Of a stretch of 63,541 nt of DNA, positions 1-63,541 are shown piece by piece. How positions within the stretch are numbered: the stretch's first letter is position 1; each line of letters begins with the position of its first letter. The stretch lies in IMG/VR virus record IMGVR_UViG_3300032242_000295, positions 1 to 63,541 of that record. One strand, written 5' to 3'. Origin of the DNA: a virus. Lineage: Duplodnaviria; Caudoviricetes. The notes beneath the pieces are model-generated. The model worked only from the letters and a program-made list of their open reading frames with translations. It did not search any database and was not told the origin of the DNA. The position numbers and the translations under genes were made by a program.

Positions 1-123
1 AACACAGCACCCGTACCAAGTTTGGACGTACTAATAGCCGCAGATGCTGAGATGCCAGAGTTGTCTATTGTTGATACTGCCATTATTTGTTCTCCAGCGC
101 TTCAATCCGAGCGGTTAGTGCGT
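1..123. repeat. Terminal direct repeat (assembly circular overlap), copy 1
   Basis: Identical to 63419-63541; it falls inside coding sequence, so it is most likely an assembler overlap rather than a physical DTR. Confidence 0.95.
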
Positions 124-1498
124 TGATTGTTTCGGCTTGTGTGTCGTTTATTGCTTTTAGTTCTTGGATTGCTTTAATCATGCGGGGGACTAACTTGCTG
201 TAATCCACGCCCCACATTTCACTTTCTGCCCCACCATGAGAAACGGCTTCTGGGGCAATAGCATCTAGTTCTTGTGCAATCACTCCATACTCTTGATGTA
301 AGTCATCTGCTTTCCAATCAAAAGACTTAATGCCAATTTGCTGTATAGATGCTATTGCAGAAGGAGCATCAACAATGTTTTTCTTTAGGCGAACATCAGA
401 TGATGTGTTGAATTGAGTAGATGAACCAGTTGTTTTAATTGTTCCTACTGCACCATTACCATTGATGAAAGCATAGTAGGTTGTTAGCCCCGTACCTGTT
501 GTAGCACAATGGTTAATAAAAGGATTCCCGCCATTTGCCTCAATACCAAAACCGTAATTGGCGTTTGAAGGGCTAATGCCATAGTTTTGATTTCCAACAT
601 ACACACTACCATTTTGATTGACACGCATACGCTCTGATATATCCGTACCAGAACCAGTTGCCGAAGTAGAAAAAATAATCAACCCACCATCTGTTGCGGT
701 AGAAACGGTTTGCATTTGAACTTGTGCAAACCTTGGATTACTTCTGTTTGAATTTCTAGCCTCAAAAATAAAACCGTTGTAACCACCATTGCCAGTAGTT
801 TCACCAACCCATACAGTATTTGTAGAGCCAGATACTTTAAAGATACGCCCTGCCGCACCATCAGCAGACGTTATTGTTGAACTACCAATCCCCACATTAC
901 CAGAGGAGTCGATACGCATACGTTCTGTACCGCCTTCCGTAGCAACAGCAAACGAGTCCGTCCCCGGAGAGCCAAGCCAAACACCTGATGTCCCAATGTT
1001 ATATTTAAGTGCTATATCAAACTGCTCTGAATTAGCGGTAAAGTATGAACGACCACCAGAAACATGAAATTTGCCTGACGGGGAAGTAGTACCAATACCC
1101 ACATTCTGTGAAGTATCAATAGTTACTGCCGTAGTAGGCGATGTACCAGTCTGCAGCGTTAGGCTTGAGTTACCACTGGCTATGTTGGTGATGTTTCCCA
1201 AACTCGTTGTATTTACTGACCCCTGCGATGGCGCAATCACCTGCGTTATCGGGCTTGTGTAATAAACATAAATGTTGTTAGTCCCGCTGGATGGTGCGGA
1301 AGTGAATGTGATTGTGTTGCTACTGACTGTGTAGGCTGAACTGGGGTTCTGGGCTACGTTGTTAACCACCACCTGCACCTGCGCCACAGACGCGACTGGG
1401 CGAGACAGCGTAAATGCAGTCGTACTTGCGTTACCGCTGAAGTAATCAACGGCTGGCGTGAAAGCCTGCTGGGTAGAGGAGTTACCAATTACTGCCAT
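83..1498 (-). CDS. Tail fibre protein with C-terminal intramolecular chaperone (peptidase S74-like) domain
   Basis: NVGIGTTSP and ERMRIDSSGNVGIG fibre repeats; SSDVRLKKNI...GVIAQEL...VDYSKL..IKAIQEL chaperone signature. Confidence 0.85.
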   Translation of the reverse strand: MAVIGNSSTQQAFTPAVDYFSGNASTTAFTLSRPVASVAQVQVVVNNVAQNPSSAYTVSSNTITFTSAPSSGTNNIYVYYTSPITQVIAPSQGSVNTTSLGNITNIASGNSSLTLQTGTSPTTAVTIDTSQNVGIGTTSPSGKFHVSGGRSYFTANSEQFDIALKYNIGTSGVWLGSPGTDSFAVATEGGTERMRIDSSGNVGIGSSTITSADGAAGRIFKVSGSTNTVWVGETTGNGGYNGFIFEARNSNRSNPRFAQVQMQTVSTATDGGLIIFSTSATGSGTDISERMRVNQNGSVYVGNQNYGISPSNANYGFGIEANGGNPFINHCATTGTGLTTYYAFINGNGAVGTIKTTGSSTQFNTSSDVRLKKNIVDAPSAIASIQQIGIKSFDWKADDLHQEYGVIAQELDAIAPEAVSHGGAESEMWGVDYSKLVPRMIKAIQELKAINDTQAETINALTARIEALENK

Positions 1499-1499
1499 A

Positions 1500-1826
1500 T
1501 TAGAGCACCGTCATTCCTGATACCCAAGCATCGGCTGATGTCGCTGCGCTTGAGACTATTACCAAAGCATCGCTTGCCTGCAACATAATCCTGCTGCCTT
1601 GGATACATTCATTAGACCCGCCTACCGCCACCGTAGCGCCCTTGACTATGTAGTAGTTGACCGCTGAACGGGTAACGTAGACATCACAAGTGATTGGGCT
1701 AGAAGATGTGTTTGACACGATAAGGCTGGCTACAGCCAAGGTCGTTGATGAGGCTACTGTCGTTGCAGTCGAACCGCTGGTGCTGACGTTCTTTACTGCA
1801 TAGGATACGTTGGTGTATGTAGTCAT
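1500..1826 (-). CDS. Putative virion structural protein (tail region)
   Basis: Thr/Ser-rich beta-type protein tightly packed in the tail operon. Confidence 0.55.
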   Translation of the reverse strand: MTTYTNVSYAVKNVSTSGSTATTVASSTTLAVASLIVSNTSSSPITCDVYVTRSAVNYYIVKGATVAVGGSNECIQGSRIMLQASDALVIVSSAATSADAWVSGMTVL

Positions 1827-1829
1827 GGT

Positions 1830-2201
1830 TTATCCGTTTATCAGTCCCATAAAGTACGCTTGGTCAAGGATGTTTTGCGTAGGGGGGTTGTTAGTCACCG
1901 AGTATTCGGCAGGGTAGGTTACGAAGACATCCTTTGTCCCCGCTGCAAAGTTAACCAAAGAGCCTGAGTTGCTAGACGATAGCACTGTGGTGCGGGCAAG
2001 CGTTGGGCCTGTGGTTGAATATGTACCGATTCCAACTTCCCAGTTGTTACCGTTTTGCTCTGCGATTGTGTAATACGTTGTATTAGTGTTGCCAATCACG
2101 GCAAAGGTCTGGTATCCTTGGAAAGCACCGAGGAGCGTCACCGAACCCGTACCTGTTGTGGTAGTGGTTTCCCTAACGCGGTCTGCTAGTACAAGTGCCA
2201 T
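1830..2201 (-). CDS. Tail fibre-associated structural protein
   Basis: MALVLADRVRETTTTTGTG...WEVGIGTY...AGTKDVFVTYPA resembles a common phage fibre N-terminal module. Confidence 0.65.
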   Translation of the reverse strand: MALVLADRVRETTTTTGTGSVTLLGAFQGYQTFAVIGNTNTTYYTIAEQNGNNWEVGIGTYSTTGPTLARTTVLSSSNSGSLVNFAAGTKDVFVTYPAEYSVTNNPPTQNILDQAYFMGLING

Positions 2202-2209
2202 GTCTTTCC

Positions 2210-2872
2210 TTATTGCGTGTTAATCACGACCCAGCCTGCTGTCTCGGAGTCGTTAATTAAAGTCCAGCCCGGCGTCTGAGGACTATTGATATTTTGCCAG
2301 TTTGCGTCCTGACTGTCTATGACAATAGTCCAGTAAACAGCCGCTACCGTTCCCTGTGTAGCCGTGGCTAAAAGCCCAGTTAATGCCGGTGATAAAACCA
2401 CCCCCAATGACCCATTAGCCGCAGATGCCGTATTACCTGATATGGCAATACTCTTGTCTGGAGATAATGCTCCCTTAAGCCCTTGGGCAGACAGTCCAGT
2501 CAAAGCAACCGTGACGCTAACCCCAACTTGCCCGCCAAAAGCAAGTGCAGCGTCCCCAAGTAATGGGTAAGACTTATTAACTGTAAGGGTTCCGACAAAC
2601 CCGCTGGCTGTCAGTCCCGTCAGGGCTATTGTAATACTTGGAGTCAGGACTCCTGCGTAAGCAGCGGCAGCATTACCTGTCAATCCAATCTGCGGTACGG
2701 GAGTTAGTGTCCCTACAAAAGCCGAACTAGTCAGACCAGTCAGCGCTACGGTAGAACTAGGGGTTAATGTCCCGACAAATCCAGACGCAGACAACCCCGT
2801 CAGGGCTATGAACTTGTCGTTCGAACCTAGACTTGCAAACGGGGATTGTGCGTAAGCGGATATGCCAAACAT
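2210..2872 (-). CDS. Repeat-rich virion fibre-like protein
   Basis: About 8 imperfect ~20-aa repeats (ALTGLxAxGFVGTLT). Confidence 0.6.
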   Translation of the reverse strand: MFGISAYAQSPFASLGSNDKFIALTGLSASGFVGTLTPSSTVALTGLTSSAFVGTLTPVPQIGLTGNAAAAYAGVLTPSITIALTGLTASGFVGTLTVNKSYPLLGDAALAFGGQVGVSVTVALTGLSAQGLKGALSPDKSIAISGNTASAANGSLGVVLSPALTGLLATATQGTVAAVYWTIVIDSQDANWQNINSPQTPGWTLINDSETAGWVVINTQ

Positions 2873-2898
2873 GGTCTACGGCTCTAAGCCGCCTCCGC

Positions 2899-3375
2899 TT
2901 ATGTTGTTGCTATGCGAATCAACGCTGTCGTTGTGGTATTACTGGGCATTGTCAGTGTAAACGTGCCAGCCGTAATAGTCTGTGAACCAAACGTGTAAAC
3001 GCCAACTGCCTTGTTAGACTGGGTGGAGTTATAAATCAGAACGGTATCAAACGCTGTAGACAGTGTGACGTTTGTATATACAAGCGAAGCTGAAGGAGTC
3101 CAGTATGCTGTACCAGCCGTGGATGATGTGTTTGTTGAAGCAGGGGCGTTAGCATTAGTAACGGTCACGCCACCAGCTGTGTAGTTGGTTCCAGACACCT
3201 CACCAGTAGCCGAATACGCTGTAGTTGCCGCGTTGTAAGTGGCTGATGCTAAATACAAAGCACCTTTGAAGGTGTCTGCGGTTGTGGCTGCGCGAATAGG
3301 AGCAGTACCAAAGTTATGTGTTCCGTTGAGCAAATCGCTCAAGAAAGATGTGCAAAGGGATGCGGTGTTTGCCAT
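2899..3375 (-). CDS. Virion structural protein, paralog of 3576..4007
   Basis: Shares TFKxALY, TTAYxATGExSGxNYxAGG and AIIRIA/ALIRIA with 3576..4007. Confidence 0.7.
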   Translation of the reverse strand: MANTASLCTSFLSDLLNGTHNFGTAPIRAATTADTFKGALYLASATYNAATTAYSATGEVSGTNYTAGGVTVTNANAPASTNTSSTAGTAYWTPSASLVYTNVTLSTAFDTVLIYNSTQSNKAVGVYTFGSQTITAGTFTLTMPSNTTTTALIRIATT

Positions 3376-3384
3376 GATGGCTCC

Positions 3385-3576
3385 TTATACAAAGTTTTGT
3401 ATCTCGCCACCTACAAAAGCTGGCGTTTTTTTCAAAGTCACATGGGCGGAGCGGTGGACTAACTCAGCATCTTTCCAATATTCAACCCAAGTAGTTAATT
3501 CGTTGTCGTCTTCAAAGACGCCCTCTTTCTTTTCTAAGAGAGATTCATCCATGTCGCCGTAGATTGTGGTTACCAT
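3385..3576 (-). CDS. Hypothetical protein
   Basis: 63-aa ORF translationally coupled within the operon. Confidence 0.6.
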   Translation of the reverse strand: MVTTIYGDMDESLLEKKEGVFEDDNELTTWVEYWKDAELVHRSAHVTLKKTPAFVGGEIQNFV

Positions 3577-4007
3577 TACGCGATCCTTATGATGGCTGAA
3601 GTGTTGGTTACTGCCGGGAATTGTACGGTGAATGTACTAGAACTTGACTTGTCATTTCCAAAGTCCAACACACAAACTGCGGGGTTGGTTGACCCGTTGT
3701 ACAAGTAAATTAACGCCCCTCTAGCGGTAATTGCGCCTGTCCAAGCGGCGTTGTTGAAGGAAATGTATGCGGTCGTTCCGCCAGTTAATCCCACAGTGGG
3801 CGTTTGGGCAATCACCAAACTTTGTCCACCAGCAGCATAATTCCCCCCCGACGCTTCTCCAGTGGCAGTGTAAGCCGTGGTACTTGCGTTTAAGGTTGCT
3901 GCGTTTGTATACAGAGCTATTTTGAAAGTACCGCTCGTAAAGTTGTACGTCCCATTCATCAGACCCGTCTTGAATACGTTGCATGAGTAATTCCCCGTGA
4001 AAGCCAT
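3576..4007 (-). CDS. Virion structural protein, paralog of 2899..3375
   Basis: Shared motifs with the paralog; overlapping stop/start junctions. Confidence 0.7.
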   Translation of the reverse strand: MAFTGNYSCNVFKTGLMNGTYNFTSGTFKIALYTNAATLNASTTAYTATGEASGGNYAAGGQSLVIAQTPTVGLTGGTTAYISFNNAAWTGAITARGALIYLYNGSTNPAVCVLDFGNDKSSSSTFTVQFPAVTNTSAIIRIA

Positions 4008-4735
4008 TATCTAATCCCCGTGTTCTGAGGTAGAGGAGCCTCACGATACTGACCACTGCGGTACGCATCGCTACGCTCAAGTCCATCTCCAAGGCGCTTG
4101 GCTTGCATCAGTGCTTCTTTGTATTTTCCGTCATACAAAGCAATTAAATCTTGTTCACCCTTCATGTAGGTGTATGCCTCAACTAGTGATCCGTATAACA
4201 GAACGGTGTCATAGTTATCCCCAAGCCAAGTATGTCCAGTAGAGGATGTAGTAATAGACTCTGGGTAGTAATAGTAATGGAGCTCTGCCGAGTACACATT
4301 GTCTGGCGTTGGTCCTAGAATAAAAGACAATTCATTACTAATCGCTAATGAAATCACTGTCGGTCCAAACAAAGCATAGAACTTTGGCAGTCCCGTAGCG
4401 GTTGGATCAGGATACGCCTCACGGATAAAGTTAACATCTTTGTTAAGTAGATACGTGTATGTACCAGATGCGTCTATAACCGCTAAGGAATATACCGATA
4501 AAAAATCATCAGGGGCAGATAGGTATTTGTTATTTGCCGTAATGGAGCCTGTGGCGTTTTTGCGCAGGGATGGGAACTGAATGGTATTGAAGATGCGCTG
4601 TTCAGCTTGCTCGATAAAGCGATTGATTTGCGTAGTCGAAGACACAACTGTTCCGTCCGACAATGTAGTCGCAGGGAATGTGTTCTCGGTATACGTCTCA
4701 ATCGCCGTTACCAGCTCGCTGTACGTCATGCTCAT
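4007..4735 (-). CDS. Putative head-tail adaptor / tail tubular protein
   Basis: MTYSELVTAIETYTE...FIEQAEQRI...LLYGSLVEAYTYMKG resembles podovirus adaptor-like proteins; genomic context. Confidence 0.6.
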   Translation of the reverse strand: MSMTYSELVTAIETYTENTFPATTLSDGTVVSSTTQINRFIEQAEQRIFNTIQFPSLRKNATGSITANNKYLSAPDDFLSVYSLAVIDASGTYTYLLNKDVNFIREAYPDPTATGLPKFYALFGPTVISLAISNELSFILGPTPDNVYSAELHYYYYPESITTSSTGHTWLGDNYDTVLLYGSLVEAYTYMKGEQDLIALYDGKYKEALMQAKRLGDGLERSDAYRSGQYREAPLPQNTGIR

Positions 4736-5010
4736 GCCATCGGACCTCTAGACATAAATCCTTTAGTCGCACAGCCAGCACCACGCATTTTGATGCCATC
4801 TGTCTTGATAGGCTCATCTCCAGCAGAAATGCTGAACTGCCCCAGACTGACGTCGGCTGTATCTAATTTGCTGCGGTTCTTACCAAAGCCGGGGTTAGTG
4901 CCGTCTTTATAGTTAACGTCAAGTTTCTTGCCATCCATAGTGTGTGGCTGTGCATAGACTTCGGCTGGACCGACTTCTTTGCCTTTTTGTTTCATACTGA
5001 ATTTAGCCAT
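4732..5010 (-). CDS. Small basic protein (putative internal virion protein)
   Basis: Start moved to MAKFSMKQ behind a GGAGG RBS; C-terminal RGAGCATKG is a variant of the shared tag. Confidence 0.65.
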   Translation of the reverse strand: MAKFSMKQKGKEVGPAEVYAQPHTMDGKKLDVNYKDGTNPGFGKNRSKLDTADVSLGQFSISAGDEPIKTDGIKMRGAGCATKGFMSRGPMA

Positions 5011-5011
5011 A

Positions 5012-5224
5012 TTAACCTCCGCGTGGAGCGCCACGACCGTTAGCCATCATCTTTGCAATGTTGCGACCATACTGCTTCATGCCTTCGTTGGTTTTGCCGC
5101 CAGCCATTCCGCCTTTAGCAAGCTTCAACTTAGTGCCTTTTCCGCCCTTATGTTCTTGCATATCATGCTGTTTAAACGCCTTCTTGATCATAGCTTTATC
5201 TTGCGCTAAATCGTCTTTTTCCAT
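5012..5224 (-). CDS. Small basic Gly/Lys/Met-rich protein
   Basis: RBS present; LAKGG motif. Confidence 0.65.
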   Translation of the reverse strand: MEKDDLAQDKAMIKKAFKQHDMQEHKGGKGTKLKLAKGGMAGGKTNEGMKQYGRNIAKMMANGRGAPRGG

Positions 5225-5232
5225 TTCAACTC

Positions 5233-5661
5233 CTAAGTTGTTGCTACCGTGACTGTACCAATTTGTACACTTAAAACCAAGTTATTTGGAGTAAGTGACG
5301 CATCAAAACTCTCTGAACCTCCAACTGGAGCCCATCCCCACTGGAATATCCTGCTACCACCCTCAACAGTTCCAACACCACTCTGGGTAGTGCCGCCGTT
5401 TACATTTATCTGCAGACCACTTGTACCAGACAATACATAACTCCGATCTGGTCGAGGGTTACGCAATCCCTGCGGATCATCCACAGGAAACATTCCCAGC
5501 TGAAGCTGAGGGTGGTCTGGGTCCCAACACTGGGGACAGACAAGTAAGTCGTATTTCTTAAGCTTAATTATCTCAGTTTTTAGGACGGAGAGTTTAAACC
5601 TGAAGCCACATCGATCACATTCAGCAATCGCATGCTTGCCAGAAGCAAAACGATTGCCCAT
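5233..5661 (-). CDS. Zn-binding phage protein (CxxC...CxxC)
   Basis: ECDRCGF and VCPQCWD motifs, HPQL and RPD; in the structural operon. Confidence 0.7.
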   Translation of the reverse strand: MGNRFASGKHAIAECDRCGFRFKLSVLKTEIIKLKKYDLLVCPQCWDPDHPQLQLGMFPVDDPQGLRNPRPDRSYVLSGTSGLQINVNGGTTQSGVGTVEGGSRIFQWGWAPVGGSESFDASLTPNNLVLSVQIGTVTVATT

Positions 5662-6236
5662 TAGATAACCCTACCTTTTGTCCTTCCGCGCTGGGCAACC
5701 CCGTCGGCACGGCTAGATGCTGTCACTTTTCCGCCTTTTTTAAACGGCAACTGATAACTCAAGTTACCCATTTTGTTGTCGCCGCTTTTACCAAAAGATG
5801 CGTTTAAACGACCTTCTCCAAGTTTTGTACTGTAACCAATGTTGTGACCTCGCCCAACTTTCTCGCCGTGGCTTACAACCTCATTGGTATTGGCAAACAA
5901 TCTACCATTACCAAGCGGCATATCTCCGCTTATCTCTCTGACTTGTGTGTGAGGATCTTTGTTGGAGCGTGATAAGGAAGCAGAAACTGAACCCTCGCCA
6001 ACTGGCATCCTGTATGACGCTCTAGTTTGATAGGGTGAATAATTCTCAGACTTGGCTCCCTTGATGTCTTCGTCTTCCATCTTGCCAAGCATTGTCTGAA
6101 GAGAAAGACCATCTTTCTCGGCACGTAGCCCTGCAGAGCTGCCCTCTTTAGAACCCATTCGCATTTTTCCTGCAAATGGTTGAACTAAAGATTCTTCATC
6201 TTCTCCAGAATATTTTTTAACTTTACGGCTACCCAC
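5661..6236 (-). CDS. Beta-strand-rich (beta-barrel-like) protein with C-terminal shared tag
   Basis: Alternating amphipathic strands ending LSYQLPF, then KKGG and SSRADGVAQRGRTKGRVI. Confidence 0.55.
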   Translation of the reverse strand: MGSRKVKKYSGEDEESLVQPFAGKMRMGSKEGSSAGLRAEKDGLSLQTMLGKMEDEDIKGAKSENYSPYQTRASYRMPVGEGSVSASLSRSNKDPHTQVREISGDMPLGNGRLFANTNEVVSHGEKVGRGHNIGYSTKLGEGRLNASFGKSGDNKMGNLSYQLPFKKGGKVTASSRADGVAQRGRTKGRVI

Positions 6237-6238
6237 GG

Positions 6239-7183
6239 TTATCTCCCGATATAGGTTTGCCTAGGCACTAAACGCAATGCTGCCTTCTCATGATCCTCGT
6301 ATGCAGCCAATTCCCAAGCCTCGTCGTATTGTTGTTTAAGCATAGGAATACGCTCCATGCCTGTTGGTATCTTGCCGGCGATGTAATACGAAAGTCCTGC
6401 TGCCATGCATGGGATAAACCGGAAAGGAACATCCATGATGTTTACACCGTTGCCGGCGTCTTGTGTTCTGCGCATGCGCCAGTAAGCAAATGTATATTGC
6501 TGGGCGCTGTCTGGCGTGGGCCAGACCGTTATAGCTGGTAACTGTTGCCAGTACACCGTCGCCGCAGAACTATGCGACGCCGCTATTGTGTTGTTTTGTC
6601 CACGGAAACAATTGTTCAATGTTCCTGAGTTAGCGCCAGATGTCTGGGTGATGTAGCTGTAGTTAATTGTCTCTGAGTCAATCTTGACAAAACCAGATGC
6701 GGGTAAACCCGTAACATCACTCACGGAGATGGTTGTATCTGTTGCCCCGATTGAGGATGACAGAGTACAAGCTACAGGTGTAGTCTGGGCGTTGTAGCGC
6801 TGAATCCAGACCTGAATGGGTCTGGCTTGTTGAATCTTATTGGGGATCGTAGCGTAGGTTGAAACGCTAATTCTTGTGATAGTAAGGTCTGCTTGAGTTG
6901 CAGTGTTGTTAGCACCTGTGCGAATAACATGCTCCAACAGATCAATCGTGTCTGCTGGCAATGCGTAAGTATTCTGCCCTTGAACAAAACTGATTGTTCC
7001 GGGCTCAATAGACCAAAGGTTTATTCCTCGGTTAGCCCAGTCTGAGAACATAATGTTTAAACTGCGCCGGGCAGTCCTTAAGTCATACCCCGAGCGCAGC
7101 TCTCCTCCGGCGCGTTCAAACGCCTCCTCGACTAACTCAGTTAAGTCAAGGTTAAATCCGCTTGTTCCGGAGGTGTTTGCCAT
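6239..7183 (-). CDS. Putative head-tail connector / tail tubular protein with inserted beta domain
   Basis: LTELVEEAFERAG...ARRSLNIMFSDWANRGINLW...DVPFRFIPCMAAGLSYY, typical of this phage group. Confidence 0.65.
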   Translation of the reverse strand: MANTSGTSGFNLDLTELVEEAFERAGGELRSGYDLRTARRSLNIMFSDWANRGINLWSIEPGTISFVQGQNTYALPADTIDLLEHVIRTGANNTATQADLTITRISVSTYATIPNKIQQARPIQVWIQRYNAQTTPVACTLSSSIGATDTTISVSDVTGLPASGFVKIDSETINYSYITQTSGANSGTLNNCFRGQNNTIAASHSSAATVYWQQLPAITVWPTPDSAQQYTFAYWRMRRTQDAGNGVNIMDVPFRFIPCMAAGLSYYIAGKIPTGMERIPMLKQQYDEAWELAAYEDHEKAALRLVPRQTYIGR

Positions 7184-7185
7184 GA

Positions 7186-7428
7186 TTATTCTGCTGCAAC
7201 CTTAGATTTCTTTGGCTTTTCTTCAACAACTTCCTCAACTACGGGAGCCTCAACTACGACTTCCACGACAGGAGCGGGATCAACTGCTGGAGCAGGAATC
7301 AACTTAACAAGCAGTTCTGCCACATCTTCTGGAACAACGCCAGATGCATTTTTATGCACTTCAGCGTACATGTTTAAACTTGTAATCAGGAGTTGTGCTT
7401 CTTCTTGAGTTACGTTAAGTGCTGACAT
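7186..7428 (-). CDS. Hypothetical protein
   Basis: AAGGA RBS; VVEAPVVEE low-complexity tail. Confidence 0.5.
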   Translation of the reverse strand: MSALNVTQEEAQLLITSLNMYAEVHKNASGVVPEDVAELLVKLIPAPAVDPAPVVEVVVEAPVVEEVVEEKPKKSKVAAE

Positions 7429-7437
7429 TTGATTTCC

Positions 7438-7611
7438 TTATTTCATCTTCTTTAGGGTTTGAGCTAGACGAGCACGTTGTCCCATCTTGCCGGGGGCTTT
7501 GGCTGCTTTCGCCAACTTCTTTGCGGGAATCGTTTTCCCTTCTTTCACACCAAGCTCGGAGCGCAGAGCCCCGGGTTTCTTGATTGCTTTTTGTATCCAT
7601 TTCTCAGCCAT
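7438..7611 (-). CDS. Small basic protein, 57 aa (absent from ORF track)
   Basis: Read manually: MAEKWIQKAIKKPGALRSELGVKEGKTIPAKKLAKAAKAPGKMGQRARLAQTLKKMK; start overlaps the upstream stop. Confidence 0.75.
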   Translation of the reverse strand: MAEKWIQKAIKKPGALRSELGVKEGKTIPAKKLAKAAKAPGKMGQRARLAQTLKKMK

Positions 7612-7814
7612 TACAGTTTCTCCGCAGTTTCGTGAGCTTGTAAAAACCCTTTCAAGCGTTCGATCTCTTTATCGCGCTCTTCCAATTTACGGATCAAACT
7701 CTCGTTCATATCAGCCCAAACTAGGATCTGGTTTAAACGCTCTTTATGATCGTTGCGCATCATCTCAAACAAGCGCTCGCTTGTATCAATTTGCTTTTGG
7801 ATATAGCCAATCAT
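7611..7814 (-). CDS. Hypothetical coiled-coil protein
   Basis: Coupled overlaps on both sides. Confidence 0.6.
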   Translation of the reverse strand: MIGYIQKQIDTSERLFEMMRNDHKERLNQILVWADMNESLIRKLEERDKEIERLKGFLQAHETAEKL

Positions 7815-8044
7815 CTAAACCTCGCTGTTTTTTGGGCTATGCCCTTGGGTTGTGCTACGAATTGCTTCCCGGCTTTTTTGCCAGCACGTTTCGCACGTGT
7901 TGTAGCAGCGTACTCAGAAGGGCTGAGGCTTTTGATAGCAGCTTCTGGAAGGTATCTTTCACCAGTTTTACTAGACGGTTTACCACTCTTTGTTCTCCAT
8001 TTTTGGTCACCCCAGTTTTTAAGTGACTGTTGTGGCGCTTTCAT
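7811..8044 (-). CDS. Small basic protein (DUF5872-like, C-terminal part)
   Basis: MKAPQQSLKNWGDQKWRTKSGKPS..TGERYLP motif; start moved to MKAPQ. Confidence 0.65.
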   Translation of the reverse strand: MKAPQQSLKNWGDQKWRTKSGKPSSKTGERYLPEAAIKSLSPSEYAATTRAKRAGKKAGKQFVAQPKGIAQKTARFR

Positions 8045-8045
8045 G

Positions 8046-8321
8046 TTAATCCCTGTACCCGCCGCCTGCGGCTTTGTACTTCTTGGCAACCAGTTGGGCT
8101 TTACGTGCTGACCATTGACCAGCGCCTGTGCCCTGAGTTGCTGCGGCTTTTACTTGAGCAACAATTCTTTTGCGAAGACTTGGCTTTGTGTAATTACCAG
8201 CGGCGTTTACCTTTCCGCCTTCAGCGTACTCGGTAAAGTCGGTGTTATCCCTACGGGGCTTTTTCTGCCCTCTTGGCATTTTGGATGGGTTAATAACACC
8301 CATTCCGCGACTTGCCATCAT
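8046..8321 (-). CDS. Small basic protein (DUF5872-like, N-terminal part)
   Basis: NYTKPSLRKRI...GQWSARKAQL..KKYKAAGGGY, preceded by YAEGG; start moved to MMASRG behind an AAGGA RBS. Confidence 0.65.
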   Translation of the reverse strand: MMASRGMGVINPSKMPRGQKKPRRDNTDFTEYAEGGKVNAAGNYTKPSLRKRIVAQVKAAATQGTGAGQWSARKAQLVAKKYKAAGGGYRD

Positions 8322-8331
8322 AGGGATGTCC

Positions 8332-8991
8332 TTAGCAAACTTTGCCGCGAGTCTTGCCCTTTTGAGCAATACCGTCAGCACGTGAAGAAGCAGATGAAGC
8401 CATGCCGCCTTTAGCCATCTTGACAACCTTACCGCCACGCTTCATTTCATCGCTGTCGTAATAGCTGCTTGGGCGAGCCAAAGATGATGTCTTTACTGGC
8501 TTTTCTTTTTCTGCTTTCTTCTTAGCAAGATACTCCATTGCCATTCTGTCTTGGAAACGTAAGTTTGGCGCTGGGGCTTTCTTGCCACTGCCGATGCCAG
8601 AAGGAGCAAAGTCTGTTTCGGTAGCATCAGACGCCCCAGATGGAATTTGAGTTGGACCGTCTCCGCCTCTAACTTTTTGCCCTGACATGCCGGTAGGATT
8701 TCTAACAGCGCTTTGGACCTTAGCCATGCTAGAACGGCTTGGCTTGTTTGCCATTTGATTAGCATTGAACTGATCCATAACGGCGCGGCTACTTGCAGCG
8801 TCTTGAGCGCCTTCTAAATCGCCAAACTCAGTATCCTTCATTGGGCTCATGGCTGCAGTCATTGGCTTTTGACCATAACTTGGCTGAACATCAACTCCGG
8901 TATCGGTATCGCGGTCAGCACCTTTTTTTCTGTTAGCCATCATCATGCCCAAAGCACCGAGGGCAGCTAAACCTGCTAAGTCACGTGGCAT
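8332..8991 (-). CDS. Low-complexity protein with N-terminal hydrophobic helix and C-terminal shared tag
   Basis: GGAGG RBS; ends MKRGG..MAKGG..SSRADGIAQKGKTRGKVC. Confidence 0.7.
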   Translation of the reverse strand: MPRDLAGLAALGALGMMMANRKKGADRDTDTGVDVQPSYGQKPMTAAMSPMKDTEFGDLEGAQDAASSRAVMDQFNANQMANKPSRSSMAKVQSAVRNPTGMSGQKVRGGDGPTQIPSGASDATETDFAPSGIGSGKKAPAPNLRFQDRMAMEYLAKKKAEKEKPVKTSSLARPSSYYDSDEMKRGGKVVKMAKGGMASSASSRADGIAQKGKTRGKVC

Positions 8992-9000
8992 ATAGCCTCC

Positions 9001-9183
9001 TTATTTCTTTTTGCCGTAGCTCATGCCGCCGCCGCACATTGCACGAACTTTATCTTGCTCGTACATGTGACCAGCGCTATGAGGCATGAAATTTTTGCTG
9101 TGGTGATCGTGACCAGCAGCGTGCTCTTTGATTGCTTCGTGCTGCATCTTATGTGCAGGAGCGCTCATCATTTGCTTTTCCAT
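9001..9183 (-). CDS. Small His/Met-rich protein
   Basis: AAGGAG RBS before MEKQMM; MCGGG motif. Confidence 0.6.
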   Translation of the reverse strand: MEKQMMSAPAHKMQHEAIKEHAAGHDHHSKNFMPHSAGHMYEQDKVRAMCGGGMSYGKKK

Positions 9184-9193
9184 GTTGATCTCC

Positions 9194-9664
9194 TTACTTC
9201 TTTTTAGCCATTCCACCGCGCTTGTAAGTGCCGTGGGTTAATGTTGCTTTGCCTGTGCCTATGGCGTTACCAGCCATTTTTGGCATCATGCCCTTAGTCT
9301 TGCCTTTGGCTGCAATGCCGTCGCGGCTGGGAGCAGCAGTGCGAACAGGAGCCATCTTCTCTTTGGTGATTCCCTTGCTTTGCTTGTTAGCGCCCATGCC
9401 AGTGGTATCTCCACCCATGCCCATTTTTTTCATACCCATTTTCATTTCACCACCTCTTTTGAATAAAGCCTTTTCACCGTGATTGGTCTTTGGCTTGTTT
9501 GCTACTTGGGAATCAGCACGAGTATCCGCACTGAACTTTTTTCCCTTATCTGCTGAAGTAAATTCTTTACCCACAGATTGAGGGATGCCAACACGCTTTG
9601 CAGCGGCTGGATCGTTGGCGACCATCGCCATCAGATTATGTTGTTTTTGACTGGTACTAGGCAT
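9194..9664 (-). CDS. Small basic protein with GG motifs and internal shared tag
   Basis: MPSTSQKQHNLMAMVANDP; FKRGG, YKRGG, SRDGIAAKGKTKG. Confidence 0.7.
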   Translation of the reverse strand: MPSTSQKQHNLMAMVANDPAAAKRVGIPQSVGKEFTSADKGKKFSADTRADSQVANKPKTNHGEKALFKRGGEMKMGMKKMGMGGDTTGMGANKQSKGITKEKMAPVRTAAPSRDGIAAKGKTKGMMPKMAGNAIGTGKATLTHGTYKRGGMAKKK

Positions 9665-9839
9665 CTTTTTTCAACAGCTTTTGAACCGTATCTGTTTCGT
9701 ATATACGGATACACATCCATACTATACCTAAAAGAGAGCCAACTAACGTGGCGACTGGAGTCATCCAGCCCATCATGCCAGAGAACGTGACTGTCAAAGC
9801 AGCCCCGTCTGTTAGCGCTTTAGCTTCATGTCCGTTCAT
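9657..9839 (-). CDS. Small membrane protein (holin-like)
   Basis: 60 aa with hydrophobic helices followed by RIYETDTVQKLL. Confidence 0.5.
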   Translation of the reverse strand: MNGHEAKALTDGAALTVTFSGMMGWMTPVATLVGSLLGIVWMCIRIYETDTVQKLLKKDA

Positions 9840-10147
9840 ACAAACCTTCCTTTGGTTCTGCCCTTTTGAGCTGTTCCGTCCGCAGATTTTACATAACCGC
9901 CGTCAGCACAGTTCCATGCTCTAAGACTTTTATTGATCCTAGAGTTGGGATCATTAGCAGTCTTTGCGGAGGTCAACTTCTTCTTCATACCACTCATCCT
10001 CGCACAGAAAGAGTCTCGCCTTGATCCTCCCTCTGGTTGAGGCGGTTTCAGATTGTGACCTTCTTTCTTCGCGGAGGCCCGACCCTTGGCGTTCAGTCCG
10101 CCATTGGGGTTCTTGCCCTCCTTGCGTTGCCATGCTGGAGTCGCCAT
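9836..10147 (-). CDS. Small basic protein (DUF6321-like) with C-terminal shared tag
   Basis: AWQRKEGKNPNGGLNAKGRAS...SFCARMSGMK...SRINKSLRAWNC, then ADGG and ADGTAQKGRTKGRFV. Confidence 0.75.
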   Translation of the reverse strand: MATPAWQRKEGKNPNGGLNAKGRASAKKEGHNLKPPQPEGGSRRDSFCARMSGMKKKLTSAKTANDPNSRINKSLRAWNCADGGYVKSADGTAQKGRTKGRFV

Positions 10148-10150
10148 ACA

Positions 10151-12802
10151 TTAAGCCTGCGCCTCTTTCCAAGACAAGCGAGCATAAACGTCGGTTGCTG
10201 TTGCTGTCAACGGAGTTACGCAAACATACAAAATGTCCGGACCGTCTGGATAGAAACCTGCTTGTGATGCTGGCACAGTGTTTGTTGTACCGCCGCCCAA
10301 AATTGAGTTACCCAAATCACGCACTTGAGACAAGTCCAAAGTGGTTTGACCGTTTGTGTTAGTAAACGCAGCCGCCACAGATTCACCGCCAATAACGGTT
10401 ACCGAGTTGGTAGTATTCGCCGCAACCTGAGACAGTGAAGATGTAAACGCGCCAGTCGCTGTAGTAACAGGAGATGTGAAAGTACCGCTGAAAGTACCGG
10501 TGGTAACACCATTCAAAACCAAGTTAACTAGCAACGGACCAGATGCATAAACACCCAACTCAACGAGTTGCAATTGCATACGGTTAATAATTTCTTTTTT
10601 ACCTAGCAAATCAACTGTACCGTTATCAACTGCTGGCGCAACACGGATAGCTAACACTGGAGTCAATGCAGTAACAGATGTTGTGGTTGTTAATTTGCTT
10701 GTACCGTAGTTAAAAATTAACGACTTATCGTCATCGAAACGTCCGTCCATGATGACTGATGAACCCCAGTGTGATAGGGATGCAGCGGTATCAGGAGCCG
10801 CGTACTCAACACCGATTGGCGTTGTTGCAGAGTAGGTAAATGTTTGAGCAGTACCAGCACCACCAGACTGCGCACGGGCGCTGATTGTCAATGTGGTTCC
10901 AGTTTTAGCGGAGTAAGTAATGTATTCAACATTACCTGTTTGCGTGCCATCTTGAATTTTTATTGTTCCAGTAGGAGCAAATCCAGAAGTATCCGCAACA
11001 TTAATTGTTCCGCCGGTAGTTGCGCTGGAGGCTAATGTGGCAGTCAAGAATGTAATTGGAGTTACACCATTTGACTCGTAGTGTGCCGCCATGTTTCCAG
11101 AGCGCATGTAAGCTTCATAGCGCTGGTTGTTATTGGTCTGTTGGTACACATAGGTGATTTGACCTTTTGAGGTACGTAGACCCCAGCGCATAAATCCAGC
11201 ACCGTACCAAGAATAGTCGATGTACCACATCTGCATCTTGGTCAAGTCAAGATTGTAGCCAGATGGACCTGTTCCGTCTAACGGATCAAGCCATAGTGAA
11301 CGAGGCACGCGAACGTCAATAGTCTTCGACGCTAAAGCACCAGCCAATGTAGCGCCACGATACTCAGAAGTTAAATACAACGATGTATCGCTTGCGATGC
11401 TGTTTACACGGTATGTTTGACCACGAATAACAATTAAGCTACCGGGCTGCAACTGAGTACTAAACTGAGTTCCTGTACCTGTAACAGCAGAGGATCCAGA
11501 TGTTACAGAAACGGTTCCACCCAACTGATTAACACTATTGCGCCAAACAGCATATAAAGTCTGACCGTCATACTCGAAGAAGATACCGTTTTGCTGGTCA
11601 AAGAAACCAACACGGTTGCTAGAGCCATACCAATTGATAGGGCTGACCTTAATCAACAAGCCAGTAGCAGTGGTAATCGATGGCGCACCTGATGTAGTTG
11701 TGTACGTAAAGGTGCTGGGTGTAGGTACGGTGGCAACAGTAAATGTACCGTTGTATTGACCTTGATCGCAACCGCTAACAATAACTGTACAGCCAACCGC
11801 CAAATTGTGGTTAAAACGTGTGGTTACTGTAGCGGTTGTGCCTGATGCCGTGATGCTAGTCACAAACAAGGCTGGGCAAACTGAAGTACCTGTTGAGAAC
11901 TGAATGCCTTTACCAGACTGGTAACGGAAGTAACGACGGGTTTGACGAATCAACTGGCTGTTTGGCACACCAGAAGTAGCAGAGAACGCTACGCCGCCAT
12001 CAAATGCACGAGACTCAACATAACCTGCTGGACGTGCATAAATGTTTGTCTGCCCTGCTGATGTAGTCACAGTTCCAGAAGCAGCAGCCGCAGTCACAGT
12101 AAATGTATTAGCCGTAGGTACGGTTGCAACAATGTAAGCACCGTTGACGTTTGTACCTCCGGTCGTTCCAACAATGTATGCAAAACTGCCCTTACTCAAT
12201 CCATGTGGGTTTACTGTAGTTACAGTAATAACAGTTGAACTAGTCACCACAACAGAGCTTGTGCCAGCCGCCACTTGAATGCCTGCGCCAGAGTAGAAAT
12301 ACCCCGTGTAAACGTAGGTTAGTGCAGCGTTGTAGTACGCAGCAGAGTTGGTTGTAGTCGAAGAGCCGGGAGCCAACAACACGGTGATTGTGGTGTTTGT
12401 TCCGCCTGTTACAACATAACCCCAACCATTGATGGTGGAGTTTGTAGAGTTTTGAATGTAGATAGGTGTGTTATTAGCAATCGTGCCAGTAAACGTGATT
12501 GTGATTTGATCTGCTGTTGAAGTTCCAGTAATAGCTGAAACAGTAACTGGTAATTGGGGAATGTAATAACAACTTGGTCGCACATTTTGTAGTGCAATAG
12601 ATTCCCACTTAGTAGGCTGTTGCCCATATTCAAAGTCGGTATCAATCAACGCTTGTGGCGAAGAGATACGCATCTTGCCCACGGGGTCTTGAGCGCCGGG
12701 AGCAGGTGTTATATAGGGCGATACAGCGCCCGAATCATTTTTCCCAGTTATGGGCAGCGACTTGTTTAAGTTCGCGTCAACTACGGTCCATCCACCTGAC
12801 AT
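10151..12802 (-). CDS. Large virion structural protein (fibre/spike-like)
   Basis: 883 aa, Thr-rich beta repeats (VTTxxxHxL..G..YNG.F.VATVPT..TFT), RQTRRYFRYQSGKG motif. Confidence 0.7.
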   Translation of the reverse strand: MSGGWTVVDANLNKSLPITGKNDSGAVSPYITPAPGAQDPVGKMRISSPQALIDTDFEYGQQPTKWESIALQNVRPSCYYIPQLPVTVSAITGTSTADQITITFTGTIANNTPIYIQNSTNSTINGWGYVVTGGTNTTITVLLAPGSSTTTNSAAYYNAALTYVYTGYFYSGAGIQVAAGTSSVVVTSSTVITVTTVNPHGLSKGSFAYIVGTTGGTNVNGAYIVATVPTANTFTVTAAAASGTVTTSAGQTNIYARPAGYVESRAFDGGVAFSATSGVPNSQLIRQTRRYFRYQSGKGIQFSTGTSVCPALFVTSITASGTTATVTTRFNHNLAVGCTVIVSGCDQGQYNGTFTVATVPTPSTFTYTTTSGAPSITTATGLLIKVSPINWYGSSNRVGFFDQQNGIFFEYDGQTLYAVWRNSVNQLGGTVSVTSGSSAVTGTGTQFSTQLQPGSLIVIRGQTYRVNSIASDTSLYLTSEYRGATLAGALASKTIDVRVPRSLWLDPLDGTGPSGYNLDLTKMQMWYIDYSWYGAGFMRWGLRTSKGQITYVYQQTNNNQRYEAYMRSGNMAAHYESNGVTPITFLTATLASSATTGGTINVADTSGFAPTGTIKIQDGTQTGNVEYITYSAKTGTTLTISARAQSGGAGTAQTFTYSATTPIGVEYAAPDTAASLSHWGSSVIMDGRFDDDKSLIFNYGTSKLTTTTSVTALTPVLAIRVAPAVDNGTVDLLGKKEIINRMQLQLVELGVYASGPLLVNLVLNGVTTGTFSGTFTSPVTTATGAFTSSLSQVAANTTNSVTVIGGESVAAAFTNTNGQTTLDLSQVRDLGNSILGGGTTNTVPASQAGFYPDGPDILYVCVTPLTATATDVYARLSWKEAQA

Positions 12803-12820
12803 ATTAACTCCTTAAATCCA

Positions 12821-12841
12821 AAGAAAGGGGCCGAAGCCCCC
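12821..12841 (-). terminator. Intrinsic terminator (GGGGC-UUCG-GCCCC plus U-tract)
   Basis: Minus strand reads GGGGCTTCGGCCCC TTTCTTT just after the 12848 stop. Confidence 0.75.
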
Positions 12842-12847
12842 GCTTAA

Positions 12848-13852
12848 TTAGTCAAAGTTGCCGTATGGATATACAGTCTGCGAACCAATTGTTCCGTCAA
12901 GTTGTGTGTAACGGCATGTGAAGTAGAACTTACCAACCAAAGCAGTAGAGATTGTGTAAGTAATACCGGTTGGAGTACCAGAAGTAGTCACAATTGCAGT
13001 GCCATCCAAGTTAGTCAGGGTAAATCCTGTAACAGTACCAGCACCACCAGAAACAGCAGAAACCAAATAAGTTGTTGGGTTGCTGTAGCCAGTAATAGAA
13101 CCTGTACCGCCGTAAGTACCAGACAAAGTCAACTGTTGACCAACTGACAAGAACGAGTTTGATGTACAAGTGAAAGTACCGGCTGTATCGGCGATTGCTA
13201 CACCTGCAACAGTCGCTGTCGCAACGCGGGTGTCTAAACTAGTACCTACTAACGCAATGGTAAACACGACCTGTGATACCAAAGAGCTATATGGGCTTGA
13301 TCCTTGACCGGCTGCTGGTGGGTTGGTGATGTCACCTGTAGTGCTTGACTGTGAGGTGATCTGTGCCGCAGTGAAGGTAGACAACGATTGGCGACCAACA
13401 GCAGAGATTGCGCCAGTTTTGAAATACTTAGCAGTTCCTGCGGCGGCTGTGTAGTTGTTAGATACGTACACAGTTGCAGAAGAAAGAGCAGCAGAACCAC
13501 CAGAAACGGCGGGTACAACTCCAACGTCAACAAATACATCGTTTAAATTTGAACCGTAAGGCAAATACATAACAGCGCCACGATAGACGTTGGTTGCTGT
13601 GTCGGCAGGGATTGTTTGAGCTGTAGGAGGGTAAGCAGTCGCAGATGGGCTGTAAACAGTAGCGTTTTGGTTAGGGATTTGGTTTCCATTAACAAACTGA
13701 CCAGAACTACCGCTATACATAGCAGTGCCGTTGGCTGTGTTAGTGAAATCAAGGTCGCAATACTGAACGAGGTCTGTGTAGCCTACGTTACGAAATGGAC
13801 CAAAACGGTTGTCGCCAGATAGGACTGGACCTTCAAAGGTTGCGCGTGCCAT
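12848..13852 (-). CDS. Capsid decoration / head fibre-like protein
   Basis: MARATFEGPVLSG N-terminus; own promoter, RBS and terminator, downstream of the MCP gene. Confidence 0.6.
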   Translation of the reverse strand: MARATFEGPVLSGDNRFGPFRNVGYTDLVQYCDLDFTNTANGTAMYSGSSGQFVNGNQIPNQNATVYSPSATAYPPTAQTIPADTATNVYRGAVMYLPYGSNLNDVFVDVGVVPAVSGGSAALSSATVYVSNNYTAAAGTAKYFKTGAISAVGRQSLSTFTAAQITSQSSTTGDITNPPAAGQGSSPYSSLVSQVVFTIALVGTSLDTRVATATVAGVAIADTAGTFTCTSNSFLSVGQQLTLSGTYGGTGSITGYSNPTTYLVSAVSGGAGTVTGFTLTNLDGTAIVTTSGTPTGITYTISTALVGKFYFTCRYTQLDGTIGSQTVYPYGNFD

Positions 13853-13873
13853 AAATTTTCCTTATGCAAAAGA

Positions 13874-13934
13874 GCTTTACCGATCGTTGCATCGTCTGCT
13901 GGGGCAGTGGTGGTAAAGCGGATCACCCAGATGC
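13874..13934 (-). ncRNA. Pseudoknotted cis RNA element in the leader of 12848..13852 (candidate Mu-gpT-DE-like motif)
   Basis: Minus strand GCAUCUGGG pairs with CCCAG/GAUGC, crossed by the 8-bp GCUUUACC/GGUAAAGC helix; ends just before the AAGGA RBS. Confidence 0.55.
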
Positions 13935-13938
13935 TGAC

Positions 13939-13966
13939 ATAATACACCAAATTTGACGAATGTCAA
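13939..13966 (-). promoter_or_regulatory. Sigma70-like promoter
   Basis: TTGACA-N16-TATTAT on the minus strand, immediately before the RNA element. Confidence 0.55.
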
Positions 13967-14005
13967 CGCCATATTTGTGTCACGATAAACGAAAATAATT
14001 GGTTT

Positions 14006-14434
14006 ATGCCATACAAAATTCGCCTTATAGATCACAAAGAACCTAAGTGGCGTCTCGTCCTCAAATCACTACAAAAGGCTTGTCTGCCCGGAGATACTAT
14101 TTATGCGCCCAACAACGGATACTGGCACTTGGCTTTTGGACCAGATATGGTACCGGTTGCTTTCTCCGGTCTTGTTCCTTCTCAGCGCTGGAGTGATTGT
14201 ATGTATCTGTGCCGCGCAGGTGTGCTACCTGCTCATCGCGGACAAGGACTGCAGAAACGACTTATTAGAGCCCGTATACAGGTGGCTAAAGAAAAGGGTA
14301 TGAACTGGTTGGTCACCGACACCAACGATAACCCAGCCTCCGGAAACTCTTTGATTGCCTGTGGGTTTAAACTGTTTGAGCCCACTGTGCCTTGGGCAGC
14401 CAATGGCGCTATCTACTGGCGCATGAAACTTTAA
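14006..14434 (+). CDS. GNAT-family acetyltransferase
   Basis: AGVLPAHRGQGLQKRL acetyl-CoA motif A; NPASGNSLIACGF motif B. Confidence 0.85.
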   Translation: MPYKIRLIDHKEPKWRLVLKSLQKACLPGDTIYAPNNGYWHLAFGPDMVPVAFSGLVPSQRWSDCMYLCRAGVLPAHRGQGLQKRLIRARIQVAKEKGMNWLVTDTNDNPASGNSLIACGFKLFEPTVPWAANGAIYWRMKL

Positions 14435-14486
14435 TGGTTCATATATAGACCATTAAGCCCCCTAATGACACTTTAATGGATCATCT

Positions 14487-14876
14487 ATGCCCTATAAAGA
14501 CCCCGAACTAAAAAAAGCAAAACAAAAACTTTATGCCGCCAAGCATTACGAGGCAAACTCTAAGGCAATAAAGGCTAGTACCAAAATACGCAATAGAACA
14601 TTAAAAGCGCAGTGGGCGGAGTTTAAAGCTACCCTCTCTTGCATGGAGTGTGGCATGGATCATCCGGCAGTGCTGGACTTTCATCACATAGAGCCAGAGA
14701 TGAAAACTGGCAGCATACACAAGTTTGTGCAGGCTAAACGCTGGAAAAGGGCGTTTGAAGAGGTGGAGCAATGTATCGTATTATGCGCAAACTGCCACAG
14801 AATTGTTCATTATACTGAACGTTATCAAAAGAAAGCCGCCAAAAAAGCCAAGAAAAACGGGGCCGAAGCCCCGTAA
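14487..14876 (+). CDS. HNH endonuclease
   Basis: CMECG...LDFHH...CIVLCANCHRIVH. Confidence 0.85.
   Translation: MPYKDPELKKAKQKLYAAKHYEANSKAIKASTKIRNRTLKAQWAEFKATLSCMECGMDHPAVLDFHHIEPEMKTGSIHKFVQAKRWKRAFEEVEQCIVLCANCHRIVHYTERYQKKAAKKAKKNGAEAP
14851..14874 (-). terminator. Intrinsic terminator for the acidic-protein gene
   Basis: ACGGGGC-TTCG-GCCCCGT plus TTTTCTT on the minus strand; same 14-bp core as 12827-12840. Confidence 0.7.
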
Positions 14877-14896
14877 AGTACGGAATCTATGCCCGT

Positions 14897-15241
14897 TTAT
14901 TTTTCATCCGTAGTCGTGATATTGAAGATATAGGTACCGCCGGCAGCCTCTTCGGACTCTTCCTCTTCTTCGTCTTCGTCTTCGACTTCAACCCACTCGT
15001 CGTTTTCTTCGTCGTACTTGTACCAAGTCTCTCCTTCTACGTCGTAGAAATAGTTGTCGTCTTCTTCTTCGTCTTCTTCGTCTTCTTCAACGACTACGTC
15101 ATAGTCTACAGCCCAGCCGTGAGCTTGTTGAAATTCGATAAATTCTTTGATGATTTCAATCTTGTCGAAATCAAAGGTCTCGATAGTCAAAACTTCGTCG
15201 TCAGTACCCCACTCGCTGAGGTCAATAGTGATCTTATACAT
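14897..15241 (-). CDS. Highly acidic small protein (possible DNA mimic)
   Basis: Long Asp/Glu runs with interspersed aromatics; start at MYKITID behind a GGAG RBS. Confidence 0.65.
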   Translation of the reverse strand: MYKITIDLSEWGTDDEVLTIETFDFDKIEIIKEFIEFQQAHGWAVDYDVVVEEDEEDEEEDDNYFYDVEGETWYKYDEENDEWVEVEDEDEEEEESEEAAGGTYIFNITTTDEK

Positions 15242-15321
15242 GTGTTCTCCAAGGTTAAAAATGGCACAGCTCGGGGCTGTGGAATCATCGTAGACCACCT
15301 TTATTACTTCTGCAAGACAAT

Positions 15322-15346
15322 AAAAAAGGCCCCTTTTGGGGGCCTT
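15322..15346 (-). terminator. Intrinsic terminator after the major capsid gene
   Basis: AAGGCCCC...GGGGCCTT hairpin with T-tract on the minus strand. Confidence 0.75.
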
Positions 15347-15369
15347 CAGTTGAAACTTTGGTTTTCCTT

Positions 15370-16281
15370 TTAGAAAGAACCAGAAGATCCAAAAATACCG
15401 AGAGGGTCAGACCAGCCGAAGCTGTAACGCTCACGTGATTTGTAACGCACGTTGCCGGTGTCGAAGTCGCCGTCCATGCTGTTTTGCAGCGGTGTACGTA
15501 CGAAGTGCTTCAAACCGTTAGGCACGTCTGTAGTCAAGAACCAAGCATTAACGTCGGTCAAGAAGTGGTTAACAGTCCAGCCTTCTGGAATAGAACCGTT
15601 GTTCTCAAGGGCGTTAATGTCGTTGTTGTTTGTTCCAACGCGCAACTTAGTTTCGAGCAAGCGGGTTGCAACGAACTGGAGTGCTGGAGGAATAATCAAC
15701 TTCTTAGGTTTAGCGGCGATCAACAGACCACGCTCATCAGTCCAAGCAGCGATTTGAATAACGGCGGCTTCAAGGGAAGTCTCGTTCAAGTCAGCTTGAG
15801 TTGCTGGAGTGTTGCTGTTTGTACCACCGTTAACCAAGGGGTGTGCTGTAGAGAACAACGCAACGCCGTCGCCGCCAACGTATTGAGCAGAGAAGCCGTT
15901 GTTCAAAATAGACGCAGCCTTAACTTGCTTGGTGTAAGCCATAGCGCGAGCCAAACCTTTGGTGTAGCGAGCAGACAAGCTGTCGTACAAGTTGTCTTCG
16001 ATCGCCTCTTCGGTGATCGAGAAACCCAAAGCGATGGTTTCGTGGTTATAGCGAGTAGTCCATGCCTCTTGTGCATTGTCATAGCTGATGGCAGAACCTT
16101 CAGCCTTGACAGGAGCAGCAGAGAAACCTGAAAGTTTCGTTTCTTCTTCGAATGAGCGCTCAGAGGTTTCTGTTTCGTAGATCTCTTTGTGCTCTTCGCC
16201 GTAACGAGCGTACTCCAAACCAAACAGTGCGTTTAAACCGGGAAGGAGTTCTTTAAGTAGTTGTGCGCGTGAAATAGCCAT
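15370..16281 (-). CDS. Major capsid protein (Mu gpT-like, HK97 fold)
   Basis: MAISRAQLLKELLPGLNALFGLEY...RERYSFGWSDPLGIFGS; follows portal and scaffold; strong RBS and terminator. Confidence 0.9.
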   Translation of the reverse strand: MAISRAQLLKELLPGLNALFGLEYARYGEEHKEIYETETSERSFEEETKLSGFSAAPVKAEGSAISYDNAQEAWTTRYNHETIALGFSITEEAIEDNLYDSLSARYTKGLARAMAYTKQVKAASILNNGFSAQYVGGDGVALFSTAHPLVNGGTNSNTPATQADLNETSLEAAVIQIAAWTDERGLLIAAKPKKLIIPPALQFVATRLLETKLRVGTNNNDINALENNGSIPEGWTVNHFLTDVNAWFLTTDVPNGLKHFVRTPLQNSMDGDFDTGNVRYKSRERYSFGWSDPLGIFGSSGSF

Positions 16282-16294
16282 TTTAAATTACTCC

Positions 16295-17137
16295 TTAGAC
16301 TGCGGTAGCAGTGTAGTACTCATGGTTACCAAAGTTGATCTTGACGAGCATCTCTGGAATCTGAGTAAAGACGATAGTGGAGCCAGACGGAATAGTAGTT
16401 GCCGTATTGCCCAGCGAAGTAGTAGCCACGTTGATGGTTACGCTTGTAGAACCAGCAGAAGCTGCGGTTGTTACAAAAGAACCAGTGCGAACGATCTGAC
16501 CGTTAGAAGCTACGTAAGATACATCAGTACCTGCAACGATTGCGCTTGGCAAGCCTGAGCCAGTCAAGGTAATAGTTGTAGAAGATGAGCTACCTGTTGC
16601 AGAAATAGCAGAAGCTGTATCTGGCACAACACCAACCACGCGGGCTGGGAATGTGCTTGTAGTCAAAGTTGCAGAGTAGTTCAAAGCAACTGCTGAGTTA
16701 CCAGTAGCGGTGCTTCCAGTGTTGTCAATCAAACCGTAGTTTTGACCGATCATGGCGTAGCTGCCTGAAGCAACTGTAGTACCAGATGAGCAAACAACAG
16801 CTTTGAACACTGTGTCAGGATCATCACAAACAATAGCGACAGCGTCACCAGCCAGCGTACCGCCGGGCCAGTATTGAGCAAATTGCTTTTGCTTTGTGAG
16901 TGGGTTAGTGTATGAACAGCCTAAGAAAATACCGACCATACCTTGAGCAGTACCGTCAGTAGTGATCGCTAGACGCATAGCGTTACCACGAACAACGCGT
17001 ACAAAGTCACCATAATAGATGCTTGTAGCGCTACCGTATTGAATAGGTATTTCACGAGTAGAACCCGCAAATACCTGACCTCCGATCAGGTTGATCGGTT
17101 TAAGACCGTAGGGGGCCGAAACCGTTGGATAAGCCAT
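16295..17137 (-). CDS. Capsid cement / minor head protein
   Basis: MAYPTVSAPYGLKP N-terminus; directly upstream of the MCP gene. Confidence 0.65.
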   Translation of the reverse strand: MAYPTVSAPYGLKPINLIGGQVFAGSTREIPIQYGSATSIYYGDFVRVVRGNAMRLAITTDGTAQGMVGIFLGCSYTNPLTKQKQFAQYWPGGTLAGDAVAIVCDDPDTVFKAVVCSSGTTVASGSYAMIGQNYGLIDNTGSTATGNSAVALNYSATLTTSTFPARVVGVVPDTASAISATGSSSSTTITLTGSGLPSAIVAGTDVSYVASNGQIVRTGSFVTTAASAGSTSVTINVATTSLGNTATTIPSGSTIVFTQIPEMLVKINFGNHEYYTATAV

Positions 17138-17157
17138 TTAAGACTCCTTAAAAAATG

Positions 17158-17613
17158 TTAATAGCCAGTTCCAAATGTGACTTTAGTTTGCCTTTCGGAA
17201 AACTTCTTCATACTTGGATGATCGTCTTTCATATAGCTGTTATCGACAGATTCCATGTTGGCTCTGTTTTGGTCTTCGTAATATTTCGCACGATCGACCA
17301 AGAACTCCTCAGGAATTCTGCATAACAACAAGCCGCCGATCTCGATGCCGCCTTTAAAGCGACCTTCTTCGGTAGCATGCATCATCATTTCCGGATATTC
17401 CTCCGCCTTGACGGGCTCATAACCCTCACGGAAACTAGAAGAAATATTCTTTGGATCGCTAGATCCCATCATCGTCACGCGAATCCAGCGGTGTTTCCAG
17501 CCGGGACGTGGGTCAGGATTTGGCAATCCTTCCGGACGACTCCATCGTGTAGGTCTACGCAGGTCTAAACGACTACTAGCCTCTCTTGGTTTGCGGTTTT
17601 GGGCTTCGGTCAT
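17158..17613 (-). CDS. Head-module protein of unknown function
   Basis: PDPRPGWKHRWIR...REGYEPVKAEEYP...GGLLLCRIP; between scaffold and cement genes. Confidence 0.7.
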   Translation of the reverse strand: MTEAQNRKPREASSRLDLRRPTRWSRPEGLPNPDPRPGWKHRWIRVTMMGSSDPKNISSSFREGYEPVKAEEYPEMMMHATEEGRFKGGIEIGGLLLCRIPEEFLVDRAKYYEDQNRANMESVDNSYMKDDHPSMKKFSERQTKVTFGTGY

Positions 17614-18548
17614 TATGCGTTCCTTTCGATTAGAGTTACATGTCTTGCGTATTCTTCCGGAGTCACGCCGAGTTTTCTCGCTAGAGATACTTGACGTGGC
17701 TCAAGTTTGATACGGGAAGGTGGTGTGCTGCGCGTTGCAGGCGCAACCACAGAACTCGATCGGCGCGAAGGCGTGTAAGCCTCTTCTGCCTGAAGTGACG
17801 TCTTTTTAGGAGGCTCGTCATTTTCCTCGGTTATCCCAAAATTCTCAGGAAAACGCTTTCGGATGGTGCGATCGATTGTTTTGAAATAATCTTCGGAACC
17901 AATGTAGTCAGAACCATACTGCTTTTGCAACTTTTTGTCAAGTCCCATTGCAGCCATAGTCATTTCCTCGTCCACTCCAAACCAATCACTGTTGTTTTCT
18001 ACCCACTGTTTAGTGCGCGGATTGGTTTGTGCTTGTTGGCGTGGAGGCTCCATAACTTGCGCTTCGATTGGGCGCATAGTCTCTGCCTTGTCAAGTTTTA
18101 GAGAGGCTTTGGTGACCTCAACTTGAGCTTCTGCAAAGGCATCTGCGTCGCCGTCTTCGAAAGCTTTTTGGAGCTTCTTCTTAGCATTGTCCAACTGCAT
18201 TTCTGCCGTGGATTTGCTTTGCTCAATGAGCACTTTACTGCCTGATTCCAATTGCTCTTTGAGGCGCTTGTTTTCCTCGTAGACGCTCTTGGCAAAGGCT
18301 TCCGCTTCCTCGCGCTCTTTTTGAGCTGCCTTGCGGGCGCGGCGTTCATTGTGGTAGTTATTGGTGTATTTCTTTAGCTTATTCTTTACGTTTTCGTCGT
18401 AATTAGCAAGCTCTTCGTCGGTAGGATCTTCCTGCTCAACCTTAACTTTGACCTCTTCATCGGTATCGATTTCAAGCTCTTGTTGAACGGGAGTCTCTTT
18501 TTCCTCATCGGGGAATGTAAATTCCTCGCCTTTGTACTCTGTTGCCAT
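17613..18548 (-). CDS. Capsid scaffolding protein
   Basis: Acidic coiled coil, WVENNSDWFG, C-terminal LARKLGVTPEEYA helix. Confidence 0.7.
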   Translation of the reverse strand: MATEYKGEEFTFPDEEKETPVQQELEIDTDEEVKVKVEQEDPTDEELANYDENVKNKLKKYTNNYHNERRARKAAQKEREEAEAFAKSVYEENKRLKEQLESGSKVLIEQSKSTAEMQLDNAKKKLQKAFEDGDADAFAEAQVEVTKASLKLDKAETMRPIEAQVMEPPRQQAQTNPRTKQWVENNSDWFGVDEEMTMAAMGLDKKLQKQYGSDYIGSEDYFKTIDRTIRKRFPENFGITEENDEPPKKTSLQAEEAYTPSRRSSSVVAPATRSTPPSRIKLEPRQVSLARKLGVTPEEYARHVTLIERNA

Positions 18549-18557
18549 CTTTACTCC

Positions 18558-18968
18558 TTATGCAGCACGTTGAATGCCACGTGGGTCTTCGACTGTCGCT
18601 TCGACCAAATCATCAGTGATGATGCGGAATTCACGACCATGAATCTTCAGGCGTGTGCCTGAATTGGGGCGGACGATGACAAAATCACCGACCTTGCAAG
18701 AAGGACCGTCAGGGAAACGGCTCTTATCTTGATAGGCATCAGGACCCATTTTGACGACAAAAAGTACAGGCGTTAAAACCTCTTCGTAATGCATCGTTCT
18801 GGCATCTTTGACTAGACCTACCTCACTATCGGCATATTCCTCCATAGCCTCTGGTACGACGCAAAGGAGGTGAAACCTCTTAGGATCGGGTAGCTGTTTC
18901 GCCTTTTCCTCTGCAGTCCTGTTAAGGACGCCGGACAGGTCCACAGCGGACACGTCAAATTCACTCAT
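18558..18968 (-). CDS. groES: GroES-like co-chaperonin
   Basis: VVKMGPDAYQDKSRFPDGPSCKVGDFVI...GREFRIITDDLVEATV. Confidence 0.75.
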   Translation of the reverse strand: MSEFDVSAVDLSGVLNRTAEEKAKQLPDPKRFHLLCVVPEAMEEYADSEVGLVKDARTMHYEEVLTPVLFVVKMGPDAYQDKSRFPDGPSCKVGDFVIVRPNSGTRLKIHGREFRIITDDLVEATVEDPRGIQRAA

Positions 18969-19161
18969 CGGATTTCTCCATTCTTTCTACGAGGTCGTTG
19001 ATGGACTGATCTGCGAGGCTTAGACCCCGAATTACTCCGCAGACGTTTTTGTATTCAGCGTAATCTGCTGCCCTGCCTGTTGCGATAAATTGCGCCTGTT
19101 CATCACGCAGGCGTTCTATCTCCTTTTGGATGTAGGCAAGTGCTCGGATTACGTCATTCAT
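18961..19161 (-). CDS. Hypothetical protein
   Basis: DYAEYKNVCGVIRGL helical protein coupled to the portal gene. Confidence 0.65.
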   Translation of the reverse strand: MNDVIRALAYIQKEIERLRDEQAQFIATGRAADYAEYKNVCGVIRGLSLADQSINDLVERMEKSDE

Positions 19162-21587
19162 TTGTTATTCCTTTGGTGGCGGCTCTTCGCCAAGTCAATA
19201 CCCATTCTTGTTCCCTCGAGTTGTTGCTGCTTGTTTAGCTGGTCGCGCTTGGCTGCTGCGTTCGCGGCGACTTGCATGGCGGCAATTTCTTTCTGGGCTT
19301 CAATTCGGGCTTCTTCTATGCGCAGTTGATCGGCTTTGGCAGCTGCTTCAATCTGCTGTTTTTGTTGTTTTAACTGGAGTTCCTGCATCTTTATCTGCAA
19401 CTCTTGTTGCTGCATTTGAACCACAGGGTCTTGCATTTGCTGTTGGGCCATCTGTTGTTGAGCCTCTTGTGTGTGCTGTTTAAACAGCTTGGCGGATGCT
19501 TCGGATGCCATCTGAGCAAGTTGGTTTGCAAAGGCAGGATCAACTTTCTTGTTTTGTTCTTCGTTTGGCAAGGGGATGCCCATTTCCTCTTCGATGCGGC
19601 GGCGGTACTCGAACGCTACGTGCTCTTGGATGTGAGCCATCATTGCTGCTTGAATAGCCTGCGCTTGAGGGTTTTGACCAATGATCTGCATGATTTTTGG
19701 ATCCTGCATAGCATTCATGTGAACCTGAATGTGGGCAGTGTGGTTTTGCTCCGCAAAAGCTTTCAAGGGCTTTCCTGTCAATGCATTCTGGTTTTCTTGG
19801 ATTGGGTCTGTTGGGAGCTCGTCGTCCTCAATTGGGACTAACTTATTGGCGTTCTTAACGCCCAGCACCTCAATCATTTGACGGTGCAGCAGAGGCAAGT
19901 TGTAGAGTTGAGGGGCAGATTGGGCTAATTGGAGTACTGCTTGGTACTGGACAATCTTTTGCGCCATCGTCGCCGCATTGGGATCTGAGACGGGGATGAC
20001 ATCCACCAACTCATAATCTGCCCTTTTTGCACGGCGGTCACCTGATTCCGGCTCGAACTCGTATTCTTCGGGTGCGTCTTCGGCGATGATTTCCTTGAGC
20101 AGTTTAAACTCTTGCTTCATGCTGAAATGCATGCGACTTTGAACTGCGCCCATAACCTTTAGGGTTCGCTCAAGGATAGCCAAGGTTGTACCAACCGGAG
20201 CTTGCGAGCTCATGTCGGAGACGTTCATGTCTCCAGAAGATGCAAATGCTCTGCCCTCTTCTACGATGTTTTGGAAGAGAGCAAACAGAACCTGACTTGG
20301 TTCTTTGTATGGAAGCGGCAGGATGTTGTCTCTGATACTTCCGGAAGGGACGTCTACGTCTCTAAATTCACCCGGCTGAATCGGGGTGTCATCCCCTTTA
20401 ATCCGAAGTCCTCTTGATTTAAGTCCTCCCGGGAGATTTGATAAAGTGCCCGCGTCAACAAGTTGGCGGATGAGCATCGTTGCTGATTTCGCGTAGCCTC
20501 CGATAAGGTGGATAAGACCGTAACCATAGAAGCCAAAACCGGGGATGTATTGGTAGTGGACAAAATGTTGTCGCTTTTGGTGGAGTTCGTCATCTTCGTG
20601 CCAGTTCCTACGAATTGAAAGGACCTCCATGCTACCCTTTTCTATGGTCACCACATAGGGCAGCGCAATGCCGGTCATCTCGCCTTGTTTGTTCTTGTGC
20701 TCATAGCCTAGGAGGTCTAGGTTGACATGGACTTCCAATAGACGGAAGCGGTCATCTTGAATCGCCGTGATGCCGTTTTCTTCTGCCTTTTGTTTTTCGA
20801 TGTCATCTAAATCGTTGGTGGGTTCTCCCAGATCTACATCACGGTAAAAGCCAACCTCTTGGAGTTTGATGATGTCATTCTTTCCCTTGCGCATGACATG
20901 GGTGATTCGTTCTGCGCTATCGAGATCCGATGCTCCATAGGGAACGACTATGTCTTCGGCGGGGATAAAGATGGCAACTTGCCTGTCTTTGCTTGGATCG
21001 TAGTAAACCTTCTTGAATGCACTGCCCGTGATTGGAAGAGACCAAAGCAATCTCTCATGCTCGGGTCGATATTCCTGCATCACCTCTGTCAGTTGGTAGT
21101 TCATGTCCGTCTGAACTCGGTGGGCTGCCTCGTTGATTTCAGGAGTTTCTTTACCGATGATGGAAGCTTTAACTGGCCCGGCGGCAGGGAATGTCTCCAT
21201 GATGCCTTCAGCTTGAAAGCGCACAACAGACTCAGTCAGCATGGGGTGGAACACACCACAGGCTCCTTGCCAAGGCTCAGTTCTCTCTTCGTACTTAAGA
21301 CCTAAAAGCTTTAGACCTTCGACGTAGGTCTGTACCCAGTCCCGTCGGTCGCGTTGATCTTTATCAAAATCATCAATGATTTGCCCGGCAACAGTACTTA
21401 AATATCCCTCAGGCAGATACTCAGCTAAATTTGCGTCGAAGTCCTCGGCGGTATCTTGATGGGGCTCAAGATCAATCTCAAGACCGTCCATCTCAATATG
21501 GACGGCATCTGGATTCTCAATCTCAATAGCCATATCGGGTTGTAGTTCTGAAATGCCCTGTGGGGCTTGGTATAAACCTTTTTCCAT
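19158..21587 (-). CDS. Portal protein
   Basis: 809 aa after TerL; PWQGACGVFHP, GSAFKKVYYD, GFYGYGLIHLIGG; Gln-rich C-terminal barrel. Confidence 0.85.
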   Translation of the reverse strand: MEKGLYQAPQGISELQPDMAIEIENPDAVHIEMDGLEIDLEPHQDTAEDFDANLAEYLPEGYLSTVAGQIIDDFDKDQRDRRDWVQTYVEGLKLLGLKYEERTEPWQGACGVFHPMLTESVVRFQAEGIMETFPAAGPVKASIIGKETPEINEAAHRVQTDMNYQLTEVMQEYRPEHERLLWSLPITGSAFKKVYYDPSKDRQVAIFIPAEDIVVPYGASDLDSAERITHVMRKGKNDIIKLQEVGFYRDVDLGEPTNDLDDIEKQKAEENGITAIQDDRFRLLEVHVNLDLLGYEHKNKQGEMTGIALPYVVTIEKGSMEVLSIRRNWHEDDELHQKRQHFVHYQYIPGFGFYGYGLIHLIGGYAKSATMLIRQLVDAGTLSNLPGGLKSRGLRIKGDDTPIQPGEFRDVDVPSGSIRDNILPLPYKEPSQVLFALFQNIVEEGRAFASSGDMNVSDMSSQAPVGTTLAILERTLKVMGAVQSRMHFSMKQEFKLLKEIIAEDAPEEYEFEPESGDRRAKRADYELVDVIPVSDPNAATMAQKIVQYQAVLQLAQSAPQLYNLPLLHRQMIEVLGVKNANKLVPIEDDELPTDPIQENQNALTGKPLKAFAEQNHTAHIQVHMNAMQDPKIMQIIGQNPQAQAIQAAMMAHIQEHVAFEYRRRIEEEMGIPLPNEEQNKKVDPAFANQLAQMASEASAKLFKQHTQEAQQQMAQQQMQDPVVQMQQQELQIKMQELQLKQQKQQIEAAAKADQLRIEEARIEAQKEIAAMQVAANAAAKRDQLNKQQQLEGTRMGIDLAKSRHQRNNK

Positions 21588-21595
21588 ATCGTTCC

Positions 21596-23101
21596 TTAGA
21601 CGGTGTAATATCTTTCACTTCTTCTGCTGCGGAAGTAGACAGGGTCATCCTCCTCATCAGACTCTATGCGTATAAATCCACCCTGCCTGAATCTCAACAA
21701 GGCTTGGCTGGTTGAGTCAACAAGGTCGTCGTGGTCCCCATTAGGGAAAGATGCAAGCTCTTCCATGAGCTCATCTGCCCATCTTGTATCTGGAGCCCAC
21801 ACAATTCCTGACCTAAACATGTCAGAAATAGCGTTTACACGCGCTATCTTATCGTTTCCTTTGCTCGGTGTATATTCCTGCAAAGGGATTCCCATCTGCC
21901 TCATCTCATAGATAAGCGGCGCACCAGCCGCTTTCTTTTCGACGATTAAGGTGTCTGGATTCCATTCTTTCCACATCTCAAACGCCTTAGTCTTTAGCTC
22001 TGGGAACTCCATGCGCTTCTTAAACGCATCTAAGACGATGATGTTTGTCCTGTAATCCCCATGCTCGTTAGGATGTTTAAACACACCCCATGTAGTGCAC
22101 GCGGAATAGTCGGCACGGTTGCCCTTTTCGAACGCTGTATCCCAAGACTGGATCAAATATTCGCATGACGGAGGTCTTTCATCCTCCCAAATCCTCCACT
22201 GATCGCGCTTGATGATCGCGCCTTCCTCAGATGTGGGGTTTTGTTGGTACTGAGCCTCCCATTTGGCTACAGGAAGTTCAGCTTTTAGGGCTTCTAGCGC
22301 CTCTTTCTTCCAGAATCCGGGCCAAAGAGGCGTGCCTGAGGGAAGAATCGCCGGAAAATCTATAACTTCCCAGCCATCTACGCCCTCTTTACTCGAGTTT
22401 TTAAGAATCTGCCCTGTTAAATCCCTTTTAGACCAGCGTGTCATCACAATAATGATGGCTCCACCGGGCTGTAAACGCTGACGAGGACCCGATGTGTACC
22501 ATTCATACACGTTGTCATACACCGCAGGGTTGCCTTGTTTAGCTTCCTGCTCAGAATGCGGGTCGTCGATGATTAAAAGGTCAGCACCTTTACCTGTAAC
22601 AGCGCCGCCAACACCTATCGCAAAATAGTCTCCTCCGACTTCAGTGTTCCAACGACCAGCTGCCTTTGAGTCTGAGGATAACTTTGTGTCAAATACTTTC
22701 CCATATGCTTCTGAACTTACCAAGTTACGGACTTTACGTCCAAAGCCCACAGCAAGTTCTGCCGTGTGGGCTGTCTGAATAATCTTCTTATGGGGAAACT
22801 TACCCAAGAACCACGCCGGCAACAGATACGAAGCAAATTCAGACTTCGTGTGACGTGGCGGCATGTTAATGATGAGCCTCTTTAACTCCCCTTTAGCAAC
22901 GCGCTCAAACGCGTTGCCCATGATCTGGTGATGCTTACCGGAGATGAACACGGGCCACATCTGAGATGCAAAGTAGACAAAGGACTCCCTGCATCTCTCT
23001 ACCCTGTCGTTCTCCAGTAAACGCACAATCTTCTTGCGTTCTGCCTCTGATACCGAATCAACGATATCCATGTAGTCTTGGATCTCTTCGGACGTTAGCA
23101 T
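21596..23101 (-). CDS. terL: Terminase large subunit
   Basis: INMPPRHTKS Walker A, LLIIDDP Walker B, YQQNP, SWDTA, FPNGDHDDLVDS nuclease motif. Confidence 0.95.
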   Translation of the reverse strand: MLTSEEIQDYMDIVDSVSEAERKKIVRLLENDRVERCRESFVYFASQMWPVFISGKHHQIMGNAFERVAKGELKRLIINMPPRHTKSEFASYLLPAWFLGKFPHKKIIQTAHTAELAVGFGRKVRNLVSSEAYGKVFDTKLSSDSKAAGRWNTEVGGDYFAIGVGGAVTGKGADLLIIDDPHSEQEAKQGNPAVYDNVYEWYTSGPRQRLQPGGAIIIVMTRWSKRDLTGQILKNSSKEGVDGWEVIDFPAILPSGTPLWPGFWKKEALEALKAELPVAKWEAQYQQNPTSEEGAIIKRDQWRIWEDERPPSCEYLIQSWDTAFEKGNRADYSACTTWGVFKHPNEHGDYRTNIIVLDAFKKRMEFPELKTKAFEMWKEWNPDTLIVEKKAAGAPLIYEMRQMGIPLQEYTPSKGNDKIARVNAISDMFRSGIVWAPDTRWADELMEELASFPNGDHDDLVDSTSQALLRFRQGGFIRIESDEEDDPVYFRSRRSERYYTV

Positions 23102-23331
23102 TAGAGATTGACCATAGCCCTAGCGGACTTATCCACAAGTCTTATCGAATGAAACTTGTACGGCTTAGTCTCAATCAAGCCCTCATCCTTTAGCTTGTGG
23201 ATAACTCTGTGGATATTTGACTTTGACTTCAACCCAAGTCCCTTAGCAATAACCTCATACGAAGGCGGTATCCCATGCAAACGCATGTAAGCCTTTATGA
23301 AGTCTAGAACTAACTGTTGTTTTTCAGTCAT
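23101..23331 (-). CDS. LexA-like winged-helix DNA-binding protein (no peptidase domain)
   Basis: TEKQQLVLDFIKAY...GIPPSYEVIAKGLGLKSKSNIHRVIHKLKDEGLI aligns by eye to the LexA N-terminal domain. Confidence 0.8.
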   Translation of the reverse strand: MTEKQQLVLDFIKAYMRLHGIPPSYEVIAKGLGLKSKSNIHRVIHKLKDEGLIETKPYKFHSIRLVDKSARAMVNL

Positions 23332-23632
23332 ACCTATAGTTTAAACGATTATACGAACGTTCGCAAGTACTTTATGTTTAAACATGTTTTTCAAAATATA
23401 TATACCCCGGGTGTATACAAAAACGGTATACAAGGGGGGGTGTTACATGTAACAGATGTGGCGAGGGACATGAGAACGTTCTTAGGGGTAGGGGGCATGT
23501 AATTGAATGTGTGGAATAGAGCGTAAGCATGCTGGGGGGTCCCATGCGCAAAAGGGGGTGATGGGGGCACGGTGGGGTCGGCACATCGTCGTTTAAACAT
23601 GCCACACCGCTCTATCGTTTAAACATCACTCA

Positions 23633-24265
23633 TCACTTGGCAACTGCATCACTCACTAGAGATGGAACTAGTGCACTACTCTTACGCTGTACTAGTCTTA
23701 AGTGCCCCGCTAGTTCCCTCTTCAACTGCTCACTGCTTATCGTCACCTCAGCCTTGCCATCATCCTGTTTAAACAGACCAGTGGCTTTGCCTAGTAGTTC
23801 TAATGCTTTTAATTTCGAGCCCTCTTGTTTGGCTTGTTTACTATGCTCCAATAATTGTTTCAACACATACCGTTTCGTCCCCGCCACGTCATCCACTAGG
23901 TTTTCCGTGATCGTCTCCCACGCATCCTTCAACATCTCTTGCACCCTTGGGTGCTTGAACAGTTTGTTTGCGTTGGTGCTGATGACGTGGTCGCTACTGG
24001 TGTCAGCGGGATAGGCATCCTTGTATGACTGCCGTAGTGTTTTCCCCTGTATAACCCCTAGGACGAATGCATGCTGTTGTGCTGTTAGTGGTCTCATCCG
24101 TTCACTTGTGATCACTTGACCGTCTGCCCTTTGTCTAGGTGCATCTGCCATATGCGCCATCCGTTCCGCTACGCTCATTTCGGGCGTTCGTTCGTTATCA
24201 AATTGATCAGGTTCGCTTGCCTCTTCCAGTGCCTTCAAGTACTCATCCCGACTTGTTTTTTGCAT
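23633..24265 (-). CDS. terS: Terminase small subunit (putative)
   Basis: LTAQQHAFV..SYKDAY..ANKLFKHPRV and KLKALELLGKATGLF motifs. Confidence 0.75.
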   Translation of the reverse strand: MQKTSRDEYLKALEEASEPDQFDNERTPEMSVAERMAHMADAPRQRADGQVITSERMRPLTAQQHAFVLGVIQGKTLRQSYKDAYPADTSSDHVISTNANKLFKHPRVQEMLKDAWETITENLVDDVAGTKRYVLKQLLEHSKQAKQEGSKLKALELLGKATGLFKQDDGKAEVTISSEQLKRELAGHLRLVQRKSSALVPSLVSDAVAK

Positions 24266-24328
24266 ACACTTGCCCCTAGGTTAGTAATGGTTAATTTAGG
24301 TTGTGATGCACTGTATGAATGTCCATCA

Positions 24329-24344
24329 CTGTTCGCATGTACAG
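24329..24344. promoter_or_regulatory. LexA/SOS box
   Basis: CTGT-TCGCATGT-ACAG; weaker neighbour CTGTATGAATGTCCAT at 24311-24326. Confidence 0.6.
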
Positions 24345-24355
24345 AGTCTATCAGG

Positions 24356-24417
24356 TTATCCACAGGCGTGTTGACAACTTAACTTATCCACAGGCTTATG
24401 CACATCAGTGTGGATAA
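24356..24417. promoter_or_regulatory. Cluster of four DnaA boxes
   Basis: TTATCCACA at 24356 and 24384, TTATGCACA at 24396, TGTGGATAA at 24409. Confidence 0.8.
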
Positions 24418-24545
24418 CTTTGTTAAACGAAATGCTTACACATTGTCAGGAAGCCCCTCAATTTTCCCAACCCATACCTACCCCGCCTGAATCACTTTAC
24501 CCGCCTTCCTGAGCCTTTAAATCGGTCTACCCCTCGAAAGTATTA

Positions 24546-24613
24546 CTGTATACATACAGCCTGTATATACCGACAGTTACTGTCTATCTTTACATGCTTG
24601 TACATACATACAG
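24546..24613. promoter_or_regulatory. Tandem LexA/SOS box array
   Basis: Perfect CTGTATATACCGACAG at 24561; one-mismatch boxes at 24580 and 24598; an N6-spaced variant at 24546. Confidence 0.7.
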
Positions 24614-24677
24614 GACATCCCAACCGCTCCGTCTTTTTAATAACCCTACGCTTTACTCAGGTAAATATCCCCAGTGT

Positions 24678-24705
24678 TTGACAGACAATATCAAACGTCT
24701 ATGAT
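24678..24705 (+). promoter_or_regulatory. Early sigma70 promoter
   Basis: TTGACA-N16-TATGAT ahead of the first early gene. Confidence 0.6.
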
Positions 24706-24748
24706 CAGCAACCATACCAACATCGGTATGCAACTTAAAGGAAACAAA

Positions 24749-24922
24749 ATGGATTCATATACAGCAGTCGGTATCGCAGAAGGTTTCATCGGTGCGAAAA
24801 CAGAAGAACAGGAAATACAGGCATGGCAGTACCTAGTTGATACTGGTCTTGCATGGCAGTTACAGGGATGGTTTGGACGCACGGCTAACCGTCTCATTGA
24901 ACAGGGTTTGATCAACGCCTAA
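24749..24922 (+). CDS. Early hypothetical protein
   Basis: AAGGA RBS; AWQYLVDTGLAWQLQGWFGRTANRLIEQGLI. Confidence 0.75.
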   Translation: MDSYTAVGIAEGFIGAKTEEQEIQAWQYLVDTGLAWQLQGWFGRTANRLIEQGLINA

Positions 24923-24992
24923 GTTAATACCGTGATGCCCATATCGTGGGCATTGCAGTAGTAATTTTGCTACGCAACTGGGACTAAAACCT

Positions 24993-25592
24993 ATGACTCT
25001 TCCTACCATCTACGCCACACGTGAAGAGTGGCTGACACAGGCATCAAACGAACTACGCCCCGCCTTTGAAATTGCGGGTGCAAAACTCCCTGACCGCATC
25101 CGCCTGACGTGCGGTCTACCATCAAATGCGTTACGTTCCAACGCCATTGGCGAATGTTGGATCGATACCGTCAGTGCCGACAAACACTATGAGGTGTTCA
25201 TTCACCCTAAATTGGCTGACCCGAAAGAAGTATTTGAGGTTGTTGTGCATGAGTTGATTCACACTGCCAAGGGCGGTTTCAATCACGGTGTCAATTTCCA
25301 ACGCATCGCAAGTGCCATGCTGTTAGAGCCTATCGATCCCTTTCGCAAGGAAGCATGGGGGGCAACATGTGGCACTCCCGACTTTGATGTCGCTTATGGT
25401 GCGATCATCGATTCACTAGGCGCATACCCCCACGGTTCAATGACCATTGGACGCAAGAAGAAAAAACAAAGTACCCGCATGCTGTCCGCAAAATGCCCCT
25501 CTTGCGGTTATGCAATTCGGTTGTCCGCTAAGTGGGCGTCCTACGGTCTCCCCTCTTGCCCTGTCGATCAAGACATTTTCACCCTAGTTTGA
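24993..25592 (+). CDS. SprT-like zinc metalloprotease with C-terminal Zn ribbon
   Basis: HELIH...HG.NF zincin motif; CPSCGY...CP. Confidence 0.75.
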   Translation: MTLPTIYATREEWLTQASNELRPAFEIAGAKLPDRIRLTCGLPSNALRSNAIGECWIDTVSADKHYEVFIHPKLADPKEVFEVVVHELIHTAKGGFNHGVNFQRIASAMLLEPIDPFRKEAWGATCGTPDFDVAYGAIIDSLGAYPHGSMTIGRKKKKQSTRMLSAKCPSCGYAIRLSAKWASYGLPSCPVDQDIFTLV

Positions 25593-25606
25593 TTGGAGTA
25601 ATACAA

Positions 25607-27085
25607 ATGAATGCATCTACACGTAACACTATCCGCACTGAGATATCACGCATCCCCATGCCCATCCGCAATGGTGCACTGAAAGCACTGGGCATGCCTA
25701 GCACTACCCCAGTACAGGACATAGACAAACTGACCGACTGGGCGATCGACAACTTCACCGACTATGACTTGGCGATCAGCAAGATCAAACATGCAACGCC
25801 TTTCACAACGTCCACTGCCCCGCTTGACAACGCACTGTCCGCCACGGTGCAAGCCACGTCCGCTGTCGCATCACGTGCTGAGACCACTGCCCTCGATGCA
25901 CTGCAGAAAGTCAACACCGTGCACCAAGACCTACTGAAAAAACTGGACGGTCTCAGTGACTCGATCGTGTCAACCGCCAAGTTCGCTAGTGGTATCGGCT
26001 CACGTCTCGACAAGGCAGAACATGAGATGGGCAAGGTTGCCATCGATGATGATGCTGTCAACCGTGCGGTCAACAAGGTTGTGGCTGATGCGTTCGCACC
26101 GTTTAAACAGGCAGTCGAATCTGTCGGGGCGCAAGAGGTTGTCGCTGACCTCGCATCGATCTACGTCACCGAAACCAAGTCGGCACTGGACGTGTTCGGT
26201 GTTGACGTGCGGGACGTGAAGGGAAACCCACTAATGGTTCGCATTTGGAATGACCCCACTGCCCCCGCTGTAAACCCCTACCACGTGTGGACTGAGAAGG
26301 TCTTGCGCCACTTCCTGTTGGCTGACCTCAACGGTGACAACGTGTGGTTGGGCGGTGAGAAGGCAACAGGCAAGTCAACTTCTGTCGAGCAATTCTGTGC
26401 TCGCACTGGACGTGCGTTTAAACGCATAAACTTCACCAAGCAAACCCAACTGGAAGACTTCATCGGCACAACAGGCTATGACCCTGTCAAAGGTACATAC
26501 TTTGAATCCAAGGATTTCCTGACAGGCTTTGCGCACCCCTCCACGTGCATCCTGTTGGATGAGCCTAGCAACCTCGATCCCGCCATCCTCGCCATCCTCA
26601 ATGGATTTTTAGAGCCCAACAGTGCGGTGTCATACGGTAATGCTGTACGCAGACGTGCTAACGGTGTACTGGTGTTCTGTGCTGACAACACGCTAGGAAA
26701 CGGTGACGATTCGGGACGCTATGCGGGTACAAAGGCAATGAATTCAGCCCTGATTGATCGCTTTTCACAAGTGGTTCGCATGGACTACCTACCGATAAAA
26801 GACGAAATCGATGCTGTCATGCGCCACACAGGGTGCACCAAGGAACTAGCAACCCACGTCTTGAAGGCAGTGCGTGTGGCACGTGCCAAGGTACAAACTG
26901 CCGACATTGTGGAAGCACCGTCCATCCGCTCAGTGGTCGCATTCATTAAGTCATTGAAGGTGCTCCCAGTGCGTGATGCATGGGAAGTGGCAGTGGCTAA
27001 CCGTCAGCCTAGCGAATCAGCAACCGCACTCGATGCGATCTTTACAGCAACCATCGATCAGACTTTGATCAGCAACAACATCTAA
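25607..27085 (+). CDS. MoxR/CbbQ/CobS-like AAA+ ATPase
   Basis: GEKATGKS Walker A, ILLDE Walker B, ADNTLGNGD, NSALIDRF; start at MNAST behind a GGAG RBS. Confidence 0.9.
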   Translation: MNASTRNTIRTEISRIPMPIRNGALKALGMPSTTPVQDIDKLTDWAIDNFTDYDLAISKIKHATPFTTSTAPLDNALSATVQATSAVASRAETTALDALQKVNTVHQDLLKKLDGLSDSIVSTAKFASGIGSRLDKAEHEMGKVAIDDDAVNRAVNKVVADAFAPFKQAVESVGAQEVVADLASIYVTETKSALDVFGVDVRDVKGNPLMVRIWNDPTAPAVNPYHVWTEKVLRHFLLADLNGDNVWLGGEKATGKSTSVEQFCARTGRAFKRINFTKQTQLEDFIGTTGYDPVKGTYFESKDFLTGFAHPSTCILLDEPSNLDPAILAILNGFLEPNSAVSYGNAVRRRANGVLVFCADNTLGNGDDSGRYAGTKAMNSALIDRFSQVVRMDYLPIKDEIDAVMRHTGCTKELATHVLKAVRVARAKVQTADIVEAPSIRSVVAFIKSLKVLPVRDAWEVAVANRQPSESATALDAIFTATIDQTLISNNI

Positions 27086-27094
27086 GGGGTAAAC

Positions 27095-28708
27095 ATGAAA
27101 CAACGTTTAAACGGCTATGAATTCCGACTCGCCATCGAGTCAGCATGCCACAAGATCTGCAGTGAACTAGCACTGTCTCCAGTGTCGGTCTCATGGGGTG
27201 ACATCAGCACCGCACGTATCAATCAACGTGGTGACATCGAGTTGGCTAACGTGGCTGATGACGCTGTCATTGATCGCAAGACTTTCGACAAGTACGTGGG
27301 CTTTATCTTGCATGAGTTACTGCATCGCAAGTTCACCGATTTCGGTGCACGTGGTGACAACCAGTACATTGATCAACTGCACAACGCAATTGAAGACGCA
27401 TGGATCGAGAACAGTTGCATCGCACTGGGCTTGGTTGGTAACGCACAGGGTCTCTTGTCTAGCGTGATCGACAACATGTGCGCTGACGCACTCGCCAACT
27501 GGGACGATCAGTGGCATCACCCCGCACGCTACCCCTTCCTGTTGGCTGTCTATGCACGTAAACACGCAACGATCAAACTGCCCTTGGCTGACGGTCTACA
27601 ACCGATCTTTGACGTGGCATGTGCACGTCTCGCTAACGCACAAAGTTCTTATGACACACTTGCTATCGCTCAGTGGGTGTTCGAGGAATTGCAACACGTT
27701 GACAACCAAAAACCACAGGGTCAAGACCAAGACCAAGACCAAGGCGATCAACAAGGCGAGGGCGAGGGTCAAGGCAATGGGTCTGAGACCGACGAGAAGG
27801 GGTCTACAAGCCACGATCAGGGCGAGGGTGAGGGTGAGGGTGCTACCCCACGTCCTGACGCAACAGGCAAGGCACGTTCACCAGTGAAGAAAAACGGTGA
27901 CGTGTTCAAAGCGCGTGAAGTCGAGCCCACATGCAAAGCCCCCGATGGTGCGGGTGCGGGCGGTACGTACTCAAAAACGTACGGAATTACAAAACGTGGG
28001 CACAAATCAAGTCAGGCTAAGTTCCAAGTCGATATCAACGTGGGTGCTAAGTTGCGCTATGAAGTACGCAAAATGTTTGAGAACACAGGCACTGATGACT
28101 TCCAAAACAACCGCAAGTCAGGCTCGATCAACTCACGTGCACTGCACAAAATTTCAGTCGGCAGTGATCGCCTGTTTAAACGTAGGCTTGAGGTTGAGGG
28201 TATCGACTCAGCAGTGGTGATCGTGCTCGATGTCTCCCAGTCTATGTTCTCGAATGATCCCGCTACATCACCCATCCAGTGCGCTATCAACGCATGCGCA
28301 TCACTGCTCGATGCACTCAACAAAGCGGGTGTCGAGACAGCACTGCTTACTTTCGGTGATGAGGTTGGTATTGCTAAGGGTTTCAAAGACAACGCCAAGA
28401 AGACTTTCGATATCTTGCGTCACACTGGTTCGGGCGGATGCACCAACGATTACTTTGCAGTGCGCTATGCACACGAGTTGTTGCACGGTCACACTGCACA
28501 ACGCAAAGTCTGCTTTGTGCTCACTGACGGTGAAGGCATGGTGACTGAGACCAAGGCACAAGTCGAGTCAGGCGAGCGCTTAGGTATCACAACGATAGGC
28601 TTGGGGATTCAGCAGAACGTGTCCAACGTATACAAGCACAACGTAACCGTGCGTGATGTTCAAAGCATCGGCACTGTCGCATTCAACAAAATCAAATTAG
28701 TAGCATAA
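27095..28708 (+). CDS. CobT-like VWA protein with N-terminal HExxH domain
   Basis: HELLH...NAIEDAWIE, acidic Gly linker, MIDAS DVSQS, LTDG. Confidence 0.85.
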   Translation: MKQRLNGYEFRLAIESACHKICSELALSPVSVSWGDISTARINQRGDIELANVADDAVIDRKTFDKYVGFILHELLHRKFTDFGARGDNQYIDQLHNAIEDAWIENSCIALGLVGNAQGLLSSVIDNMCADALANWDDQWHHPARYPFLLAVYARKHATIKLPLADGLQPIFDVACARLANAQSSYDTLAIAQWVFEELQHVDNQKPQGQDQDQDQGDQQGEGEGQGNGSETDEKGSTSHDQGEGEGEGATPRPDATGKARSPVKKNGDVFKAREVEPTCKAPDGAGAGGTYSKTYGITKRGHKSSQAKFQVDINVGAKLRYEVRKMFENTGTDDFQNNRKSGSINSRALHKISVGSDRLFKRRLEVEGIDSAVVIVLDVSQSMFSNDPATSPIQCAINACASLLDALNKAGVETALLTFGDEVGIAKGFKDNAKKTFDILRHTGSGGCTNDYFAVRYAHELLHGHTAQRKVCFVLTDGEGMVTETKAQVESGERLGITTIGLGIQQNVSNVYKHNVTVRDVQSIGTVAFNKIKLVA

Positions 28709-28718
28709 GGGGAATCAC

Positions 28719-28955
28719 ATGTACTGGAATTACAGAATTGTCAACTGTCCATCGCAGAACGGTGGCGAGGATTGGCTAATGATTAAAGAGGTTTACTACG
28801 ACATGGAAGGCACTGGGGATCACGCTCCCCACGCCTATTGCGATACGTGCCTAGGCAGTGAAGACATCGGGGGTGTACAGGAATTGATCAGTCGCTATGC
28901 CACTGCATCCGCTTTGCCTGTGCTCCATGAGAATGACTTTAAGGGGGACGAGTGA
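28719..28955 (+). CDS. Hypothetical protein
   Basis: MYWNYRIV...IKEVYYD; RBS. Confidence 0.7.
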   Translation: MYWNYRIVNCPSQNGGEDWLMIKEVYYDMEGTGDHAPHAYCDTCLGSEDIGGVQELISRYATASALPVLHENDFKGDE

Positions 28956-29146
28956 TGTACAAGTTAAAAGAATACAGGGCACGTCCGCACGATCTGATGG
29001 GCGTATGGGAGGTCTACCAGTACAACCCCGATGAGGACGATTGGGAATTGGTCGAGGAATACAAGTTCATCGATGAGGAAGATTGTGGAAACCAGTATTT
29101 GCAAGCAGTGTTTGGCATACGTAAGTTGGAGCGCAACCATGTTTAA
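28952..29146 (+). CDS. Hypothetical protein
   Basis: Coupled overlap with the upstream gene; acidic. Confidence 0.6.
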   Translation: MMYKLKEYRARPHDLMGVWEVYQYNPDEDDWELVEEYKFIDEEDCGNQYLQAVFGIRKLERNHV

Positions 29147-29414
29147 ACACATAGCAGGTGGTCACTGGTTTGTCCCAACGACTGTCGGGTCAAAGGGCAA
29201 CACGGTGTGGACGCAAGACCCAACAGGCGGATCAATGATAGTAGCCGACTGCAGTAGTCGTGCTACGCCCATCGCCACGCAACGTGAGCATGCCAAATTG
29301 ATTTCGTTTGCGCCTGACATGTTGTTGGTGCTTGAAGACATTTATAAACGTGGTTATGACGATCACGCACAGGACAGCGTCAAGTATTTAATTGAAAGGA
29401 TGAACCGTGATTAA
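29139..29414 (+). CDS. Hypothetical protein
   Basis: HAKLISFAPDML resembles the NARLIAAAPEL phage family; start at MFKH. Confidence 0.65.
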   Translation: MFKHIAGGHWFVPTTVGSKGNTVWTQDPTGGSMIVADCSSRATPIATQREHAKLISFAPDMLLVLEDIYKRGYDDHAQDSVKYLIERMNRD

Positions 29415-29482
29415 AGTTTATTTATTTGTATATACATGCGCCATTTGTGCGTTCGTTTTAGACATGTATTTTTGGCGGGTGT

Positions 29483-29698
29483 ATGGAGGGTGAACAGGAG
29501 ATGGCGAGACTCTTCAACGAGTTAATCGCCACGATACAGAAGACCGATCTTGATCAACAACAAGTCGGTGCGGTGCTTGTCAAGTTGACTGTTCTGCATG
29601 GAATCAGTCGTGCAAAACATGACGAGTTCTTTCAACAGTTGGAATATGCATGGAATTACGAGACGTTTTTTCTGCCCGATTCCGATGAGATTCATTAA
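29483..29698 (+). CDS. Hypothetical protein
   Basis: ORF in the early operon; start uncertain. Confidence 0.55.
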   Translation: MEGEQEMARLFNELIATIQKTDLDQQQVGAVLVKLTVLHGISRAKHDEFFQQLEYAWNYETFFLPDSDEIH

Positions 29699-29717
29699 CG
29701 TTTAAACAGGAGTAGAT

Positions 29718-29927
29718 ATGAAAGCAATAGTGATGAACACTGATCGCTTGGATGATGACTCAGTGGTGGTTAACTTTGATATGCATGATGACGGTGGAGA
29801 TGTCATCAAGCAGAACGGCTATGTATATGTCCAACAAAAAGAAGACATGTTTATTGTCATTGTCTATAACGCTGAGGGTGACGTTATGAACGAAACCCAC
29901 TTGCCATTTGATTTTAAGGAGTGCTAA
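29718..29927 (+). CDS. Hypothetical protein
   Basis: AGGAG RBS. Confidence 0.65.
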   Translation: MKAIVMNTDRLDDDSVVVNFDMHDDGGDVIKQNGYVYVQQKEDMFIVIVYNAEGDVMNETHLPFDFKEC

Positions 29928-30121
29928 AAATGAAAGTAAAAGCAAAAGGTATACGAGTGCACGTTGTGTTTGAGTATGACGATGTACCCGATCCTGATTG
30001 TCCGCAAGCGGACTACATCACCGAATTAATTACAGAAGCGACTGACCAGTTGTCCGATGAATTTAATGCGAGTCGTTGCTACGTTAGCGACACAACAGAA
30101 TGTCTATGGGCGGAGGAGTGA
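29921..30121 (+). CDS. Hypothetical protein
   Basis: AAGGAG RBS; acidic. Confidence 0.6.
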   Translation: MLKMKVKAKGIRVHVVFEYDDVPDPDCPQADYITELITEATDQLSDEFNASRCYVSDTTECLWAEE

Positions 30122-30375
30122 CTATGTATCGATTAAATAAAACCAATGACGGGTTTATGGTAGTTGACCAATCAACAGGTGACTTTGTCCATGATGAAGA
30201 TGGCAACAACCTATTTGACTTGGAGAGTGAGGCTGACAAATTAATGTTGATCGCACGTATGCGTGATGCGATCGACGTCATGTTTGTTGCAGTGGAAGAG
30301 GGTGATGCTGAATCAATATCGCATTTGGCATTGCAATACAAAAAACGTTTTGGAACTAAAAAGGAGTTGACATGA
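30100..30375 (+). CDS. Hypothetical protein
   Basis: Early operon; true start probably MYRLNK. Confidence 0.6.
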   Translation: MSMGGGVTMYRLNKTNDGFMVVDQSTGDFVHDEDGNNLFDLESEADKLMLIARMRDAIDVMFVAVEEGDAESISHLALQYKKRFGTKKELT

Positions 30376-30707
30376 AAACATCTGAACTATTTGCATTGAA
30401 TGAGTGGTTGTCGAGTTTCCCTGACAACCGAACCTACGCACAGATCATCGACATGCTCGATGCTGATGATTGGAGTCATGAAGACCTGAGTGTTTGGGAG
30501 ACAGTCGAAGACTGCCCCTTGAGTCAAATCGCTGAGTTCATAGAGAACACACGTGTTCACTTTGAACGTGTTACCAATTTCTCCGTGGTAAACGCATTGC
30601 GTGACATGATCGCTTTAGCATCTGAGAATCGCCCCGACGACGAGTATGCTGGTGAGTTTGATATGCGTTTAAACAGTGCTATCAAAACCCTGAAGGCTTG
30701 GGAGTGA
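30372..30707 (+). CDS. Hypothetical protein
   Basis: AAGGAG RBS. Confidence 0.65.
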   Translation: MKTSELFALNEWLSSFPDNRTYAQIIDMLDADDWSHEDLSVWETVEDCPLSQIAEFIENTRVHFERVTNFSVVNALRDMIALASENRPDDEYAGEFDMRLNSAIKTLKAWE

Positions 30708-31072
30708 CTATGTTGTACGTATGCAGTGGATACTGGAAAGACACTGGTCAACGGTTCGAGAACTACATTGCCTGTGATGGGGAGTGGGATGGTATCGAAG
30801 ACACGAGAGACCTCAACATTTTTTTCTACACCGATGGCTTGCCTGTGATGGGTGACCACGGTGATTTTGTTATTGATAGGGTAGATGTAAACCTTAAACC
30901 GTTTGAAGTTACCCTTGAGTACCACGCACGCAGAACGTTTACCGTCATCGCTGAAAACAAAAAGAGTGCAGAGAACCAAGCGAAAGAGATGGCAAATATA
31001 GATGACTTTTTAAATGGTTATCTTTCCTGCGATACCGAAAATGATGTAGAGGAAATCGATGCGCCCAATTAA
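30698..31072 (+). CDS. Hypothetical protein
   Basis: Acidic; early operon. Confidence 0.6.
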   Translation: MGVTMLYVCSGYWKDTGQRFENYIACDGEWDGIEDTRDLNIFFYTDGLPVMGDHGDFVIDRVDVNLKPFEVTLEYHARRTFTVIAENKKSAENQAKEMANIDDFLNGYLSCDTENDVEEIDAPN

Positions 31073-31295
31073 AGCACTACTCACTACCGATCCTATGTTT
31101 CTACAGACAGTTAACCAGTACCCGAACCTTGTTGATCTTAAACTTGGTTCGGATCAGGTCAGCGTCAACGAGAAATACATTATCTACAGCAACACGTGGG
31201 ATGTTTACAAGATGACCAAGGGCAGACTGCCCCGACTTTGTGGTCGCTTTAATTCATTGCATCGTGCTGTGTTCCGCGCCAGATTATGCGTTTAA
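31059..31295 (+). CDS. Hypothetical protein
   Basis: Last gene before the convergent terminator. Confidence 0.55.
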   Translation: MRPIKALLTTDPMFLQTVNQYPNLVDLKLGSDQVSVNEKYIIYSNTWDVYKMTKGRLPRLCGRFNSLHRAVFRARLCV

Positions 31296-31359
31296 ACACA
31301 TCGGCAGCCGCCCGCTGGTTTCTGGCGGCTTAATAGCGTTTAAACATACAGCAGGTAGA

Positions 31360-31390
31360 AGGGGCGACATCAAGTCGCCCTTTTCTTTTT
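31360..31390 (+). terminator. Intrinsic terminator of the early operon
   Basis: GGGCGAC-ATCAA-GTCGCCC followed by TTTTCTTTTT. Confidence 0.8.
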
Positions 31391-33077
31391 AGAATTGGTC
31401 GAGGTTCTCTGAGTACGTGCCCGAAGTCTTGTTGTATAGAAGGGTCGTTTCTCCCTGAGTACCCACCCACCGATACCTACATTTCCATACAGCAATTTCA
31501 ACGCACTGATCCTGACGGTGCACGGTGATACCGCAGTCGGTCTTAGCCCACCACGCCATCGATCCGCTGATTGACATGCCATCGGGTCTTGGTTGCTCCA
31601 CCCCCGATCGATTAATCTTAGATGGGTGAGCCACGAACCAACAGTGAATGTCGTGCGCCTTCACAAACTTCTGAACCTTGGTCAGCATGTTTGAGATGGC
31701 TTCTGTCTCTGTTTGATTCTCTTTGTGCAGTTCAATGTAGTTGTAGGGGTCTATGACCATGCCCCGAATGCCCATACGTTTAACTGCTACACGTGCACGG
31801 TCGAGGATGGACTCCAATGTACTGGGTTCTTCACCGTTGGTATCGATGAACAGGAAGTGATCCTGTACCCATTTAAACGCATCCTGTTTCTCTTGCTCGC
31901 TCATGCGATCTTTGCCATCAAAGAATCTCTTGCGGGTGTAAATCTCCATGAGGCGAGAGATATGGATCTCAGGCTGATTCTCGAACGAACAGATAGCAAA
32001 CTTCCAATCTGCCCCCTTACCCAAGTTGACCATCAACTGATCCACGAAGTTGGATTTGCCCGATGAGGGATAACCTGTTACTACAGTTAACTGGCTAGTC
32101 GCTACCGTGTAAACGCTGTCCACGGATGCAAAGCCCGTGCTTTCTCCTTTGCCCGTTCCTTTGTCGTATAGGTCGTTTAAACGGTCAAAGAATGTGCTCG
32201 CTTCCGAGAGCCCCGCAATCGGGTAGGGCGTGGCGTTGTCAATGATGTCGATGACTGCCTTATGCCGTGCTGGGTCATCGATGAGGACTTCATTTAAATC
32301 CTTCCTGTCGAACTTGGCAATTCTGCATTTGTCTTTGCCAATGCGTCGGGCTAACTCCTCTGCCAGTGCCTGACCCGCAGTGTCCTGATCTGTGGCTAGA
32401 ACAATGTAGGGTGCGGCTTCTATTACATCCCTAGCATTCCAAACATAGGCAAACTTCTTGTCTTCACTGGGCAGTACCTTACCGTCAGCAACCTTGATGG
32501 GTGCACCGCTTGGGACTGAGACAACATTATCTAATCCACATTCCATAACGGTGAGCGCATCTATCTCCCCCTCAACAATGATGAGAGGCTTACCCTTTTC
32601 TACGAGGTCGATGCCAAAGAAGTCGTGCGCACCACCCATGTCTTGGGTAAAGTCTTTCTCTGGGAATGATCTGTACTTGGCTGATACGAATGCCCCGTTC
32701 CTGTAGTACGGGAATCCAATCGCCTCCGTCACTTTATTTAAACGCTTAAAGAATTTATCGGCAGCGAACAAACGCATCTTGTCTGCCGTTGCCTTTGATA
32801 TGCCACGTTTAAACAGCCACGCGTAATGCTGCTCTTCAAGTTTGTTCTGGGTTATCTCTACGTTGGGAACTGCTGACAATTTATTCTCCCTAGGTTCTTG
32901 GTTTGGTTGTATAGAACCACTGGCAAGGCAGTGATGGCAATGGTAGACCACCGCCCCGTCAGGTTTACGGGTCAGGGTCATATCTTTTTCGTTGGTTTTT
33001 CTGCGCTCTGATGAGCACTCGGGGCAGACTATCCGCTTGGATTCTTGAAAGTTTAAGTCTATGCCGTGTAGGGTCAT
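31389..33077 (-). CDS. DNA primase-helicase (T7 gp4/Twinkle-like)
   Basis: N-terminal CxxC...CHHC Zn finger, Toprim EGEIDA / ATDQD, GYPSSGKS Walker A, VIDPYN, VAHP. Confidence 0.95.
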   Translation of the reverse strand: MTLHGIDLNFQESKRIVCPECSSERRKTNEKDMTLTRKPDGAVVYHCHHCLASGSIQPNQEPRENKLSAVPNVEITQNKLEEQHYAWLFKRGISKATADKMRLFAADKFFKRLNKVTEAIGFPYYRNGAFVSAKYRSFPEKDFTQDMGGAHDFFGIDLVEKGKPLIIVEGEIDALTVMECGLDNVVSVPSGAPIKVADGKVLPSEDKKFAYVWNARDVIEAAPYIVLATDQDTAGQALAEELARRIGKDKCRIAKFDRKDLNEVLIDDPARHKAVIDIIDNATPYPIAGLSEASTFFDRLNDLYDKGTGKGESTGFASVDSVYTVATSQLTVVTGYPSSGKSNFVDQLMVNLGKGADWKFAICSFENQPEIHISRLMEIYTRKRFFDGKDRMSEQEKQDAFKWVQDHFLFIDTNGEEPSTLESILDRARVAVKRMGIRGMVIDPYNYIELHKENQTETEAISNMLTKVQKFVKAHDIHCWFVAHPSKINRSGVEQPRPDGMSISGSMAWWAKTDCGITVHRQDQCVEIAVWKCRYRWVGTQGETTLLYNKTSGTYSENLDQF

Positions 33078-33313
33078 TTCATGCTTCCGTCAGGGTTACG
33101 TTTAAAGGATCGGTTCTTTGAGGCTGGCTCCGCTCGGACTCCATCCTTGTTAGTTCCGCCCTTTGATAACGCCTTGACGTGGGCTACATCTTTACCGGCA
33201 ACCTTAACGCCCTTCTTCGCTAAGTCTGCCCTTGCTTTATTACGCTGTGCCCGATTTTTAATTTGCTCAGGCTTGCCTTGGTAGTTGTCGTATTCTTTTC
33301 TATAGTCACGCAT
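33074..33313 (-). CDS. Small HNH-like protein
   Basis: RDYRKEY...RAQRNKAR...GKDVAHVKALSKGGTN...NRSF. Confidence 0.65.
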   Translation of the reverse strand: MRDYRKEYDNYQGKPEQIKNRAQRNKARADLAKKGVKVAGKDVAHVKALSKGGTNKDGVRAEPASKNRSFKRNPDGSMK

Positions 33314-33833
33314 GTACTGCCTCACTGAATCGTTCGATTGGTGCTAAATGCTTTTCGTCCAAACAAAACCTGTCGCCATACCCAAAGTTCTGCTTCTCAT
33401 ACTTAGCCATGAATTTCTTGCGACTCACAAACCCGTGGATGGTTATGAGTGCGGGTGACTTGACCGAGCAAAGTATTGCCCAGTCTGTACTGAATTCTTC
33501 TAGGGTTGTAAAGATGAGATACCTGACTTGGTCAGGCTTGAGATATGCATGTGTACTGGTCTTGACTTGGATTGTCTGATCATCATAGATCATGTCGATG
33601 AATCCGTCACCAGCAAAAGTTAGATCGGTTCTAACGTTTATACCTAGGACTTTGCCAACCGCCACCTCACCGAGCATGCCGGTGTAATGTATTGCAAAGT
33701 CACCCTGACCACAGATGCGATTATTGTTTAGTACTTTATTATGATTCTGCATCATCTTGACTCCTTCGATGAGCCCCGAATGATGCGCCGCCAGTATTAA
33801 CTCTGGCGCTGTCAACTCTACATCCATCACCAC
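33306..33833 (-). CDS. Putative PD-(D/E)XK-fold nuclease
   Basis: GEVAV...DGFIDM...IQVKT motif pattern. Confidence 0.5.
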   Translation of the reverse strand: MVMDVELTAPELILAAHHSGLIEGVKMMQNHNKVLNNNRICGQGDFAIHYTGMLGEVAVGKVLGINVRTDLTFAGDGFIDMIYDDQTIQVKTSTHAYLKPDQVRYLIFTTLEEFSTDWAILCSVKSPALITIHGFVSRKKFMAKYEKQNFGYGDRFCLDEKHLAPIERFSEAVHA

Positions 33834-34107
33834 TCCTTGTTAACGCCCCCTTGTGGGGGCTTATTGATAATTTTCACCCAAAGACCCCCCTACCCCACGG
33901 CGTGGAGTAGGAAGGAGTAGGTGTTTCACCGCCCGAATGGGCATCTGCATGTTAACTTTCGTTAAACCCCTAGGCTTGCAGATTCGACCAGCCCCACGGA
34001 TTGTTCGGGAACTGCCCCCTAGTCTTAGACGTACCGTGTACCCTTTTCTTCCGCGCCCTCGGGATGAAGTCTTACTAACGTGCGGAGTACGATTGTGTAG
34101 GGACAAT

Positions 34108-34208
34108 AAAAAAGCCCCTTACAACTGCCCTCGGTAGAAACCCTAGAGAATGAACCAAGGGCGAGAGCATGTGTAAGAGGCTTAGACATTGTTGCTTTCT
34201 ACGACAAC
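34108..34208 (-). ncRNA. C4/CI-like antisense-attenuator RNA in the leader of the replication operon
   Basis: Nested stems 34112-34123/34172-34183 and 34127-34135/34154-34162, with mismatches that are G-U pairs on the minus strand; U-tract; upstream hairpin loop GUAGAAA complementary to UUUCUAC in the body. Confidence 0.65.
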
Positions 34209-34215
34209 GGTTTGG

Positions 34216-34246
34216 ATTATACGCACAGTATTTATATCTGTGTCAA
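34216..34246 (-). promoter_or_regulatory. Sigma70-like promoter with palindromic spacer
   Basis: TTGACA-N19-TATAAT; CACAG-N9-CTGTG inverted repeat at 34224-34242. Confidence 0.55.
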
Positions 34247-34364
34247 GTGGTATAAAAAATATTTTTCGGTACGCTAGTACCAGCGTACTATTTCCCTTTA
34301 CCTGCTATGCGTTTAAACATGCACAAGCTCACCCGGTGAGCCTGCTGCTGGTAAATGTATGCGT

Positions 34365-34610
34365 TTAAACGTCAATAAATTCATGCCCGCCGAGGTTGAC
34401 GTAGATCGGGGTGTCGATTCCCATGTAGGCTCCCTCGATGTTGTAGTCGATGTATTCCTCTGCTTCTTCGTAGGTCATGCCACCTTCCACCAGTATGGAT
34501 GCCATCTTGGCTAGGTCATAGACAAGGATGTCCACCCTTTGGTTCTCTCTCCATGTACATGCTGTACCAATAATCGCATCATCGAATCCATCTGCTTTTA
34601 ACATTTGCAA
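34365..34610 (-). CDS. Phage hypothetical protein
   Basis: LKADGFDDAIIG...EEAEEYIDYNIEGAYMGIDTP. Confidence 0.75.
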   Translation of the reverse strand: MQMLKADGFDDAIIGTACTWRENQRVDILVYDLAKMASILVEGGMTYEEAEEYIDYNIEGAYMGIDTPIYVNLGGHEFIDV

Positions 34611-34664
34611 CTTTCTATATTTTGGTTTAACATGTGACCGCTGACGCTTTGAGGAGCGCAGTTG

Positions 34665-35090
34665 TCACTCCTTCTTTCCCCGCCTTGTGCGGGGATTTTT
34701 TTCGTCTATCTTCTCTATGATTATCTCTGCCCTTGGATTGTCAGAGTCAAGCCCCCAATAGACATGCTTCTCTTTTACTTGCCTGTCGTTCTTGTAGATT
34801 AACCCTTGAAGTAGGTCAAGTATTAGACTCTCGTCCAAGTCGGGTCGTCGTGTCGCATAAAAGATACGGGCAGTAAAACTTAGATCACCCGTCATTAATA
34901 CATCCAACGGTGTAACCTGTGTGCGGAAGTAATCACTATAGTTCAAAGCTTTCTCTGACTTGATCAGTCGAGACATATTCCCAAACTTTACAACCCGCCT
35001 TGAATTTGCCTTGCTTGCAGGCTCTCCAAGTATGTACAATGCAATTGATTGCAGTTCATCGACAATAGTGCTATCATTCATTTCACACAA
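34665..35090 (-). CDS. rusA: RusA-like Holliday junction resolvase
   Basis: GEPASKANSRR, RRPDLDES, LIYKNDRQV, NPRAEI. Confidence 0.8.
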   Translation of the reverse strand: MCEMNDSTIVDELQSIALYILGEPASKANSRRVVKFGNMSRLIKSEKALNYSDYFRTQVTPLDVLMTGDLSFTARIFYATRRPDLDESLILDLLQGLIYKNDRQVKEKHVYWGLDSDNPRAEIIIEKIDEKNPRTRRGKKE

Positions 35091-35104
35091 CCTTAGGAGG
35101 ACAG

Positions 35105-35962
35105 ATGGTTATAACGAATCAGTTTGGGGTTCCAGAACCTTTAGTGACCCTAGCTAGTCGGCAATTCTACACGAAAGGCAAGGCTCAGTACAGCGTCACC
35201 GAGATTATGGCTCCCCCAAAGATAAAGAGACTGAGGGAGAAGTACGACGGTCAGATAAAGCAAGATGTTTCTGACATGCTATGGAACCTACTGGGTTCTG
35301 CATTGCACGTGGTTATGGAGCGGGGCGATACAGATGGCTGGGTCATGGAAGAGCGGATCTTCTGTGAGGTGGACGGTGTAACTATTAGCGGGGCGATTGA
35401 CCTACAGCAAGAGACACCCGATGGCATTGTGCTGATTGACTACAAGTTCACATCAGCATGGGCAGTGATGCAAAGAAAAGAAGAATGGCATCAGCAACTC
35501 AACATGTACAAATGGTTGGTGGAGACGGTAAAGAGAAAGAAGGTGATTGGTCTAAAGATCTGTGCCTTGGTGCGGGACTTTAGCCGACACGAAACTAAAG
35601 AGGGCTATCCGAAAGCCCCGATTGAGATTGTCGATATCCCCATGTGGGACATCGTCAAGACCGAGGCGTATGTGCGGGAGCGTTTAAACCTACACAGAGA
35701 TGCCAAGGTGGCTGCGGACTTTGGGGATGAACTACCCCCTTGTTCAGATGAAGACAGGTGGCAATCAGAAACTACCTACGCTGTAAAGCGCGACGGACGC
35801 AAGACTGCGATCCGAGTATTCAAATCAATTGACGAAGCGACTGCGTTAGCAGAGAAGGAGAAAGGCTATGTCGAAACAAGGCTTGGGGAACCAAGACGTT
35901 GCACCGGTAACTACTGCGGGGTCGCAGACTGGTGTGAGCAATATCAAGGAGAGTTGGCATGA
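35105..35962 (+). CDS. PD-(D/E)XK exonuclease (Cas4/RecB-like)
   Basis: LGSALH...SGAIDL...IDYKFT...QLNMY; C-terminal Cys cluster. Confidence 0.8.
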   Translation: MVITNQFGVPEPLVTLASRQFYTKGKAQYSVTEIMAPPKIKRLREKYDGQIKQDVSDMLWNLLGSALHVVMERGDTDGWVMEERIFCEVDGVTISGAIDLQQETPDGIVLIDYKFTSAWAVMQRKEEWHQQLNMYKWLVETVKRKKVIGLKICALVRDFSRHETKEGYPKAPIEIVDIPMWDIVKTEAYVRERLNLHRDAKVAADFGDELPPCSDEDRWQSETTYAVKRDGRKTAIRVFKSIDEATALAEKEKGYVETRLGEPRRCTGNYCGVADWCEQYQGELA

Positions 35963-36207
35963 ATCTTAATGAAGTTAAACAAGAAATCATGGAGATAGTT
36001 GCAAATAGAAGTGACGAGGACTGCCTTGATTTGGCAGAAAGAATTAAGGATTTTATTTTTTTTGATTTGCAAGATGGCGTGATGCTAGACAAATGGAGCG
36101 GAGAGCAAGCGCTCAATTTTGTTGAGCAGAACATAGTCCCAAATCTTGATGCTTTAATAAAAATTTTAGAAGGAGAAAGAGATGAGCGAAACAAAAACTC
36201 CGCTTGA
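35959..36207 (+). CDS. Hypothetical protein
   Basis: Coupled ORF, AT-rich. Confidence 0.55.
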   Translation: MNLNEVKQEIMEIVANRSDEDCLDLAERIKDFIFFDLQDGVMLDKWSGEQALNFVEQNIVPNLDALIKILEGERDERNKNSA

Positions 36208-36814
36208 TTTACTGAAGATCAATGTCAACGAACATACCGAGAAGAAGAATGGGCTTACCTATCTATCTTGGGCATGGGCATGGGCAGAGGTCTTGAAGGC
36301 AGATCCAAAGGCTAACTTCAAGGTGGAGATGTTTGATGGCGCTCCGCTGATGCCAGTGGGTGGGTCGTACATGGTATGGGTAACCGTCACCATGTTTGAT
36401 AAACCTATTACTTGCATGTTGCCTGTATTGGATTACCGCAACAAACCTATCCCAACACCAAATGCATTTGATGTAAACACATCCATCATGCGTTGCTTGG
36501 TTAAAGCGATAGCGATGCATGGACTCGGTCTGTACATCTATGCGGGTGAAGACACCCCCGAAGAAGAAAAGAAAGTGGTTGAGGTTCAAGTGCAAGAAAT
36601 AGTTGCAGAACTTGAGACGAACCCAGCAAACATGAGATTGTTTGCAGACGCAATGATTGAATATGTTTCTATCTGTGATACAGAAGAGGCATTGAAATCA
36701 TATTGGAAAGCCAACCACACACAACTTGATGTGTTGAAGGCATTTGATAAAGAACTCTACACGAGCGTGCTTGCACGTTTCACAGAGGCAAAAGCTAACT
36801 TAAAGAAGGACTAA
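36182..36814 (+). CDS. Sak-like single-strand annealing protein (DUF1071)
   Basis: LTYLSWAWAW...LPVLDYRNK...MRCLVKAIAMHGLGLYIYAGED. Confidence 0.9.
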   Translation: MSETKTPLDLLKINVNEHTEKKNGLTYLSWAWAWAEVLKADPKANFKVEMFDGAPLMPVGGSYMVWVTVTMFDKPITCMLPVLDYRNKPIPTPNAFDVNTSIMRCLVKAIAMHGLGLYIYAGEDTPEEEKKVVEVQVQEIVAELETNPANMRLFADAMIEYVSICDTEEALKSYWKANHTQLDVLKAFDKELYTSVLARFTEAKANLKKD

Positions 36815-36817
36815 ATC

Positions 36818-37105
36818 ATGGAACAACAGTTTAAACCTAGGGCAGATTCTGGCAACTTGTTTTCATCACAAAGCAAGCGCAGTGAGAAATCACCAGATTA
36901 TTTTGGTGAGGTTGTCATCAATCCAAAAGACATGACCAATGTTAGAACAGAAGATGGCTTACACATCTTCAAGATCAACGGATGGAAGAGAACTGCCAAG
37001 AGCGGTAAGACCTATCTATCCCTTGCGGTTGACCGCTTTGTTCCTGAGAACAAGGGCGTAGCACCACAAACACACACAATCCCTGACGAAGATATCCCAT
37101 TTTAA
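36818..37105 (+). CDS. SSB-like protein
   Basis: SPDYFG...GW..SGKTYLSLAV and an acidic DEDIPF C-terminus. Confidence 0.7.
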   Translation: MEQQFKPRADSGNLFSSQSKRSEKSPDYFGEVVINPKDMTNVRTEDGLHIFKINGWKRTAKSGKTYLSLAVDRFVPENKGVAPQTHTIPDEDIPF

Positions 37106-37114
37106 GGAGTTACT

Positions 37115-37441
37115 ATGAACCGCAGAGGACACAAAAGAGAAAAGATTATTGAGTTGCTTGTCAGTAAACCTGACATGACAATCAAGGAAATCTCTGAGTT
37201 ATGTGGCGTTACCAAGAACTACGCTAACGTGATTATCCAAGGATACAAAGCCGCAAAATCAAATGAGTCTCCGTTTGAGCAATCACTGCCTTTCGAGGAA
37301 ACATTTGATGGGCACATGTACCAAAAGATTAGCAAGCTTAACGAAGAGATTGAGGAACTGAAAAAAGACAATCTTGCCTACCAAGCAGTGATTGGATATC
37401 TTGAGTACAAGTTGGAGCAAACACTTGCCGATGCAGTTTGA
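37115..37441 (+). CDS. HTH DNA-binding protein with coiled coil
   Basis: PDMTIKEISELCGVTKNYA. Confidence 0.65.
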   Translation: MNRRGHKREKIIELLVSKPDMTIKEISELCGVTKNYANVIIQGYKAAKSNESPFEQSLPFEETFDGHMYQKISKLNEEIEELKKDNLAYQAVIGYLEYKLEQTLADAV

Positions 37442-37817
37442 AGCTAGGAAGGTAGCTTTAAAGCAAGATAAGACGGGGTACATCCTTACCCTGTCTTTGC
37501 ACCCCGACGAAATCCCAGAGGAGTTAATGAGGGATTTTGTTGGGGCTCGATATGGCTGTGCGCTTGTCCGCATTCAAGATGACGAGACACCAAGAACATA
37601 TACCAACAGGGTTCAGAAGGCGGGAATACTTTGCCGTGATGAATCCTTCCAACGATTTGCCGGAGTCAGTTCAGAAGAAGATGCGGCATCGGCTATCTGT
37701 TTGAGATGCAGTATTGCATCAAGGGCAGAGTTAAATGGCAATCGTGAAGCACAGGATGAATTTGATTCCATGCTGCATGAATACGAAGAATGGAGTTTAA
37801 ACAATGACAGCTTTTAA
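37431..37817 (+). CDS. Phage hypothetical protein
   Basis: MQFEARKVAL...AGILCRDESF...IASRAELN. Confidence 0.7.
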   Translation: MQFEARKVALKQDKTGYILTLSLHPDEIPEELMRDFVGARYGCALVRIQDDETPRTYTNRVQKAGILCRDESFQRFAGVSSEEDAASAICLRCSIASRAELNGNREAQDEFDSMLHEYEEWSLNNDSF

Positions 37818-38100
37818 AGTGAAGCCGTTCATGACCTATCTGGAAGAGCAGGACATAGACCGACTAAAGAAGTTTGCAAAGAAGAAAAAGATAACGATGT
37901 CTCATGTGATACGAGAGGCTCTGCATGCAAGGATGGCTGAAGGCAATCCCTACAACGCAGGTTTCAACGACGGTGTTGATGAATGCATTAAGTTAATCAA
38001 AGACAACAAGGCTTCACAGATGAGGTTCCCATCGGGCAGTTCATTTGCTGAGTTGATTGAGATTGATTTGATGAAGGCAAAGATACTGGAAGTTGCATGA
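37804..38100 (+). CDS. Ribbon-helix-helix-like DNA-binding protein
   Basis: FMTYLEEQDIDRLKKFAKKKKITMSHVIREAL. Confidence 0.6.
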   Translation: MTAFKVKPFMTYLEEQDIDRLKKFAKKKKITMSHVIREALHARMAEGNPYNAGFNDGVDECIKLIKDNKASQMRFPSGSSFAELIEIDLMKAKILEVA

Positions 38101-38309
38101 AAGTTTTAAGCGGAGACAGGAACCAATGCCAAACCTGTAAGGAGTACTTCAACAGTTCAGGGGCGTTTGATAAACACCGCGTTGGAGAGCACGGTTTAAA
38201 CAGACGCTGCAGAACCCGGGAGGAAATGCAGGCTAAGGGAATGAGTTTAAACAAAGATGGTTTTTGGATTAAAGAACCTATGAAAAAATTTTTCTTTGAC
38301 AAAACATGA
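38097..38309 (+). CDS. Zn-binding protein (CxxC...FDxHR)
   Basis: CQTCKEYFNSSGAFDKHRVG...RRC. Confidence 0.7.
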   Translation: MKVLSGDRNQCQTCKEYFNSSGAFDKHRVGEHGLNRRCRTREEMQAKGMSLNKDGFWIKEPMKKFFFDKT

Positions 38310-38632
38310 AAACAATAATACATAACGACATCAGATGTGGAGGTGTTATGAAATTGACAGCGGCATGCATGATATGCAACAGGATGGTTCCAGCGGGGGA
38401 GTTCTGCCCTCACTGCGTTACGCAAGTGGATTTAAACGAGGCAGAGAAGCAGAGCTCGGTTAAGCGGGAGATCATTGGCTCCCTTAACCGTAAGCGCAGA
38501 CCTGTATGGACTGACCCTAGGGAGTGGAAGGGACTGACAGACAAAGAGATATACAACATTGACTTTGAGAAGCACTCGTTCTACGAAGCCGCCAAGATCA
38601 TTGAAGAAATACTTAGGATGAGGAACACATGA
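38306..38632 (+). CDS. Hypothetical protein (WxGLT family)
   Basis: CxxC pairs; WKGLTDKEI motif shared with 39074..39658. Confidence 0.6.
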   Translation: MKTIIHNDIRCGGVMKLTAACMICNRMVPAGEFCPHCVTQVDLNEAEKQSSVKREIIGSLNRKRRPVWTDPREWKGLTDKEIYNIDFEKHSFYEAAKIIEEILRMRNT

Positions 38633-38856
38633 CACAAGATGAAATCATTGAGATGGCTAGACAGGCTGGCTTTTCTATTGCCAACGGCATTGTGACTGGT
38701 GGCGTTACTGACATTAAACGCTTTGCAGAACTGGTAGCAGAAAAAGAGCGTGAGTCTTGCGCTGAAAGAGCTTGGGTTGCTTTGGTAAAACATGGTCAAC
38801 CTTGGAATGTTAGACAAGATGTAACAAATGCAATCAGAGCAAGGGGACAAGCATGA
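38629..38856 (+). CDS. Hypothetical protein, paralog 1 (MTQDEIIE...AIRARGQA)
   Basis: Paralog of the next gene. Confidence 0.75.
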   Translation: MTQDEIIEMARQAGFSIANGIVTGGVTDIKRFAELVAEKERESCAERAWVALVKHGQPWNVRQDVTNAIRARGQA

Positions 38857-39077
38857 CACAAGATGAAATCATTGAATTGGCTTATAAGGCTTATGAAAAT
38901 TGCGACCATATACCTAATTTGAAAATCCCAAAAGAATTTATTGAATCCTTTGCCAAACTAGTGGTAGAACGTGAGCGTGAGGCGTGTGCAAAGGTGTGTG
39001 AAGAATACGACAACGGCAGACACGCTAATGCCGCTGACTTGTGTGCCGAAGCCATCCGAGCAAGGGGACAAGCATGA
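38853..39077 (+). CDS. Hypothetical protein, paralog 2
   Basis: EREACAKVC...AIRARGQA. Confidence 0.75.
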   Translation: MTQDEIIELAYKAYENCDHIPNLKIPKEFIESFAKLVVEREREACAKVCEEYDNGRHANAADLCAEAIRARGQA

Positions 39078-39658
39078 CAAAGTTATGGGTTGACCCGCCT
39101 GAGGGTTGGAAGTTTGGTTTCCCCGCTATCTATGATTCTGAAACAGACGGGCAGATAAGTGATTGGGCTGTCAGAAAAGGCTATCCACTTCTGACAATTA
39201 AAGAGTATGGAGAGCAATGGCATGTCCGTTGTTGGTCTGCGGAAGAACCCGAAGAATGTCCCGATCAGGTCATAAATACACAAGAACAGGCTAAAGCGGT
39301 AGAAAATGCCCCGATCGGGGCAACTAGAGAACAACTAATCGCAGAGGTTGCCGTACTGACTGAGTTGGTGCGTGTCTTGTCCGACAGAGTTGCTGAGATG
39401 GAGAAGCAAGAGCCTGTGGCGTGGATGTATATTTGTGATGGCGATGAAGCACACCCAGTTCTAGTACACACGCAAAAAGATTGGACAAGAGCCTCTTGGT
39501 GGCATGAAGTTCCTCTCTACGCCACACCACAACAACGCACATGGGTTGGGCTGACAAAAGAAGATATTGACTACCTTGGAATTCATACCACGGACACGCA
39601 TCCCGAAGATTTTATTAGGTATGTAGAAGCCAAACTCAAGGAGAAGAACAATGCTTGA
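39074..39658 (+). CDS. Mosaic hypothetical protein
   Basis: VDPPEGWKFGFP module plus EPVAW...WVGLT module. Confidence 0.65.
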   Translation: MTKLWVDPPEGWKFGFPAIYDSETDGQISDWAVRKGYPLLTIKEYGEQWHVRCWSAEEPEECPDQVINTQEQAKAVENAPIGATREQLIAEVAVLTELVRVLSDRVAEMEKQEPVAWMYICDGDEAHPVLVHTQKDWTRASWWHEVPLYATPQQRTWVGLTKEDIDYLGIHTTDTHPEDFIRYVEAKLKEKNNA

Positions 39659-39752
39659 AACTATTGCATGGGTAGTTATGTTGATGTGCATGGGCGGGGC
39701 AATCGTGGTGATTGTCGGTGTTGCTGTATTCATGATGTCGGAGGACAAATGA
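39651..39752 (+). CDS. Small single-pass membrane protein, 33 aa (absent from ORF track)
   Basis: MLETIAWVVMLMCMGGAIVVIVGVAVFMMSEDK; overlaps both neighbours. Confidence 0.5.
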   Translation: MLETIAWVVMLMCMGGAIVVIVGVAVFMMSEDK

Positions 39753-39952
39753 AATGCCCTATATGCGATGCATGGTCTACCGTAAAGGAGACTCGGAAAA
39801 CAAAGAAGCTAGGCTACATCAGAAGAAGAGAATGTGCAAATGAACACAGGTTTACCACGCAGGAAGTTGTGGTGGTGGATGATCAACTTAGAAGTTTAAA
39901 CAAGGAATTTTATGCAGGACGAAAACGACAACAAGACGCTGCCGCTGCTTGA
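39749..39952 (+). CDS. Zn-ribbon protein (NrdR N-terminal/Ogr-like)
   Basis: MKCPIC...VKETR...RRRECANEHRFTTQE. Confidence 0.7.
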   Translation: MKCPICDAWSTVKETRKTKKLGYIRRRECANEHRFTTQEVVVVDDQLRSLNKEFYAGRKRQQDAAAA

Positions 39953-40154
39953 CTCGGCGTGTAAACTGGCTTTCTGTAACTTCATAGGGCAGAGAACCTT
40001 TGAAGGCGACAACGGCTGGTCATACGAGGTGTGGCGTACCGCTTGGAATATGGCTTTGCTATCTGCCATCCGTACATTTGAGACGGACGACGACGAAAGC
40101 TTTTACGGAGAAGAGGTGGCTAACACCATACGGCACTATGTACAGGAACAATAA
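39912..40154 (+). CDS. Hypothetical protein
   Basis: ORF within the operon. Confidence 0.5.
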   Translation: MQDENDNKTLPLLDSACKLAFCNFIGQRTFEGDNGWSYEVWRTAWNMALLSAIRTFETDDDESFYGEEVANTIRHYVQEQ

Positions 40155-40425
40155 ACTGCTTGAGGTAGTCAGGCAAGCACCCTGTCAGCGATGCGGTATA
40201 GAGGACGGCACTGTAGTTGCCGCGCATTCCAATCAATTAAAAGACGGTAAAGGCAGAGGCATAAAAGCACCTGACTACAGGATAGCTGCCCTTTGCTTTC
40301 GCTGTCATCACGAGATTGACCAAGGAAATAAGCTCACCAAGATTGAGCGTTTAAACGCATGGGATGAGGCTCACCGGGAAACGATAGGCTGGCTGTTTGA
40401 GAACAACCACCTATCAGTCCATTGA
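40138..40425 (+). CDS. DUF1364/HNH-like Zn-binding putative nuclease
   Basis: PCQRCG..VVAAHSN..GKGRGIKAPD..AALCFRCHHEID. Confidence 0.75.
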   Translation: MYRNNKLLEVVRQAPCQRCGIEDGTVVAAHSNQLKDGKGRGIKAPDYRIAALCFRCHHEIDQGNKLTKIERLNAWDEAHRETIGWLFENNHLSVH

Positions 40426-43400
40426 CTTCCTAAAGAGTTTAATGTTGGCGGTTATGTTGTTTTGCGCCTGATTTAAACTGGTAAGAAGATCTCGCTTGGT
40501 GTCTGCGTCCATGTTTGATGAACGTATTGCGGTGGCGGCTTCGTTTAGCTCTTTCATGTCTTTATCCATAGACTTAACTAAGTCAGCGCTCGCTAACATC
40601 TTGATGGTTTCTTGGCTGTACTGAGACAAATTCTCAAAGTTCATGGTGCGCTCAAGGAAGTTAGATGTCCTGACCGCCTCATCTACAGAGTTCTTGAGGT
40701 CGTAGTACGCCGTCACATTGCCACGTGCTTCTGGGTCAAGTAAGAACCTACGGATGACTGGCATCTGCTCAAAGCGTTTAGACGCTCTAGGCACGTCGCT
40801 ATTAGATGCTGTGATTGCATCGATAGCATCTACCGCATACATACCAAACGTTCCCGTATACCCGCCGATGATGTGATCAATCATCATTGGAGATTCGCCC
40901 GTCACACTACCCAACCACTTAGCCAAGCGAGATGTGTTGGGTCCTACTTGGAATTCCTTAGCCACGCCCTCTAGACCTTGACCGACAATGGCTCGGTTGG
41001 TAAAGAAGGAGTAGTTTGTCTTTGCCTCAACGATAGGCAGAACAACCTGAGGGATTGGGTTAAACGCAAATGTACTCATGAAGTTACGCTTCATGGCATC
41101 AGCAAAGTCTTTACCAGTGTCAGTGCCAAATGAGTAAGCGGCAATGCGCTCAGGGATAACCTTGAAGATAACACCCACCTCAAATGGGATAGGTATCTTG
41201 ATGCCTAGGCTAGGAATCAACCAGTTGTTATCGCGTGTTTCTTGTTCCTGTTTCTTGTAGTCATCATCGTCATGGGTGAGACCCCAGTAAATCATGGACA
41301 AAGCCATGATAGTTGCTCCTCTAATGAAGAACGACTTCTGGATTGCTTTTGCATCTTGCGTAGCCATCTTGCCAAAGGCGGCACGATATAAAACATCTAG
41401 ACCTTGGATGCGTGCATTTAAGAACGGAACGGCGGCGGTCATTATCCTGATCACAGCAGAACTGCCCTTGCGGTTAAAGTTCATCACCTCGAGCGCACGG
41501 AACAGGGCTTCAGCCTCGTTGCCTGTTTCGGCTAGAACATTCTTGTAAACTTCCATGCGGGTAGCGGCATCTGATGCTGTAGTGCCTTTTTCTAATGCTT
41601 CCCATACAGATGTAAACGGCTTGGTAATCTTGCCAAATGATGTGCTTGGACCGTACTTGGCTAACTCTTTCTTGAGCTGTTTACCGCTTGCTTCCACGTT
41701 CTGGGAGAACTCATATCCTCCCAAGATACCAGCGTTTAAAAGCGCTTGATACTCAGGGGCAGTACCACGCAGTGCACCGGTAAAGTTCTTGACTGCGGAT
41801 GCGATAGGAGTCATCTTGACACCGCTCGTTACCCATGCAGACATAGAGTCACGCACCATGTTGGCTAACATGAAGCCGGGGTCTTTGGTAACTAGGTTAC
41901 GCAAAAGGTTAGCCGGGCCAGCAAAGAAGCCGAGGAACGGCAATTCAGGCAAGTTTAAACTCTGCATTGAGTTATACAGAGCTGGGTCAGCAACGATGTA
42001 TGCCTTCTTCTGACCGTTCTCTAATACATGCACAACAGAGGGATTTGTATCAGATGGGAACGTTGGCACTGCCTCGCCAATATCCTCAAAAACTTTAACT
42101 GCACGCTGGGCTGCCGTGTTTTTCATACCAGCTTGGATGCCAGATTGAACGTTACGGACAATGGTTTCCATCAAATCAGCGATAGCAGTGGGTGAACCTT
42201 CCAACTTTTTGCCAATTTTCACGGCAGAAATGCTTTGGAATACCTTGGGGCCAAGGGTCTGCTCGTCTTCCAACTGGCGGTAGAACGGAATGTAGTCAGA
42301 GTATTTACGGTACTCGTCAGCCATAGACTTACTCAATACTCCGGTGTCCACTTGGTATTGGACTAGGGCGTCGTTGAACTTGTTCCACTCGTCAAATATC
42401 TGTTTAAACTCAGGATATTGATTGACTAACTGATCCGCGTAAGCCAAGTCGGCTGGTGTGTAGTTCTGCTCTCTATTGTCTTTAAAGAACCTACGGGCAC
42501 GTTTAGCACCAGCATAGAACTGCCACATCTGATAAATGCGTGGGTCGCCATACTTAGCCAACGGGGCAAAGATAGCGACTGGTCCTTTGATGCTTCCATC
42601 AATAGTGGTAATTCCATTACGGAACACAGGCGCACCGCCATGACGATCATGTACACCCAGTGCGGAGGCTGTTACACCGGCGGCTAGGTCAGACATAAGG
42701 GCTGCGGCTTCTGCGCTTTGGTCGGCTAGAAGGGCTGCCCCGCCCATCTTCTCAGCACGTTTCTTGTCAGCAACGCTCATAGCGTTGTAACGGTTCATAG
42801 CTTTAGAACGGAAATCAGACCATGATTTAGGCGAGATGGCATCCATCATCCGTTCGGCAAAACCTTTCTGCTCCCTTACATAGGTGGCTCTGTCGATAGC
42901 GGCATTTATTTGAGGAGACACAGAGTTTCTCAGGCTTAGACGGATGTCACCTTCTGCCTGTGCTTGACGGGCTTGCTCAGGTGTCATGCCGAGGCGTGCG
43001 GCTTGTTCTGTGCTTATCTCACCTAATCCGTACGTACCAATGTTGCCTGTAACGGACTTAATGGCGGTCGGGTTATAAACGGCATAGTTTTTAGAGCCAG
43101 CTTCAAGAACAGAGAACCCATCAAAGCCTAGAGCGCGGATAGCTTCTTGTACTGGCTCACTCTCAATGCGGGTCCAGAGACCACGTGAGATTTGTCCTTT
43201 AACCGAGTTCAACCAGTTATCAGCATTCTTCATGCGGCCCATTACTGATGAGTTATTCATCATCCATTCATAGACCCTGTTTACATCATCCTTGTTGGCA
43301 TAGTCAAACACGTTCTTAGCGTTGACATACACGGGCATGATGTTGCCTTTGGTCGGCAGCAGATTGTTTAAACTCTCAATGATCTCACCCTCTATCTGGT

Positions 43401-46400
43401 AGGGCAGACCAACGATTCTTTTCTTCTCTGGGTCTACAGCGGGGACACGTTTCTTTAGTTCGCTGGTAATCTCTTTAAGTTCTTTGGCGTTGATTGTTCC
43501 GTCTCGTTCAGCCTGTTCAGCCACGGTAGTGATCAGGTCAACCTTCTCTTCACGGGTCAAAGCCTTATAGGCTTCCACACGCATATAGTCAACACCCATG
43601 TCGGCATAGGTATGGGCAACCTCGGGCTTGGTCGTTACAAAGATCGCACCAGCTTGCTTGCCTTTGAACTGGGTAATGTCACGGGCAGTGCCGTGGTACA
43701 TGATCAACGGCTCACCGTTGGATGTAAAGTAACTACCAGTAAACCACTGTTTAAACTCTTTAGATTCTGGCGGTTGCCGGGTGCTGCGTAAGCTGTATTT
43801 AACTTCGCCTTCAGAGAATTTTTGTTTTATTACATTCCTGTTTTCGTAGTTAATTGGCTCTAAACCATACGCAACAAACCCTCTAATTCCGTATTCATCT
43901 TTATCAAACTTTTGCGGATGGATGTACAAATCATCTATAGATTCTCTGTCTTCTCCGCGAACAAATTGAAAAACAACCGGCACTTTCTCAAAGCCAGCAT
44001 CACGAAGAGCCATCATTCTGTGACGACCTTCATGACCCCTAACAGTTAACTCATGCTTTCTACCTTCTGTAGGTTCCACCTCCAAATTAATAGGTTGAGA
44101 TTCTTTTCTCAATCTATCAATATCTAAGGGTTCCTTCTCAGATTCAAGTTTTTCTTTGTCGCTTAGTGGTATCGTTGCGTTTAAAAAATCTTTTGGGGAA
44201 ACATAAGCTATATACGCTTTGGTCTTTTTCTCTGCGCCATTTTGTAAATAGATGTTATCATCAATTAATTTGTTGATTCTTTCATCCGTAAGTCCAATAG
44301 TTTTAAGACTTAGCTTTGCGTCTTCACCGGTTTCTGGTTCTGGCTCAACTTTTCTAAGTTCTTTTTGGAGGAGCTTGGTTGCTTCTGCCCGAAGATTACG
44401 GCTGGCTTGGCGTAGAACGCCTGCGTTTCCTCTGGGGTCGCTTGACGGATTGGCATAATCGTAGTCCTTCTTCTCTGGGAATGCTGTGTAAACAGTGTCG
44501 GTTACAACGTTGTAGTCATCTTCTAACTTGTCGTTAACAAGTTTTGCAAGTTCTTCTGTTGGAACATCAGAGTAATTTAATATTACCATGTGTCCGTTCA
44601 TAAATGACTGACCACCAACAGGCTTTTCGCCGTTGACTTCAATCTCACGTAGCTTCTGGTAAATCTTATCTACTTCTGCGGCAGACGCATCACCCAACTC
44701 AACACGGACTGCGCCAGTCTCGCTTAGACCCTTACCCTCTTTGGGTGATACAACCATCATGGAGTCTTGAGACAAGGCATAACCCAAGAAGTTAGCCATA
44801 GCGACTGAATCGCCTGAGTCTAAGTACAGGGCAAATGATGGATTGGTGTCGTCTAGATAACTGCCGACTTGTGTATCAACGTAGCCAGTCAGTCCAAATC
44901 TCTCAAGCGCATCTTTGATGATCTTGTTACCAATACGGTCGCTGATATCAATGCGCTGTGCCGTAGACAATGAACGCCACTTATTTGTAAGCGCCTTGTT
45001 GTTTGGATCAGGAGCAACTTCAAAGATGACCCGCTTGCGTCTTGGGGTCTCTCTCTCTTGTTCTAGTACTGCTCGTTTTCTTCCGCGCTCGAGTAGTTTT
45101 TCTTTTTCCGCAGTTTGGAGTGCGCCAAGTCTGACAGGTTGTGCGCCAGCTGTTTTAGCTCCCTTGGAGACTGCTGTCTTAGCCAGTTGTTGTGCTGTTC
45201 TTGATCCAAGTTTGGCTGCTGACTCAAGTTCTGATTCTCCATAACCTTCTCCTGTAAGAATTTTCTTTATGGCTCCAGCATAGTTTTGACTTGTAACCCT
45301 AAGCTTAACGCCTAGTGCTTTGTACAACTCTTGCTCAGGATACCAGATAACCGCTTGCAATGAAGCTGGCGGTACACGTTTACCATATTTTTCCTCAACA
45401 ATGTCAACCATTTGATTGACAATGTCACGCAAGTTTCTACGCTCAGTGCCGTTTGATGGTGCGTCTTTAGGCGCGTCCAGTGACTTAATCATTGTTTCTG
45501 ATGCGCCAACCAGTTTGGACTTCTCTCTTACCCCGTTGTCATAATCAACACGGTTGTTCTTAAAGTCGCGCTCATGCGCACTCTTGACCTTACGTGCCAA
45601 AGCCTCAGCGGCGGCATCATCCACCTTGGCTAGTTCTATCTCGTCTTGGTCAAACTGGTTAGCAAATACACCATTACTGCCCTCAGTGTCCAGTTCATCT
45701 CTGAACTTGGCAAGCTGGGCATCATACAACTCTTGTCTAAATGCCTTGAGGTTTCCTGTCAAACGTCCAATAGTCCTCATGAACCACATGTCCATAGTGA
45801 CTGGCTCAAAATTGCCATTTAAATTGGAATAAAAACCAAAGCCAATCTTGGGACCGAAGACAGAAGAGCCTAAGACTTTCTCATCGCCAAGCTCGCCCTT
45901 GATGTTAAAACCAGCACTACGCATCTCGTCCACAGTAAATTCTGTTTCTAAGAACTGACGCATGAGGTCAGGACCCATGTCTTCTAGTAAATAGTTAGCC
46001 AACTTAAAGTTACTAACCATTGCAGACTGATCAGCGCCTTGACCTATCTCTGGGAATCTGCCGCTAGGTCTGAACTGTTCATAGACCTTCATGGCAAACG
46101 CAAGGTTGTCCTCTACGTTTAAACCTTGTGATGTAATCGCTGTCGCAATCCTGAACGCACTTCTTGCGTTTACATCTGTGTTTAGCTCTTGGTATTTAAG
46201 ACCAGCCATAGCCAAGGTTTTATTGATGACTGAGTCATACCACTCAAGGTTAGCACCGCCAGAACGGATAGCCGCCATAGCCTCGGTAGCCATCAGTTTG
46301 GCAATAGTCCTTCTATCTTTAGGATTGTCTACGCTAAGTAACGGAACGCCAGACTTTCTGCGCTCGTCTTGTAAGAACTGGACAACCTCAGGTAAGCCAC

Positions 46401-49400
46401 CGACTTTATCTGCCTCAAATTGTTCAACGCCAGCCTTGCCGGTCTGGTGGATTAGAGATGTAGATGCAAACTCCTCTGGAGTCAACTCCATCTCATCTGC
46501 CACATCATTGATAATCTTCTCGTACTTAGGCAGTATGTTGGGGTTCAGTAAACCCTTGGTGGTGTTTCTGAGGCTTGCCTTCTCTGCCTCAGTGCCAGCG
46601 GTAGTTCCACGTAACTCACCACGCTGTGCTTTGCCAAAGATATCCTCTGCGGTCTCAAATCCGCTGCGGTTGAATGCATTTTTGATCGCCCGGAACAGAT
46701 CGTTTAAACGCTTCAAGATGGAAGAGATCATTCCACCGGGTGGCTTGGTCGTGGCGAAGTCAGCAAACGCATCAGCAATTGCTTCTTCCCTTAGGAGGGC
46801 TTGTAGATCAGCATCAGACATAACCTTTTGCTGAGGCTTGTCTGGGTTTGCTTTGTTGTACTCTTCTGGCTGTGTCTTGTTTAAATAGACATAACCATCG
46901 TAGCGGGACATAGTCTTCCCATCTACTTCAACTTGTACATTCTTTAGATACTTGTCAATCCAAGTCTTATCGGCTTGTCTTTCTAATGTTGCCCATTGCT
47001 GATCAGTGAAGAATCCCAGATCCTTCAACGCATGCAATGCCTCATGGTGCATTACCTCTACCGCATTTTCACCTGCGTCGATAGCTAACTTGATTAGATT
47101 CTTTGTGTAGGAGCCTTCTGCCCCATTTTTTATAGACTCAACAATCTTTAAGCCTACGCTACCTAAGCCCATGCGCTGGAGGAGAGGAACTAATCTCTTA
47201 GATATTTCATCTGCGGCGGCTTGTAACTCAGGGGAAAGCGGGGGCAGTTCTTCTTCTTTCTTGGGAGAACGTTTAACCGCTATGCCTGCCGGCTGTTTAC
47301 GGCGCTCAAGTTCTTTGGCGGCACGATCAGCAATAGCACCAAGGCGACCATCGGCGGCAGTTGCAGCCAACTCGTCGTCGGTCATCTGCACAAGGATTGC
47401 TTCCTGTGCTTTTACGTTGTCAGGGAAACTACCTAGAGACTTACCTTGTTTGGTTACGGTGATTTTCTCACGTGTAACTTGCTTCTTAGCTTCTGTTGGA
47501 CGTGACTTCAACGGCTCGTTGTAAGCCGCAATACGATCCATGTGGCGCTCGATGCGCTTACCCAATACTCTCTCTTGCTTGGCTAGTCTGGTTTTGGCAA
47601 GTTCATATGCCTGTGAGCCAACTTCACCACGGGCTTCCATAGACTCAAGATTCTCTCTAGCCCGCTTAAGCGTAGCTACATCTCTGTCCATATTAGCCAA
47701 AGCCTTGGCGGCTTCTTTCTGACGAGCGCCAGTAAGGCTTTCAATTTTTACTTGGAGTTCTTCTTGGGTAGGAACTGTGACTAACGCTTTACCTCTACCC
47801 TCAGGGAATATTTCAAAGCCGACAGGGACTTCACCTTCCTTGACCGTCTCCTTGGTCATCTCGTAACCGGCTGGCAGGTTTGCCCGCTTGGCGGGCTCTG
47901 CTTGAGGAGGAGGAATCAGCTGCTTTAACGTCTCTTCTTTAACGTTTAAACCTTGTTTCTTGGCTGCCGCGTCGGCTTTTGCTTTATCTCTATACGTTGA
48001 AACAAGCTTTCCGTTGTCGTCATAGGTACGGAAAACTCTTTCTTCTGTCTCGGCTAGGTCGCCATTCTTTACCGCAGTGTCAAGTAAAGCTTCTGCGTCG
48101 TGTTTTTGCTCTAAGCCAGTTGCTTCTTGAATGTCAGTAATGATGGTGTCACGCGACAAAGGCTGATTGCCAACACCCTCAAATGTTTGACCAAACCAGC
48201 TAACAGCTTTCTTGTATTGCTTGTCTGTAAAGCGGGATGCGCCTGTGCCCTCAGGGAGAATCTGTTTCTCTTCAGACTCAGGCATTTGTTTAATCGCTTG
48301 GAAAGCGGCAAACAGCTGCGGCTGGGTCATAGTGTTTAAATCACTAGAACCTGTGGTGCGGGTTAGGAAGTCTGCAAATCCTTTTGTGCCTGTGGCAATG
48401 TTCTTCTCGTCCTCGGCGGCAGAAATAACATCTTCAGGTGTGTAATTGACTGGTTTACCTGTGTTGTCATCTACAGGTTTATAGCCGTACTTAGCCGCAA
48501 GGATAGAGTCAATTCTGCCCTGTTCCCCTTCGGGGTCAACGCCGGGCATCGCATCTTTGATGTCTTCAATAGAGTATGACTTGAGAGGCGGCAGCCCATT
48601 TTGTCTGCGGTAGTCATCCACAAACTTAACCTCATCAGGCATCAACTCATTCTTCTTAATGGTTGCGGCTGGGTTGGTGTACTTCTCTTCTTCAGCCTTA
48701 GGCTCATAGCCAAGCGCCAATGTCTTGCCTACACCAAGATTCTCTTTGGTCTGCTGTTGTTGTTTAGCAAACTCTTCTCGCTGAGTTTCAAACTCTTGTT
48801 GGGCTTTAACACCACGTAGATATTTATCTGCCTCGTACTCAGCATGGGCAACAGAATGACCCAAAGGAGACATGGCTGTGCCGGTCAATGCTCCGACTAA
48901 TGCATCCCTAGCCGCCGCACCAGCAACGCCTTGGAATGTAGGTGTGGAGAACCCAGCCTCATCCATCGCCAAGTTCTGGGCTAACTGACCATATCCACCC
49001 TGTAATCCTTCGGGGACAGCTTCTTCAAATCCAGTCTTAACTGCCTGACCCAAGTAAGTCGGCGCTTGTGCCGCCTTCTCTGGTAACTGAGCAATCGCAG
49101 CCTGTAGACCTTCTTTGGTAAATGCTTTCTTCTCAGGAGTTAGTGCGTTCTTGAGTGCCTGAGATGTTGAGCGTTCAAATCCTGTCAGGGCATCTAATGC
49201 ACCGAATGCCGCGCCACCGATTAACTTAGGTGCATTCTTGAGTGTGTACTCTTGCGCCTCAATAGCCAGTCTTTCAGCATCTTCAGGTTTGTAGTTCTTC
49301 TCTAGGTAGGCTTGCTTGATGGCATCATGGATATCACCTTTGACTTCGCCAGTTCCTTGAGCAGCGGCAATAAGTACTTGACTAGCGCGTTGTACACCTA

Positions 49401-49902
49401 TACCCAAAAGCGCTGGCGCTTCTAAGGGCAGGGCAGCAAGACCGGCAGCAATCGTTGGTAAAGATGAGCCAACACCTTGTGCAATGCTTTGTAATGGGGC
49501 TTCAAGAACACCGGCAATACCGCTTTTAATCTGCGCAAACGTGCCTTCTTTTTCTGCCCGTTTAGACAGTTCCGCACGTCGAGCCATCTCAGCCTGACGT
49601 TCTGGCGTTAAACCTTTTTGTATTTCTTCGTTTAAACCGCCAAGGTATTTAGATACATCCGATCCAGTACCAAATACATCAACCAAAGATTTACCAGCGC
49701 CAACAACGCCAGACCCAAATGAGCGGGCTATATCGCTAATAGATGTGGGGGCAGATTTTTCTTTCTGAAGTTCTTCTGTGGTTTTAGCCGCCATAGGAGT
49801 CTGTTCCGCAACTGTGCGAAATAAATCCTCATCGCTGGCATTTGGAGGACCTTCAATCCTGTAGATATTTCCATCAGGAGCTTGAATTTTGTAAATTGGC
49901 AT
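40414..49902 (-). CDS. Large polyvalent virion/ejection protein (3162 aa)
   Basis: HHEALH zincin; HhH-like VTMDMWFMR..LQAVIW domain; ParB-like GHEGRHRMMAL; ART-like FKQWF..YHGT..DGF..IKSVTGNIG; LPD38-like C-terminus (VPFLNARIQG, IPIPFEVG). Confidence 0.8.
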   Translation of the reverse strand: MPIYKIQAPDGNIYRIEGPPNASDEDLFRTVAEQTPMAAKTTEELQKEKSAPTSISDIARSFGSGVVGAGKSLVDVFGTGSDVSKYLGGLNEEIQKGLTPERQAEMARRAELSKRAEKEGTFAQIKSGIAGVLEAPLQSIAQGVGSSLPTIAAGLAALPLEAPALLGIGVQRASQVLIAAAQGTGEVKGDIHDAIKQAYLEKNYKPEDAERLAIEAQEYTLKNAPKLIGGAAFGALDALTGFERSTSQALKNALTPEKKAFTKEGLQAAIAQLPEKAAQAPTYLGQAVKTGFEEAVPEGLQGGYGQLAQNLAMDEAGFSTPTFQGVAGAAARDALVGALTGTAMSPLGHSVAHAEYEADKYLRGVKAQQEFETQREEFAKQQQQTKENLGVGKTLALGYEPKAEEEKYTNPAATIKKNELMPDEVKFVDDYRRQNGLPPLKSYSIEDIKDAMPGVDPEGEQGRIDSILAAKYGYKPVDDNTGKPVNYTPEDVISAAEDEKNIATGTKGFADFLTRTTGSSDLNTMTQPQLFAAFQAIKQMPESEEKQILPEGTGASRFTDKQYKKAVSWFGQTFEGVGNQPLSRDTIITDIQEATGLEQKHDAEALLDTAVKNGDLAETEERVFRTYDDNGKLVSTYRDKAKADAAAKKQGLNVKEETLKQLIPPPQAEPAKRANLPAGYEMTKETVKEGEVPVGFEIFPEGRGKALVTVPTQEELQVKIESLTGARQKEAAKALANMDRDVATLKRARENLESMEARGEVGSQAYELAKTRLAKQERVLGKRIERHMDRIAAYNEPLKSRPTEAKKQVTREKITVTKQGKSLGSFPDNVKAQEAILVQMTDDELAATAADGRLGAIADRAAKELERRKQPAGIAVKRSPKKEEELPPLSPELQAAADEISKRLVPLLQRMGLGSVGLKIVESIKNGAEGSYTKNLIKLAIDAGENAVEVMHHEALHALKDLGFFTDQQWATLERQADKTWIDKYLKNVQVEVDGKTMSRYDGYVYLNKTQPEEYNKANPDKPQQKVMSDADLQALLREEAIADAFADFATTKPPGGMISSILKRLNDLFRAIKNAFNRSGFETAEDIFGKAQRGELRGTTAGTEAEKASLRNTTKGLLNPNILPKYEKIINDVADEMELTPEEFASTSLIHQTGKAGVEQFEADKVGGLPEVVQFLQDERRKSGVPLLSVDNPKDRRTIAKLMATEAMAAIRSGGANLEWYDSVINKTLAMAGLKYQELNTDVNARSAFRIATAITSQGLNVEDNLAFAMKVYEQFRPSGRFPEIGQGADQSAMVSNFKLANYLLEDMGPDLMRQFLETEFTVDEMRSAGFNIKGELGDEKVLGSSVFGPKIGFGFYSNLNGNFEPVTMDMWFMRTIGRLTGNLKAFRQELYDAQLAKFRDELDTEGSNGVFANQFDQDEIELAKVDDAAAEALARKVKSAHERDFKNNRVDYDNGVREKSKLVGASETMIKSLDAPKDAPSNGTERRNLRDIVNQMVDIVEEKYGKRVPPASLQAVIWYPEQELYKALGVKLRVTSQNYAGAIKKILTGEGYGESELESAAKLGSRTAQQLAKTAVSKGAKTAGAQPVRLGALQTAEKEKLLERGRKRAVLEQERETPRRKRVIFEVAPDPNNKALTNKWRSLSTAQRIDISDRIGNKIIKDALERFGLTGYVDTQVGSYLDDTNPSFALYLDSGDSVAMANFLGYALSQDSMMVVSPKEGKGLSETGAVRVELGDASAAEVDKIYQKLREIEVNGEKPVGGQSFMNGHMVILNYSDVPTEELAKLVNDKLEDDYNVVTDTVYTAFPEKKDYDYANPSSDPRGNAGVLRQASRNLRAEATKLLQKELRKVEPEPETGEDAKLSLKTIGLTDERINKLIDDNIYLQNGAEKKTKAYIAYVSPKDFLNATIPLSDKEKLESEKEPLDIDRLRKESQPINLEVEPTEGRKHELTVRGHEGRHRMMALRDAGFEKVPVVFQFVRGEDRESIDDLYIHPQKFDKDEYGIRGFVAYGLEPINYENRNVIKQKFSEGEVKYSLRSTRQPPESKEFKQWFTGSYFTSNGEPLIMYHGTARDITQFKGKQAGAIFVTTKPEVAHTYADMGVDYMRVEAYKALTREEKVDLITTVAEQAERDGTINAKELKEITSELKKRVPAVDPEKKRIVGLPYQIEGEIIESLNNLLPTKGNIMPVYVNAKNVFDYANKDDVNRVYEWMMNNSSVMGRMKNADNWLNSVKGQISRGLWTRIESEPVQEAIRALGFDGFSVLEAGSKNYAVYNPTAIKSVTGNIGTYGLGEISTEQAARLGMTPEQARQAQAEGDIRLSLRNSVSPQINAAIDRATYVREQKGFAERMMDAISPKSWSDFRSKAMNRYNAMSVADKKRAEKMGGAALLADQSAEAAALMSDLAAGVTASALGVHDRHGGAPVFRNGITTIDGSIKGPVAIFAPLAKYGDPRIYQMWQFYAGAKRARRFFKDNREQNYTPADLAYADQLVNQYPEFKQIFDEWNKFNDALVQYQVDTGVLSKSMADEYRKYSDYIPFYRQLEDEQTLGPKVFQSISAVKIGKKLEGSPTAIADLMETIVRNVQSGIQAGMKNTAAQRAVKVFEDIGEAVPTFPSDTNPSVVHVLENGQKKAYIVADPALYNSMQSLNLPELPFLGFFAGPANLLRNLVTKDPGFMLANMVRDSMSAWVTSGVKMTPIASAVKNFTGALRGTAPEYQALLNAGILGGYEFSQNVEASGKQLKKELAKYGPSTSFGKITKPFTSVWEALEKGTTASDAATRMEVYKNVLAETGNEAEALFRALEVMNFNRKGSSAVIRIMTAAVPFLNARIQGLDVLYRAAFGKMATQDAKAIQKSFFIRGATIMALSMIYWGLTHDDDDYKKQEQETRDNNWLIPSLGIKIPIPFEVGVIFKVIPERIAAYSFGTDTGKDFADAMKRNFMSTFAFNPIPQVVLPIVEAKTNYSFFTNRAIVGQGLEGVAKEFQVGPNTSRLAKWLGSVTGESPMMIDHIIGGYTGTFGMYAVDAIDAITASNSDVPRASKRFEQMPVIRRFLLDPEARGNVTAYYDLKNSVDEAVRTSNFLERTMNFENLSQYSQETIKMLASADLVKSMDKDMKELNEAATAIRSSNMDADTKRDLLTSLNQAQNNITANIKLFRKSMD

Positions 49903-49905
49903 TCT

Positions 49906-52020
49906 TTATTCCGTACCAAGATTTTTAAAACCTTTATCTCTCATTGAGCCGCCTTGTGGTAAAGCAGATGAGATGCTGCCGGATGCAGAACCTCCTTGTG
50001 GATTTGCTCTACGCATTACATCGCCCTCAATCTCAATCTCGCGCCGTTTAATTTTTTCTTGGATTGCGGCTCGTTCAGCGTCAGTTTTAGCGCCCATCAT
50101 TTGATAACCAAAATTTTTGATTTGCGCATCTTTGGCAATGTCTTCTTGTATCTTCTGAGCAAGCATTCCTTCATTACGACCATACTGAGCCCCGTACACA
50201 GCTCGACTTGCCATAGACATAAGTTCTTCGCGGCTCTTATCTTTATTGGCAGGATCAGATTTAAGTTCGTTGTAAGCTTGCATGAACGGAGCAACATGTG
50301 ATCCTGCAGACGCAGCAATCTGTGCTCTTTGATTTGCAAGCACTTCTTGTTTGTATTTGAAGTCGTCTATCTCTTTTGCGGCAGTGAGTTCGTAGTTGCG
50401 TTGGTCACGCTTATCTTGGCGTAACTGACCAGCCATAGTTGCGGCAGTTTGCATATCGCCTTTGTCAAGAGCAATCTGATACTTAGTCTGATTCATCTTG
50501 AGGTTGCTGTAATTGTCCTGTGCCGCTTGGATTGCCTTCTGCGTATTGATTGCAGATTCAGCAAGGATTGGAGAAGCCTTAGCCGCAGAGCCAAAGAATC
50601 TTGCTCCGGGTTCTGCTGCCTTTGCCGCCCATCCAAAACCGTACTGGGCTAATGCCTCACCCAGCCCACGTTGTTTAATCTCTTCTGGTCGGGCTTTAAC
50701 GCTTTCAACTTGTGCGTTTAAACTGTCCATAGCAGGTTTGCTGCGGGCAGACAGCTTGTCCAGTATGCCCATAGTCTGCTCTTCTAGAGATGGTTCTGCT
50801 TCTTTTGGTTTGCTCACTAACTCTTGAACGGCAGAGCCTCCAGTGGCATATCCTGTGATGCTGTCTGGATTCTCATCAGATGCCATAGCTTCCGAATCAA
50901 CTGGAACAGACGCAACGCCGGTTCTCATGGACGCTCTATGCGCCATCTCTTGGTCAATTAGATTAGCTTCTTCTACATCACGACGGGCTACAGCGGCTTG
51001 TTTAGCTTTCTGTAGTTGTTCATCGCTTAACTTAGAAAGAATGCCGGCAATGTTGCCAGCGCTTTCAATTTCTCCACCGCCGGCGTATTCATGGATCTCT
51101 CCGCCCTCTGCTTTACCAAATCCTAATTGGCTTAGACCGTAAGCACCCATACCCAGACCAGCAATCTGACCGCTGATGCTTCCGGGGGATTGGTAAATCT
51201 GAGATGTAGATTGCTGACCAAGTGGCAAACCACGAATAAGGTCAGACATAAACCCAATTTGTTTGTATGGGTAGTTCTGTTGATTCAGGAAGTCCTGATA
51301 GGATTGTGTCAAGCCTTGTTGTTCAAGAGCCTGTTGTTGTCCACCGTACTGCGCTTGCAGTTGGTTAATACCCATTTGCTGACCATACTGGTTCTGTCCC
51401 AATTGACCAAGTTGCCCAGCCATTTGACCAGTTAATCCATAGCCTTGCAGTGCTTGATTTTGGGATTGATTGTATTGATTTTGAGCATTTTGAAATGCTT
51501 GGTTGTATGCCTGACCAATAGCTTGATTTTGCTGTGCGCCTAGATTGCGCTGATTCTCGGCAGCCATAATTGCATCGCGTGATCCGCCAAATGCACCTGC
51601 TTGTGTAGCCTGACCCGCTTGTTGAGTTCCAGTAATACCGTACTGACGACGCAATTCTTCCAACTGAGGAGCAAGAGTTAGCCCTAAGTTAGTGTTCATG
51701 TATCCGCCAACATTTTGTTGGAAATTTTGTGGGTTAGCCTGACTTGCAATCCCTAAACCGCCAAGACCAGCCAAACTGGCTGCACCGGTAGCTTGACCAA
51801 TCTGAGGTGCGACTTGCATGCCTTGTGCGGCTTGCATAGCCTGTTGTTGCATTGGGGAGAATCCTGCAATGCGTGGTTGTGTATACTGCTGATAAGGATT
51901 TTGGTTTACATCAGTTAATGCTTGTCCCTTAGCCAAAATATCTTTGGCATACGGTTTAGCCCACTCAGGCAGTTCTGTGGTTGCTAGTTGTTGCTGTGTA
52001 GGTTGTTGTTGCTGGCACAT
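49906..52020 (-). CDS. DNA ejection / pilot protein
   Basis: LPEWAKPY, GAFGGSRDAI, Gln-rich helical body and Gly-rich hydrophobic segment; next to the polyvalent protein. Confidence 0.7.
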   Translation of the reverse strand: MCQQQQPTQQQLATTELPEWAKPYAKDILAKGQALTDVNQNPYQQYTQPRIAGFSPMQQQAMQAAQGMQVAPQIGQATGAASLAGLGGLGIASQANPQNFQQNVGGYMNTNLGLTLAPQLEELRRQYGITGTQQAGQATQAGAFGGSRDAIMAAENQRNLGAQQNQAIGQAYNQAFQNAQNQYNQSQNQALQGYGLTGQMAGQLGQLGQNQYGQQMGINQLQAQYGGQQQALEQQGLTQSYQDFLNQQNYPYKQIGFMSDLIRGLPLGQQSTSQIYQSPGSISGQIAGLGMGAYGLSQLGFGKAEGGEIHEYAGGGEIESAGNIAGILSKLSDEQLQKAKQAAVARRDVEEANLIDQEMAHRASMRTGVASVPVDSEAMASDENPDSITGYATGGSAVQELVSKPKEAEPSLEEQTMGILDKLSARSKPAMDSLNAQVESVKARPEEIKQRGLGEALAQYGFGWAAKAAEPGARFFGSAAKASPILAESAINTQKAIQAAQDNYSNLKMNQTKYQIALDKGDMQTAATMAGQLRQDKRDQRNYELTAAKEIDDFKYKQEVLANQRAQIAASAGSHVAPFMQAYNELKSDPANKDKSREELMSMASRAVYGAQYGRNEGMLAQKIQEDIAKDAQIKNFGYQMMGAKTDAERAAIQEKIKRREIEIEGDVMRRANPQGGSASGSISSALPQGGSMRDKGFKNLGTE

Positions 52021-52029
52021 AGCATTTCC

Positions 52030-52491
52030 TTAGAATTCATAAATCATTTGCGTGGCGGCTTCTTTAAAGCCCATCCGAGCCCATAGCTTTGCAACACGCA
52101 AGTCGGTCATTGCCGACACCATCAATCGTTTAACACCTCTTGACTTCAAGTCATTAAGTGCAAATTGCACAAGTTTTTTACCAACGCCATTGCGATGATC
52201 TTGTAGTACAAAAAGCGTATCTTCCTGCGCTATTAGATCACGGTTATGCATATCTCTGGTTAGATAAACATTGGCGTATCCACATGCTGCGCCGTTTAAA
52301 CGCAACACATAAGTAATCAAGTCGCCTCGTTCACAAGACTCTCCATACTCATGGAGCCTTGGGTTGTAGGGTGAATAGGTTATTCCTTGCTTGGCTAGGC
52401 GCTCAACCATTTCAGAATAGTGCTGACGGTACAAGGGCTCAAGCTCCAAGTACGTGTCAGTGAACTTCTCAATGGTTATGTCGTAGCTCAT
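52030..52491 (-). CDS. GNAT-family acetyltransferase
   Basis: LFVLQDHRNGVGKKL...LWARMGF. Confidence 0.75.
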   Translation of the reverse strand: MSYDITIEKFTDTYLELEPLYRQHYSEMVERLAKQGITYSPYNPRLHEYGESCERGDLITYVLRLNGAACGYANVYLTRDMHNRDLIAQEDTLFVLQDHRNGVGKKLVQFALNDLKSRGVKRLMVSAMTDLRVAKLWARMGFKEAATQMIYEF

Positions 52492-53969
52492 GCGGGTAAA
52501 TACTTATCTGCCCTGCTGTTATGCGCTACTTTGTCTTTGCCTATTGTATTTTTACGTGCGGCTTGGACTCTGTCCATCATGGCATATAACTTACGGGCAC
52601 CTGCTTCGGTCGAGCCATTTCCTAGTTCAGACACAATACGTGCAGGAACTACAAATTCACCATCGGCTAAACGGGCAGGTTGCTTGTGACCTATGGTCGC
52701 TGGGATTGAATCGGATACACCGTCTCCGGGTCCGCGAAGTAAGCGCCCACCATCAGAGTAACCACCAAGGTTGTAATGCGCATCGGAGATGCCGCCATCA
52801 GCCATTGTCTTGGGCTCATACTGTTGAGTATCTGCGTTGTACTGATAACCTGCCGGCTCTGTTGCAGGCTTAGGTGGACCCATGTTTTCCAATAAATGCT
52901 TCCAGCCTTCTGAACTGCCACCGCTATCGCTCTTGCCAATGTGCCCTATAGCAGAACCAATGTTGCTAATCGCATCTCCCAAGAATCCACCAAAACCAAA
53001 TTTGGGTATGCCATCCTCAGAGAATTTCTCTTCGCCAGTGTAAGGATCTACGCCAACATCGCCGGCACCAGTTAATACATTTTGAGATACTGGGGTTTGG
53101 TAAGGCGTAGCGTAGGCATTGTTGTGCATGTACGCCTGTGGGAATCCTGTGTTAGCCCCAATAGCATTCTCGTTAGACATCTTCTCAATTGGGTTGCCGC
53201 CTTCAGCAAAATGGTAGATGTCCTTAGCCTGCGAAGGATTGACGGGTGTGTACGTGGGGCTTGCAAAGTAATTCTGTTGACGACCAAAGTTGCCTTGCTT
53301 TGTAAGCATATCTTCGTAAGTTGGTACGTCCGGAGCAGGCTGTGGTTGAACTTGACCGCCTGTAAACGCATAGCGTTGACCCATATCTTTGTCTGGAGTC
53401 GGCGCTGTTGGTGCTTTTTGGTCTCCAACTAAAACTGGCGCAGCAGCAGCTAGACCTAATTTAGCCGCTCCCATGCCACCGCCCATCGCCGCAATTGATG
53501 CTGATGGATTGGCAAGTCCGGCTTGCACCGCTCCCAAACTTGATGCCGCACCGGGCATTGGTCCCACAAAAGCAGGATTTGCAGCAGATGCCGCCTGACT
53601 AACAGCAGCATTACCAGCACTAGCCAATCCAGCGCCCAATCCTGCACCGCCCCATGCACCTAAACCAGCCATCAAACCTTTGCCGATGCTTCCGGTGCGT
53701 GCTGCCTCTAATCCACCAATACCTGCGCCAATTAATAGGGATGATCCGCCCGTAGCAGCAGCTAATCCTGCCCCTAAAACCATAGGTAATAACCCTGATA
53801 GGAAGCCCGCCTCAGGCAAACCAGTATGTGGATTAGTTGTTAACGAGCCTCCATGAGCCATAGCCATGTCGTTTAAACTCTTAACCTCTCCCGGCGTCAT
53901 ATGGACAAGCACGGTGTCATCACCACGTCCGTGGGCAGCTAAAAGTTGGGCAGCATTATGTAGGCTCAT
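52488..53969 (-). CDS. Internal virion / ejection protein
   Basis: GRGDDTVLVHMTPGEV..NPHTGLPEA N-terminus, Gly/Ala membrane-like segment, GPGDGVSDSIPA..LADGEFVV C-terminal domain. Confidence 0.7.
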   Translation of the reverse strand: MSLHNAAQLLAAHGRGDDTVLVHMTPGEVKSLNDMAMAHGGSLTTNPHTGLPEAGFLSGLLPMVLGAGLAAATGGSSLLIGAGIGGLEAARTGSIGKGLMAGLGAWGGAGLGAGLASAGNAAVSQAASAANPAFVGPMPGAASSLGAVQAGLANPSASIAAMGGGMGAAKLGLAAAAPVLVGDQKAPTAPTPDKDMGQRYAFTGGQVQPQPAPDVPTYEDMLTKQGNFGRQQNYFASPTYTPVNPSQAKDIYHFAEGGNPIEKMSNENAIGANTGFPQAYMHNNAYATPYQTPVSQNVLTGAGDVGVDPYTGEEKFSEDGIPKFGFGGFLGDAISNIGSAIGHIGKSDSGGSSEGWKHLLENMGPPKPATEPAGYQYNADTQQYEPKTMADGGISDAHYNLGGYSDGGRLLRGPGDGVSDSIPATIGHKQPARLADGEFVVPARIVSELGNGSTEAGARKLYAMMDRVQAARKNTIGKDKVAHNSRADKYLPA

Positions 53970-54003
53970 TCTTGCCTCGCGGATGTATGTTTAAACAATT
54001 TTA

Positions 54004-54663
54004 TCATGATAGCGGGGCAGACACAAACAAAAATGTCACCGCAATACTGGGAGAAGCGGGGTGAGCGGGACTTGTTCCAGCCGCATAAGTTGTCAAAGAA
54101 GAGTTACCAGAATCCGTTGTCCAATAAATTTGGACGTAGTCACCAGTAGTAAGGCTTAAGAACTGATTCCAACCAAACACTAAAGCGCCGTCAGTACCGG
54201 CATGTTTTGCAGGGACAGCAGAAATACCCGCAGCGTTTGTTACATCTGCCCCATTAACGCGAAACCAAACCGTGATGTTGTCCGCCGCATTACCACTATT
54301 TGCGCCTTGAGCGCTGAACTGGATGTTGTAAACGCCGGGGTATGTAATGGTGAATTTAGAGTTGGTTGCCCCAGTATCTAGCGTAATACCATTTGAAAAG
54401 TCGGTGTTGTTGTACGTAATTAATTTAACTGTGTTAGCGGCTGCTGTTTGCGTAGTTGTATCAAACACAGAAATACTAGGTGCACGAAAGAACCGCTGAC
54501 CCGTATTGGTCAAGATAGACTGCGTTATGTTGTCTACCTGATTGAAATACTGACGCAGAATACTGAACGATGAGTCAATAAATGTCTGGTCGTACTGAAC
54601 CGGAGCCGCAGGCAAGCGCGGCTGTTGACTAGCACGTAACTGGGTATTGGTTGGGATGGTCAT
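54004..54663 (-). CDS. Tail-associated protein with C1q/TNF-like C-terminal domain
   Basis: PRLPAAPVQYD..LRQYFNQVD, then ITYPGVYNIQFSAQ..LTTGDYVQI. Confidence 0.6.
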   Translation of the reverse strand: MTIPTNTQLRASQQPRLPAAPVQYDQTFIDSSFSILRQYFNQVDNITQSILTNTGQRFFRAPSISVFDTTTQTAAANTVKLITYNNTDFSNGITLDTGATNSKFTITYPGVYNIQFSAQGANSGNAADNITVWFRVNGADVTNAAGISAVPAKHAGTDGALVFGWNQFLSLTTGDYVQIYWTTDSGNSSLTTYAAGTSPAHPASPSIAVTFLFVSAPLS

Positions 54664-56807
54664 CTACGTCCATCCGGTCTGACATCAATACGTGGAGTAC
54701 CCAGCTGCCACTGAGTTCCTAGATTGTTTGATTCAACCCTAAATGCCATCTGCCTGCCCCGCGCCCGTACATACACAATCTGTGTGAACTTTTGCACGTT
54801 GTAGTAGGGGGAGTTAGCGTAATTGTTTGCGCTGGTGACAGTCGGATTGTCTGCGTCACCATAAGCCGAGCCGGGATTTTGCCTAGGCTTAATTGTGAAA
54901 TTAAGGTTGGGGGTGGCGCTTGTTGAGCCATCGAATGTGACGTCAGGAATAACACGCCAAACAAAACCATAGTTATGACCATCTCCGATGTCAAAGTCAG
55001 AAGACTGACAGAAAGCATCAATAGCCGTTGCAGTACTTGTTTCATAGTTGTCTATCCCTGTTTCGTGGTAGACGATAGCGCCGTTTGTGTAACTGACTGG
55101 GTTTCCATTACTGTTGGTGGCTGTATAACTAATAGCCGCAGTGGGTTCTGCGCGAAGAGGGCTATCTAACCAAGCGGTACGTGGGCGAACGGTTGATCCG
55201 TTCATGGTTCCGTAGTACCAAGTGCGCTCCAAATGGTTAAAAATTACGTAACGGTCAATCAATGAATTAGGATTAGCCGCAGTTCCAGAGCCGTTTGACC
55301 CATCCGCATTTGTTCCTGTAATAGATGGATAGAACCACCAGATTTCGTTATAACCTTCGTTAGTTCCAGCATGGATTTGGAACGCTTCAGTCAAGTTAAT
55401 GTTGTCGTAAATGTACTGACGGATGGCACAAGGCAGTGTTTCAACACGACCAGAGTACATATAGAACTTATCTGCCCCCATCCAGTACACAACGTTATTA
55501 GCCACCGCCACGGCGTTGGGGCTAATGATGGATATGTTGTCGCCCAGAATCTGGCTGCCCCAAACATAAGGAGGTCCAAGATACTGGAAAGAATAGATGG
55601 CTGCGTCCGTCCATACAATTATCTCTTGGCGAGTCTGTAGGGCAGCAACAATTGTGGAACCACGGCTCAAGCGAATACCACCAGCCTGATTGGTAACCTG
55701 TGGCAGCCAAGTGCCAAATAAGCTTTGATCCGACCAGCGAACCTGTAATGGATCTTGTGCTGTTGTCGCATATACGCCAGTAGGGTCGTTGCAACCAAAT
55801 GCAAACACAAAACGCGAAGCATCTGAGACTAATACAAAATTAGCCACAGAGGGGCAGGTTGAATCTATATTTACAGTGCCAGAGGTAACGGTTACTGTTC
55901 CGCCAGCGACCATTAACTGCGCTCTGTCGTAGATGTTGGGGCTAGAGTTATTTGCCCAGTAATACATTGCCCCGCCACGGGGGTTAATGATTAAGTCTTG
56001 CCCAAAGTTAGCTTGACTCCAAAGTCGCAACTGAACCCCAATACCCAGACCAGCAGGAGCAGCAATACCCCAACCCGTAGATGAATATCCTGTAGTAACA
56101 CCACCCCAACCACCAGCACCCCAGCCAGTACCATACGTAAAAGTTGTGTTTCCAGTAGTAAGTTGATAATTAAAAGTTGCACTTACCGCAGGCGTCCCAG
56201 AGGAAGAAGCCGTACCTGCCACCAAAATGGTGTATTGGCTAGAGCTTACATAGGTAACGATTTGGAACTCACCAGTTAACTGCGCAGCAGTCACCCCATT
56301 AACGGCACCAGACACACTTGATATAGTTACAAAATCTCCTGCCTGAGCGCCGTGTCCAGCATCAGTAACTGTGATGGTTGTATACCCACCGCTGTTTGTA
56401 GACGTGGCAGTTGTGAAAGCATTTGCCACACCTGTGTGTGTTGTGCGTATTGGCGTTACATCATTAAATGATCCGCCACTTGAGTTTTGTATGTAATACT
56501 TTAGGTTAGTACCAACGCCAAGTAAGTTGTAACCTACTAAATTAAGCCAGTTCCATAAAGACTTAGCCACACCCCAGAAAGATCCTCCACCGGAAACTGT
56601 TGCTGCAGTTGATGTGCCGCCACTTACGAATGTGCTGGTGGGGACGGTAGACACATAGTTACCGCTGTCCCTGACCCAACCACCAATCTTCTCAGGAAAA
56701 CCAGAACGAAACCGCACCTTGTCCGACTCAAACCAACCGCCCTCGTTAGCAAGGGTAGTAGATTCGCGGTTTACACCGGGTCTAAATTGTAGTTTCTGTA
56801 ATGGCAC
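54660..56807 (-). CDS. Tail nozzle / stabilisation protein (P22 gp10 / tubular B-like)
   Basis: LQFRPGVNREST..VRFRSGFPEKIGGW, VRWSDQ, RARGRQMAFRVES..RIDVRPDGRR. Confidence 0.75.
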   Translation of the reverse strand: MPLQKLQFRPGVNRESTTLANEGGWFESDKVRFRSGFPEKIGGWVRDSGNYVSTVPTSTFVSGGTSTAATVSGGGSFWGVAKSLWNWLNLVGYNLLGVGTNLKYYIQNSSGGSFNDVTPIRTTHTGVANAFTTATSTNSGGYTTITVTDAGHGAQAGDFVTISSVSGAVNGVTAAQLTGEFQIVTYVSSSQYTILVAGTASSSGTPAVSATFNYQLTTGNTTFTYGTGWGAGGWGGVTTGYSSTGWGIAAPAGLGIGVQLRLWSQANFGQDLIINPRGGAMYYWANNSSPNIYDRAQLMVAGGTVTVTSGTVNIDSTCPSVANFVLVSDASRFVFAFGCNDPTGVYATTAQDPLQVRWSDQSLFGTWLPQVTNQAGGIRLSRGSTIVAALQTRQEIIVWTDAAIYSFQYLGPPYVWGSQILGDNISIISPNAVAVANNVVYWMGADKFYMYSGRVETLPCAIRQYIYDNINLTEAFQIHAGTNEGYNEIWWFYPSITGTNADGSNGSGTAANPNSLIDRYVIFNHLERTWYYGTMNGSTVRPRTAWLDSPLRAEPTAAISYTATNSNGNPVSYTNGAIVYHETGIDNYETSTATAIDAFCQSSDFDIGDGHNYGFVWRVIPDVTFDGSTSATPNLNFTIKPRQNPGSAYGDADNPTVTSANNYANSPYYNVQKFTQIVYVRARGRQMAFRVESNNLGTQWQLGTPRIDVRPDGRR

Positions 56808-56816
56808 GTTTAAACT

Positions 56817-57269
56817 CTATTTTGTGTGGTATTCGGCTTCAGTCCAGATGCCGGGTTTGTATTTACCTTCTGGTTTATAAATTGTCAACTCTTGCTGACG
56901 CATCTCAGGGGCAAAGCTAATGTGCATCCAGCGTCCATATTCATGGATCATCTGGTCAAACTTAATACCTGCCTTTAAAACAAGTTGACATAACTCGTAA
57001 GGAGTGTGAGCAGAAGAAGAGCAGTCAATAGCCCAGCCGTCCATGTGACTCGAAACCTTAGAGCCGCCGACAGCCACGTTAACGTCAGGCAGACGTAGCC
57101 AAGAATTAACACGAATAGGGCCTGTGACGGCACGGACTTTCTCCAAGTGTTCAGCCGCTGTTTTCATGTTTGCCAGTTGGCGCTCGTCGGGCTGGTTGTT
57201 TATATCCATCCGTATGGCGGTCTCGCTATACGTGGCTTCTTCAAGGTTGAAGTGCTCAGATAGTTGCAT
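56817..57269 (-). CDS. Endolysin, peptidase M15 family
   Basis: MQLSEHFNLEE..NSWLR..VGGSKVSSHMDGWAID..WMHISF (SxHxxxxAxD plus H). Confidence 0.85.
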   Translation of the reverse strand: MQLSEHFNLEEATYSETAIRMDINNQPDERQLANMKTAAEHLEKVRAVTGPIRVNSWLRLPDVNVAVGGSKVSSHMDGWAIDCSSSAHTPYELCQLVLKAGIKFDQMIHEYGRWMHISFAPEMRQQELTIYKPEGKYKPGIWTEAEYHTK

Positions 57270-57286
57270 AAAGTGTAACCTTCCGA

Positions 57287-57748
57287 TTAGTGTTTGTGGC
57301 TTGCGCCAAAGTAGTAAGACAAAACCATAACCAGTGCCCCATCCAGCGTACCCAATACACGGATGATAATCTCGCGCATTTGGTCTGGCACGATATGTGT
57401 CAGCAAGTGATACTGGATTAAGCCCCACGCAATGACGACTACTAACGCCAAGATAGGCGTTACGGATTTATTTAGCAGGGGTGTGTGCTCGCTTGTGGCT
57501 AGGGCAGCCTCGTTCTTGCGGGCAGAATCTCTGTCGGCAGCGTCTAGTTTTGCGTACTCAAGTTCTAACTCGGCTAGTTTTTGAGCCGCTTGAGGATCAC
57601 CAGCAATGGCTTTCGCAACAGACTCAACAGAGTCGGAAACACCAAACTTGCTAGCCAATGCGGACACCGCAGCCCCACCCAGAGGGCCAGCAACAGCAGT
57701 CGCAAGTGTTGGCGCAATACCTTTGAGTAAGTTAAATAAGTCATTCAT
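57287..57748 (-). CDS. Holin (3TM / GTA-type)
   Basis: APTLATAVAGPLGG, DRDSAR, two TM helices, YYFGAS. Confidence 0.75.
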   Translation of the reverse strand: MNDLFNLLKGIAPTLATAVAGPLGGAAVSALASKFGVSDSVESVAKAIAGDPQAAQKLAELELEYAKLDAADRDSARKNEAALATSEHTPLLNKSVTPILALVVVIAWGLIQYHLLTHIVPDQMREIIIRVLGTLDGALVMVLSYYFGASHKH

Positions 57749-57921
57749 TTGTTTTCCTTTAATTCCTGTTTAAGTTTGCGCAACTCTTTGATTTCCTGCT
57801 TAAGCTGCGCCCGCATGTATAGGGTTTCTATGTATGCCGTTGAAGTTACCCCCACAACAATACACAGCGTTACCGCAATTAGAACCCACCCGACAAGGCG
57901 CGCAGTTGCCACATTAGCCAC
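57745..57921 (-). CDS. Small TM plus coiled-coil protein, 58 aa (absent from ORF track)
   Basis: GTG start; VGWVLIAVTLCIVVGV then LKQEIKELRKLKQELKENK; stop overlaps the holin start. Confidence 0.55.
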   Translation of the reverse strand: MANVATARLVGWVLIAVTLCIVVGVTSTAYIETLYMRAQLKQEIKELRKLKQELKENK

Positions 57922-58592
57922 CCAAAAAATAATGATATGAACATCACGGCAATTACTCCACTTGTTACTTCAATACACCAAATTTCTTCTTGTTCCCTCT
58001 TCCACCTAGCCATTCTGGCTCTGCGAAGTGTTTCTGACCTAGCCCACTCCTGCTCCTGCTCAATCTTCTTGTACATCTTCAAGAACCGGCTATACAAATC
58101 CTTCAACTCTGCTGGCGCGTAGACCATAGCCTCTCGCACCTGCTCCATCAATTTTTCCAACTGCAACTCAATCAGCGCCCTCTCTATGGCTTTTTTGCTG
58201 GTGTTTTGCTCTGGGTTGTAGTTGGTCTTGCTCTCCTCTTCTAACTCAAGGTAGTGATTGGTGATTTGTTGTTGGGTGTCAAAGAGAAGCCCAAGGTTTT
58301 CACCAATGTCTTTGATGAGTTTGAGTTCAAGTTCTTCGTAGGACTGCTGTTTGGCTTTCTTTTGCGCCACAGACTTGGGCGGCACTGTATACTTATTTTC
58401 GGGCACTGTATACTTAAAAAGCCCAATGAACCAGTCCCAGACTCCTCTAATGGCTTTGACGTCGTCGAGGACACCCTCGACTGTTGACTTTGCGTTCTCG
58501 AGCTCCATGCGTCCTTCGTGGAGCATGTCGCATCCTGCCTTGATAAAGCCAACGGCTGCCTGAGCCGCCATAAGGAGAGAAAATGGGTCCAC
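57879..58592 (-). CDS. Coiled-coil protein with C-terminal TM helix
   Basis: MDPFSLLMAAQAAVGFIKAGC N-terminus; directly upstream of the lysis genes. Confidence 0.65.
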   Translation of the reverse strand: MDPFSLLMAAQAAVGFIKAGCDMLHEGRMELENAKSTVEGVLDDVKAIRGVWDWFIGLFKYTVPENKYTVPPKSVAQKKAKQQSYEELELKLIKDIGENLGLLFDTQQQITNHYLELEEESKTNYNPEQNTSKKAIERALIELQLEKLMEQVREAMVYAPAELKDLYSRFLKMYKKIEQEQEWARSETLRRARMARWKREQEEIWCIEVTSGVIAVMFISLFFGWLMWQLRALSGGF

Positions 58593-58595
58593 ATC

Positions 58596-59597
58596 TTAGG
58601 CAGTGCGATTCCACATATACACAACGATATATGGCTGGAGGTTTGCGCCAGTCGCGCTTGACCCTGTGGTATCGGTTGTACCAGACAGATTGTGAGTGTG
58701 CGTCAAATCTTGGTTGTTATTACCAACATATGTGCCATAGTCTGCATTTCCGAGAGAAAACGGATTAGAGGCGTTGCCACCGTTATTCTGTCCACCGTCC
58801 GCAACATAGTGGTATCCGTTTGAACCCAAGATATTGTGGTTGTGCGTTAAGGATGAATTGTTATTACCAGTAGTGGCGCTGAATGTGTGCGTATGGCTTA
58901 CAACAATTGCGTTTGCTGAACCGCCAGTGGCTCCTGCGGTATACGTAGAGTCATCCGCACTAAGCAAAACCCTTCCTTGCCCGAATCTCACCCATGTTCC
59001 AAAACCAAACAATGTGGCTGGGCTGGTAACAACCGTGCTGGTATATATTGCGCCAACAGGATAGGCTGCTGCAATAGCAGAAGTTACAAAAGCGGTAGTG
59101 GCAATCTGGGTTGTACTTGTGCCAGCAGATGCAGTTGGAGCAACAGGTGTTCCTGTTAATGTAGGAGAAGAAAACGTAGGAGATGCCATGTAGTTAGTAG
59201 CCACTACCACATCTGTGCCGTTAGATACTAGAACTACCTTAGCGCCGTTGGGGACAGAGACTCCTGTTTGCCCGCTGACTTTGACCGTGACTGCATAGCC
59301 ACCAGAGGTGTTGTTGTAGATGAAATAGAGCTTGCGGTTAGACGGGACGATCAGGTTACGCGCAGCGGACAGTGAGCCTGTGCACTCAATGAACATGTTC
59401 CTAGCAACGCCCGTCGCACCGTTGGGGATAGTGATAACCGTGTCGGCCCCGTCAGTGATGGCTTGGGTTACATAACCAGAGACGGCTTGCTCGATCAGTG
59501 TGCCAAGGTTGACGTTGGTAGTCGCGCCCCAGTTACCAGCCTGATCGCCAGTGCCCATCAGCTCTAAGGCTAGGTTGGTTGAATATGTACTTGACAT
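58596..59597 (-). CDS. Tail fibre / collar-domain protein
   Basis: GDQAGNWGATTNVNL N-terminus, TQIATTAFV repeat, YPVGAIYTS..FGTW..HTH..NLQPYIVVYMWNRTA. Confidence 0.8.
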   Translation of the reverse strand: MSSTYSTNLALELMGTGDQAGNWGATTNVNLGTLIEQAVSGYVTQAITDGADTVITIPNGATGVARNMFIECTGSLSAARNLIVPSNRKLYFIYNNTSGGYAVTVKVSGQTGVSVPNGAKVVLVSNGTDVVVATNYMASPTFSSPTLTGTPVAPTASAGTSTTQIATTAFVTSAIAAAYPVGAIYTSTVVTSPATLFGFGTWVRFGQGRVLLSADDSTYTAGATGGSANAIVVSHTHTFSATTGNNNSSLTHNHNILGSNGYHYVADGGQNNGGNASNPFSLGNADYGTYVGNNNQDLTHTHNLSGTTDTTGSSATGANLQPYIVVYMWNRTA

Positions 59598-59603
59598 AGT
59601 GGT

Positions 59604-59900
59604 TTATCCTTTAGGGTATTTTGCCTTAACCGCTTGGCAGTCGGCAATGTATTTGTCAATCTGTGCTTGGTCGCTCTTGACCACACCGTCTAAGTAGTCG
59701 ATGAAAGATGGGTACTCAGCCGCGCGTTTGCGCTGATACTCATTAGCATCATATTCTGCTTGTAAACGAATTATTTCTGCTTGGATTTCTTCTTCAGTCG
59801 GTTGTGTTTGAATGGTGTCAACCCACTCCAATTCATCGCCACGCAAAGTCCATTGGGCTTTTGGTCTTAAAGAAAACAAGGCTTCTACTTTTCCAATCAT
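59604..59900 (-). CDS. Tail fibre assembly chaperone (XkdW-like)
   Basis: YQRKRAAEYPSF..VKAKYPK. Confidence 0.65.
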   Translation of the reverse strand: MIGKVEALFSLRPKAQWTLRGDELEWVDTIQTQPTEEEIQAEIIRLQAEYDANEYQRKRAAEYPSFIDYLDGVVKSDQAQIDKYIADCQAVKAKYPKG

Positions 59901-60427
59901 GCCGCAATCTCCATTAAAAATATTTGACTTTCGCCTGAATTGCTATCTCTTTGAACTGCAACACCAGTACCATCCGATAACGGTTCTGCTTGAAATTGCA
60001 TTTTGTAAGTTGTAGGGCTTGTGGTCGCTGGCGAATCTAGTTTTGAATACAACAGACCGCCATTTCTAAATTCAAGAGATGTATTGGGCCAATTTTGTCC
60101 AAGTGCTTCAATTCCTAAAACAGTTGAACCTCTTAGTAACTTAAAACCAATTCTGTTAAAAGTGTTTCCACTCCCCCTCCATACTCCGCAAATATTAACC
60201 AATACCATTATTTTGCTTGTTGAAGATGTTGGTGTAATGGTTGCAGTAATTCCCGTATCTATATATGTGGAGTTAACATTTGTTACTACTGCTGCTGATG
60301 TAAAACCATTTACCACCTGCAACACAGACCCCGTAGGCAACGTAGCCTTTGGAATGTTTTGAGTTCCTGTAAGGGATGCGCCCGATACAGATGCTATTAG
60401 CCCAGAGGCTACTTGCGTTAAAGCCAT
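59897..60427 (-). CDS. Short tail fibre / receptor-binding protein
   Basis: GSVLQVV..ATITPTSSTSKI..LDSPATTS..LMEIAA; paralog of 62941..63501. Confidence 0.7.
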   Translation of the reverse strand: MALTQVASGLIASVSGASLTGTQNIPKATLPTGSVLQVVNGFTSAAVVTNVNSTYIDTGITATITPTSSTSKIMVLVNICGVWRGSGNTFNRIGFKLLRGSTVLGIEALGQNWPNTSLEFRNGGLLYSKLDSPATTSPTTYKMQFQAEPLSDGTGVAVQRDSNSGESQIFLMEIAA

Positions 60428-60576
60428 TATTGGTTCTCCTCTGCGGGTTCTGGTGTGTTGCCAGCCTCAAGCCAGCGAAGGTATTCTTGGTAGTCGGTGT
60501 TGTCTGGGTCAAATGGAATAAATGCGGTGTCTGACAAACGCTGAACTTGGTTTGAATTTTTTGTTAATTTGTACAT
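60427..60576 (-). CDS. Tail fibre assembly chaperone-like, 49 aa (absent from ORF track)
   Basis: [49 protein letters not shown]. Confidence 0.7.
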
Positions 60577-60578
60577 TT

Positions 60579-61610
60579 CTATAACTCCGCTGATGCTGTC
60601 CAACCGCCCGAATCGGAGGTTACGTTGTATGCCTGATATTGGGAAGCCGCTCTACTTGCACTTCCGCCAATAGTAGTTGTAGAACCACTTGCACCTCCTT
60701 GTGCAATCCCCGCCTGTACCCCTTGAAATGTAACTGTTCCACTAACTGTAATTGTTGGTGACGCTCGTTTAGTTACTTTATATGGGGCTACCCAAGCCAC
60801 ATTTGACCCGTTAGTGTTAGCCCCGACTGCTGACCAAACATCATATTCATAATATCTCTGACACAAAGCCAACTCCGTACCGTACTGGCGGTACTCAAAT
60901 GGGGATGCTGTTGTCCCTGCTTCTAGTTGCACACCTGTGACATACCATGTGGCTCCGCTAGTTCCGACTACGCTGACTGCGCCTGTCGCTGATTGATAGT
61001 TACCAGCCGCCCATGCTCCAGCAGTGCCACTTTGTGTTGTACCCATGCCCATGCTAAAAATAACATTGACACCGATGCCGTTTGTTGTAAGCCAAGTACC
61101 AGTGGTGTCTCCAACGATTGAAACGCTAATTTGCGTCCAAGTATTTGCTGAACTAATTGTGTAAGTAAATGGGTATGAGCGGTCATACGATGAATTAGTA
61201 AACGAACCGCCAAATGTGCCTGTCAAAGAACTACGCACCCAGAATGACAAGGTAACTGGAGATGCGCCAGCCGCGCCCCAGCCCAAATCTGCTACGTTAT
61301 AACCTTCTATTGGCTGTAGAACTTTAAAGTTGTCGCCAGAAAGTACGGTGTATGCGGAAGATGAAGTTATACCTAGATAGTATTTGTAACCAGTGGGTGG
61401 AGTTACAGAGCCAGCGTTTTGCTGTGCTGTAAATTTACTTGCCTGTTGACCGTAGATATTCCATCTGTCTGTTACATAAAGATTAGAAGTGGTGTTGGTT
61501 ACGCTTGCCCCTGCGTTCCTTTGGTCTATGACCATAGCGCCATTGATGATGCGGTTTCGCATCGTTACGTTGTTTGAGCCGCCTTGGGCAATGTTTACTG
61601 CGAGGGTCAT
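60579..61610 (-). CDS. Tail fibre protein with carbohydrate-binding-like domain
   Basis: [38 protein letters not shown]. Confidence 0.8.
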
Positions 61611-61613
61611 GTT

Positions 61614-62687
61614 TTATCCTACTAAAAAGCCAGAGAATCTACTCCACTCTGAACCGTTGTAAATAGACATAGTCTGCCCACTATTGTTGTAAACAGCAAC
61701 TCCGTCACCAGCATTAAGGGCTAAAGACGCAGAACCACTAACAGAAGAATAACCAGAAGTGCCAGTAGCGTTTGCAGTGTAGGCTGTTCGTCCAAAATTG
61801 TATGTAAGTCCGCTTAACCCATTAACCCCTAAAGTAACAGTCATTGATGTAGAAGCCGCTAAAGACTGAAATAGAATTGTTGTTTGAAAACAATAAAAAC
61901 CAGATACAGGTGCTGTAAAAATACCTGTAGAAGTGCTGTAGTTACTGCCAATATTTGTAGTAGCAGTGCCAAAAATAATAATAGAACTATTTGCCAAAGA
62001 CGAACCATTACTTACCGAATTCACATTAAAAGCTGGACGCAGTGGTGTCAGTGGTCTGCCAGACGCATCCAAAGTGAGTGCTGTAGTTCCGTTGTTGGTC
62101 TGTAATGTCAATGCAGTAGCCGCAGGACTGGTAATCGTAGATACAGTTTCTGTACCAGTAACCACCAAATTACCGCTAATAGTCCCGCCTGTTGTTGGCA
62201 AAGCATTCAACACCGAACTTACATAGAAGCTGATTGTGGTGATGGTGTCACCTGCTGTTGCCGCGTTGGTCAAAACTACCGTTGTGCCTGTTGTGGCTGT
62301 GTAGTCTGCATTAGGCAGGTATACGCCGTTCCTAAATACTTCTAGATATCCCACTGTGTATGAGGGGATAGTGAATGTTGTCTGTCCTGCTGTAGCAGTT
62401 GTATCAGTGACTGTGCGATAGGCTGTAGTCGTTACTCCGCTGGCTGGGATGCCAAGGTATCTGACGCTGATGTTGCTTGTACCCGTTGGAGGCGCGGCAG
62501 AGAAGGTCAAAGTCGTACCGCTTACCGAGTACGTGCTCGGATCTTGCAAAACGCCTGTGATAGCAACAATACATGAAGACGTGTTGGCAGGAGCCACCGT
62601 CATGGTGAACGCTGTTTGTGAGCCTGTTCCTGAGAACGTGTCAGTCAGGAAGGCTGCTGAGATTGGGGCGTTGCCTATGTAACTCAT
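61614..62687 (-). CDS. Tail fibre protein with C-terminal C1q-like domain
   Basis: MSYIGN N-terminal module; PAF..FTAPVSGFYCF..LNAGD..FSGFLVG. Confidence 0.75.
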   Translation of the reverse strand: MSYIGNAPISAAFLTDTFSGTGSQTAFTMTVAPANTSSCIVAITGVLQDPSTYSVSGTTLTFSAAPPTGTSNISVRYLGIPASGVTTTAYRTVTDTTATAGQTTFTIPSYTVGYLEVFRNGVYLPNADYTATTGTTVVLTNAATAGDTITTISFYVSSVLNALPTTGGTISGNLVVTGTETVSTITSPAATALTLQTNNGTTALTLDASGRPLTPLRPAFNVNSVSNGSSLANSSIIIFGTATTNIGSNYSTSTGIFTAPVSGFYCFQTTILFQSLAASTSMTVTLGVNGLSGLTYNFGRTAYTANATGTSGYSSVSGSASLALNAGDGVAVYNNSGQTMSIYNGSEWSRFSGFLVG

Positions 62688-62944
62688 GGCTTGGGATACT
62701 CCTGTTTCACCGCATCAATAGCGGCTTTCCATGCGTCTAGTCCACCGTGGTACAGCAGGTCAAACTGGTCAGCAAAAGATGGATAGGCTCTGGCTCTTTG
62801 TTTTTTGTATGCGTTTGGGTCAACCCATGCATTGATGGAATCTAAGTCGATTTCAACTTTACTGCCTTCTGCGTCAAACGCACCAGCACCGTCATCAATG
62901 ATGACAACATTCGGATATAGAACGCGAATAGCTTCGTGATTCAT
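62684..62944 (-). CDS. Tail fibre assembly chaperone (XkdW-like)
   Basis: YKKQRARAYPSFADQFD..VKQEYPKP; paralog of 59604..59900. Confidence 0.65.
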   Translation of the reverse strand: MNHEAIRVLYPNVVIIDDGAGAFDAEGSKVEIDLDSINAWVDPNAYKKQRARAYPSFADQFDLLYHGGLDAWKAAIDAVKQEYPKP

Positions 62945-63501
62945 CCTGCAATCTCCATCAAAGTAACTGATGAAACTGAACGTGGTACATAAACCGCATC
63001 GGTATCTTGATTAACAGCATTGACATAGATAGTGTAAGTACTACCCCCACCATTCCAAAGCCGAACCGAATAAGAAGTTGATGATGTTGTGGCTGGTGAA
63101 TCTAAATAGTTCATGGACACAGGCACTAATTCTTGAATTGATGATACGTATGCTGCTGAAGTAAGGCTAGTTCTAGGGGCGGTTCCTGAGGCATCTCCAG
63201 AAGCAATTTTAGTTCCCGCCCTATAAAGAGCAAAACCAACACCAACACCTGACCCACTACCTGAAGAATTTAAATTTAAAGTAACCGAAACTAAAATTTT
63301 GCTACTTGATGATGTTGGTGTTATTGTGGCAATTAAACCTGTAACATCAGTTCCAGAAATTGAATTTGCAGATTGCGCTTGTGACCAAGTATCTGTTTTT
63401 GTAGCACTAACCACTTGCAACACAGCACCCGTACCAAGTTTGGACGTACTAATAGCCGCAGATGCTGAGATGCCAGAGTTGTCTATTGTTGATACTGCCA
63501 T
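62941..63501 (-). CDS. Short tail fibre / receptor-binding protein
   Basis: GAVLQVV..LDSPATTS..LMEIAG; start overlaps the stop of 83..1498 across the circular junction. Confidence 0.7.
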   Translation of the reverse strand: MAVSTIDNSGISASAAISTSKLGTGAVLQVVSATKTDTWSQAQSANSISGTDVTGLIATITPTSSSSKILVSVTLNLNSSGSGSGVGVGFALYRAGTKIASGDASGTAPRTSLTSAAYVSSIQELVPVSMNYLDSPATTSSTSYSVRLWNGGGSTYTIYVNAVNQDTDAVYVPRSVSSVTLMEIAG

Positions 63502-63541
63502 TATTTGTTCTCCAGCGCTTCAATCCGAGCGGTTAGTGCGT
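63419..63541. repeat. Terminal direct repeat (assembly circular overlap), copy 2
   Basis: Identical to 1-123. Confidence 0.95.

Follow-up and report, generated by a model that had tools for sequence, protein, structure and literature searches.

We found no published description of a protein-DNA recognition system such as the one to which, judged from sequence, the word GTTTAAAC and a SprT-like gene of this phage point. The protein in question is SprT/Spartan-like and 199 aa long (24993..25592, + strand); its HELIH metal site is followed by basic residues (KKKQSTR) and by a C-terminus that is rich in Cys and resembles a zinc ribbon. It matches phrog_6361 (E 1.5e-36) and, below the gathering cut-off of 25.6, the Pfam SprT-like family (19.6 bits, E 8.6e-4), and the best PDB match found by Foldseek for its AF2 model (pLDDT 94.4) is Spartan (6mdw), a weak one (E 8.7e-3, TM 0.25).

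Results

The window, which is the entire phage record of 63.5 kb, contains 49 exact GTTTAAAC sites, whose start positions are identical to all 49 of the original prediction, and the word is its commonest 8-mer. By chance it is rare, as had been stated: 100 dinucleotide-preserving shuffles gave a mean of 1.42 sites (sd 1.19, largest 5), and Markov models of order 0-3 gave an expectation of 1.2-3.0. The 24 one-mismatch words, pooled, have 45 sites against ~32 expected, so that specificity for GTTTAAAC is sharp. The position -1 is C in 25/49 sites, matching the "about half" given earlier, and Y in 38/49, while R is found at +8 in 31/49; the extended palindromes TGCGTTTAAACGCA (at 26413) and ATGTTTAAACAT (at 23374) are likewise present. 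In coding sequence the word occupies both stop-free frames, xGT-TTA-AAC and xxG-TTT-AAA-C, and its reported presence in gaps and at gene ends corresponds to 7 intergenic sites and 4 sites that supply a TAA stop.

Sites are located at 5170..5177 in gene 5012-5224(-) (frame xxG-TTT-AAA-C), at 5592..5599 in gene 5233-5661(-) (F-K frame), at 5802..5809 in gene 5661-6236(-) (frame xGT-TTA-AAC), in the L-N frame at 7055..7062, 7372..7379 and 7731..7738 (genes 6239-7183(-), 7186-7428(-) and 7611-7814(-), respectively) and in the F-K frame at 14365..14372 (gene 14006-14434(+)). The major head protein gene 15370-16281(-) contains 16231..16238, 43 nt from its start. The portal gene contains 19478..19485 (F-K frame; same position in relative G004, alignment column 711) and 20102..20109, a position common to 5/6 genomes (alignment column 503), and the TerL gene contains 22075..22082, which is found at the same position in G002 and as a one-mismatch variant in G004. 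The conserved non-coding spacer from TerS to the wHTH-TerL genes (23332..23632, - strand) holds 4 sites, namely 23339..23346 (7 nt upstream of the start of a 76-aa wHTH gene and 1 nt after TATAAT), 23376..23383, 23591..23598 and 23617..23624, the last being 8 nt past the TerS stop codon, where G000-G005 show a site or variant. The spacer, in which C-runs occur as well as GGGGTATATATATTTT and the palindrome CGAACGTTCG, is context, and it probably constitutes a cis element of its own (pac or regulatory). Further sites lie in the TerS gene 23633-24265(-) (23767..23774), in the AAA_5 ATPase gene (26101..26108, and 26416..26423 within TGCGTTTAAACGCA, at the same position in G001 and G003 and as a one-mismatch variant in G004) and in the VWA gene (27105..27112, 10 nt past its ATG, and 28174..28181). 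The site 29141..29148 supplies the TAA stop of 28952-29146(+), and 29700..29707 is intergenic, immediately 5' of AGGAG and the ATG of 29718.

Further along, 30667..30674 lies in gene 30372-30707(+), 31290..31297 supplies the TAA stop of 31059-31295(+) and brackets a hairpin together with 31338..31345, which is intergenic between convergent genes and adjoins terminator-like hairpins. The primase-helicase gene contains 32175..32182 (same position in G002) and 32807..32814. The intergenic site 34311..34318 and the site 34363..34370, which supplies the TAA stop of 34365-34610(-), bracket the hairpin GCTCACCCGGTGAGC. Beyond these, 35682..35689 falls in the PD-(D/E)XK exonuclease gene, 36829..36836 in gene 36818-37105(+), 11 nt past the ATG, 38194..38201 and 38245..38252 in gene 38097-38309(+), and 40349..40356 in the HNH gene 40000-40425(+); 37795..37802 is 1 nt 5' of the ATG of the ribbon-helix-helix gene 37804-38100, and 39894..39901 is 10 nt 5' of the ATG at 39912. 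The polyvalent protein gene 40414-49902(-) carries 41953..41960, 42402..42409, 43366..43373, 43749..43756, 46117..46124, 46702..46709, 47944..47951 and 49630..49637. The remaining sites are in an ejection-protein-like gene, 49906-52020(-) (50716..50723), in an acetyltransferase-like gene, 52030-52491(-) (52294..52301), in gene 52488-53969(-), 91 nt from its start (53871..53878), and in intergenic DNA, 19 nt 5' of the start at 53969 (53989..53996) and adjoining the GTG start at 56807 (56808..56815).

As predicted, the word is absent from 56816-63541 plus 1-5169 and from 7739-14364, 18.5 kb of tail-fibre modules in which ~20 sites would be expected at the density of the remaining genome (49 in 45 kb).

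The excess persists under codon shuffles, the first outcome that could have refuted the original prediction thus not being observed. Shuffling synonymous codons with the proteins kept leaves 3.34±1.65 in-gene sites (max 9 of 1000 shuffles) against 38 observed, and shuffling codon order leaves 0.99±0.98. The peptide contexts that can carry the word are nearly saturated, with 24/30 realised for [CGRS]-L-N and 14/18 for x-F-K-[C..]; 38/44 are realised in the site-rich parts vs 0/4 in the tail-fibre parts, and such contexts are themselves commoner in the former. In relatives with <80% nucleotide identity, 217/545 of the window's sites are retained vs 56 expected from random 8-mers (~4x). Over whole genomes, asymmetric one-mismatch variants show no gene-direction bias (45 with vs 46 against, and 34 vs 29). 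Selection thus targets the double-stranded word at the DNA level, and synonymous saturation, retention and lack of direction bias support the general part of the original prediction, namely that a binding or marking site is under selection at the level of DNA.

The word also recurs in other phages. Relatives G001-G005 have 5-52 sites each (reversed control 0-1), word-bearing relatives span 45-58% GC, and in an unrelated clade of ~41-kb phages 909 kb of sequence contain 1545 sites, with densities of 1-3.8 per kb. Among cultured phages (reversed controls 0-3), GTTTAAAC is found in R5C (17), Pan1 (16), Alexa (8), Mica (7), MQ-4 (6), PT1 (6), Mano (4) and Persinger (4), and GTGTAAAC in Microdon (43), Tweety19 (27) and Barnstormer (23); synonymous shuffles are exceeded in 7 genomes (6 of the cultured isolates and G010). 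The hosts of word-bearing isolates include Arthrobacter, Streptomyces, Microbacterium, Dinoroseobacter, Pseudanabaena, Burkholderia and others. The motif variants GTCTAAAC, GTGTAAAC and GTTTAAAT are asymmetric, and the doubly changed palindromes are absent, with 0 copies of GTCTAGAC in G009 and 0-1 of GTGTACAC. The strand bias of sites in G009 (26 to 10) and the orientation of Tweety19 intergenic sites with transcription (11/13) hint at a direction-dependent role.

The SprT-like protein is the only protein common to all word-bearing lineages examined and, in jackhmmer searches with the window's proteins, the sole one with a homologue in each of the five other phage genomes G008-G012. Of 154 loci of the gene, related and partly overlapping, 153 show the word or a one-mismatch variant; many SprT-positive genomes were found via similarity to the window's own protein and represent roughly eight lineages, so the co-occurrence counts are not independent. 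Conversely, 0/7 whole phages without the gene (Pam1, FuzzBuster, HTVC027P, Pag-Yong1, CRP-901, BaileyBlu and Kalimba) are word-enriched. Absence was called with profile A3 at E<=0.01 (positive control 5/5); Pag-Yong1 is a Planktothrix phage. Neither gene nor word was found in the 50 kb examined of each of 023Pt_psg01 and DSL-LC04, which brings the SprT-like-free phages without the word to 9, including 2 close kin of the Arthrobacter AZ phages; the sigma-like protein of AZ phages is present in BaileyBlu and Kalimba.

The association extends to the C-terminal module. In CN2, Epa43 and Psa21-HRN the protease half is retained, the C-terminus has neither KQxTR nor cysteine, and GTNTAAAC occurs 1, 1 and 0 times, respectively, the outcome for Psa21-HRN having been predicted ahead of its test. 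In the ~41-kb clade HExxH is gone but the C-terminal module remains, and sites are at their densest (median 1.8 per kb vs 0.87); proteolysis therefore cannot be the universal function. L363 has an intact-looking copy, yet 1 site in 20.6 kb. Once lineage is taken into account, the motif variants have no matching residue change in the module. A family site lies <=100 nt upstream of the gene in 114/169 cases vs 16% expected, and GTTTAAAC precedes the annotated gene start by 15-19 nt in 7/7 isolates from Gram-negative hosts; in the window, G002, G004, G005, G012 and R5C, no family site occurs <=150 nt upstream.

A homodimer model of the protein scored 0.75 (best of 3 controls 0.00), with contact agreement of at least 100% and partner pLDDT of at least 89 across runs. 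The mark was reached by 20/30 proteins solved as one-chain pairs and 1/23 single-chain proteins, counts that hold only roughly because our own alignment was used. The model supports binding, short of showing it; its interface is symmetric and does not involve residues 153-162 (KKKKQSTR), which stay free.

Discussion

The word signal is neither private to one phage nor driven by one host. A host-driven bias behind the GTTTAAAC excess is unlikely because the same word recurs in phages whose hosts belong to several phyla. As to its reader, the original prediction named the LexA-like 76-aa winged-helix protein (23101-23331) as one candidate, and indeed four copies lie <=286 bp upstream of its gene. 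The protein is found in 79/80 TerL-centred relatives; its recognition helix does not co-vary with the motif variants, and its profile has no match (E up to 10) in G008-G012, genomes with the word or a one-mismatch variant, so that this assignment is not supported. Readings that invoke packaging, ejection or the polyvalent protein also lose ground, as Pag-Yong1, with a TerL related to that of the window and a polyvalent protein of large size, has 0 sites. The gene that travels with the word, by sequence comparison, is the SprT-like gene 24993-25592, not the LexA-like gene.

On the strength of this co-occurrence, we put the chances at about even that the GTTTAAAC sites are cognate sites of a dimeric SprT-like protein. 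GTTTAAAC would then be a double-stranded DNA site read by a phage-encoded early protein, which as a symmetric dimer may read the octamer with its C-terminus, where the basic KQxTR residues and the zinc-ribbon-like module lie. Asymmetric variants without doubly changed palindromes, however, are not what a simple symmetric dimer with altered half-site preference predicts.

The arrangement is simplest in phages with 4-8 sites, where one of them lies 15-19 nt 5' of the start codon of the protein itself, as expected of autoregulation. Elsewhere, this phage included, the word has spread chromosome-wide in several lineages, reaching about 1 site per kb in the window and as many as 3.8 per kb in others, and has entered coding sequence via synonymous and even amino-acid changes, so that the selected trait is its density along the phage DNA. 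We propose that recent exchange explains the lack of sites in the tail-fibre modules, whose DNA would not yet have had time to gain any. The likely purpose is that the SprT-like protein is held on the phage's own DNA, where it may act as a DNA-dependent metalloprotease if HExxH is kept, as in this phage, and as a plain DNA-binding protein if HExxH is lost.

Results

The octamer in the window

The window is the complete record of a phage of 63,541 bp. The 49 copies of the palindromic octamer GTTTAAAC claimed in the original prediction were confirmed in exact number and at every position. The word is the top 8-mer of the genome, where Markov models of order 0–3 expect 1.2–3.0 copies and dinucleotide-preserving shuffles yield 1.42 ± 1.19 (maximum 5). 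Its specificity is sharp, because the 24 words that differ from it by one mismatch sum to 45 sites against about 32 expected. The flanks are weakly biased (Y at −1 in 38 of 49 sites, R at +8 in 31 of 49), and around the 49 sites no conservation was found beyond these two positions.

On a curated list of 92 window genes, 38 of the 49 sites fall within genes, in two stop-free frames, and 7 are intergenic; four sites, in-gene or border cases, supply a TAA stop. The codon shuffle proposed earlier as a check leaves the excess intact: synonymous shuffling within genes retains 3.34 ± 1.65 sites (maximum 9 in 1000 shuffles) and shuffling of codon order 0.99 ± 0.98, compared with the 38 observed. Within the window genes, the word is written in 24 of 30 [CGRS]-L-N and 14 of 18 x-F-K-[C..] peptide contexts.

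Two parts of the window, 56816–63541 together with 1–5169, and 7739–14364 (18.5 kb in total), are site-free; from the density of the remainder, about 20 sites were to be expected there. They contain tail-fibre and other variable structural genes; none of their 4 eligible peptide contexts is used as the word, as opposed to 38 of 44 elsewhere, and such contexts are themselves about six times rarer there. The early/replication block is densest, with 20 sites in 26.1–40.4 kb. Neither the window nor its relative G002 shows a helical or long period among site distances. Four neighbour distances of 964–967 bp had hinted at regular spacing, which we rejected, as the best 5-bp bin of all pairwise distances (4 pairs) is met by 11% of gap-shuffled controls. 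Site pairs 48 and 52 bp apart flank G+C-rich hairpins between gene blocks (31290–31345 and 34311–34370). The main divergent early/late control region (24266–24673) contains no GTTTAAAC. Four DnaA-box-like words (TTWTNCACA) cluster at 24356–24417, where TerS and the early operon diverge, and clusters of 3–6 occupy the equivalent place in the whole relatives G001–G005; because of these comparable clusters, 24356–24417 is likely a host-DnaA-dependent origin or control region.

The word and its variants in relatives

IMG/VR holds at least 593 TerL relatives of the window phage, and the 80 that we fetched (TerL identity 81–94%) carry 475 sites in 790 kb. G001–G005, whose proteins are often just 40–70% identical to those of the window, contain 23, 52, 21, 5 and 18 sites, and 0–1 copies of the reversed word. 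Window sites are kept in diverged relatives in 217 of 545 cases, compared with 56 expected for random 8-mers in the same alignments; positions common to several genomes, sometimes as a one-letter variant, include portal column 503 and TerL columns 339 and 420. The distant named relatives 023Pt_psg01 and DSL-LC04 show no enrichment of the word.

Some lineages of the window's clade prefer GTGTAAAC or GTTTAAAT, and motif variants accompany changes in GC content. In whole genomes the asymmetric variants are unbiased with respect to gene direction (45:46 and 34:29), which speaks against the word acting as promoter, terminator or RNA signal among these relatives; an orientation bias of 105:32 in TerL-centred loci came from counting orthologous sites many times and is gone in whole genomes. 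In two subclades the exact palindrome has been purged and a one-letter variant kept at similar density (G009 (L367–L369); L292–L296 and L313–L315; L016, L017, L020 and L022). G009 has 0 GTTTAAAC and 36 GTCTAAAC, with a strand bias of 26:10, and one subclade of the window's clade has 0 GTTTAAAC, 39 GTTTAAAT and 12 ATTTAAAT (three helix groups). In coding DNA GTCTAAAC amounts to a synonymous change of TTA to CTA; the other purged subclade has GTTTAAAT. Doubly changed palindromes that would match the asymmetric variants are missing from the genomes with those variants. One idea is that a host enzyme cutting GTTTAAAC lies behind the purging.

Occurrence with the SprT-like gene

A scan of IMG/VR for two copies of GTTTAAAC 10–40 bp apart recovered, besides kin of the window, contigs with about 3 sites per kb and a TerL only about 22% identical, and the sole window protein common to them is the 199-aa SprT-like protein. 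Its profile in turn found 80 loci with 1545 sites in 909 kb. Seventy-five of these belong to a clade of ~41-kb phages with 1–3.8 sites per kb, whose higher-GC subclade holds no GTTTAAAC and 11–29 GTCTAAAC per locus; the other 5 loci are more distant, and enrichment is seen in 4, in one case (71% GC) of GTGTAAAC. The word or a one-letter variant is found at 153 of 154 loci with the SprT-like gene, loci that are related and partly overlap; the exception, L363, has the gene and no enrichment. Iterative (jackhmmer) searches took as query each window protein no longer than 1200 aa, a range that leaves out the 3162-aa polyvalent protein; the SprT-like protein was the only one with homologues in all of G008–G012, five other phage genomes with the word or a one-mismatch variant, and the site excess in these genomes beats synonymous shuffles.

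Several features of these genomes deserve mention in their own right. In the ~41-kb clade, genes for Amidoligase_2, a class-II glutamine amidotransferase, DUF3846, a dNMP kinase and a sigma-70 region-4 protein lie beside the SprT-like gene (L365:6749–8919, corresponding to G008 26749–28919), a neighbourhood that recalls systems for modifying DNA or proteins and has no counterpart in the window. G011 (L376) has at least 7 copies of TGTTGCACCGCAC beside the SprT-like gene at ~15330–15560, which look like origin iterons, and G008 has GCCCTGCC-type repeats at the matching place. In G010 (L370–L372) the SprT-like gene (33389–34045) covers the region of the match in Microbacterium phage Zeta1847 (33470–34012). 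CGAGCTCG, with 81 copies in G010, was considered as a second iterated palindrome and discarded as mostly codon bias (71 in genes vs 47.9 ± 4.0 after shuffling).

Among cultured phages, 164 in GenBank encode an SprT-like homologue, and 15 were tested for the word. Among those with a full copy of the gene, GTGTAAAC occurs 27 times in Tweety19 (Arthrobacter), 43 times in Microdon (Streptomyces) and 23 times in Barnstormer (Microbacterium), with a reversed control of 0 in each. For GTTTAAAC the counts, with reversed controls as forward/reverse counts where both exist, are 17 in R5C (Dinoroseobacter; 1/0), 16 in Pan1 (Pseudanabaena; 0), 7 in Mica (Burkholderia; 1/1), 8 in Alexa (Acinetobacter; 2/3), 4 in Mano (Achromobacter; 0), 4 in Persinger (Pseudomonas; 0), 6 in MQ-4 (Serratia; 3/1), 6 in PT1 (Salmonella; 3/1) and 4 in ep3 (Escherichia; 2/3), whose SprT-like copy is interrupted by TGA. 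Composition expects 0.2–0.5 copies in seven genomes (six isolates and G010), and synonymous shuffles give 0.1–4.5. The Mesyanzhinovviridae phages CN2, Epa43 and Psa21-HRN hold 1, 1 and 0 copies of GTNTAAAC; their proteins keep the protease half and have a C-terminus without KQxTR and without any cysteine. The outcome for Psa21-HRN was predicted ahead of its count.

Seven whole phages without the SprT-like gene, by a profile that detected 5 of 5 positive controls, are not enriched for the word. Pam1 and Pan1 come from the same host genus and lake, and Pam1, which has no SprT-like gene, carries 1 site vs 16; likewise, of two Microbacterium phages, FuzzBuster without the gene has 0 sites vs 23 in Barnstormer. 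BaileyBlu and Kalimba have the sigma-like DNA-binding protein and replication genes of the AZ type (an Arthrobacter phage cluster), no SprT-like gene and no enrichment, and Pag-Yong1 has a polyvalent protein and 0 sites. The phages that carry the word infect Actinobacteria, Alpha-, Beta- and Gammaproteobacteria and a cyanobacterium, and their GC content ranges from 31 to 71%.

The SprT-like protein and its gene

The protein of the window (24993–25592, plus strand) has the zinc site HELIH; of 154 homologues, 58 have kept HExxH and 96 have lost it. Homologues are annotated as 'SprT-like protease' in GenBank; the match to Pfam PF10263 is below the gathering score (19.6 vs 25.6 bits, E 8.6e-4). 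The structure model (pLDDT 94.4) is confident except for the basic stretch 151–160, and its best Foldseek match is the SprT domain of human Spartan (6mdw), a weak one (E 8.7e-3, TM 0.25), followed by minigluzincins (TM 0.32/0.53). Q159, T161, R162, C168, R176, P187 and C189 are among the invariant residues. The ~41-kb clade has lost HExxH and kept the C-terminal module, and its site density is the highest. We found no covariation, independent of lineage, between residues of the zinc-ribbon module and motif variants. Modeling of two copies supports, short of proof, a symmetric homodimer: the score was 0.75 (best of 3 controls 0.00), runs agreed in at least 100% of contacts and partner pLDDT was at least 89. 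The score mark was reached by 20 of 30 proteins solved as same-chain pairs and by 1 of 23 single chains, counts that apply here only roughly because our model used an alignment of our own.

Of 169 SprT-like genes, 114 have a family site in the 100 nt ahead of their start, against 16% predicted from density. In 7 of 7 isolates from Gram-negative hosts, whose genomes hold just 4–8 sites, GTTTAAAC stands 15–19 nt before the annotated start; the window is an exception, with no site before its own SprT-like gene. In Tweety19, 11 of 13 intergenic sites are co-oriented with transcription. The unit TTGCG(T/C)-N17-TTAGACT-GTTTACAC recurs in four intergenic regions of its right arm (L389, record coordinates 31829–37888) and resembles a promoter: a −35/−10-like pair is followed by the octamer precisely where transcription would be expected to start.

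Directly after the SprT-like gene, the window encodes a MoxR-like AAA_5 ATPase and its VWA partner (25532–28708), a pair kept in G001–G004. Further early genes encode a primase-helicase, RusA, a PD-(D/E)XK exonuclease, Sak, a ribbon-helix-helix protein and HNH nucleases (14487–14876 and 40000–40425, one on the opposite strand inside the structural block). The late genes comprise TerS (23633–24265), a 76-aa LexA-like winged-helix (wHTH) protein (23101–23331), TerL, portal, head and tail-fibre genes, ejection-type proteins and the 3162-aa polyvalent protein, which has LPD38 and ART domains. Among the window proteins scanned, a subset of ORFs, we saw no methyltransferase or restriction nuclease, nor an integrase or CI-type repressor. 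Only structural genes are common to the window and its nearest named phages, namely 023Pt_psg01, the pelagiphages HTVC027P and HTVC023P, DSL-LC04 and Pag-Yong1 (TerL 47–58% identical), and megablast of 20 kb of the window gave no match to named phages.

Other candidate readers

The original prediction had pointed to the LexA-like protein as a reader of the sites. Its LexA DNA-binding domain match is clear (E 6.1e-13), its gene is preceded by four sites within 286 bp, and 79 of 80 TerL-centred relatives encode it, in contrast to the two motif-less named relatives. However, its profile finds no homologue in the motif-rich G008–G012, and the recognition helix, whose covariation with the word was the suggested check, is nearly constant across lineages with different variants; SNIHR/SNVHR looked promising at first and failed with more loci, and SNVHR also occurs with strict GTTTAAAC. 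In addition, the conserved palindrome CGAACGTTCG adjoining the gene is an equally good candidate operator. That the sites are operators of this protein is hence hardly credible. The ribbon-helix-helix protein (37804–38100) was considered because an 8-bp palindrome would suit such a dimer, and was rejected: its beta-strand KPFMTYL is constant and, among the genomes compared, it is found in G000–G003 only.

Between the LexA-like and TerS genes, the non-coding spacer 23332–23632 (300 bp), whose layout is conserved in G000–G005, holds four sites. It contains C5–C8 runs, GCTTACGCTNTAATCCAC and CCCCGGGGTATATATATTTT, then CTTGCGAACGTTCG, with a site 6–7 nt on, and could be a pac, a late promoter or an unwinding element. 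The chromosomal parS consensus TGTTTCACGTGAAACA (0–2 mismatches) occurs exactly once in 15 relatives, always in the spacer ahead of the wHTH–TerL genes (L004:664, L024:1259, L036:2422, G005:44843 and 11 more), and is absent from the window and G001–G004.

Discussion

As judged from the genome comparisons, the word is a phage-borne and not a host-borne signal, and it is tied to the SprT-like gene, specifically to its C-terminal module. The most economical mechanism, in which we infer direct binding, would be that the SprT-like dimer binds the octamer. A single site before the SprT-like gene would then provide autoregulation, while sites spread over the chromosome would hold the protein on phage DNA for some further function downstream.

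It is conceivable, although we regard it as unlikely, that another factor reads the octamer and the SprT-like gene is its faithful passenger, for example if the word were an operator, initiator or 5'-leader of an early unit whose usual first gene is SprT-like, with the RNA polymerase of the host as its reader, or else a small phage regulator that evolves too fast for sequence searches to detect. The promoter-like unit of Tweety19, with its four sites directly after the −35/−10 pair and its mostly co-oriented intergenic sites, fits such a view, as do window site 23339, 1 nt after TATAAT, and the frequent position of sites just ahead of ribosome-binding sites; a role as promoter or leader element would suit the site shortly ahead of the SprT-like gene equally well. 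Yet most window sites are inside genes, the window's clade shows no orientation bias, its main divergent control region is site-free, BaileyBlu and Kalimba share the AZ sigma-like protein and replication module and have no sites, the three phages that lack the C-terminal module alone have also lost the word, and jackhmmer, over window proteins of up to 1200 aa, found no other shared protein. We regard as clearly less probable a word targeted by sequence-specific DNA modification or by an arms-race enzyme of the restriction type; its sites would then mark phage DNA or point to a PmeI-type enzyme. An exact 8-bp palindrome with sharp specificity is what type II enzymes recognize, GTTTAAAC being the site of the commercial enzyme PmeI; subclades that avoid the exact palindrome keep a one-mismatch form (GTCTAAAC in G009, GTTTAAAT elsewhere), and the amidoligase, GATase and dNMP-kinase genes of G008 adjoin the SprT-like gene. 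Those genes are, however, absent from the window, where the proteins scanned include no cognate enzyme and the word, expected to be avoided as a restriction target, is enriched 35-fold; moreover, the hosts span several phyla.

The original prediction also named packaging. Sites read by TerS or the wHTH protein, with the cluster 23339–23774 as pac, would explain five sites within 436 bp around the TerS–TerL spacer, their conserved flanking positions in G000–G005, and a layout of sites, small wHTH gene and TerL that recalls cosB–Nu1–A of lambda. Nevertheless, a single pac site per genome suffices, and the sites do not follow the terminase lineage: other motif-rich lineages lack the wHTH protein and have a TerL 22–34% identical, while Pag-Yong1, HTVC027P, 023Pt_psg01 and DSL-LC04, with related TerL (47–58%), have no sites. 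We therefore consider a packaging signal very improbable. We hold just as little by a host-driven origin, either as a Chi-like or uptake-like word or as a host repair bias copied by phages. The density, the use of all frames, the absence from recent modules and the lineage 'dialects' do resemble DUS/USS and Chi, and the variants go along with GC content. But the same word is found across phages of Actinobacteria, three proteobacterial classes and a cyanobacterium instead of in one host group, and host-matched phages without the gene lack it (Pam1 vs Pan1, FuzzBuster vs Barnstormer). Two metagenome-assembled genomes (MAGs) with a TerL fragment are not enriched either (45 vs control 163, and 7 vs 20), which is weak evidence because the TerL contigs are probably mis-binned; the fragments (L099 and L100, 82–84% identity) are on 1.5–1.8-kb contigs of a Saprospiraceae MAG and a Methanoregula MAG. 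A further phage fragment may be contig C273 of the Saprospiraceae MAG, whose 1.7 kb contain three sites.

Among known systems, the stoperators of Cluster A mycobacteriophages, 13-bp asymmetric sites co-oriented with transcription and read by a temperate-phage immunity repressor (L5 gp71), number some 25–35 copies over a ~50-kb genome, in intergenic and coding DNA, with sublineage-specific variants. The octamer is similar as one short word dispersed through coding and intergenic parts of a phage genome with its own variants per sublineage. Unlike stoperators, it is palindromic and 8 bp long, shows no preference for gene direction in the window's clade (in Tweety19, by contrast, the intergenic sites do), saturates its synonymous opportunities, spans phages of several phyla and travels with a protein that is Spartan-like and not a repressor. 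The KorB–OB system of plasmid RK2 (12 sites) and the Noc, SlmA and ParB sets are scattered palindromes at which a dimeric protein, encoded by the element or the host, acts at a distance, and they share with the octamer the spread of palindromic sites over a whole replicon; however, the window has 49 sites, the protein family is another one, no ParB-like protein was found, and the parS of the 15 relatives is a separate element. HIP1 of cyanobacteria, DUS/USS and Chi are iterated words of cellular chromosomes, maintained through drive or selection and tied to host machinery. The octamer resembles them in its frequency of about 1 per kb, in occupying several coding frames and shaping peptides, in being rarer in new DNA and in its dialects, but the gene that it accompanies from host to host is one of phages.

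SPRTN/Spartan, Wss1 and bacterial SprT are DNA-dependent metalloproteases, and Spartan binds DNA by structure and not by sequence. The phage protein shares with them a minimal gluzincin core with HExxH followed by a small zinc-binding, putatively nucleic-acid-binding module, and differs in that one large clade of phage homologues has no HExxH. The AZ-cluster preprint (10.1101/2025.05.26.655371) gives a matching description of the Arthrobacter phage homologue, Lizalica gp46. A weak fold match (PDB 3dti, E 0.23) also recalls ImmA/IrrE-type regulators, small zinc proteases of mobile elements linked to gene regulation; the latter, however, act by cleaving a partner repressor and are not accompanied by an array of sites across the genome. 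The literature searched reports no sequence-specific site set for the Spartan/SprT family.

Beyond binding itself, we tentatively put forward, as a speculation with rather low odds, that through the octamer array the phage marks its own DNA for a protease tethered to it. The Spartan-like enzyme, as a dimer, would be loaded, and perhaps switched on, only on DNA with the phage's own word, and would strip host proteins such as silencers, nucleases and stalled complexes off the incoming chromosome. Such a counter-defence could have been kept from actinophages to freshwater proteobacterial phages, with the palindrome-purged clades recording a counter-move by hosts that cut GTTTAAAC, and the clade without HExxH may have turned the tether into a pure shield or organizer.

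Short palindromes are usually avoided by phages. Here, an exact octamer is driven near saturation even at the cost of protein sequence, and soil actinobacteria, marine and freshwater proteobacteria and a cyanobacterium have phages that carry this word or a one-letter variant. Full-text literature, comprising few subscription journals and main texts without supplements, yielded no description of the word, its variants or the link between gene and word in phages. The octamer offers a practical marker for binning and recognizing such phages in metagenomes. The link is testable, since several carriers are cultured phages of teaching collections and the prediction comes down to a protein and DNA with GTGTAAAC or GTTTAAAC. 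If the link is direct, it would give the widespread companion genes annotated as 'SprT-like protease' a function to test; Spartan-type proteins would thereby gain their first sequence-specific set of sites, and viral self-DNA marking a new case.

Follow-up and report, generated by a model that had tools for sequence, protein, structure and literature searches.

A tagged 191-residue protein of an uncultured podovirus-like phage carries a domain of a new family whose predicted fold resembles that of porins

The window, by which we mean the whole stretch of DNA that was analysed, is a virus record that is complete at 63,541 bp, has direct terminal repeats and derives from an uncultured, podovirus-like phage. 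The gene considered here, at 5661–6236, is located in the structural operon of this phage, with one adaptor-like gene on either side of it, and several other genes in the window share its C-terminal tag. The features to which the text refers are as follows:

5661–6236, minus strand: the whole ORF, 191 aa plus stop, with a GTG start; 1 nt is shared by the stop and the ATG of the following gene
6186–6236, minus strand: N-terminal leader, residues 1–17, KVKKYSGEDEESLV, acidic and predicted to be disordered
5742–6185, minus strand: beta-meander domain, residues 18–165, with ten predicted strands
5730–5744, minus strand: junction motif F165-K-K-G-G169 (Phi-x-x-G-G)
5664–5741, minus strand: C-terminal tag, residues 166–191, KKGGKVTASSRADGVAQRGRTKGRVI, 26 aa, basic, predicted to be disordered (pLDDT <50) and found lineage-wide
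5233–5661, minus strand: downstream neighbour, 142 aa, with CxxC...CxxC (Zn-ribbon), its start overlapping the stop codon of the 191-aa ORF
6239–7183, minus strand: upstream neighbour, 314 aa, with a phrog_12985 match and a weak SU10_adaptor match
8332–8991, minus strand: second tagged ORF, 219 aa, with an unrelated body and the end ...RADGIAQKGKTRGKVC
9836–10147, minus strand: third tagged ORF, 103 aa, a DUF6321 body plus the tag
9194–9664, minus strand: fourth ORF, 156 aa, with three Phi-x-x-G-G motifs and the tag core repeated once in its interior
15370–16281, minus strand: major capsid protein
19158–21587, minus strand: portal
21596–23101, minus strand: large terminase
Other virion-module genes, minus strand: an 883-aa fibre-like protein, two SU10-adaptor-like proteins and tail fibres
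Further virion-module genes, minus strand: ejection-like proteins of 493 aa and 704 aa, and a polyvalent protein of 3162 aa

The GTG start is preceded by GGAG at a distance of 6 nt, and the stop-to-stop frame includes merely 8 extra codons upstream. No Sec signal peptide is found in the protein, whose first 45 residues are devoid of any hydrophobic run of six or more residues except GSSAGL. Since the frame cannot be extended and the N-terminus is not hydrophobic, the 191-aa protein has no signal peptide, as the original prediction had held. The peptides on which that prediction was built are also present in the ORF, YQTRASYRMPVGEGSVSASLSR at residues 69–90, HNIGYSTKLGEGRLNASFG at 131–149 and MGNLSYQLPF at 156–165, the last of them followed by KKGG and then by KVTASSRADGVAQRGRTKGRVI, and so is the shared tag. 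The leader is kept in close homologues as well as in proteins having other bodies, and it recurs as GYSGEDESLV in remote fused homologues. The meander domain, of which the window holds no second copy, consists of hairpin repeats of ~29 aa with Y-x-x-x-Phi-G-x-G turns, and these repeats match one another in hhalign (R1–R3, E 1.6e-4; R1–R2, E 7e-4; R2–R3, E 2e-3). The protein is very polar (GRAVY −0.79) and has no curated family match, either in Pfam at E ≤0.01 or among PHROG families. A Walker-A reading of G-x4-G-K-T was rejected, as the Lys is Arg in the 191-aa protein itself.

Using the close alignment, AF2 predicted a 10-strand antiparallel meander for the 191-aa protein, the strands running from 18–27 to 154–162, with a mean pLDDT of 74, values of 80–93 in most core blocks and values below 50 in the leader and the tag (167–191). 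The AF2 model of P0039, a remote homologue that is ~25% identical and was modelled from a different alignment, again has ten strands, with pLDDT >90 over residues 10–160 and disorder past the Phe. Foldseek against PDB gave no match at E ≤1e-3 with either model, the top rows being almost all outer-membrane barrels, and Foldseek against BFVD gave none at E ≤1e-3 with the first model. The weak BFVD rows include uncultured-phage proteins named porin, outer membrane beta-barrel or polyvalent-protein-associated. In a structural alignment against 48,161 representative chains, membrane beta-barrels occupied 49 of the top 50 rows for each model, the exceptions being lipovitellin and an uncharacterised Bacteroides protein. 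The best structural match was KdgM, with Z 12.8 (rmsd 4.3, 138 aa) for the model of the 191-aa protein and Z 12.0 (rmsd 4.5, 139 aa) for that of P0039. The lowest rmsd, 3.2–3.5 Å over 148–151 residues, was obtained with ten contiguous strands of OmpG, CymA, PelB and BcsC, the former two being porins and the latter two exopolysaccharide-export barrels, which we take to be barrels of 14 to 16 strands. A designed 10-strand barrel compared with the AF2 model by Foldseek reached a TM of only 0.33/0.41. Because the fits are to ten contiguous strands of 12- to 16-strand barrels and the designed 10-strand barrel scores low, the model is probably an open curved sheet rather than a closed 10-strand barrel. 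Within the reach of prediction, the structural part of the original proposal is upheld, the 10-strand meander being seen in two AF2 models whose top matches are almost all membrane barrels, but closure into a barrel is improbable. A complex prediction with two copies of residues 15–170 scored 0.00 and is neutral on oligomers. A PDB profile search returned a single match, at E 0.75, which is no OMP, and P0039 matched Pfam Porin_4 at E 0.0039 with 17.5 bits, below the cut-off of 27. An RHS/YD-repeat shell was considered and rejected, there being no such structures in the top structural rows.

Alternating amphipathic strands had also been claimed. The single sequence gives this pattern modest support, since 27 of 2000 shuffles reach its beta hydrophobic moment (160 degrees, z 2.2), and the profile averaged over 22 sequences of the family shows it clearly (z 3.56, reached by 0 of 2000 shuffles). 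One face of the predicted sheet has 3–4 strongly hydrophobic positions per strand together with the invariant Tyr 75, 135 and 161, and the other face is made of Ser, Gly, Asn, Lys and Arg. The tight G-x-G turns are on the same side as both termini, and slightly longer charged loops are on the opposite side; the topology of bacterial outer-membrane proteins is of this kind, with tight turns on the termini side and longer loops opposite. The invariant Tyr residues lie near the turn/termini side, on the hydrophobic face. With just 3–4 strongly hydrophobic lipid-side positions per strand and a GRAVY of −0.79, the belt is thinner than one would expect of a protein that spans a membrane stably.

Nineteen close homologues with 66–93% identity were found in metagenomes, together with three further proteins in which the same leader and tag enclose a different body. 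In the close alignment of 23 rows, P164, G168, G169 and most tag positions are invariant, as is Y161, the counterpart of which is also invariant in a wider alignment; F occupies position 165 in 19 rows, and the other four have L there. The wider alignment covers the domain in 22 sequences, namely the 191-aa protein, one close relative and 20 remote relatives. In these sequences the Phe position is occupied by F in 20 and L in two, and the domain ends in P-F (16 sequences), A/N/T-F (four) or P-L (two), followed by x-x-G-G in 20 of the 22. The Phe before xxGG, the conservation of which had been proposed as a check, is thus largely conserved. An exhaustive profile-free search yielded 45 proteins at E ≤0.001, some of which match by the tag alone; the larger matches among them are of 420–1400 aa, with residues ~6–175 aligned at 29–38% identity. 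P0025 is a half-size homologue of 122 aa. No match for the remote members P0039 and P0027 was found among cultured phages (50,697 records), and a profile scan of genome contigs with a narrower domain alignment gave one locus only.

The remote relatives place the domain in large proteins of the virion module. Four of the ten remote domain-bearing homologues tested have the SLT domain of Pfam, and these four match PHROGs described as 'internal virion protein with endolysin domain', 'lytic tail protein' or transglycosylase; it is only the SLT parts of the fused relatives that match 'internal virion protein with endolysin domain'. No SLT domain was found in the window's own genome. At 15 of 16 loci the domain-bearing ORF (393–1579 aa) stands beside TerL and/or the portal of the same head module, with both flanks in seven, and at the remaining locus the domain adjoins homologues of the window's 493- and 704-aa ejection-like proteins. 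The domain is nearly C-terminal at six of the 16 loci, where a different conserved tail of 18 aa follows the GG. Sister phages thus carry the domain as a module of large proteins, some of which also bear a lytic transglycosylase. The domain of the 191-aa protein is a new domain family, with a fold that the models predict to be porin-like.

The tag is not confined to this protein. In the window it also forms the C-terminus of the ORFs at 8332–8991 and 9836–10147 and is internal in that at 9194–9664. The DNA copies that encode it in the window differ at synonymous sites, and therefore selection acts on the tag peptide; for the same reason, the tag as a DNA-level repeat was rejected. A tag pattern scan of IMG/VR found at least 600 stretches, 242 of which were confirmed, and 80 loci were kept. 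These 80 loci contain at least 225 tag matches and at least 212 distinct tagged C-termini, usually 2–5 per locus on one strand. Among the matches listed, 156 tagged proteins stop exactly three residues past the G-x-T-x-G core, 91 have a C-terminal Cys, and 201 have a GG within 22 residues upstream of the tag. The residue three before this GG is M in 60, Y in 50, F in 45, L in 18, K in 20, C in five and R in three of these 201, so that M, Y, F or L precedes it in 173 whatever the body. Phi-x-x-G-G is also present in the two ejection-like proteins of the window (493 aa and 704 aa) and in several small basic proteins, and in large relatives it borders the domain on both sides. Judged from sequence comparison, Phi-x-x-G-G is a general junction motif and the tag is a lineage-specific addition to diverse small proteins. 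The same capsid protein (83–87% identity) was found in ten of ten tag-bearing records tested, and portals were 59–64% identical in the five tested. Cultured phages (50,697 records) gave no match for the 191-aa protein, its last 31 aa or the 219-aa tagged protein in a BLAST search, although the tag may be masked there by the low-complexity filter. Of the 530 records of cultured phages that contain DUF6321, just three have ≥80% query coverage, and thus nearly all cultured DUF6321 proteins are without the tag. A literature search on DUF6321 found no paper, and Pfam on two tag-only proteins gave nothing at E ≤0.5. A VWA/AAA pair of the phage was considered as a possible reader of the tag (R-A/G-D-G) and was rejected, since the VWA protein is absent from nine of nine other tag-bearing records and from MinM2.

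How, then, is the junction between body and tag to be read? The last strand of the 191-aa protein, SYQLPFKKG, is in register with the internal turns SYRMPVGEG and NIGYSTKLGEG (weak, E 0.05–0.12), and the residues past GG (KVTAS) resemble the strand starts after internal turns (SVSAS, RLNAS). Because of these in-register turns and this resemblance, P-F-K-K-G-G looks like one more hairpin turn.

The gene itself is an accessory one. The barrel body is absent from five of five complete close relatives (capsid proteins 83–87% identical), in which tags are present and the 314-aa adaptor-like gene is directly followed by the Zn-ribbon gene. The barrel gene occupies the window's site in L001 and a site after the DUF6321 gene in L002, and the content and order of the tagged-gene cluster vary among close relatives. 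Since it is missing from all five complete close relatives, the barrel gene cannot be the lineage's essential DNA conduit, and any envelope role that it has is dispensable or host-specific. Cultured relatives by portal (34–46% identity) are phages of Pelagibacter, Roseobacter, Synechococcus/Planktothrix and Caulobacter, all of which are diderm hosts. The window's genome encodes an endolysin-like M15 peptidase, and a membrane protein of 60 aa (9657–9839) lies inside the tagged-gene cluster. No protease gene was recognised among the window proteins (Pfam on 36, PHROGs on 29), nor were lysogeny genes recognised among the proteins scanned; the phage lineage appears to be lytic and uncultured.

Several functions can be envisaged for such a protein. 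The original prediction was that of a pro-protein cut at F|KKGG, the terminal Phe of which would serve as a beta-signal so that the ejected protein is folded by BAM into the outer membrane, or else blocks BAM. The last strand, h-x-Y-x-h-P-F with its invariant Tyr and a mostly kept F165 (19/23 and 20/22), suits this idea, and the termini and tight turns are on one side, as in bacterial outer-membrane proteins; EspP open-sheet intermediates on BAM are found among the structural rows (7tt5_P and 8qn4_F, with Z 11.7), and the 18-aa tail after GG at 6 of 16 remote loci resembles a removable appendage. As encoded, however, 26 residues follow F165, so that the aromatic beta-signal is not at the very C-terminus, and the conserved Y-x-h-P-F is often internal. 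The Phe does not look like a designed C-terminus, given that Phi-x-x-G-G precedes the tag on unrelated, non-barrel bodies too (173 of 201 listed) and aligns, if weakly (E 0.05–0.12), with internal hairpin turns. Cleavage at F|KKGG is disfavoured by the lack of any protease gene among the window proteins scanned and by the internal position of the domain in many large relatives, and a cut after GG would leave ...PFKKGG, with no terminal Phe. Moreover, a protein that leaves a phage tail would reach the envelope from its outer side, and BAM operates on the periplasmic side. We regard this pathway as very unlikely. Still more improbable is a Gly-rich lipopolysaccharide or lipid binder that would weaken the envelope without a pore, like insect attacins or gloverins: the nearest named language-model clusters are Attacin_C (0.78) and Gloverin (0.76), but scores below 0.9 are at chance level by the calibration of the tool, and the lipid-binding sheet lipovitellin is among the structural rows with Z 10.0 but an rmsd of 9.2, while there is no Pfam match and the sole PDB sequence match is at E 0.75.

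A soluble virion or assembly module without a membrane role, the sheet of which packs on the neck, the plug, the capsid interior or the DNA end, would explain the location of the gene between two adaptor-like genes, the high polarity and thin hydrophobic belt, and the model that is open rather than closed; the barrel-like matches would then reflect only a long meander sheet. Half-size homologues such as the 122-aa P0025, which are unable to form a barrel alone, and the remote versions situated between terminase and portal are in line with it. Set against this are the absence of the gene at the syntenic site in five of five close relatives having the same neck and head genes, its other site in L002, which is odd for a fitted structural part, the fusion with a peptidoglycan-cutting domain, which points to the envelope, and the 49 membrane barrels in the top 50 matches, with which soluble sheets do not compete. 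On balance a purely soluble role seems unlikely. The protein might alternatively remain unpackaged, being made late, reaching the periplasm via holin/endolysin lesions and breaking the outer membrane at lysis as a spanin substitute, or it might be a moron-type exclusion factor. The gene is accessory and mobile in a late operon, the tagged cluster includes the 60-aa membrane protein (9657–9839), an M15 endolysin-like gene is present and no spanin was recognised in a search that was not systematic, and the outer-membrane-like predicted fold comes without a signal peptide. Yet homologues of the domain form part of very large virion-type proteins by terminase and portal, a tag common to many unrelated small proteins is hard to explain by lysis alone, and the lineage is apparently lytic and uncultured, with no lysogeny genes recognised in the scanned proteins; a role in lysis or exclusion is therefore quite unlikely.

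Among these readings, our tentative preference, held at somewhat less than an even chance, is that the 191-aa protein is an accessory, tag-addressed virion cargo, the porin-like amphipathic beta-sheet body of which acts on the host outer membrane. A virion and envelope context is plausible, and an envelope role is the best-supported reading because, in phages that infect diderms, the domain goes together with virion proteins that cut peptidoglycan; the steps that we infer are packaging, ejection, insertion into the membrane and oligomerisation. An outline of the process would be as follows. The tag, carried by a hypervariable set of small proteins, would address them to the virion, like the capsid targeting sequence of T4. 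Upon infection, the cargo would exit with the DNA, and the beta domain would insert into or open the host outer membrane. The domain is probably incomplete alone and may be completed by oligomerisation or by added strands; cleavage would not be needed for the cargo to act. Ejected proteins cross the tail channel unfolded and fold without periplasmic chaperones, which counts against a beta-barrel cargo. A more elaborate version, in which the lineage injects a signal-less porin-like sheet whose barrel is completed by self-association, by strand donation from a tag hairpin or by docking at the BamA seam, the tag being a new capsid-addressing peptide for hypervariable injected cargo, strikes us as doubtful.

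The gene is a real and unusual one, a new domain family in a new tagged-cargo setting, for which we infer the function. What is known of the breach of the outer membrane by short-tailed phages comes from a few helical ejection proteins, and an all-beta, porin-like module without an export signal, present in uncultured phages only, would widen this view. The module is also mobile, existing both as a separate tagged gene and as a part of large virion proteins with a transglycosylase. If the more elaborate version is true, phage machinery for genome delivery or envelope attack would gain its first beta-barrel component. The module would also offer a testable case of membrane beta-barrel formation outside the usual route of Sec, chaperones and BAM. 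The lineage-wide C-terminal tag is a candidate for a peptide that addresses the hundreds of unrelated small proteins bearing it; should it direct packaging, it would mark accessory proteins delivered to the host and might become a capsid-loading tool.

Among known proteins, the structural resemblance is to KdgM (Z 12.8/12.0) and NanC (Z 10.8/10.1), both small, monomeric porins of the outer membrane, with ~138–144 residues aligned: the predicted sheet shares with them an all-antiparallel meander, short turns on the termini side and a polar second face. Unlike these 12-strand porins, it has 10 strands, no signal peptide and 26 residues past the last strand, and it differs further in its 10–12% identity with no profile match, its thinner hydrophobic belt and its location in a phage structural operon. 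Type V beta-domains (EspP, NalP, AIDA-I, intimin and invasin) are structurally similar at Z 10–11.7, and the sister-phage domain resembles autotransporters in following a large 'passenger' with an enzyme in it. A Sec signal peptide, 12 strands and a C-terminal aromatic residue characterise autotransporters, and the 191-aa protein has none of these. Lom of phage lambda is an 8-strand barrel of the Ail/OmpX type, which the lysogen produces with a signal peptide. Like Lom, the present gene is a small accessory gene of beta-barrel type in a phage late/tail operon; unlike Lom, its product lacks a signal peptide, and no sequence or profile relation between the two was found with Pfam.

The tag finds its counterpart in the internal proteins of T4 (IPI, IPII, IPIII and others), which are described as diverse, fast-changing small proteins with a short conserved terminal peptide and a variable locus (PMC3012670). 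The likeness is that of a short terminal peptide on unrelated small bodies at a variable locus. The difference is that in T4 the signal stands at the N-terminus and is removed by the prohead protease, whereas the present tag is C-terminal, is 26 aa long, occurs in a genome in which no protease was found among the proteins scanned, and is a putative packaging signal.

With regard to the role, T7 gp14, P22 gp7 and DEV gp72/gp73 are virion-internal proteins that are expelled first and open the outer membrane, with a peptidoglycan-cutting partner module such as the N-terminal transglycosylase of T7 gp16, according to two papers (PMC8954989, PMC10925440). Helical structure, or helical membrane segments by prediction, marks the ejection proteins known to form outer-membrane pores (PMC10925440, PMC8954989), and a limited full-text search of the literature found no beta-barrel ejection protein, which does not prove absence. 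These podovirus ejection proteins are helical and encoded by core genes, whereas the 191-aa protein is predicted to be all-beta, is accessory and matches them neither in PHROGs nor in Pfam; it shares with them the proposed role, a gene in the virion module and, in relatives, the fusion with SLT. By analogy, the outer-membrane pore ejection proteins of T7, P22 and DEV would be the closest counterparts, in the proposed role, of the tagged, porin-like protein.

A basic C-terminal tag of 26 amino acids, the core of which is S-x-R-A/G-D-G-I-A-x-R/K-G-K-T-K/R-G, is common to many small proteins with unrelated bodies in one phage lineage (IMG/VR loci L001-L080). Among the matches listed for these loci, Cys is the last residue in 91 of the 212 distinct tag copies. 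A second tail, ending ...GG-x-C, is present on some proteins. Three metagenome proteins (P0020-P0022) share both the N-terminal leader and the PFKKGG-plus-tag end with the target, but the body in between, about 150 amino acids long, is unrelated, which suggests that cassettes are exchanged between conserved ends. Protein P0025 (122 aa) is a half-size homologue spanning only the last six or so strands, with the C-terminal end PFAKGGNVKRKKK; on its own this protein would be unable to form a barrel. In sister phages (L081, L083-L097), the beta domain lies within an ORF of 393-1579 aa, usually in the terminase-portal interval, and a distinct conserved tail, SVSAYDPxxVDAI..., follows GG in six of these loci.

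The tagged cluster and other genes of the window are as follows:

8332-8991, 9194-9664 and 9836-10147 (-), tagged ORFs besides the target
9657-9839 (-), 60-aa protein of holin-like appearance with a single hydrophobic segment, within the tagged-gene cluster
10151-12802 (-), 883-aa fibre-like protein
14897-15298 (-), extremely acidic, Asp/Glu-rich ORF (133 aa), immediately downstream of the capsid gene
18558-18968 (-), 136-aa GroES-like protein (phrog_3188, E 1.9e-5), directly after the portal gene
25532-28708 (+), gene pair AAA_5 (MoxR/CobS-like) and VWA (CobT-like)
40414-49902 (-), polyvalent protein of 3162 aa that contains an ADP-ribosyltransferase domain (ART-PolyVal) and an LPD38 domain, adjoining the ejection-like genes
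49906-52020 and 52488-53969 (-), two ejection-like proteins (704 aa and 493 aa, respectively)
52030-52491 (-), acetyltransferase-like gene (phrog_1249) between them
56817-57428, endolysin-like M15 peptidase, far from the holin-like gene

The junction motif Phi-x-x-G-G also occurs in the two ejection-like proteins (YAGGGEI, YATGGSA, FAEGGNP, MADGGIS and YSDGGRL), and the 493-aa protein has hydrophobic Gly/Ala-rich stretches close to its N-terminus. The acidic ORF product might serve as a counter-ion for the many small basic proteins. The position after the portal gene, held here by the GroES-like gene, is occupied in many phages by a prohead protease gene. Raised G+C (0.53) is confined to the stretch holding the AAA_5 and VWA pair, and the VWA protein was not found in nine related tag-bearing records. 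Virion structural proteins from the T4-like cyanophages S-RIM44, Syn1 and S-PM2 share 38-44% identity with the fibre-like protein, a likeness that hints at a picocyanobacterial host.
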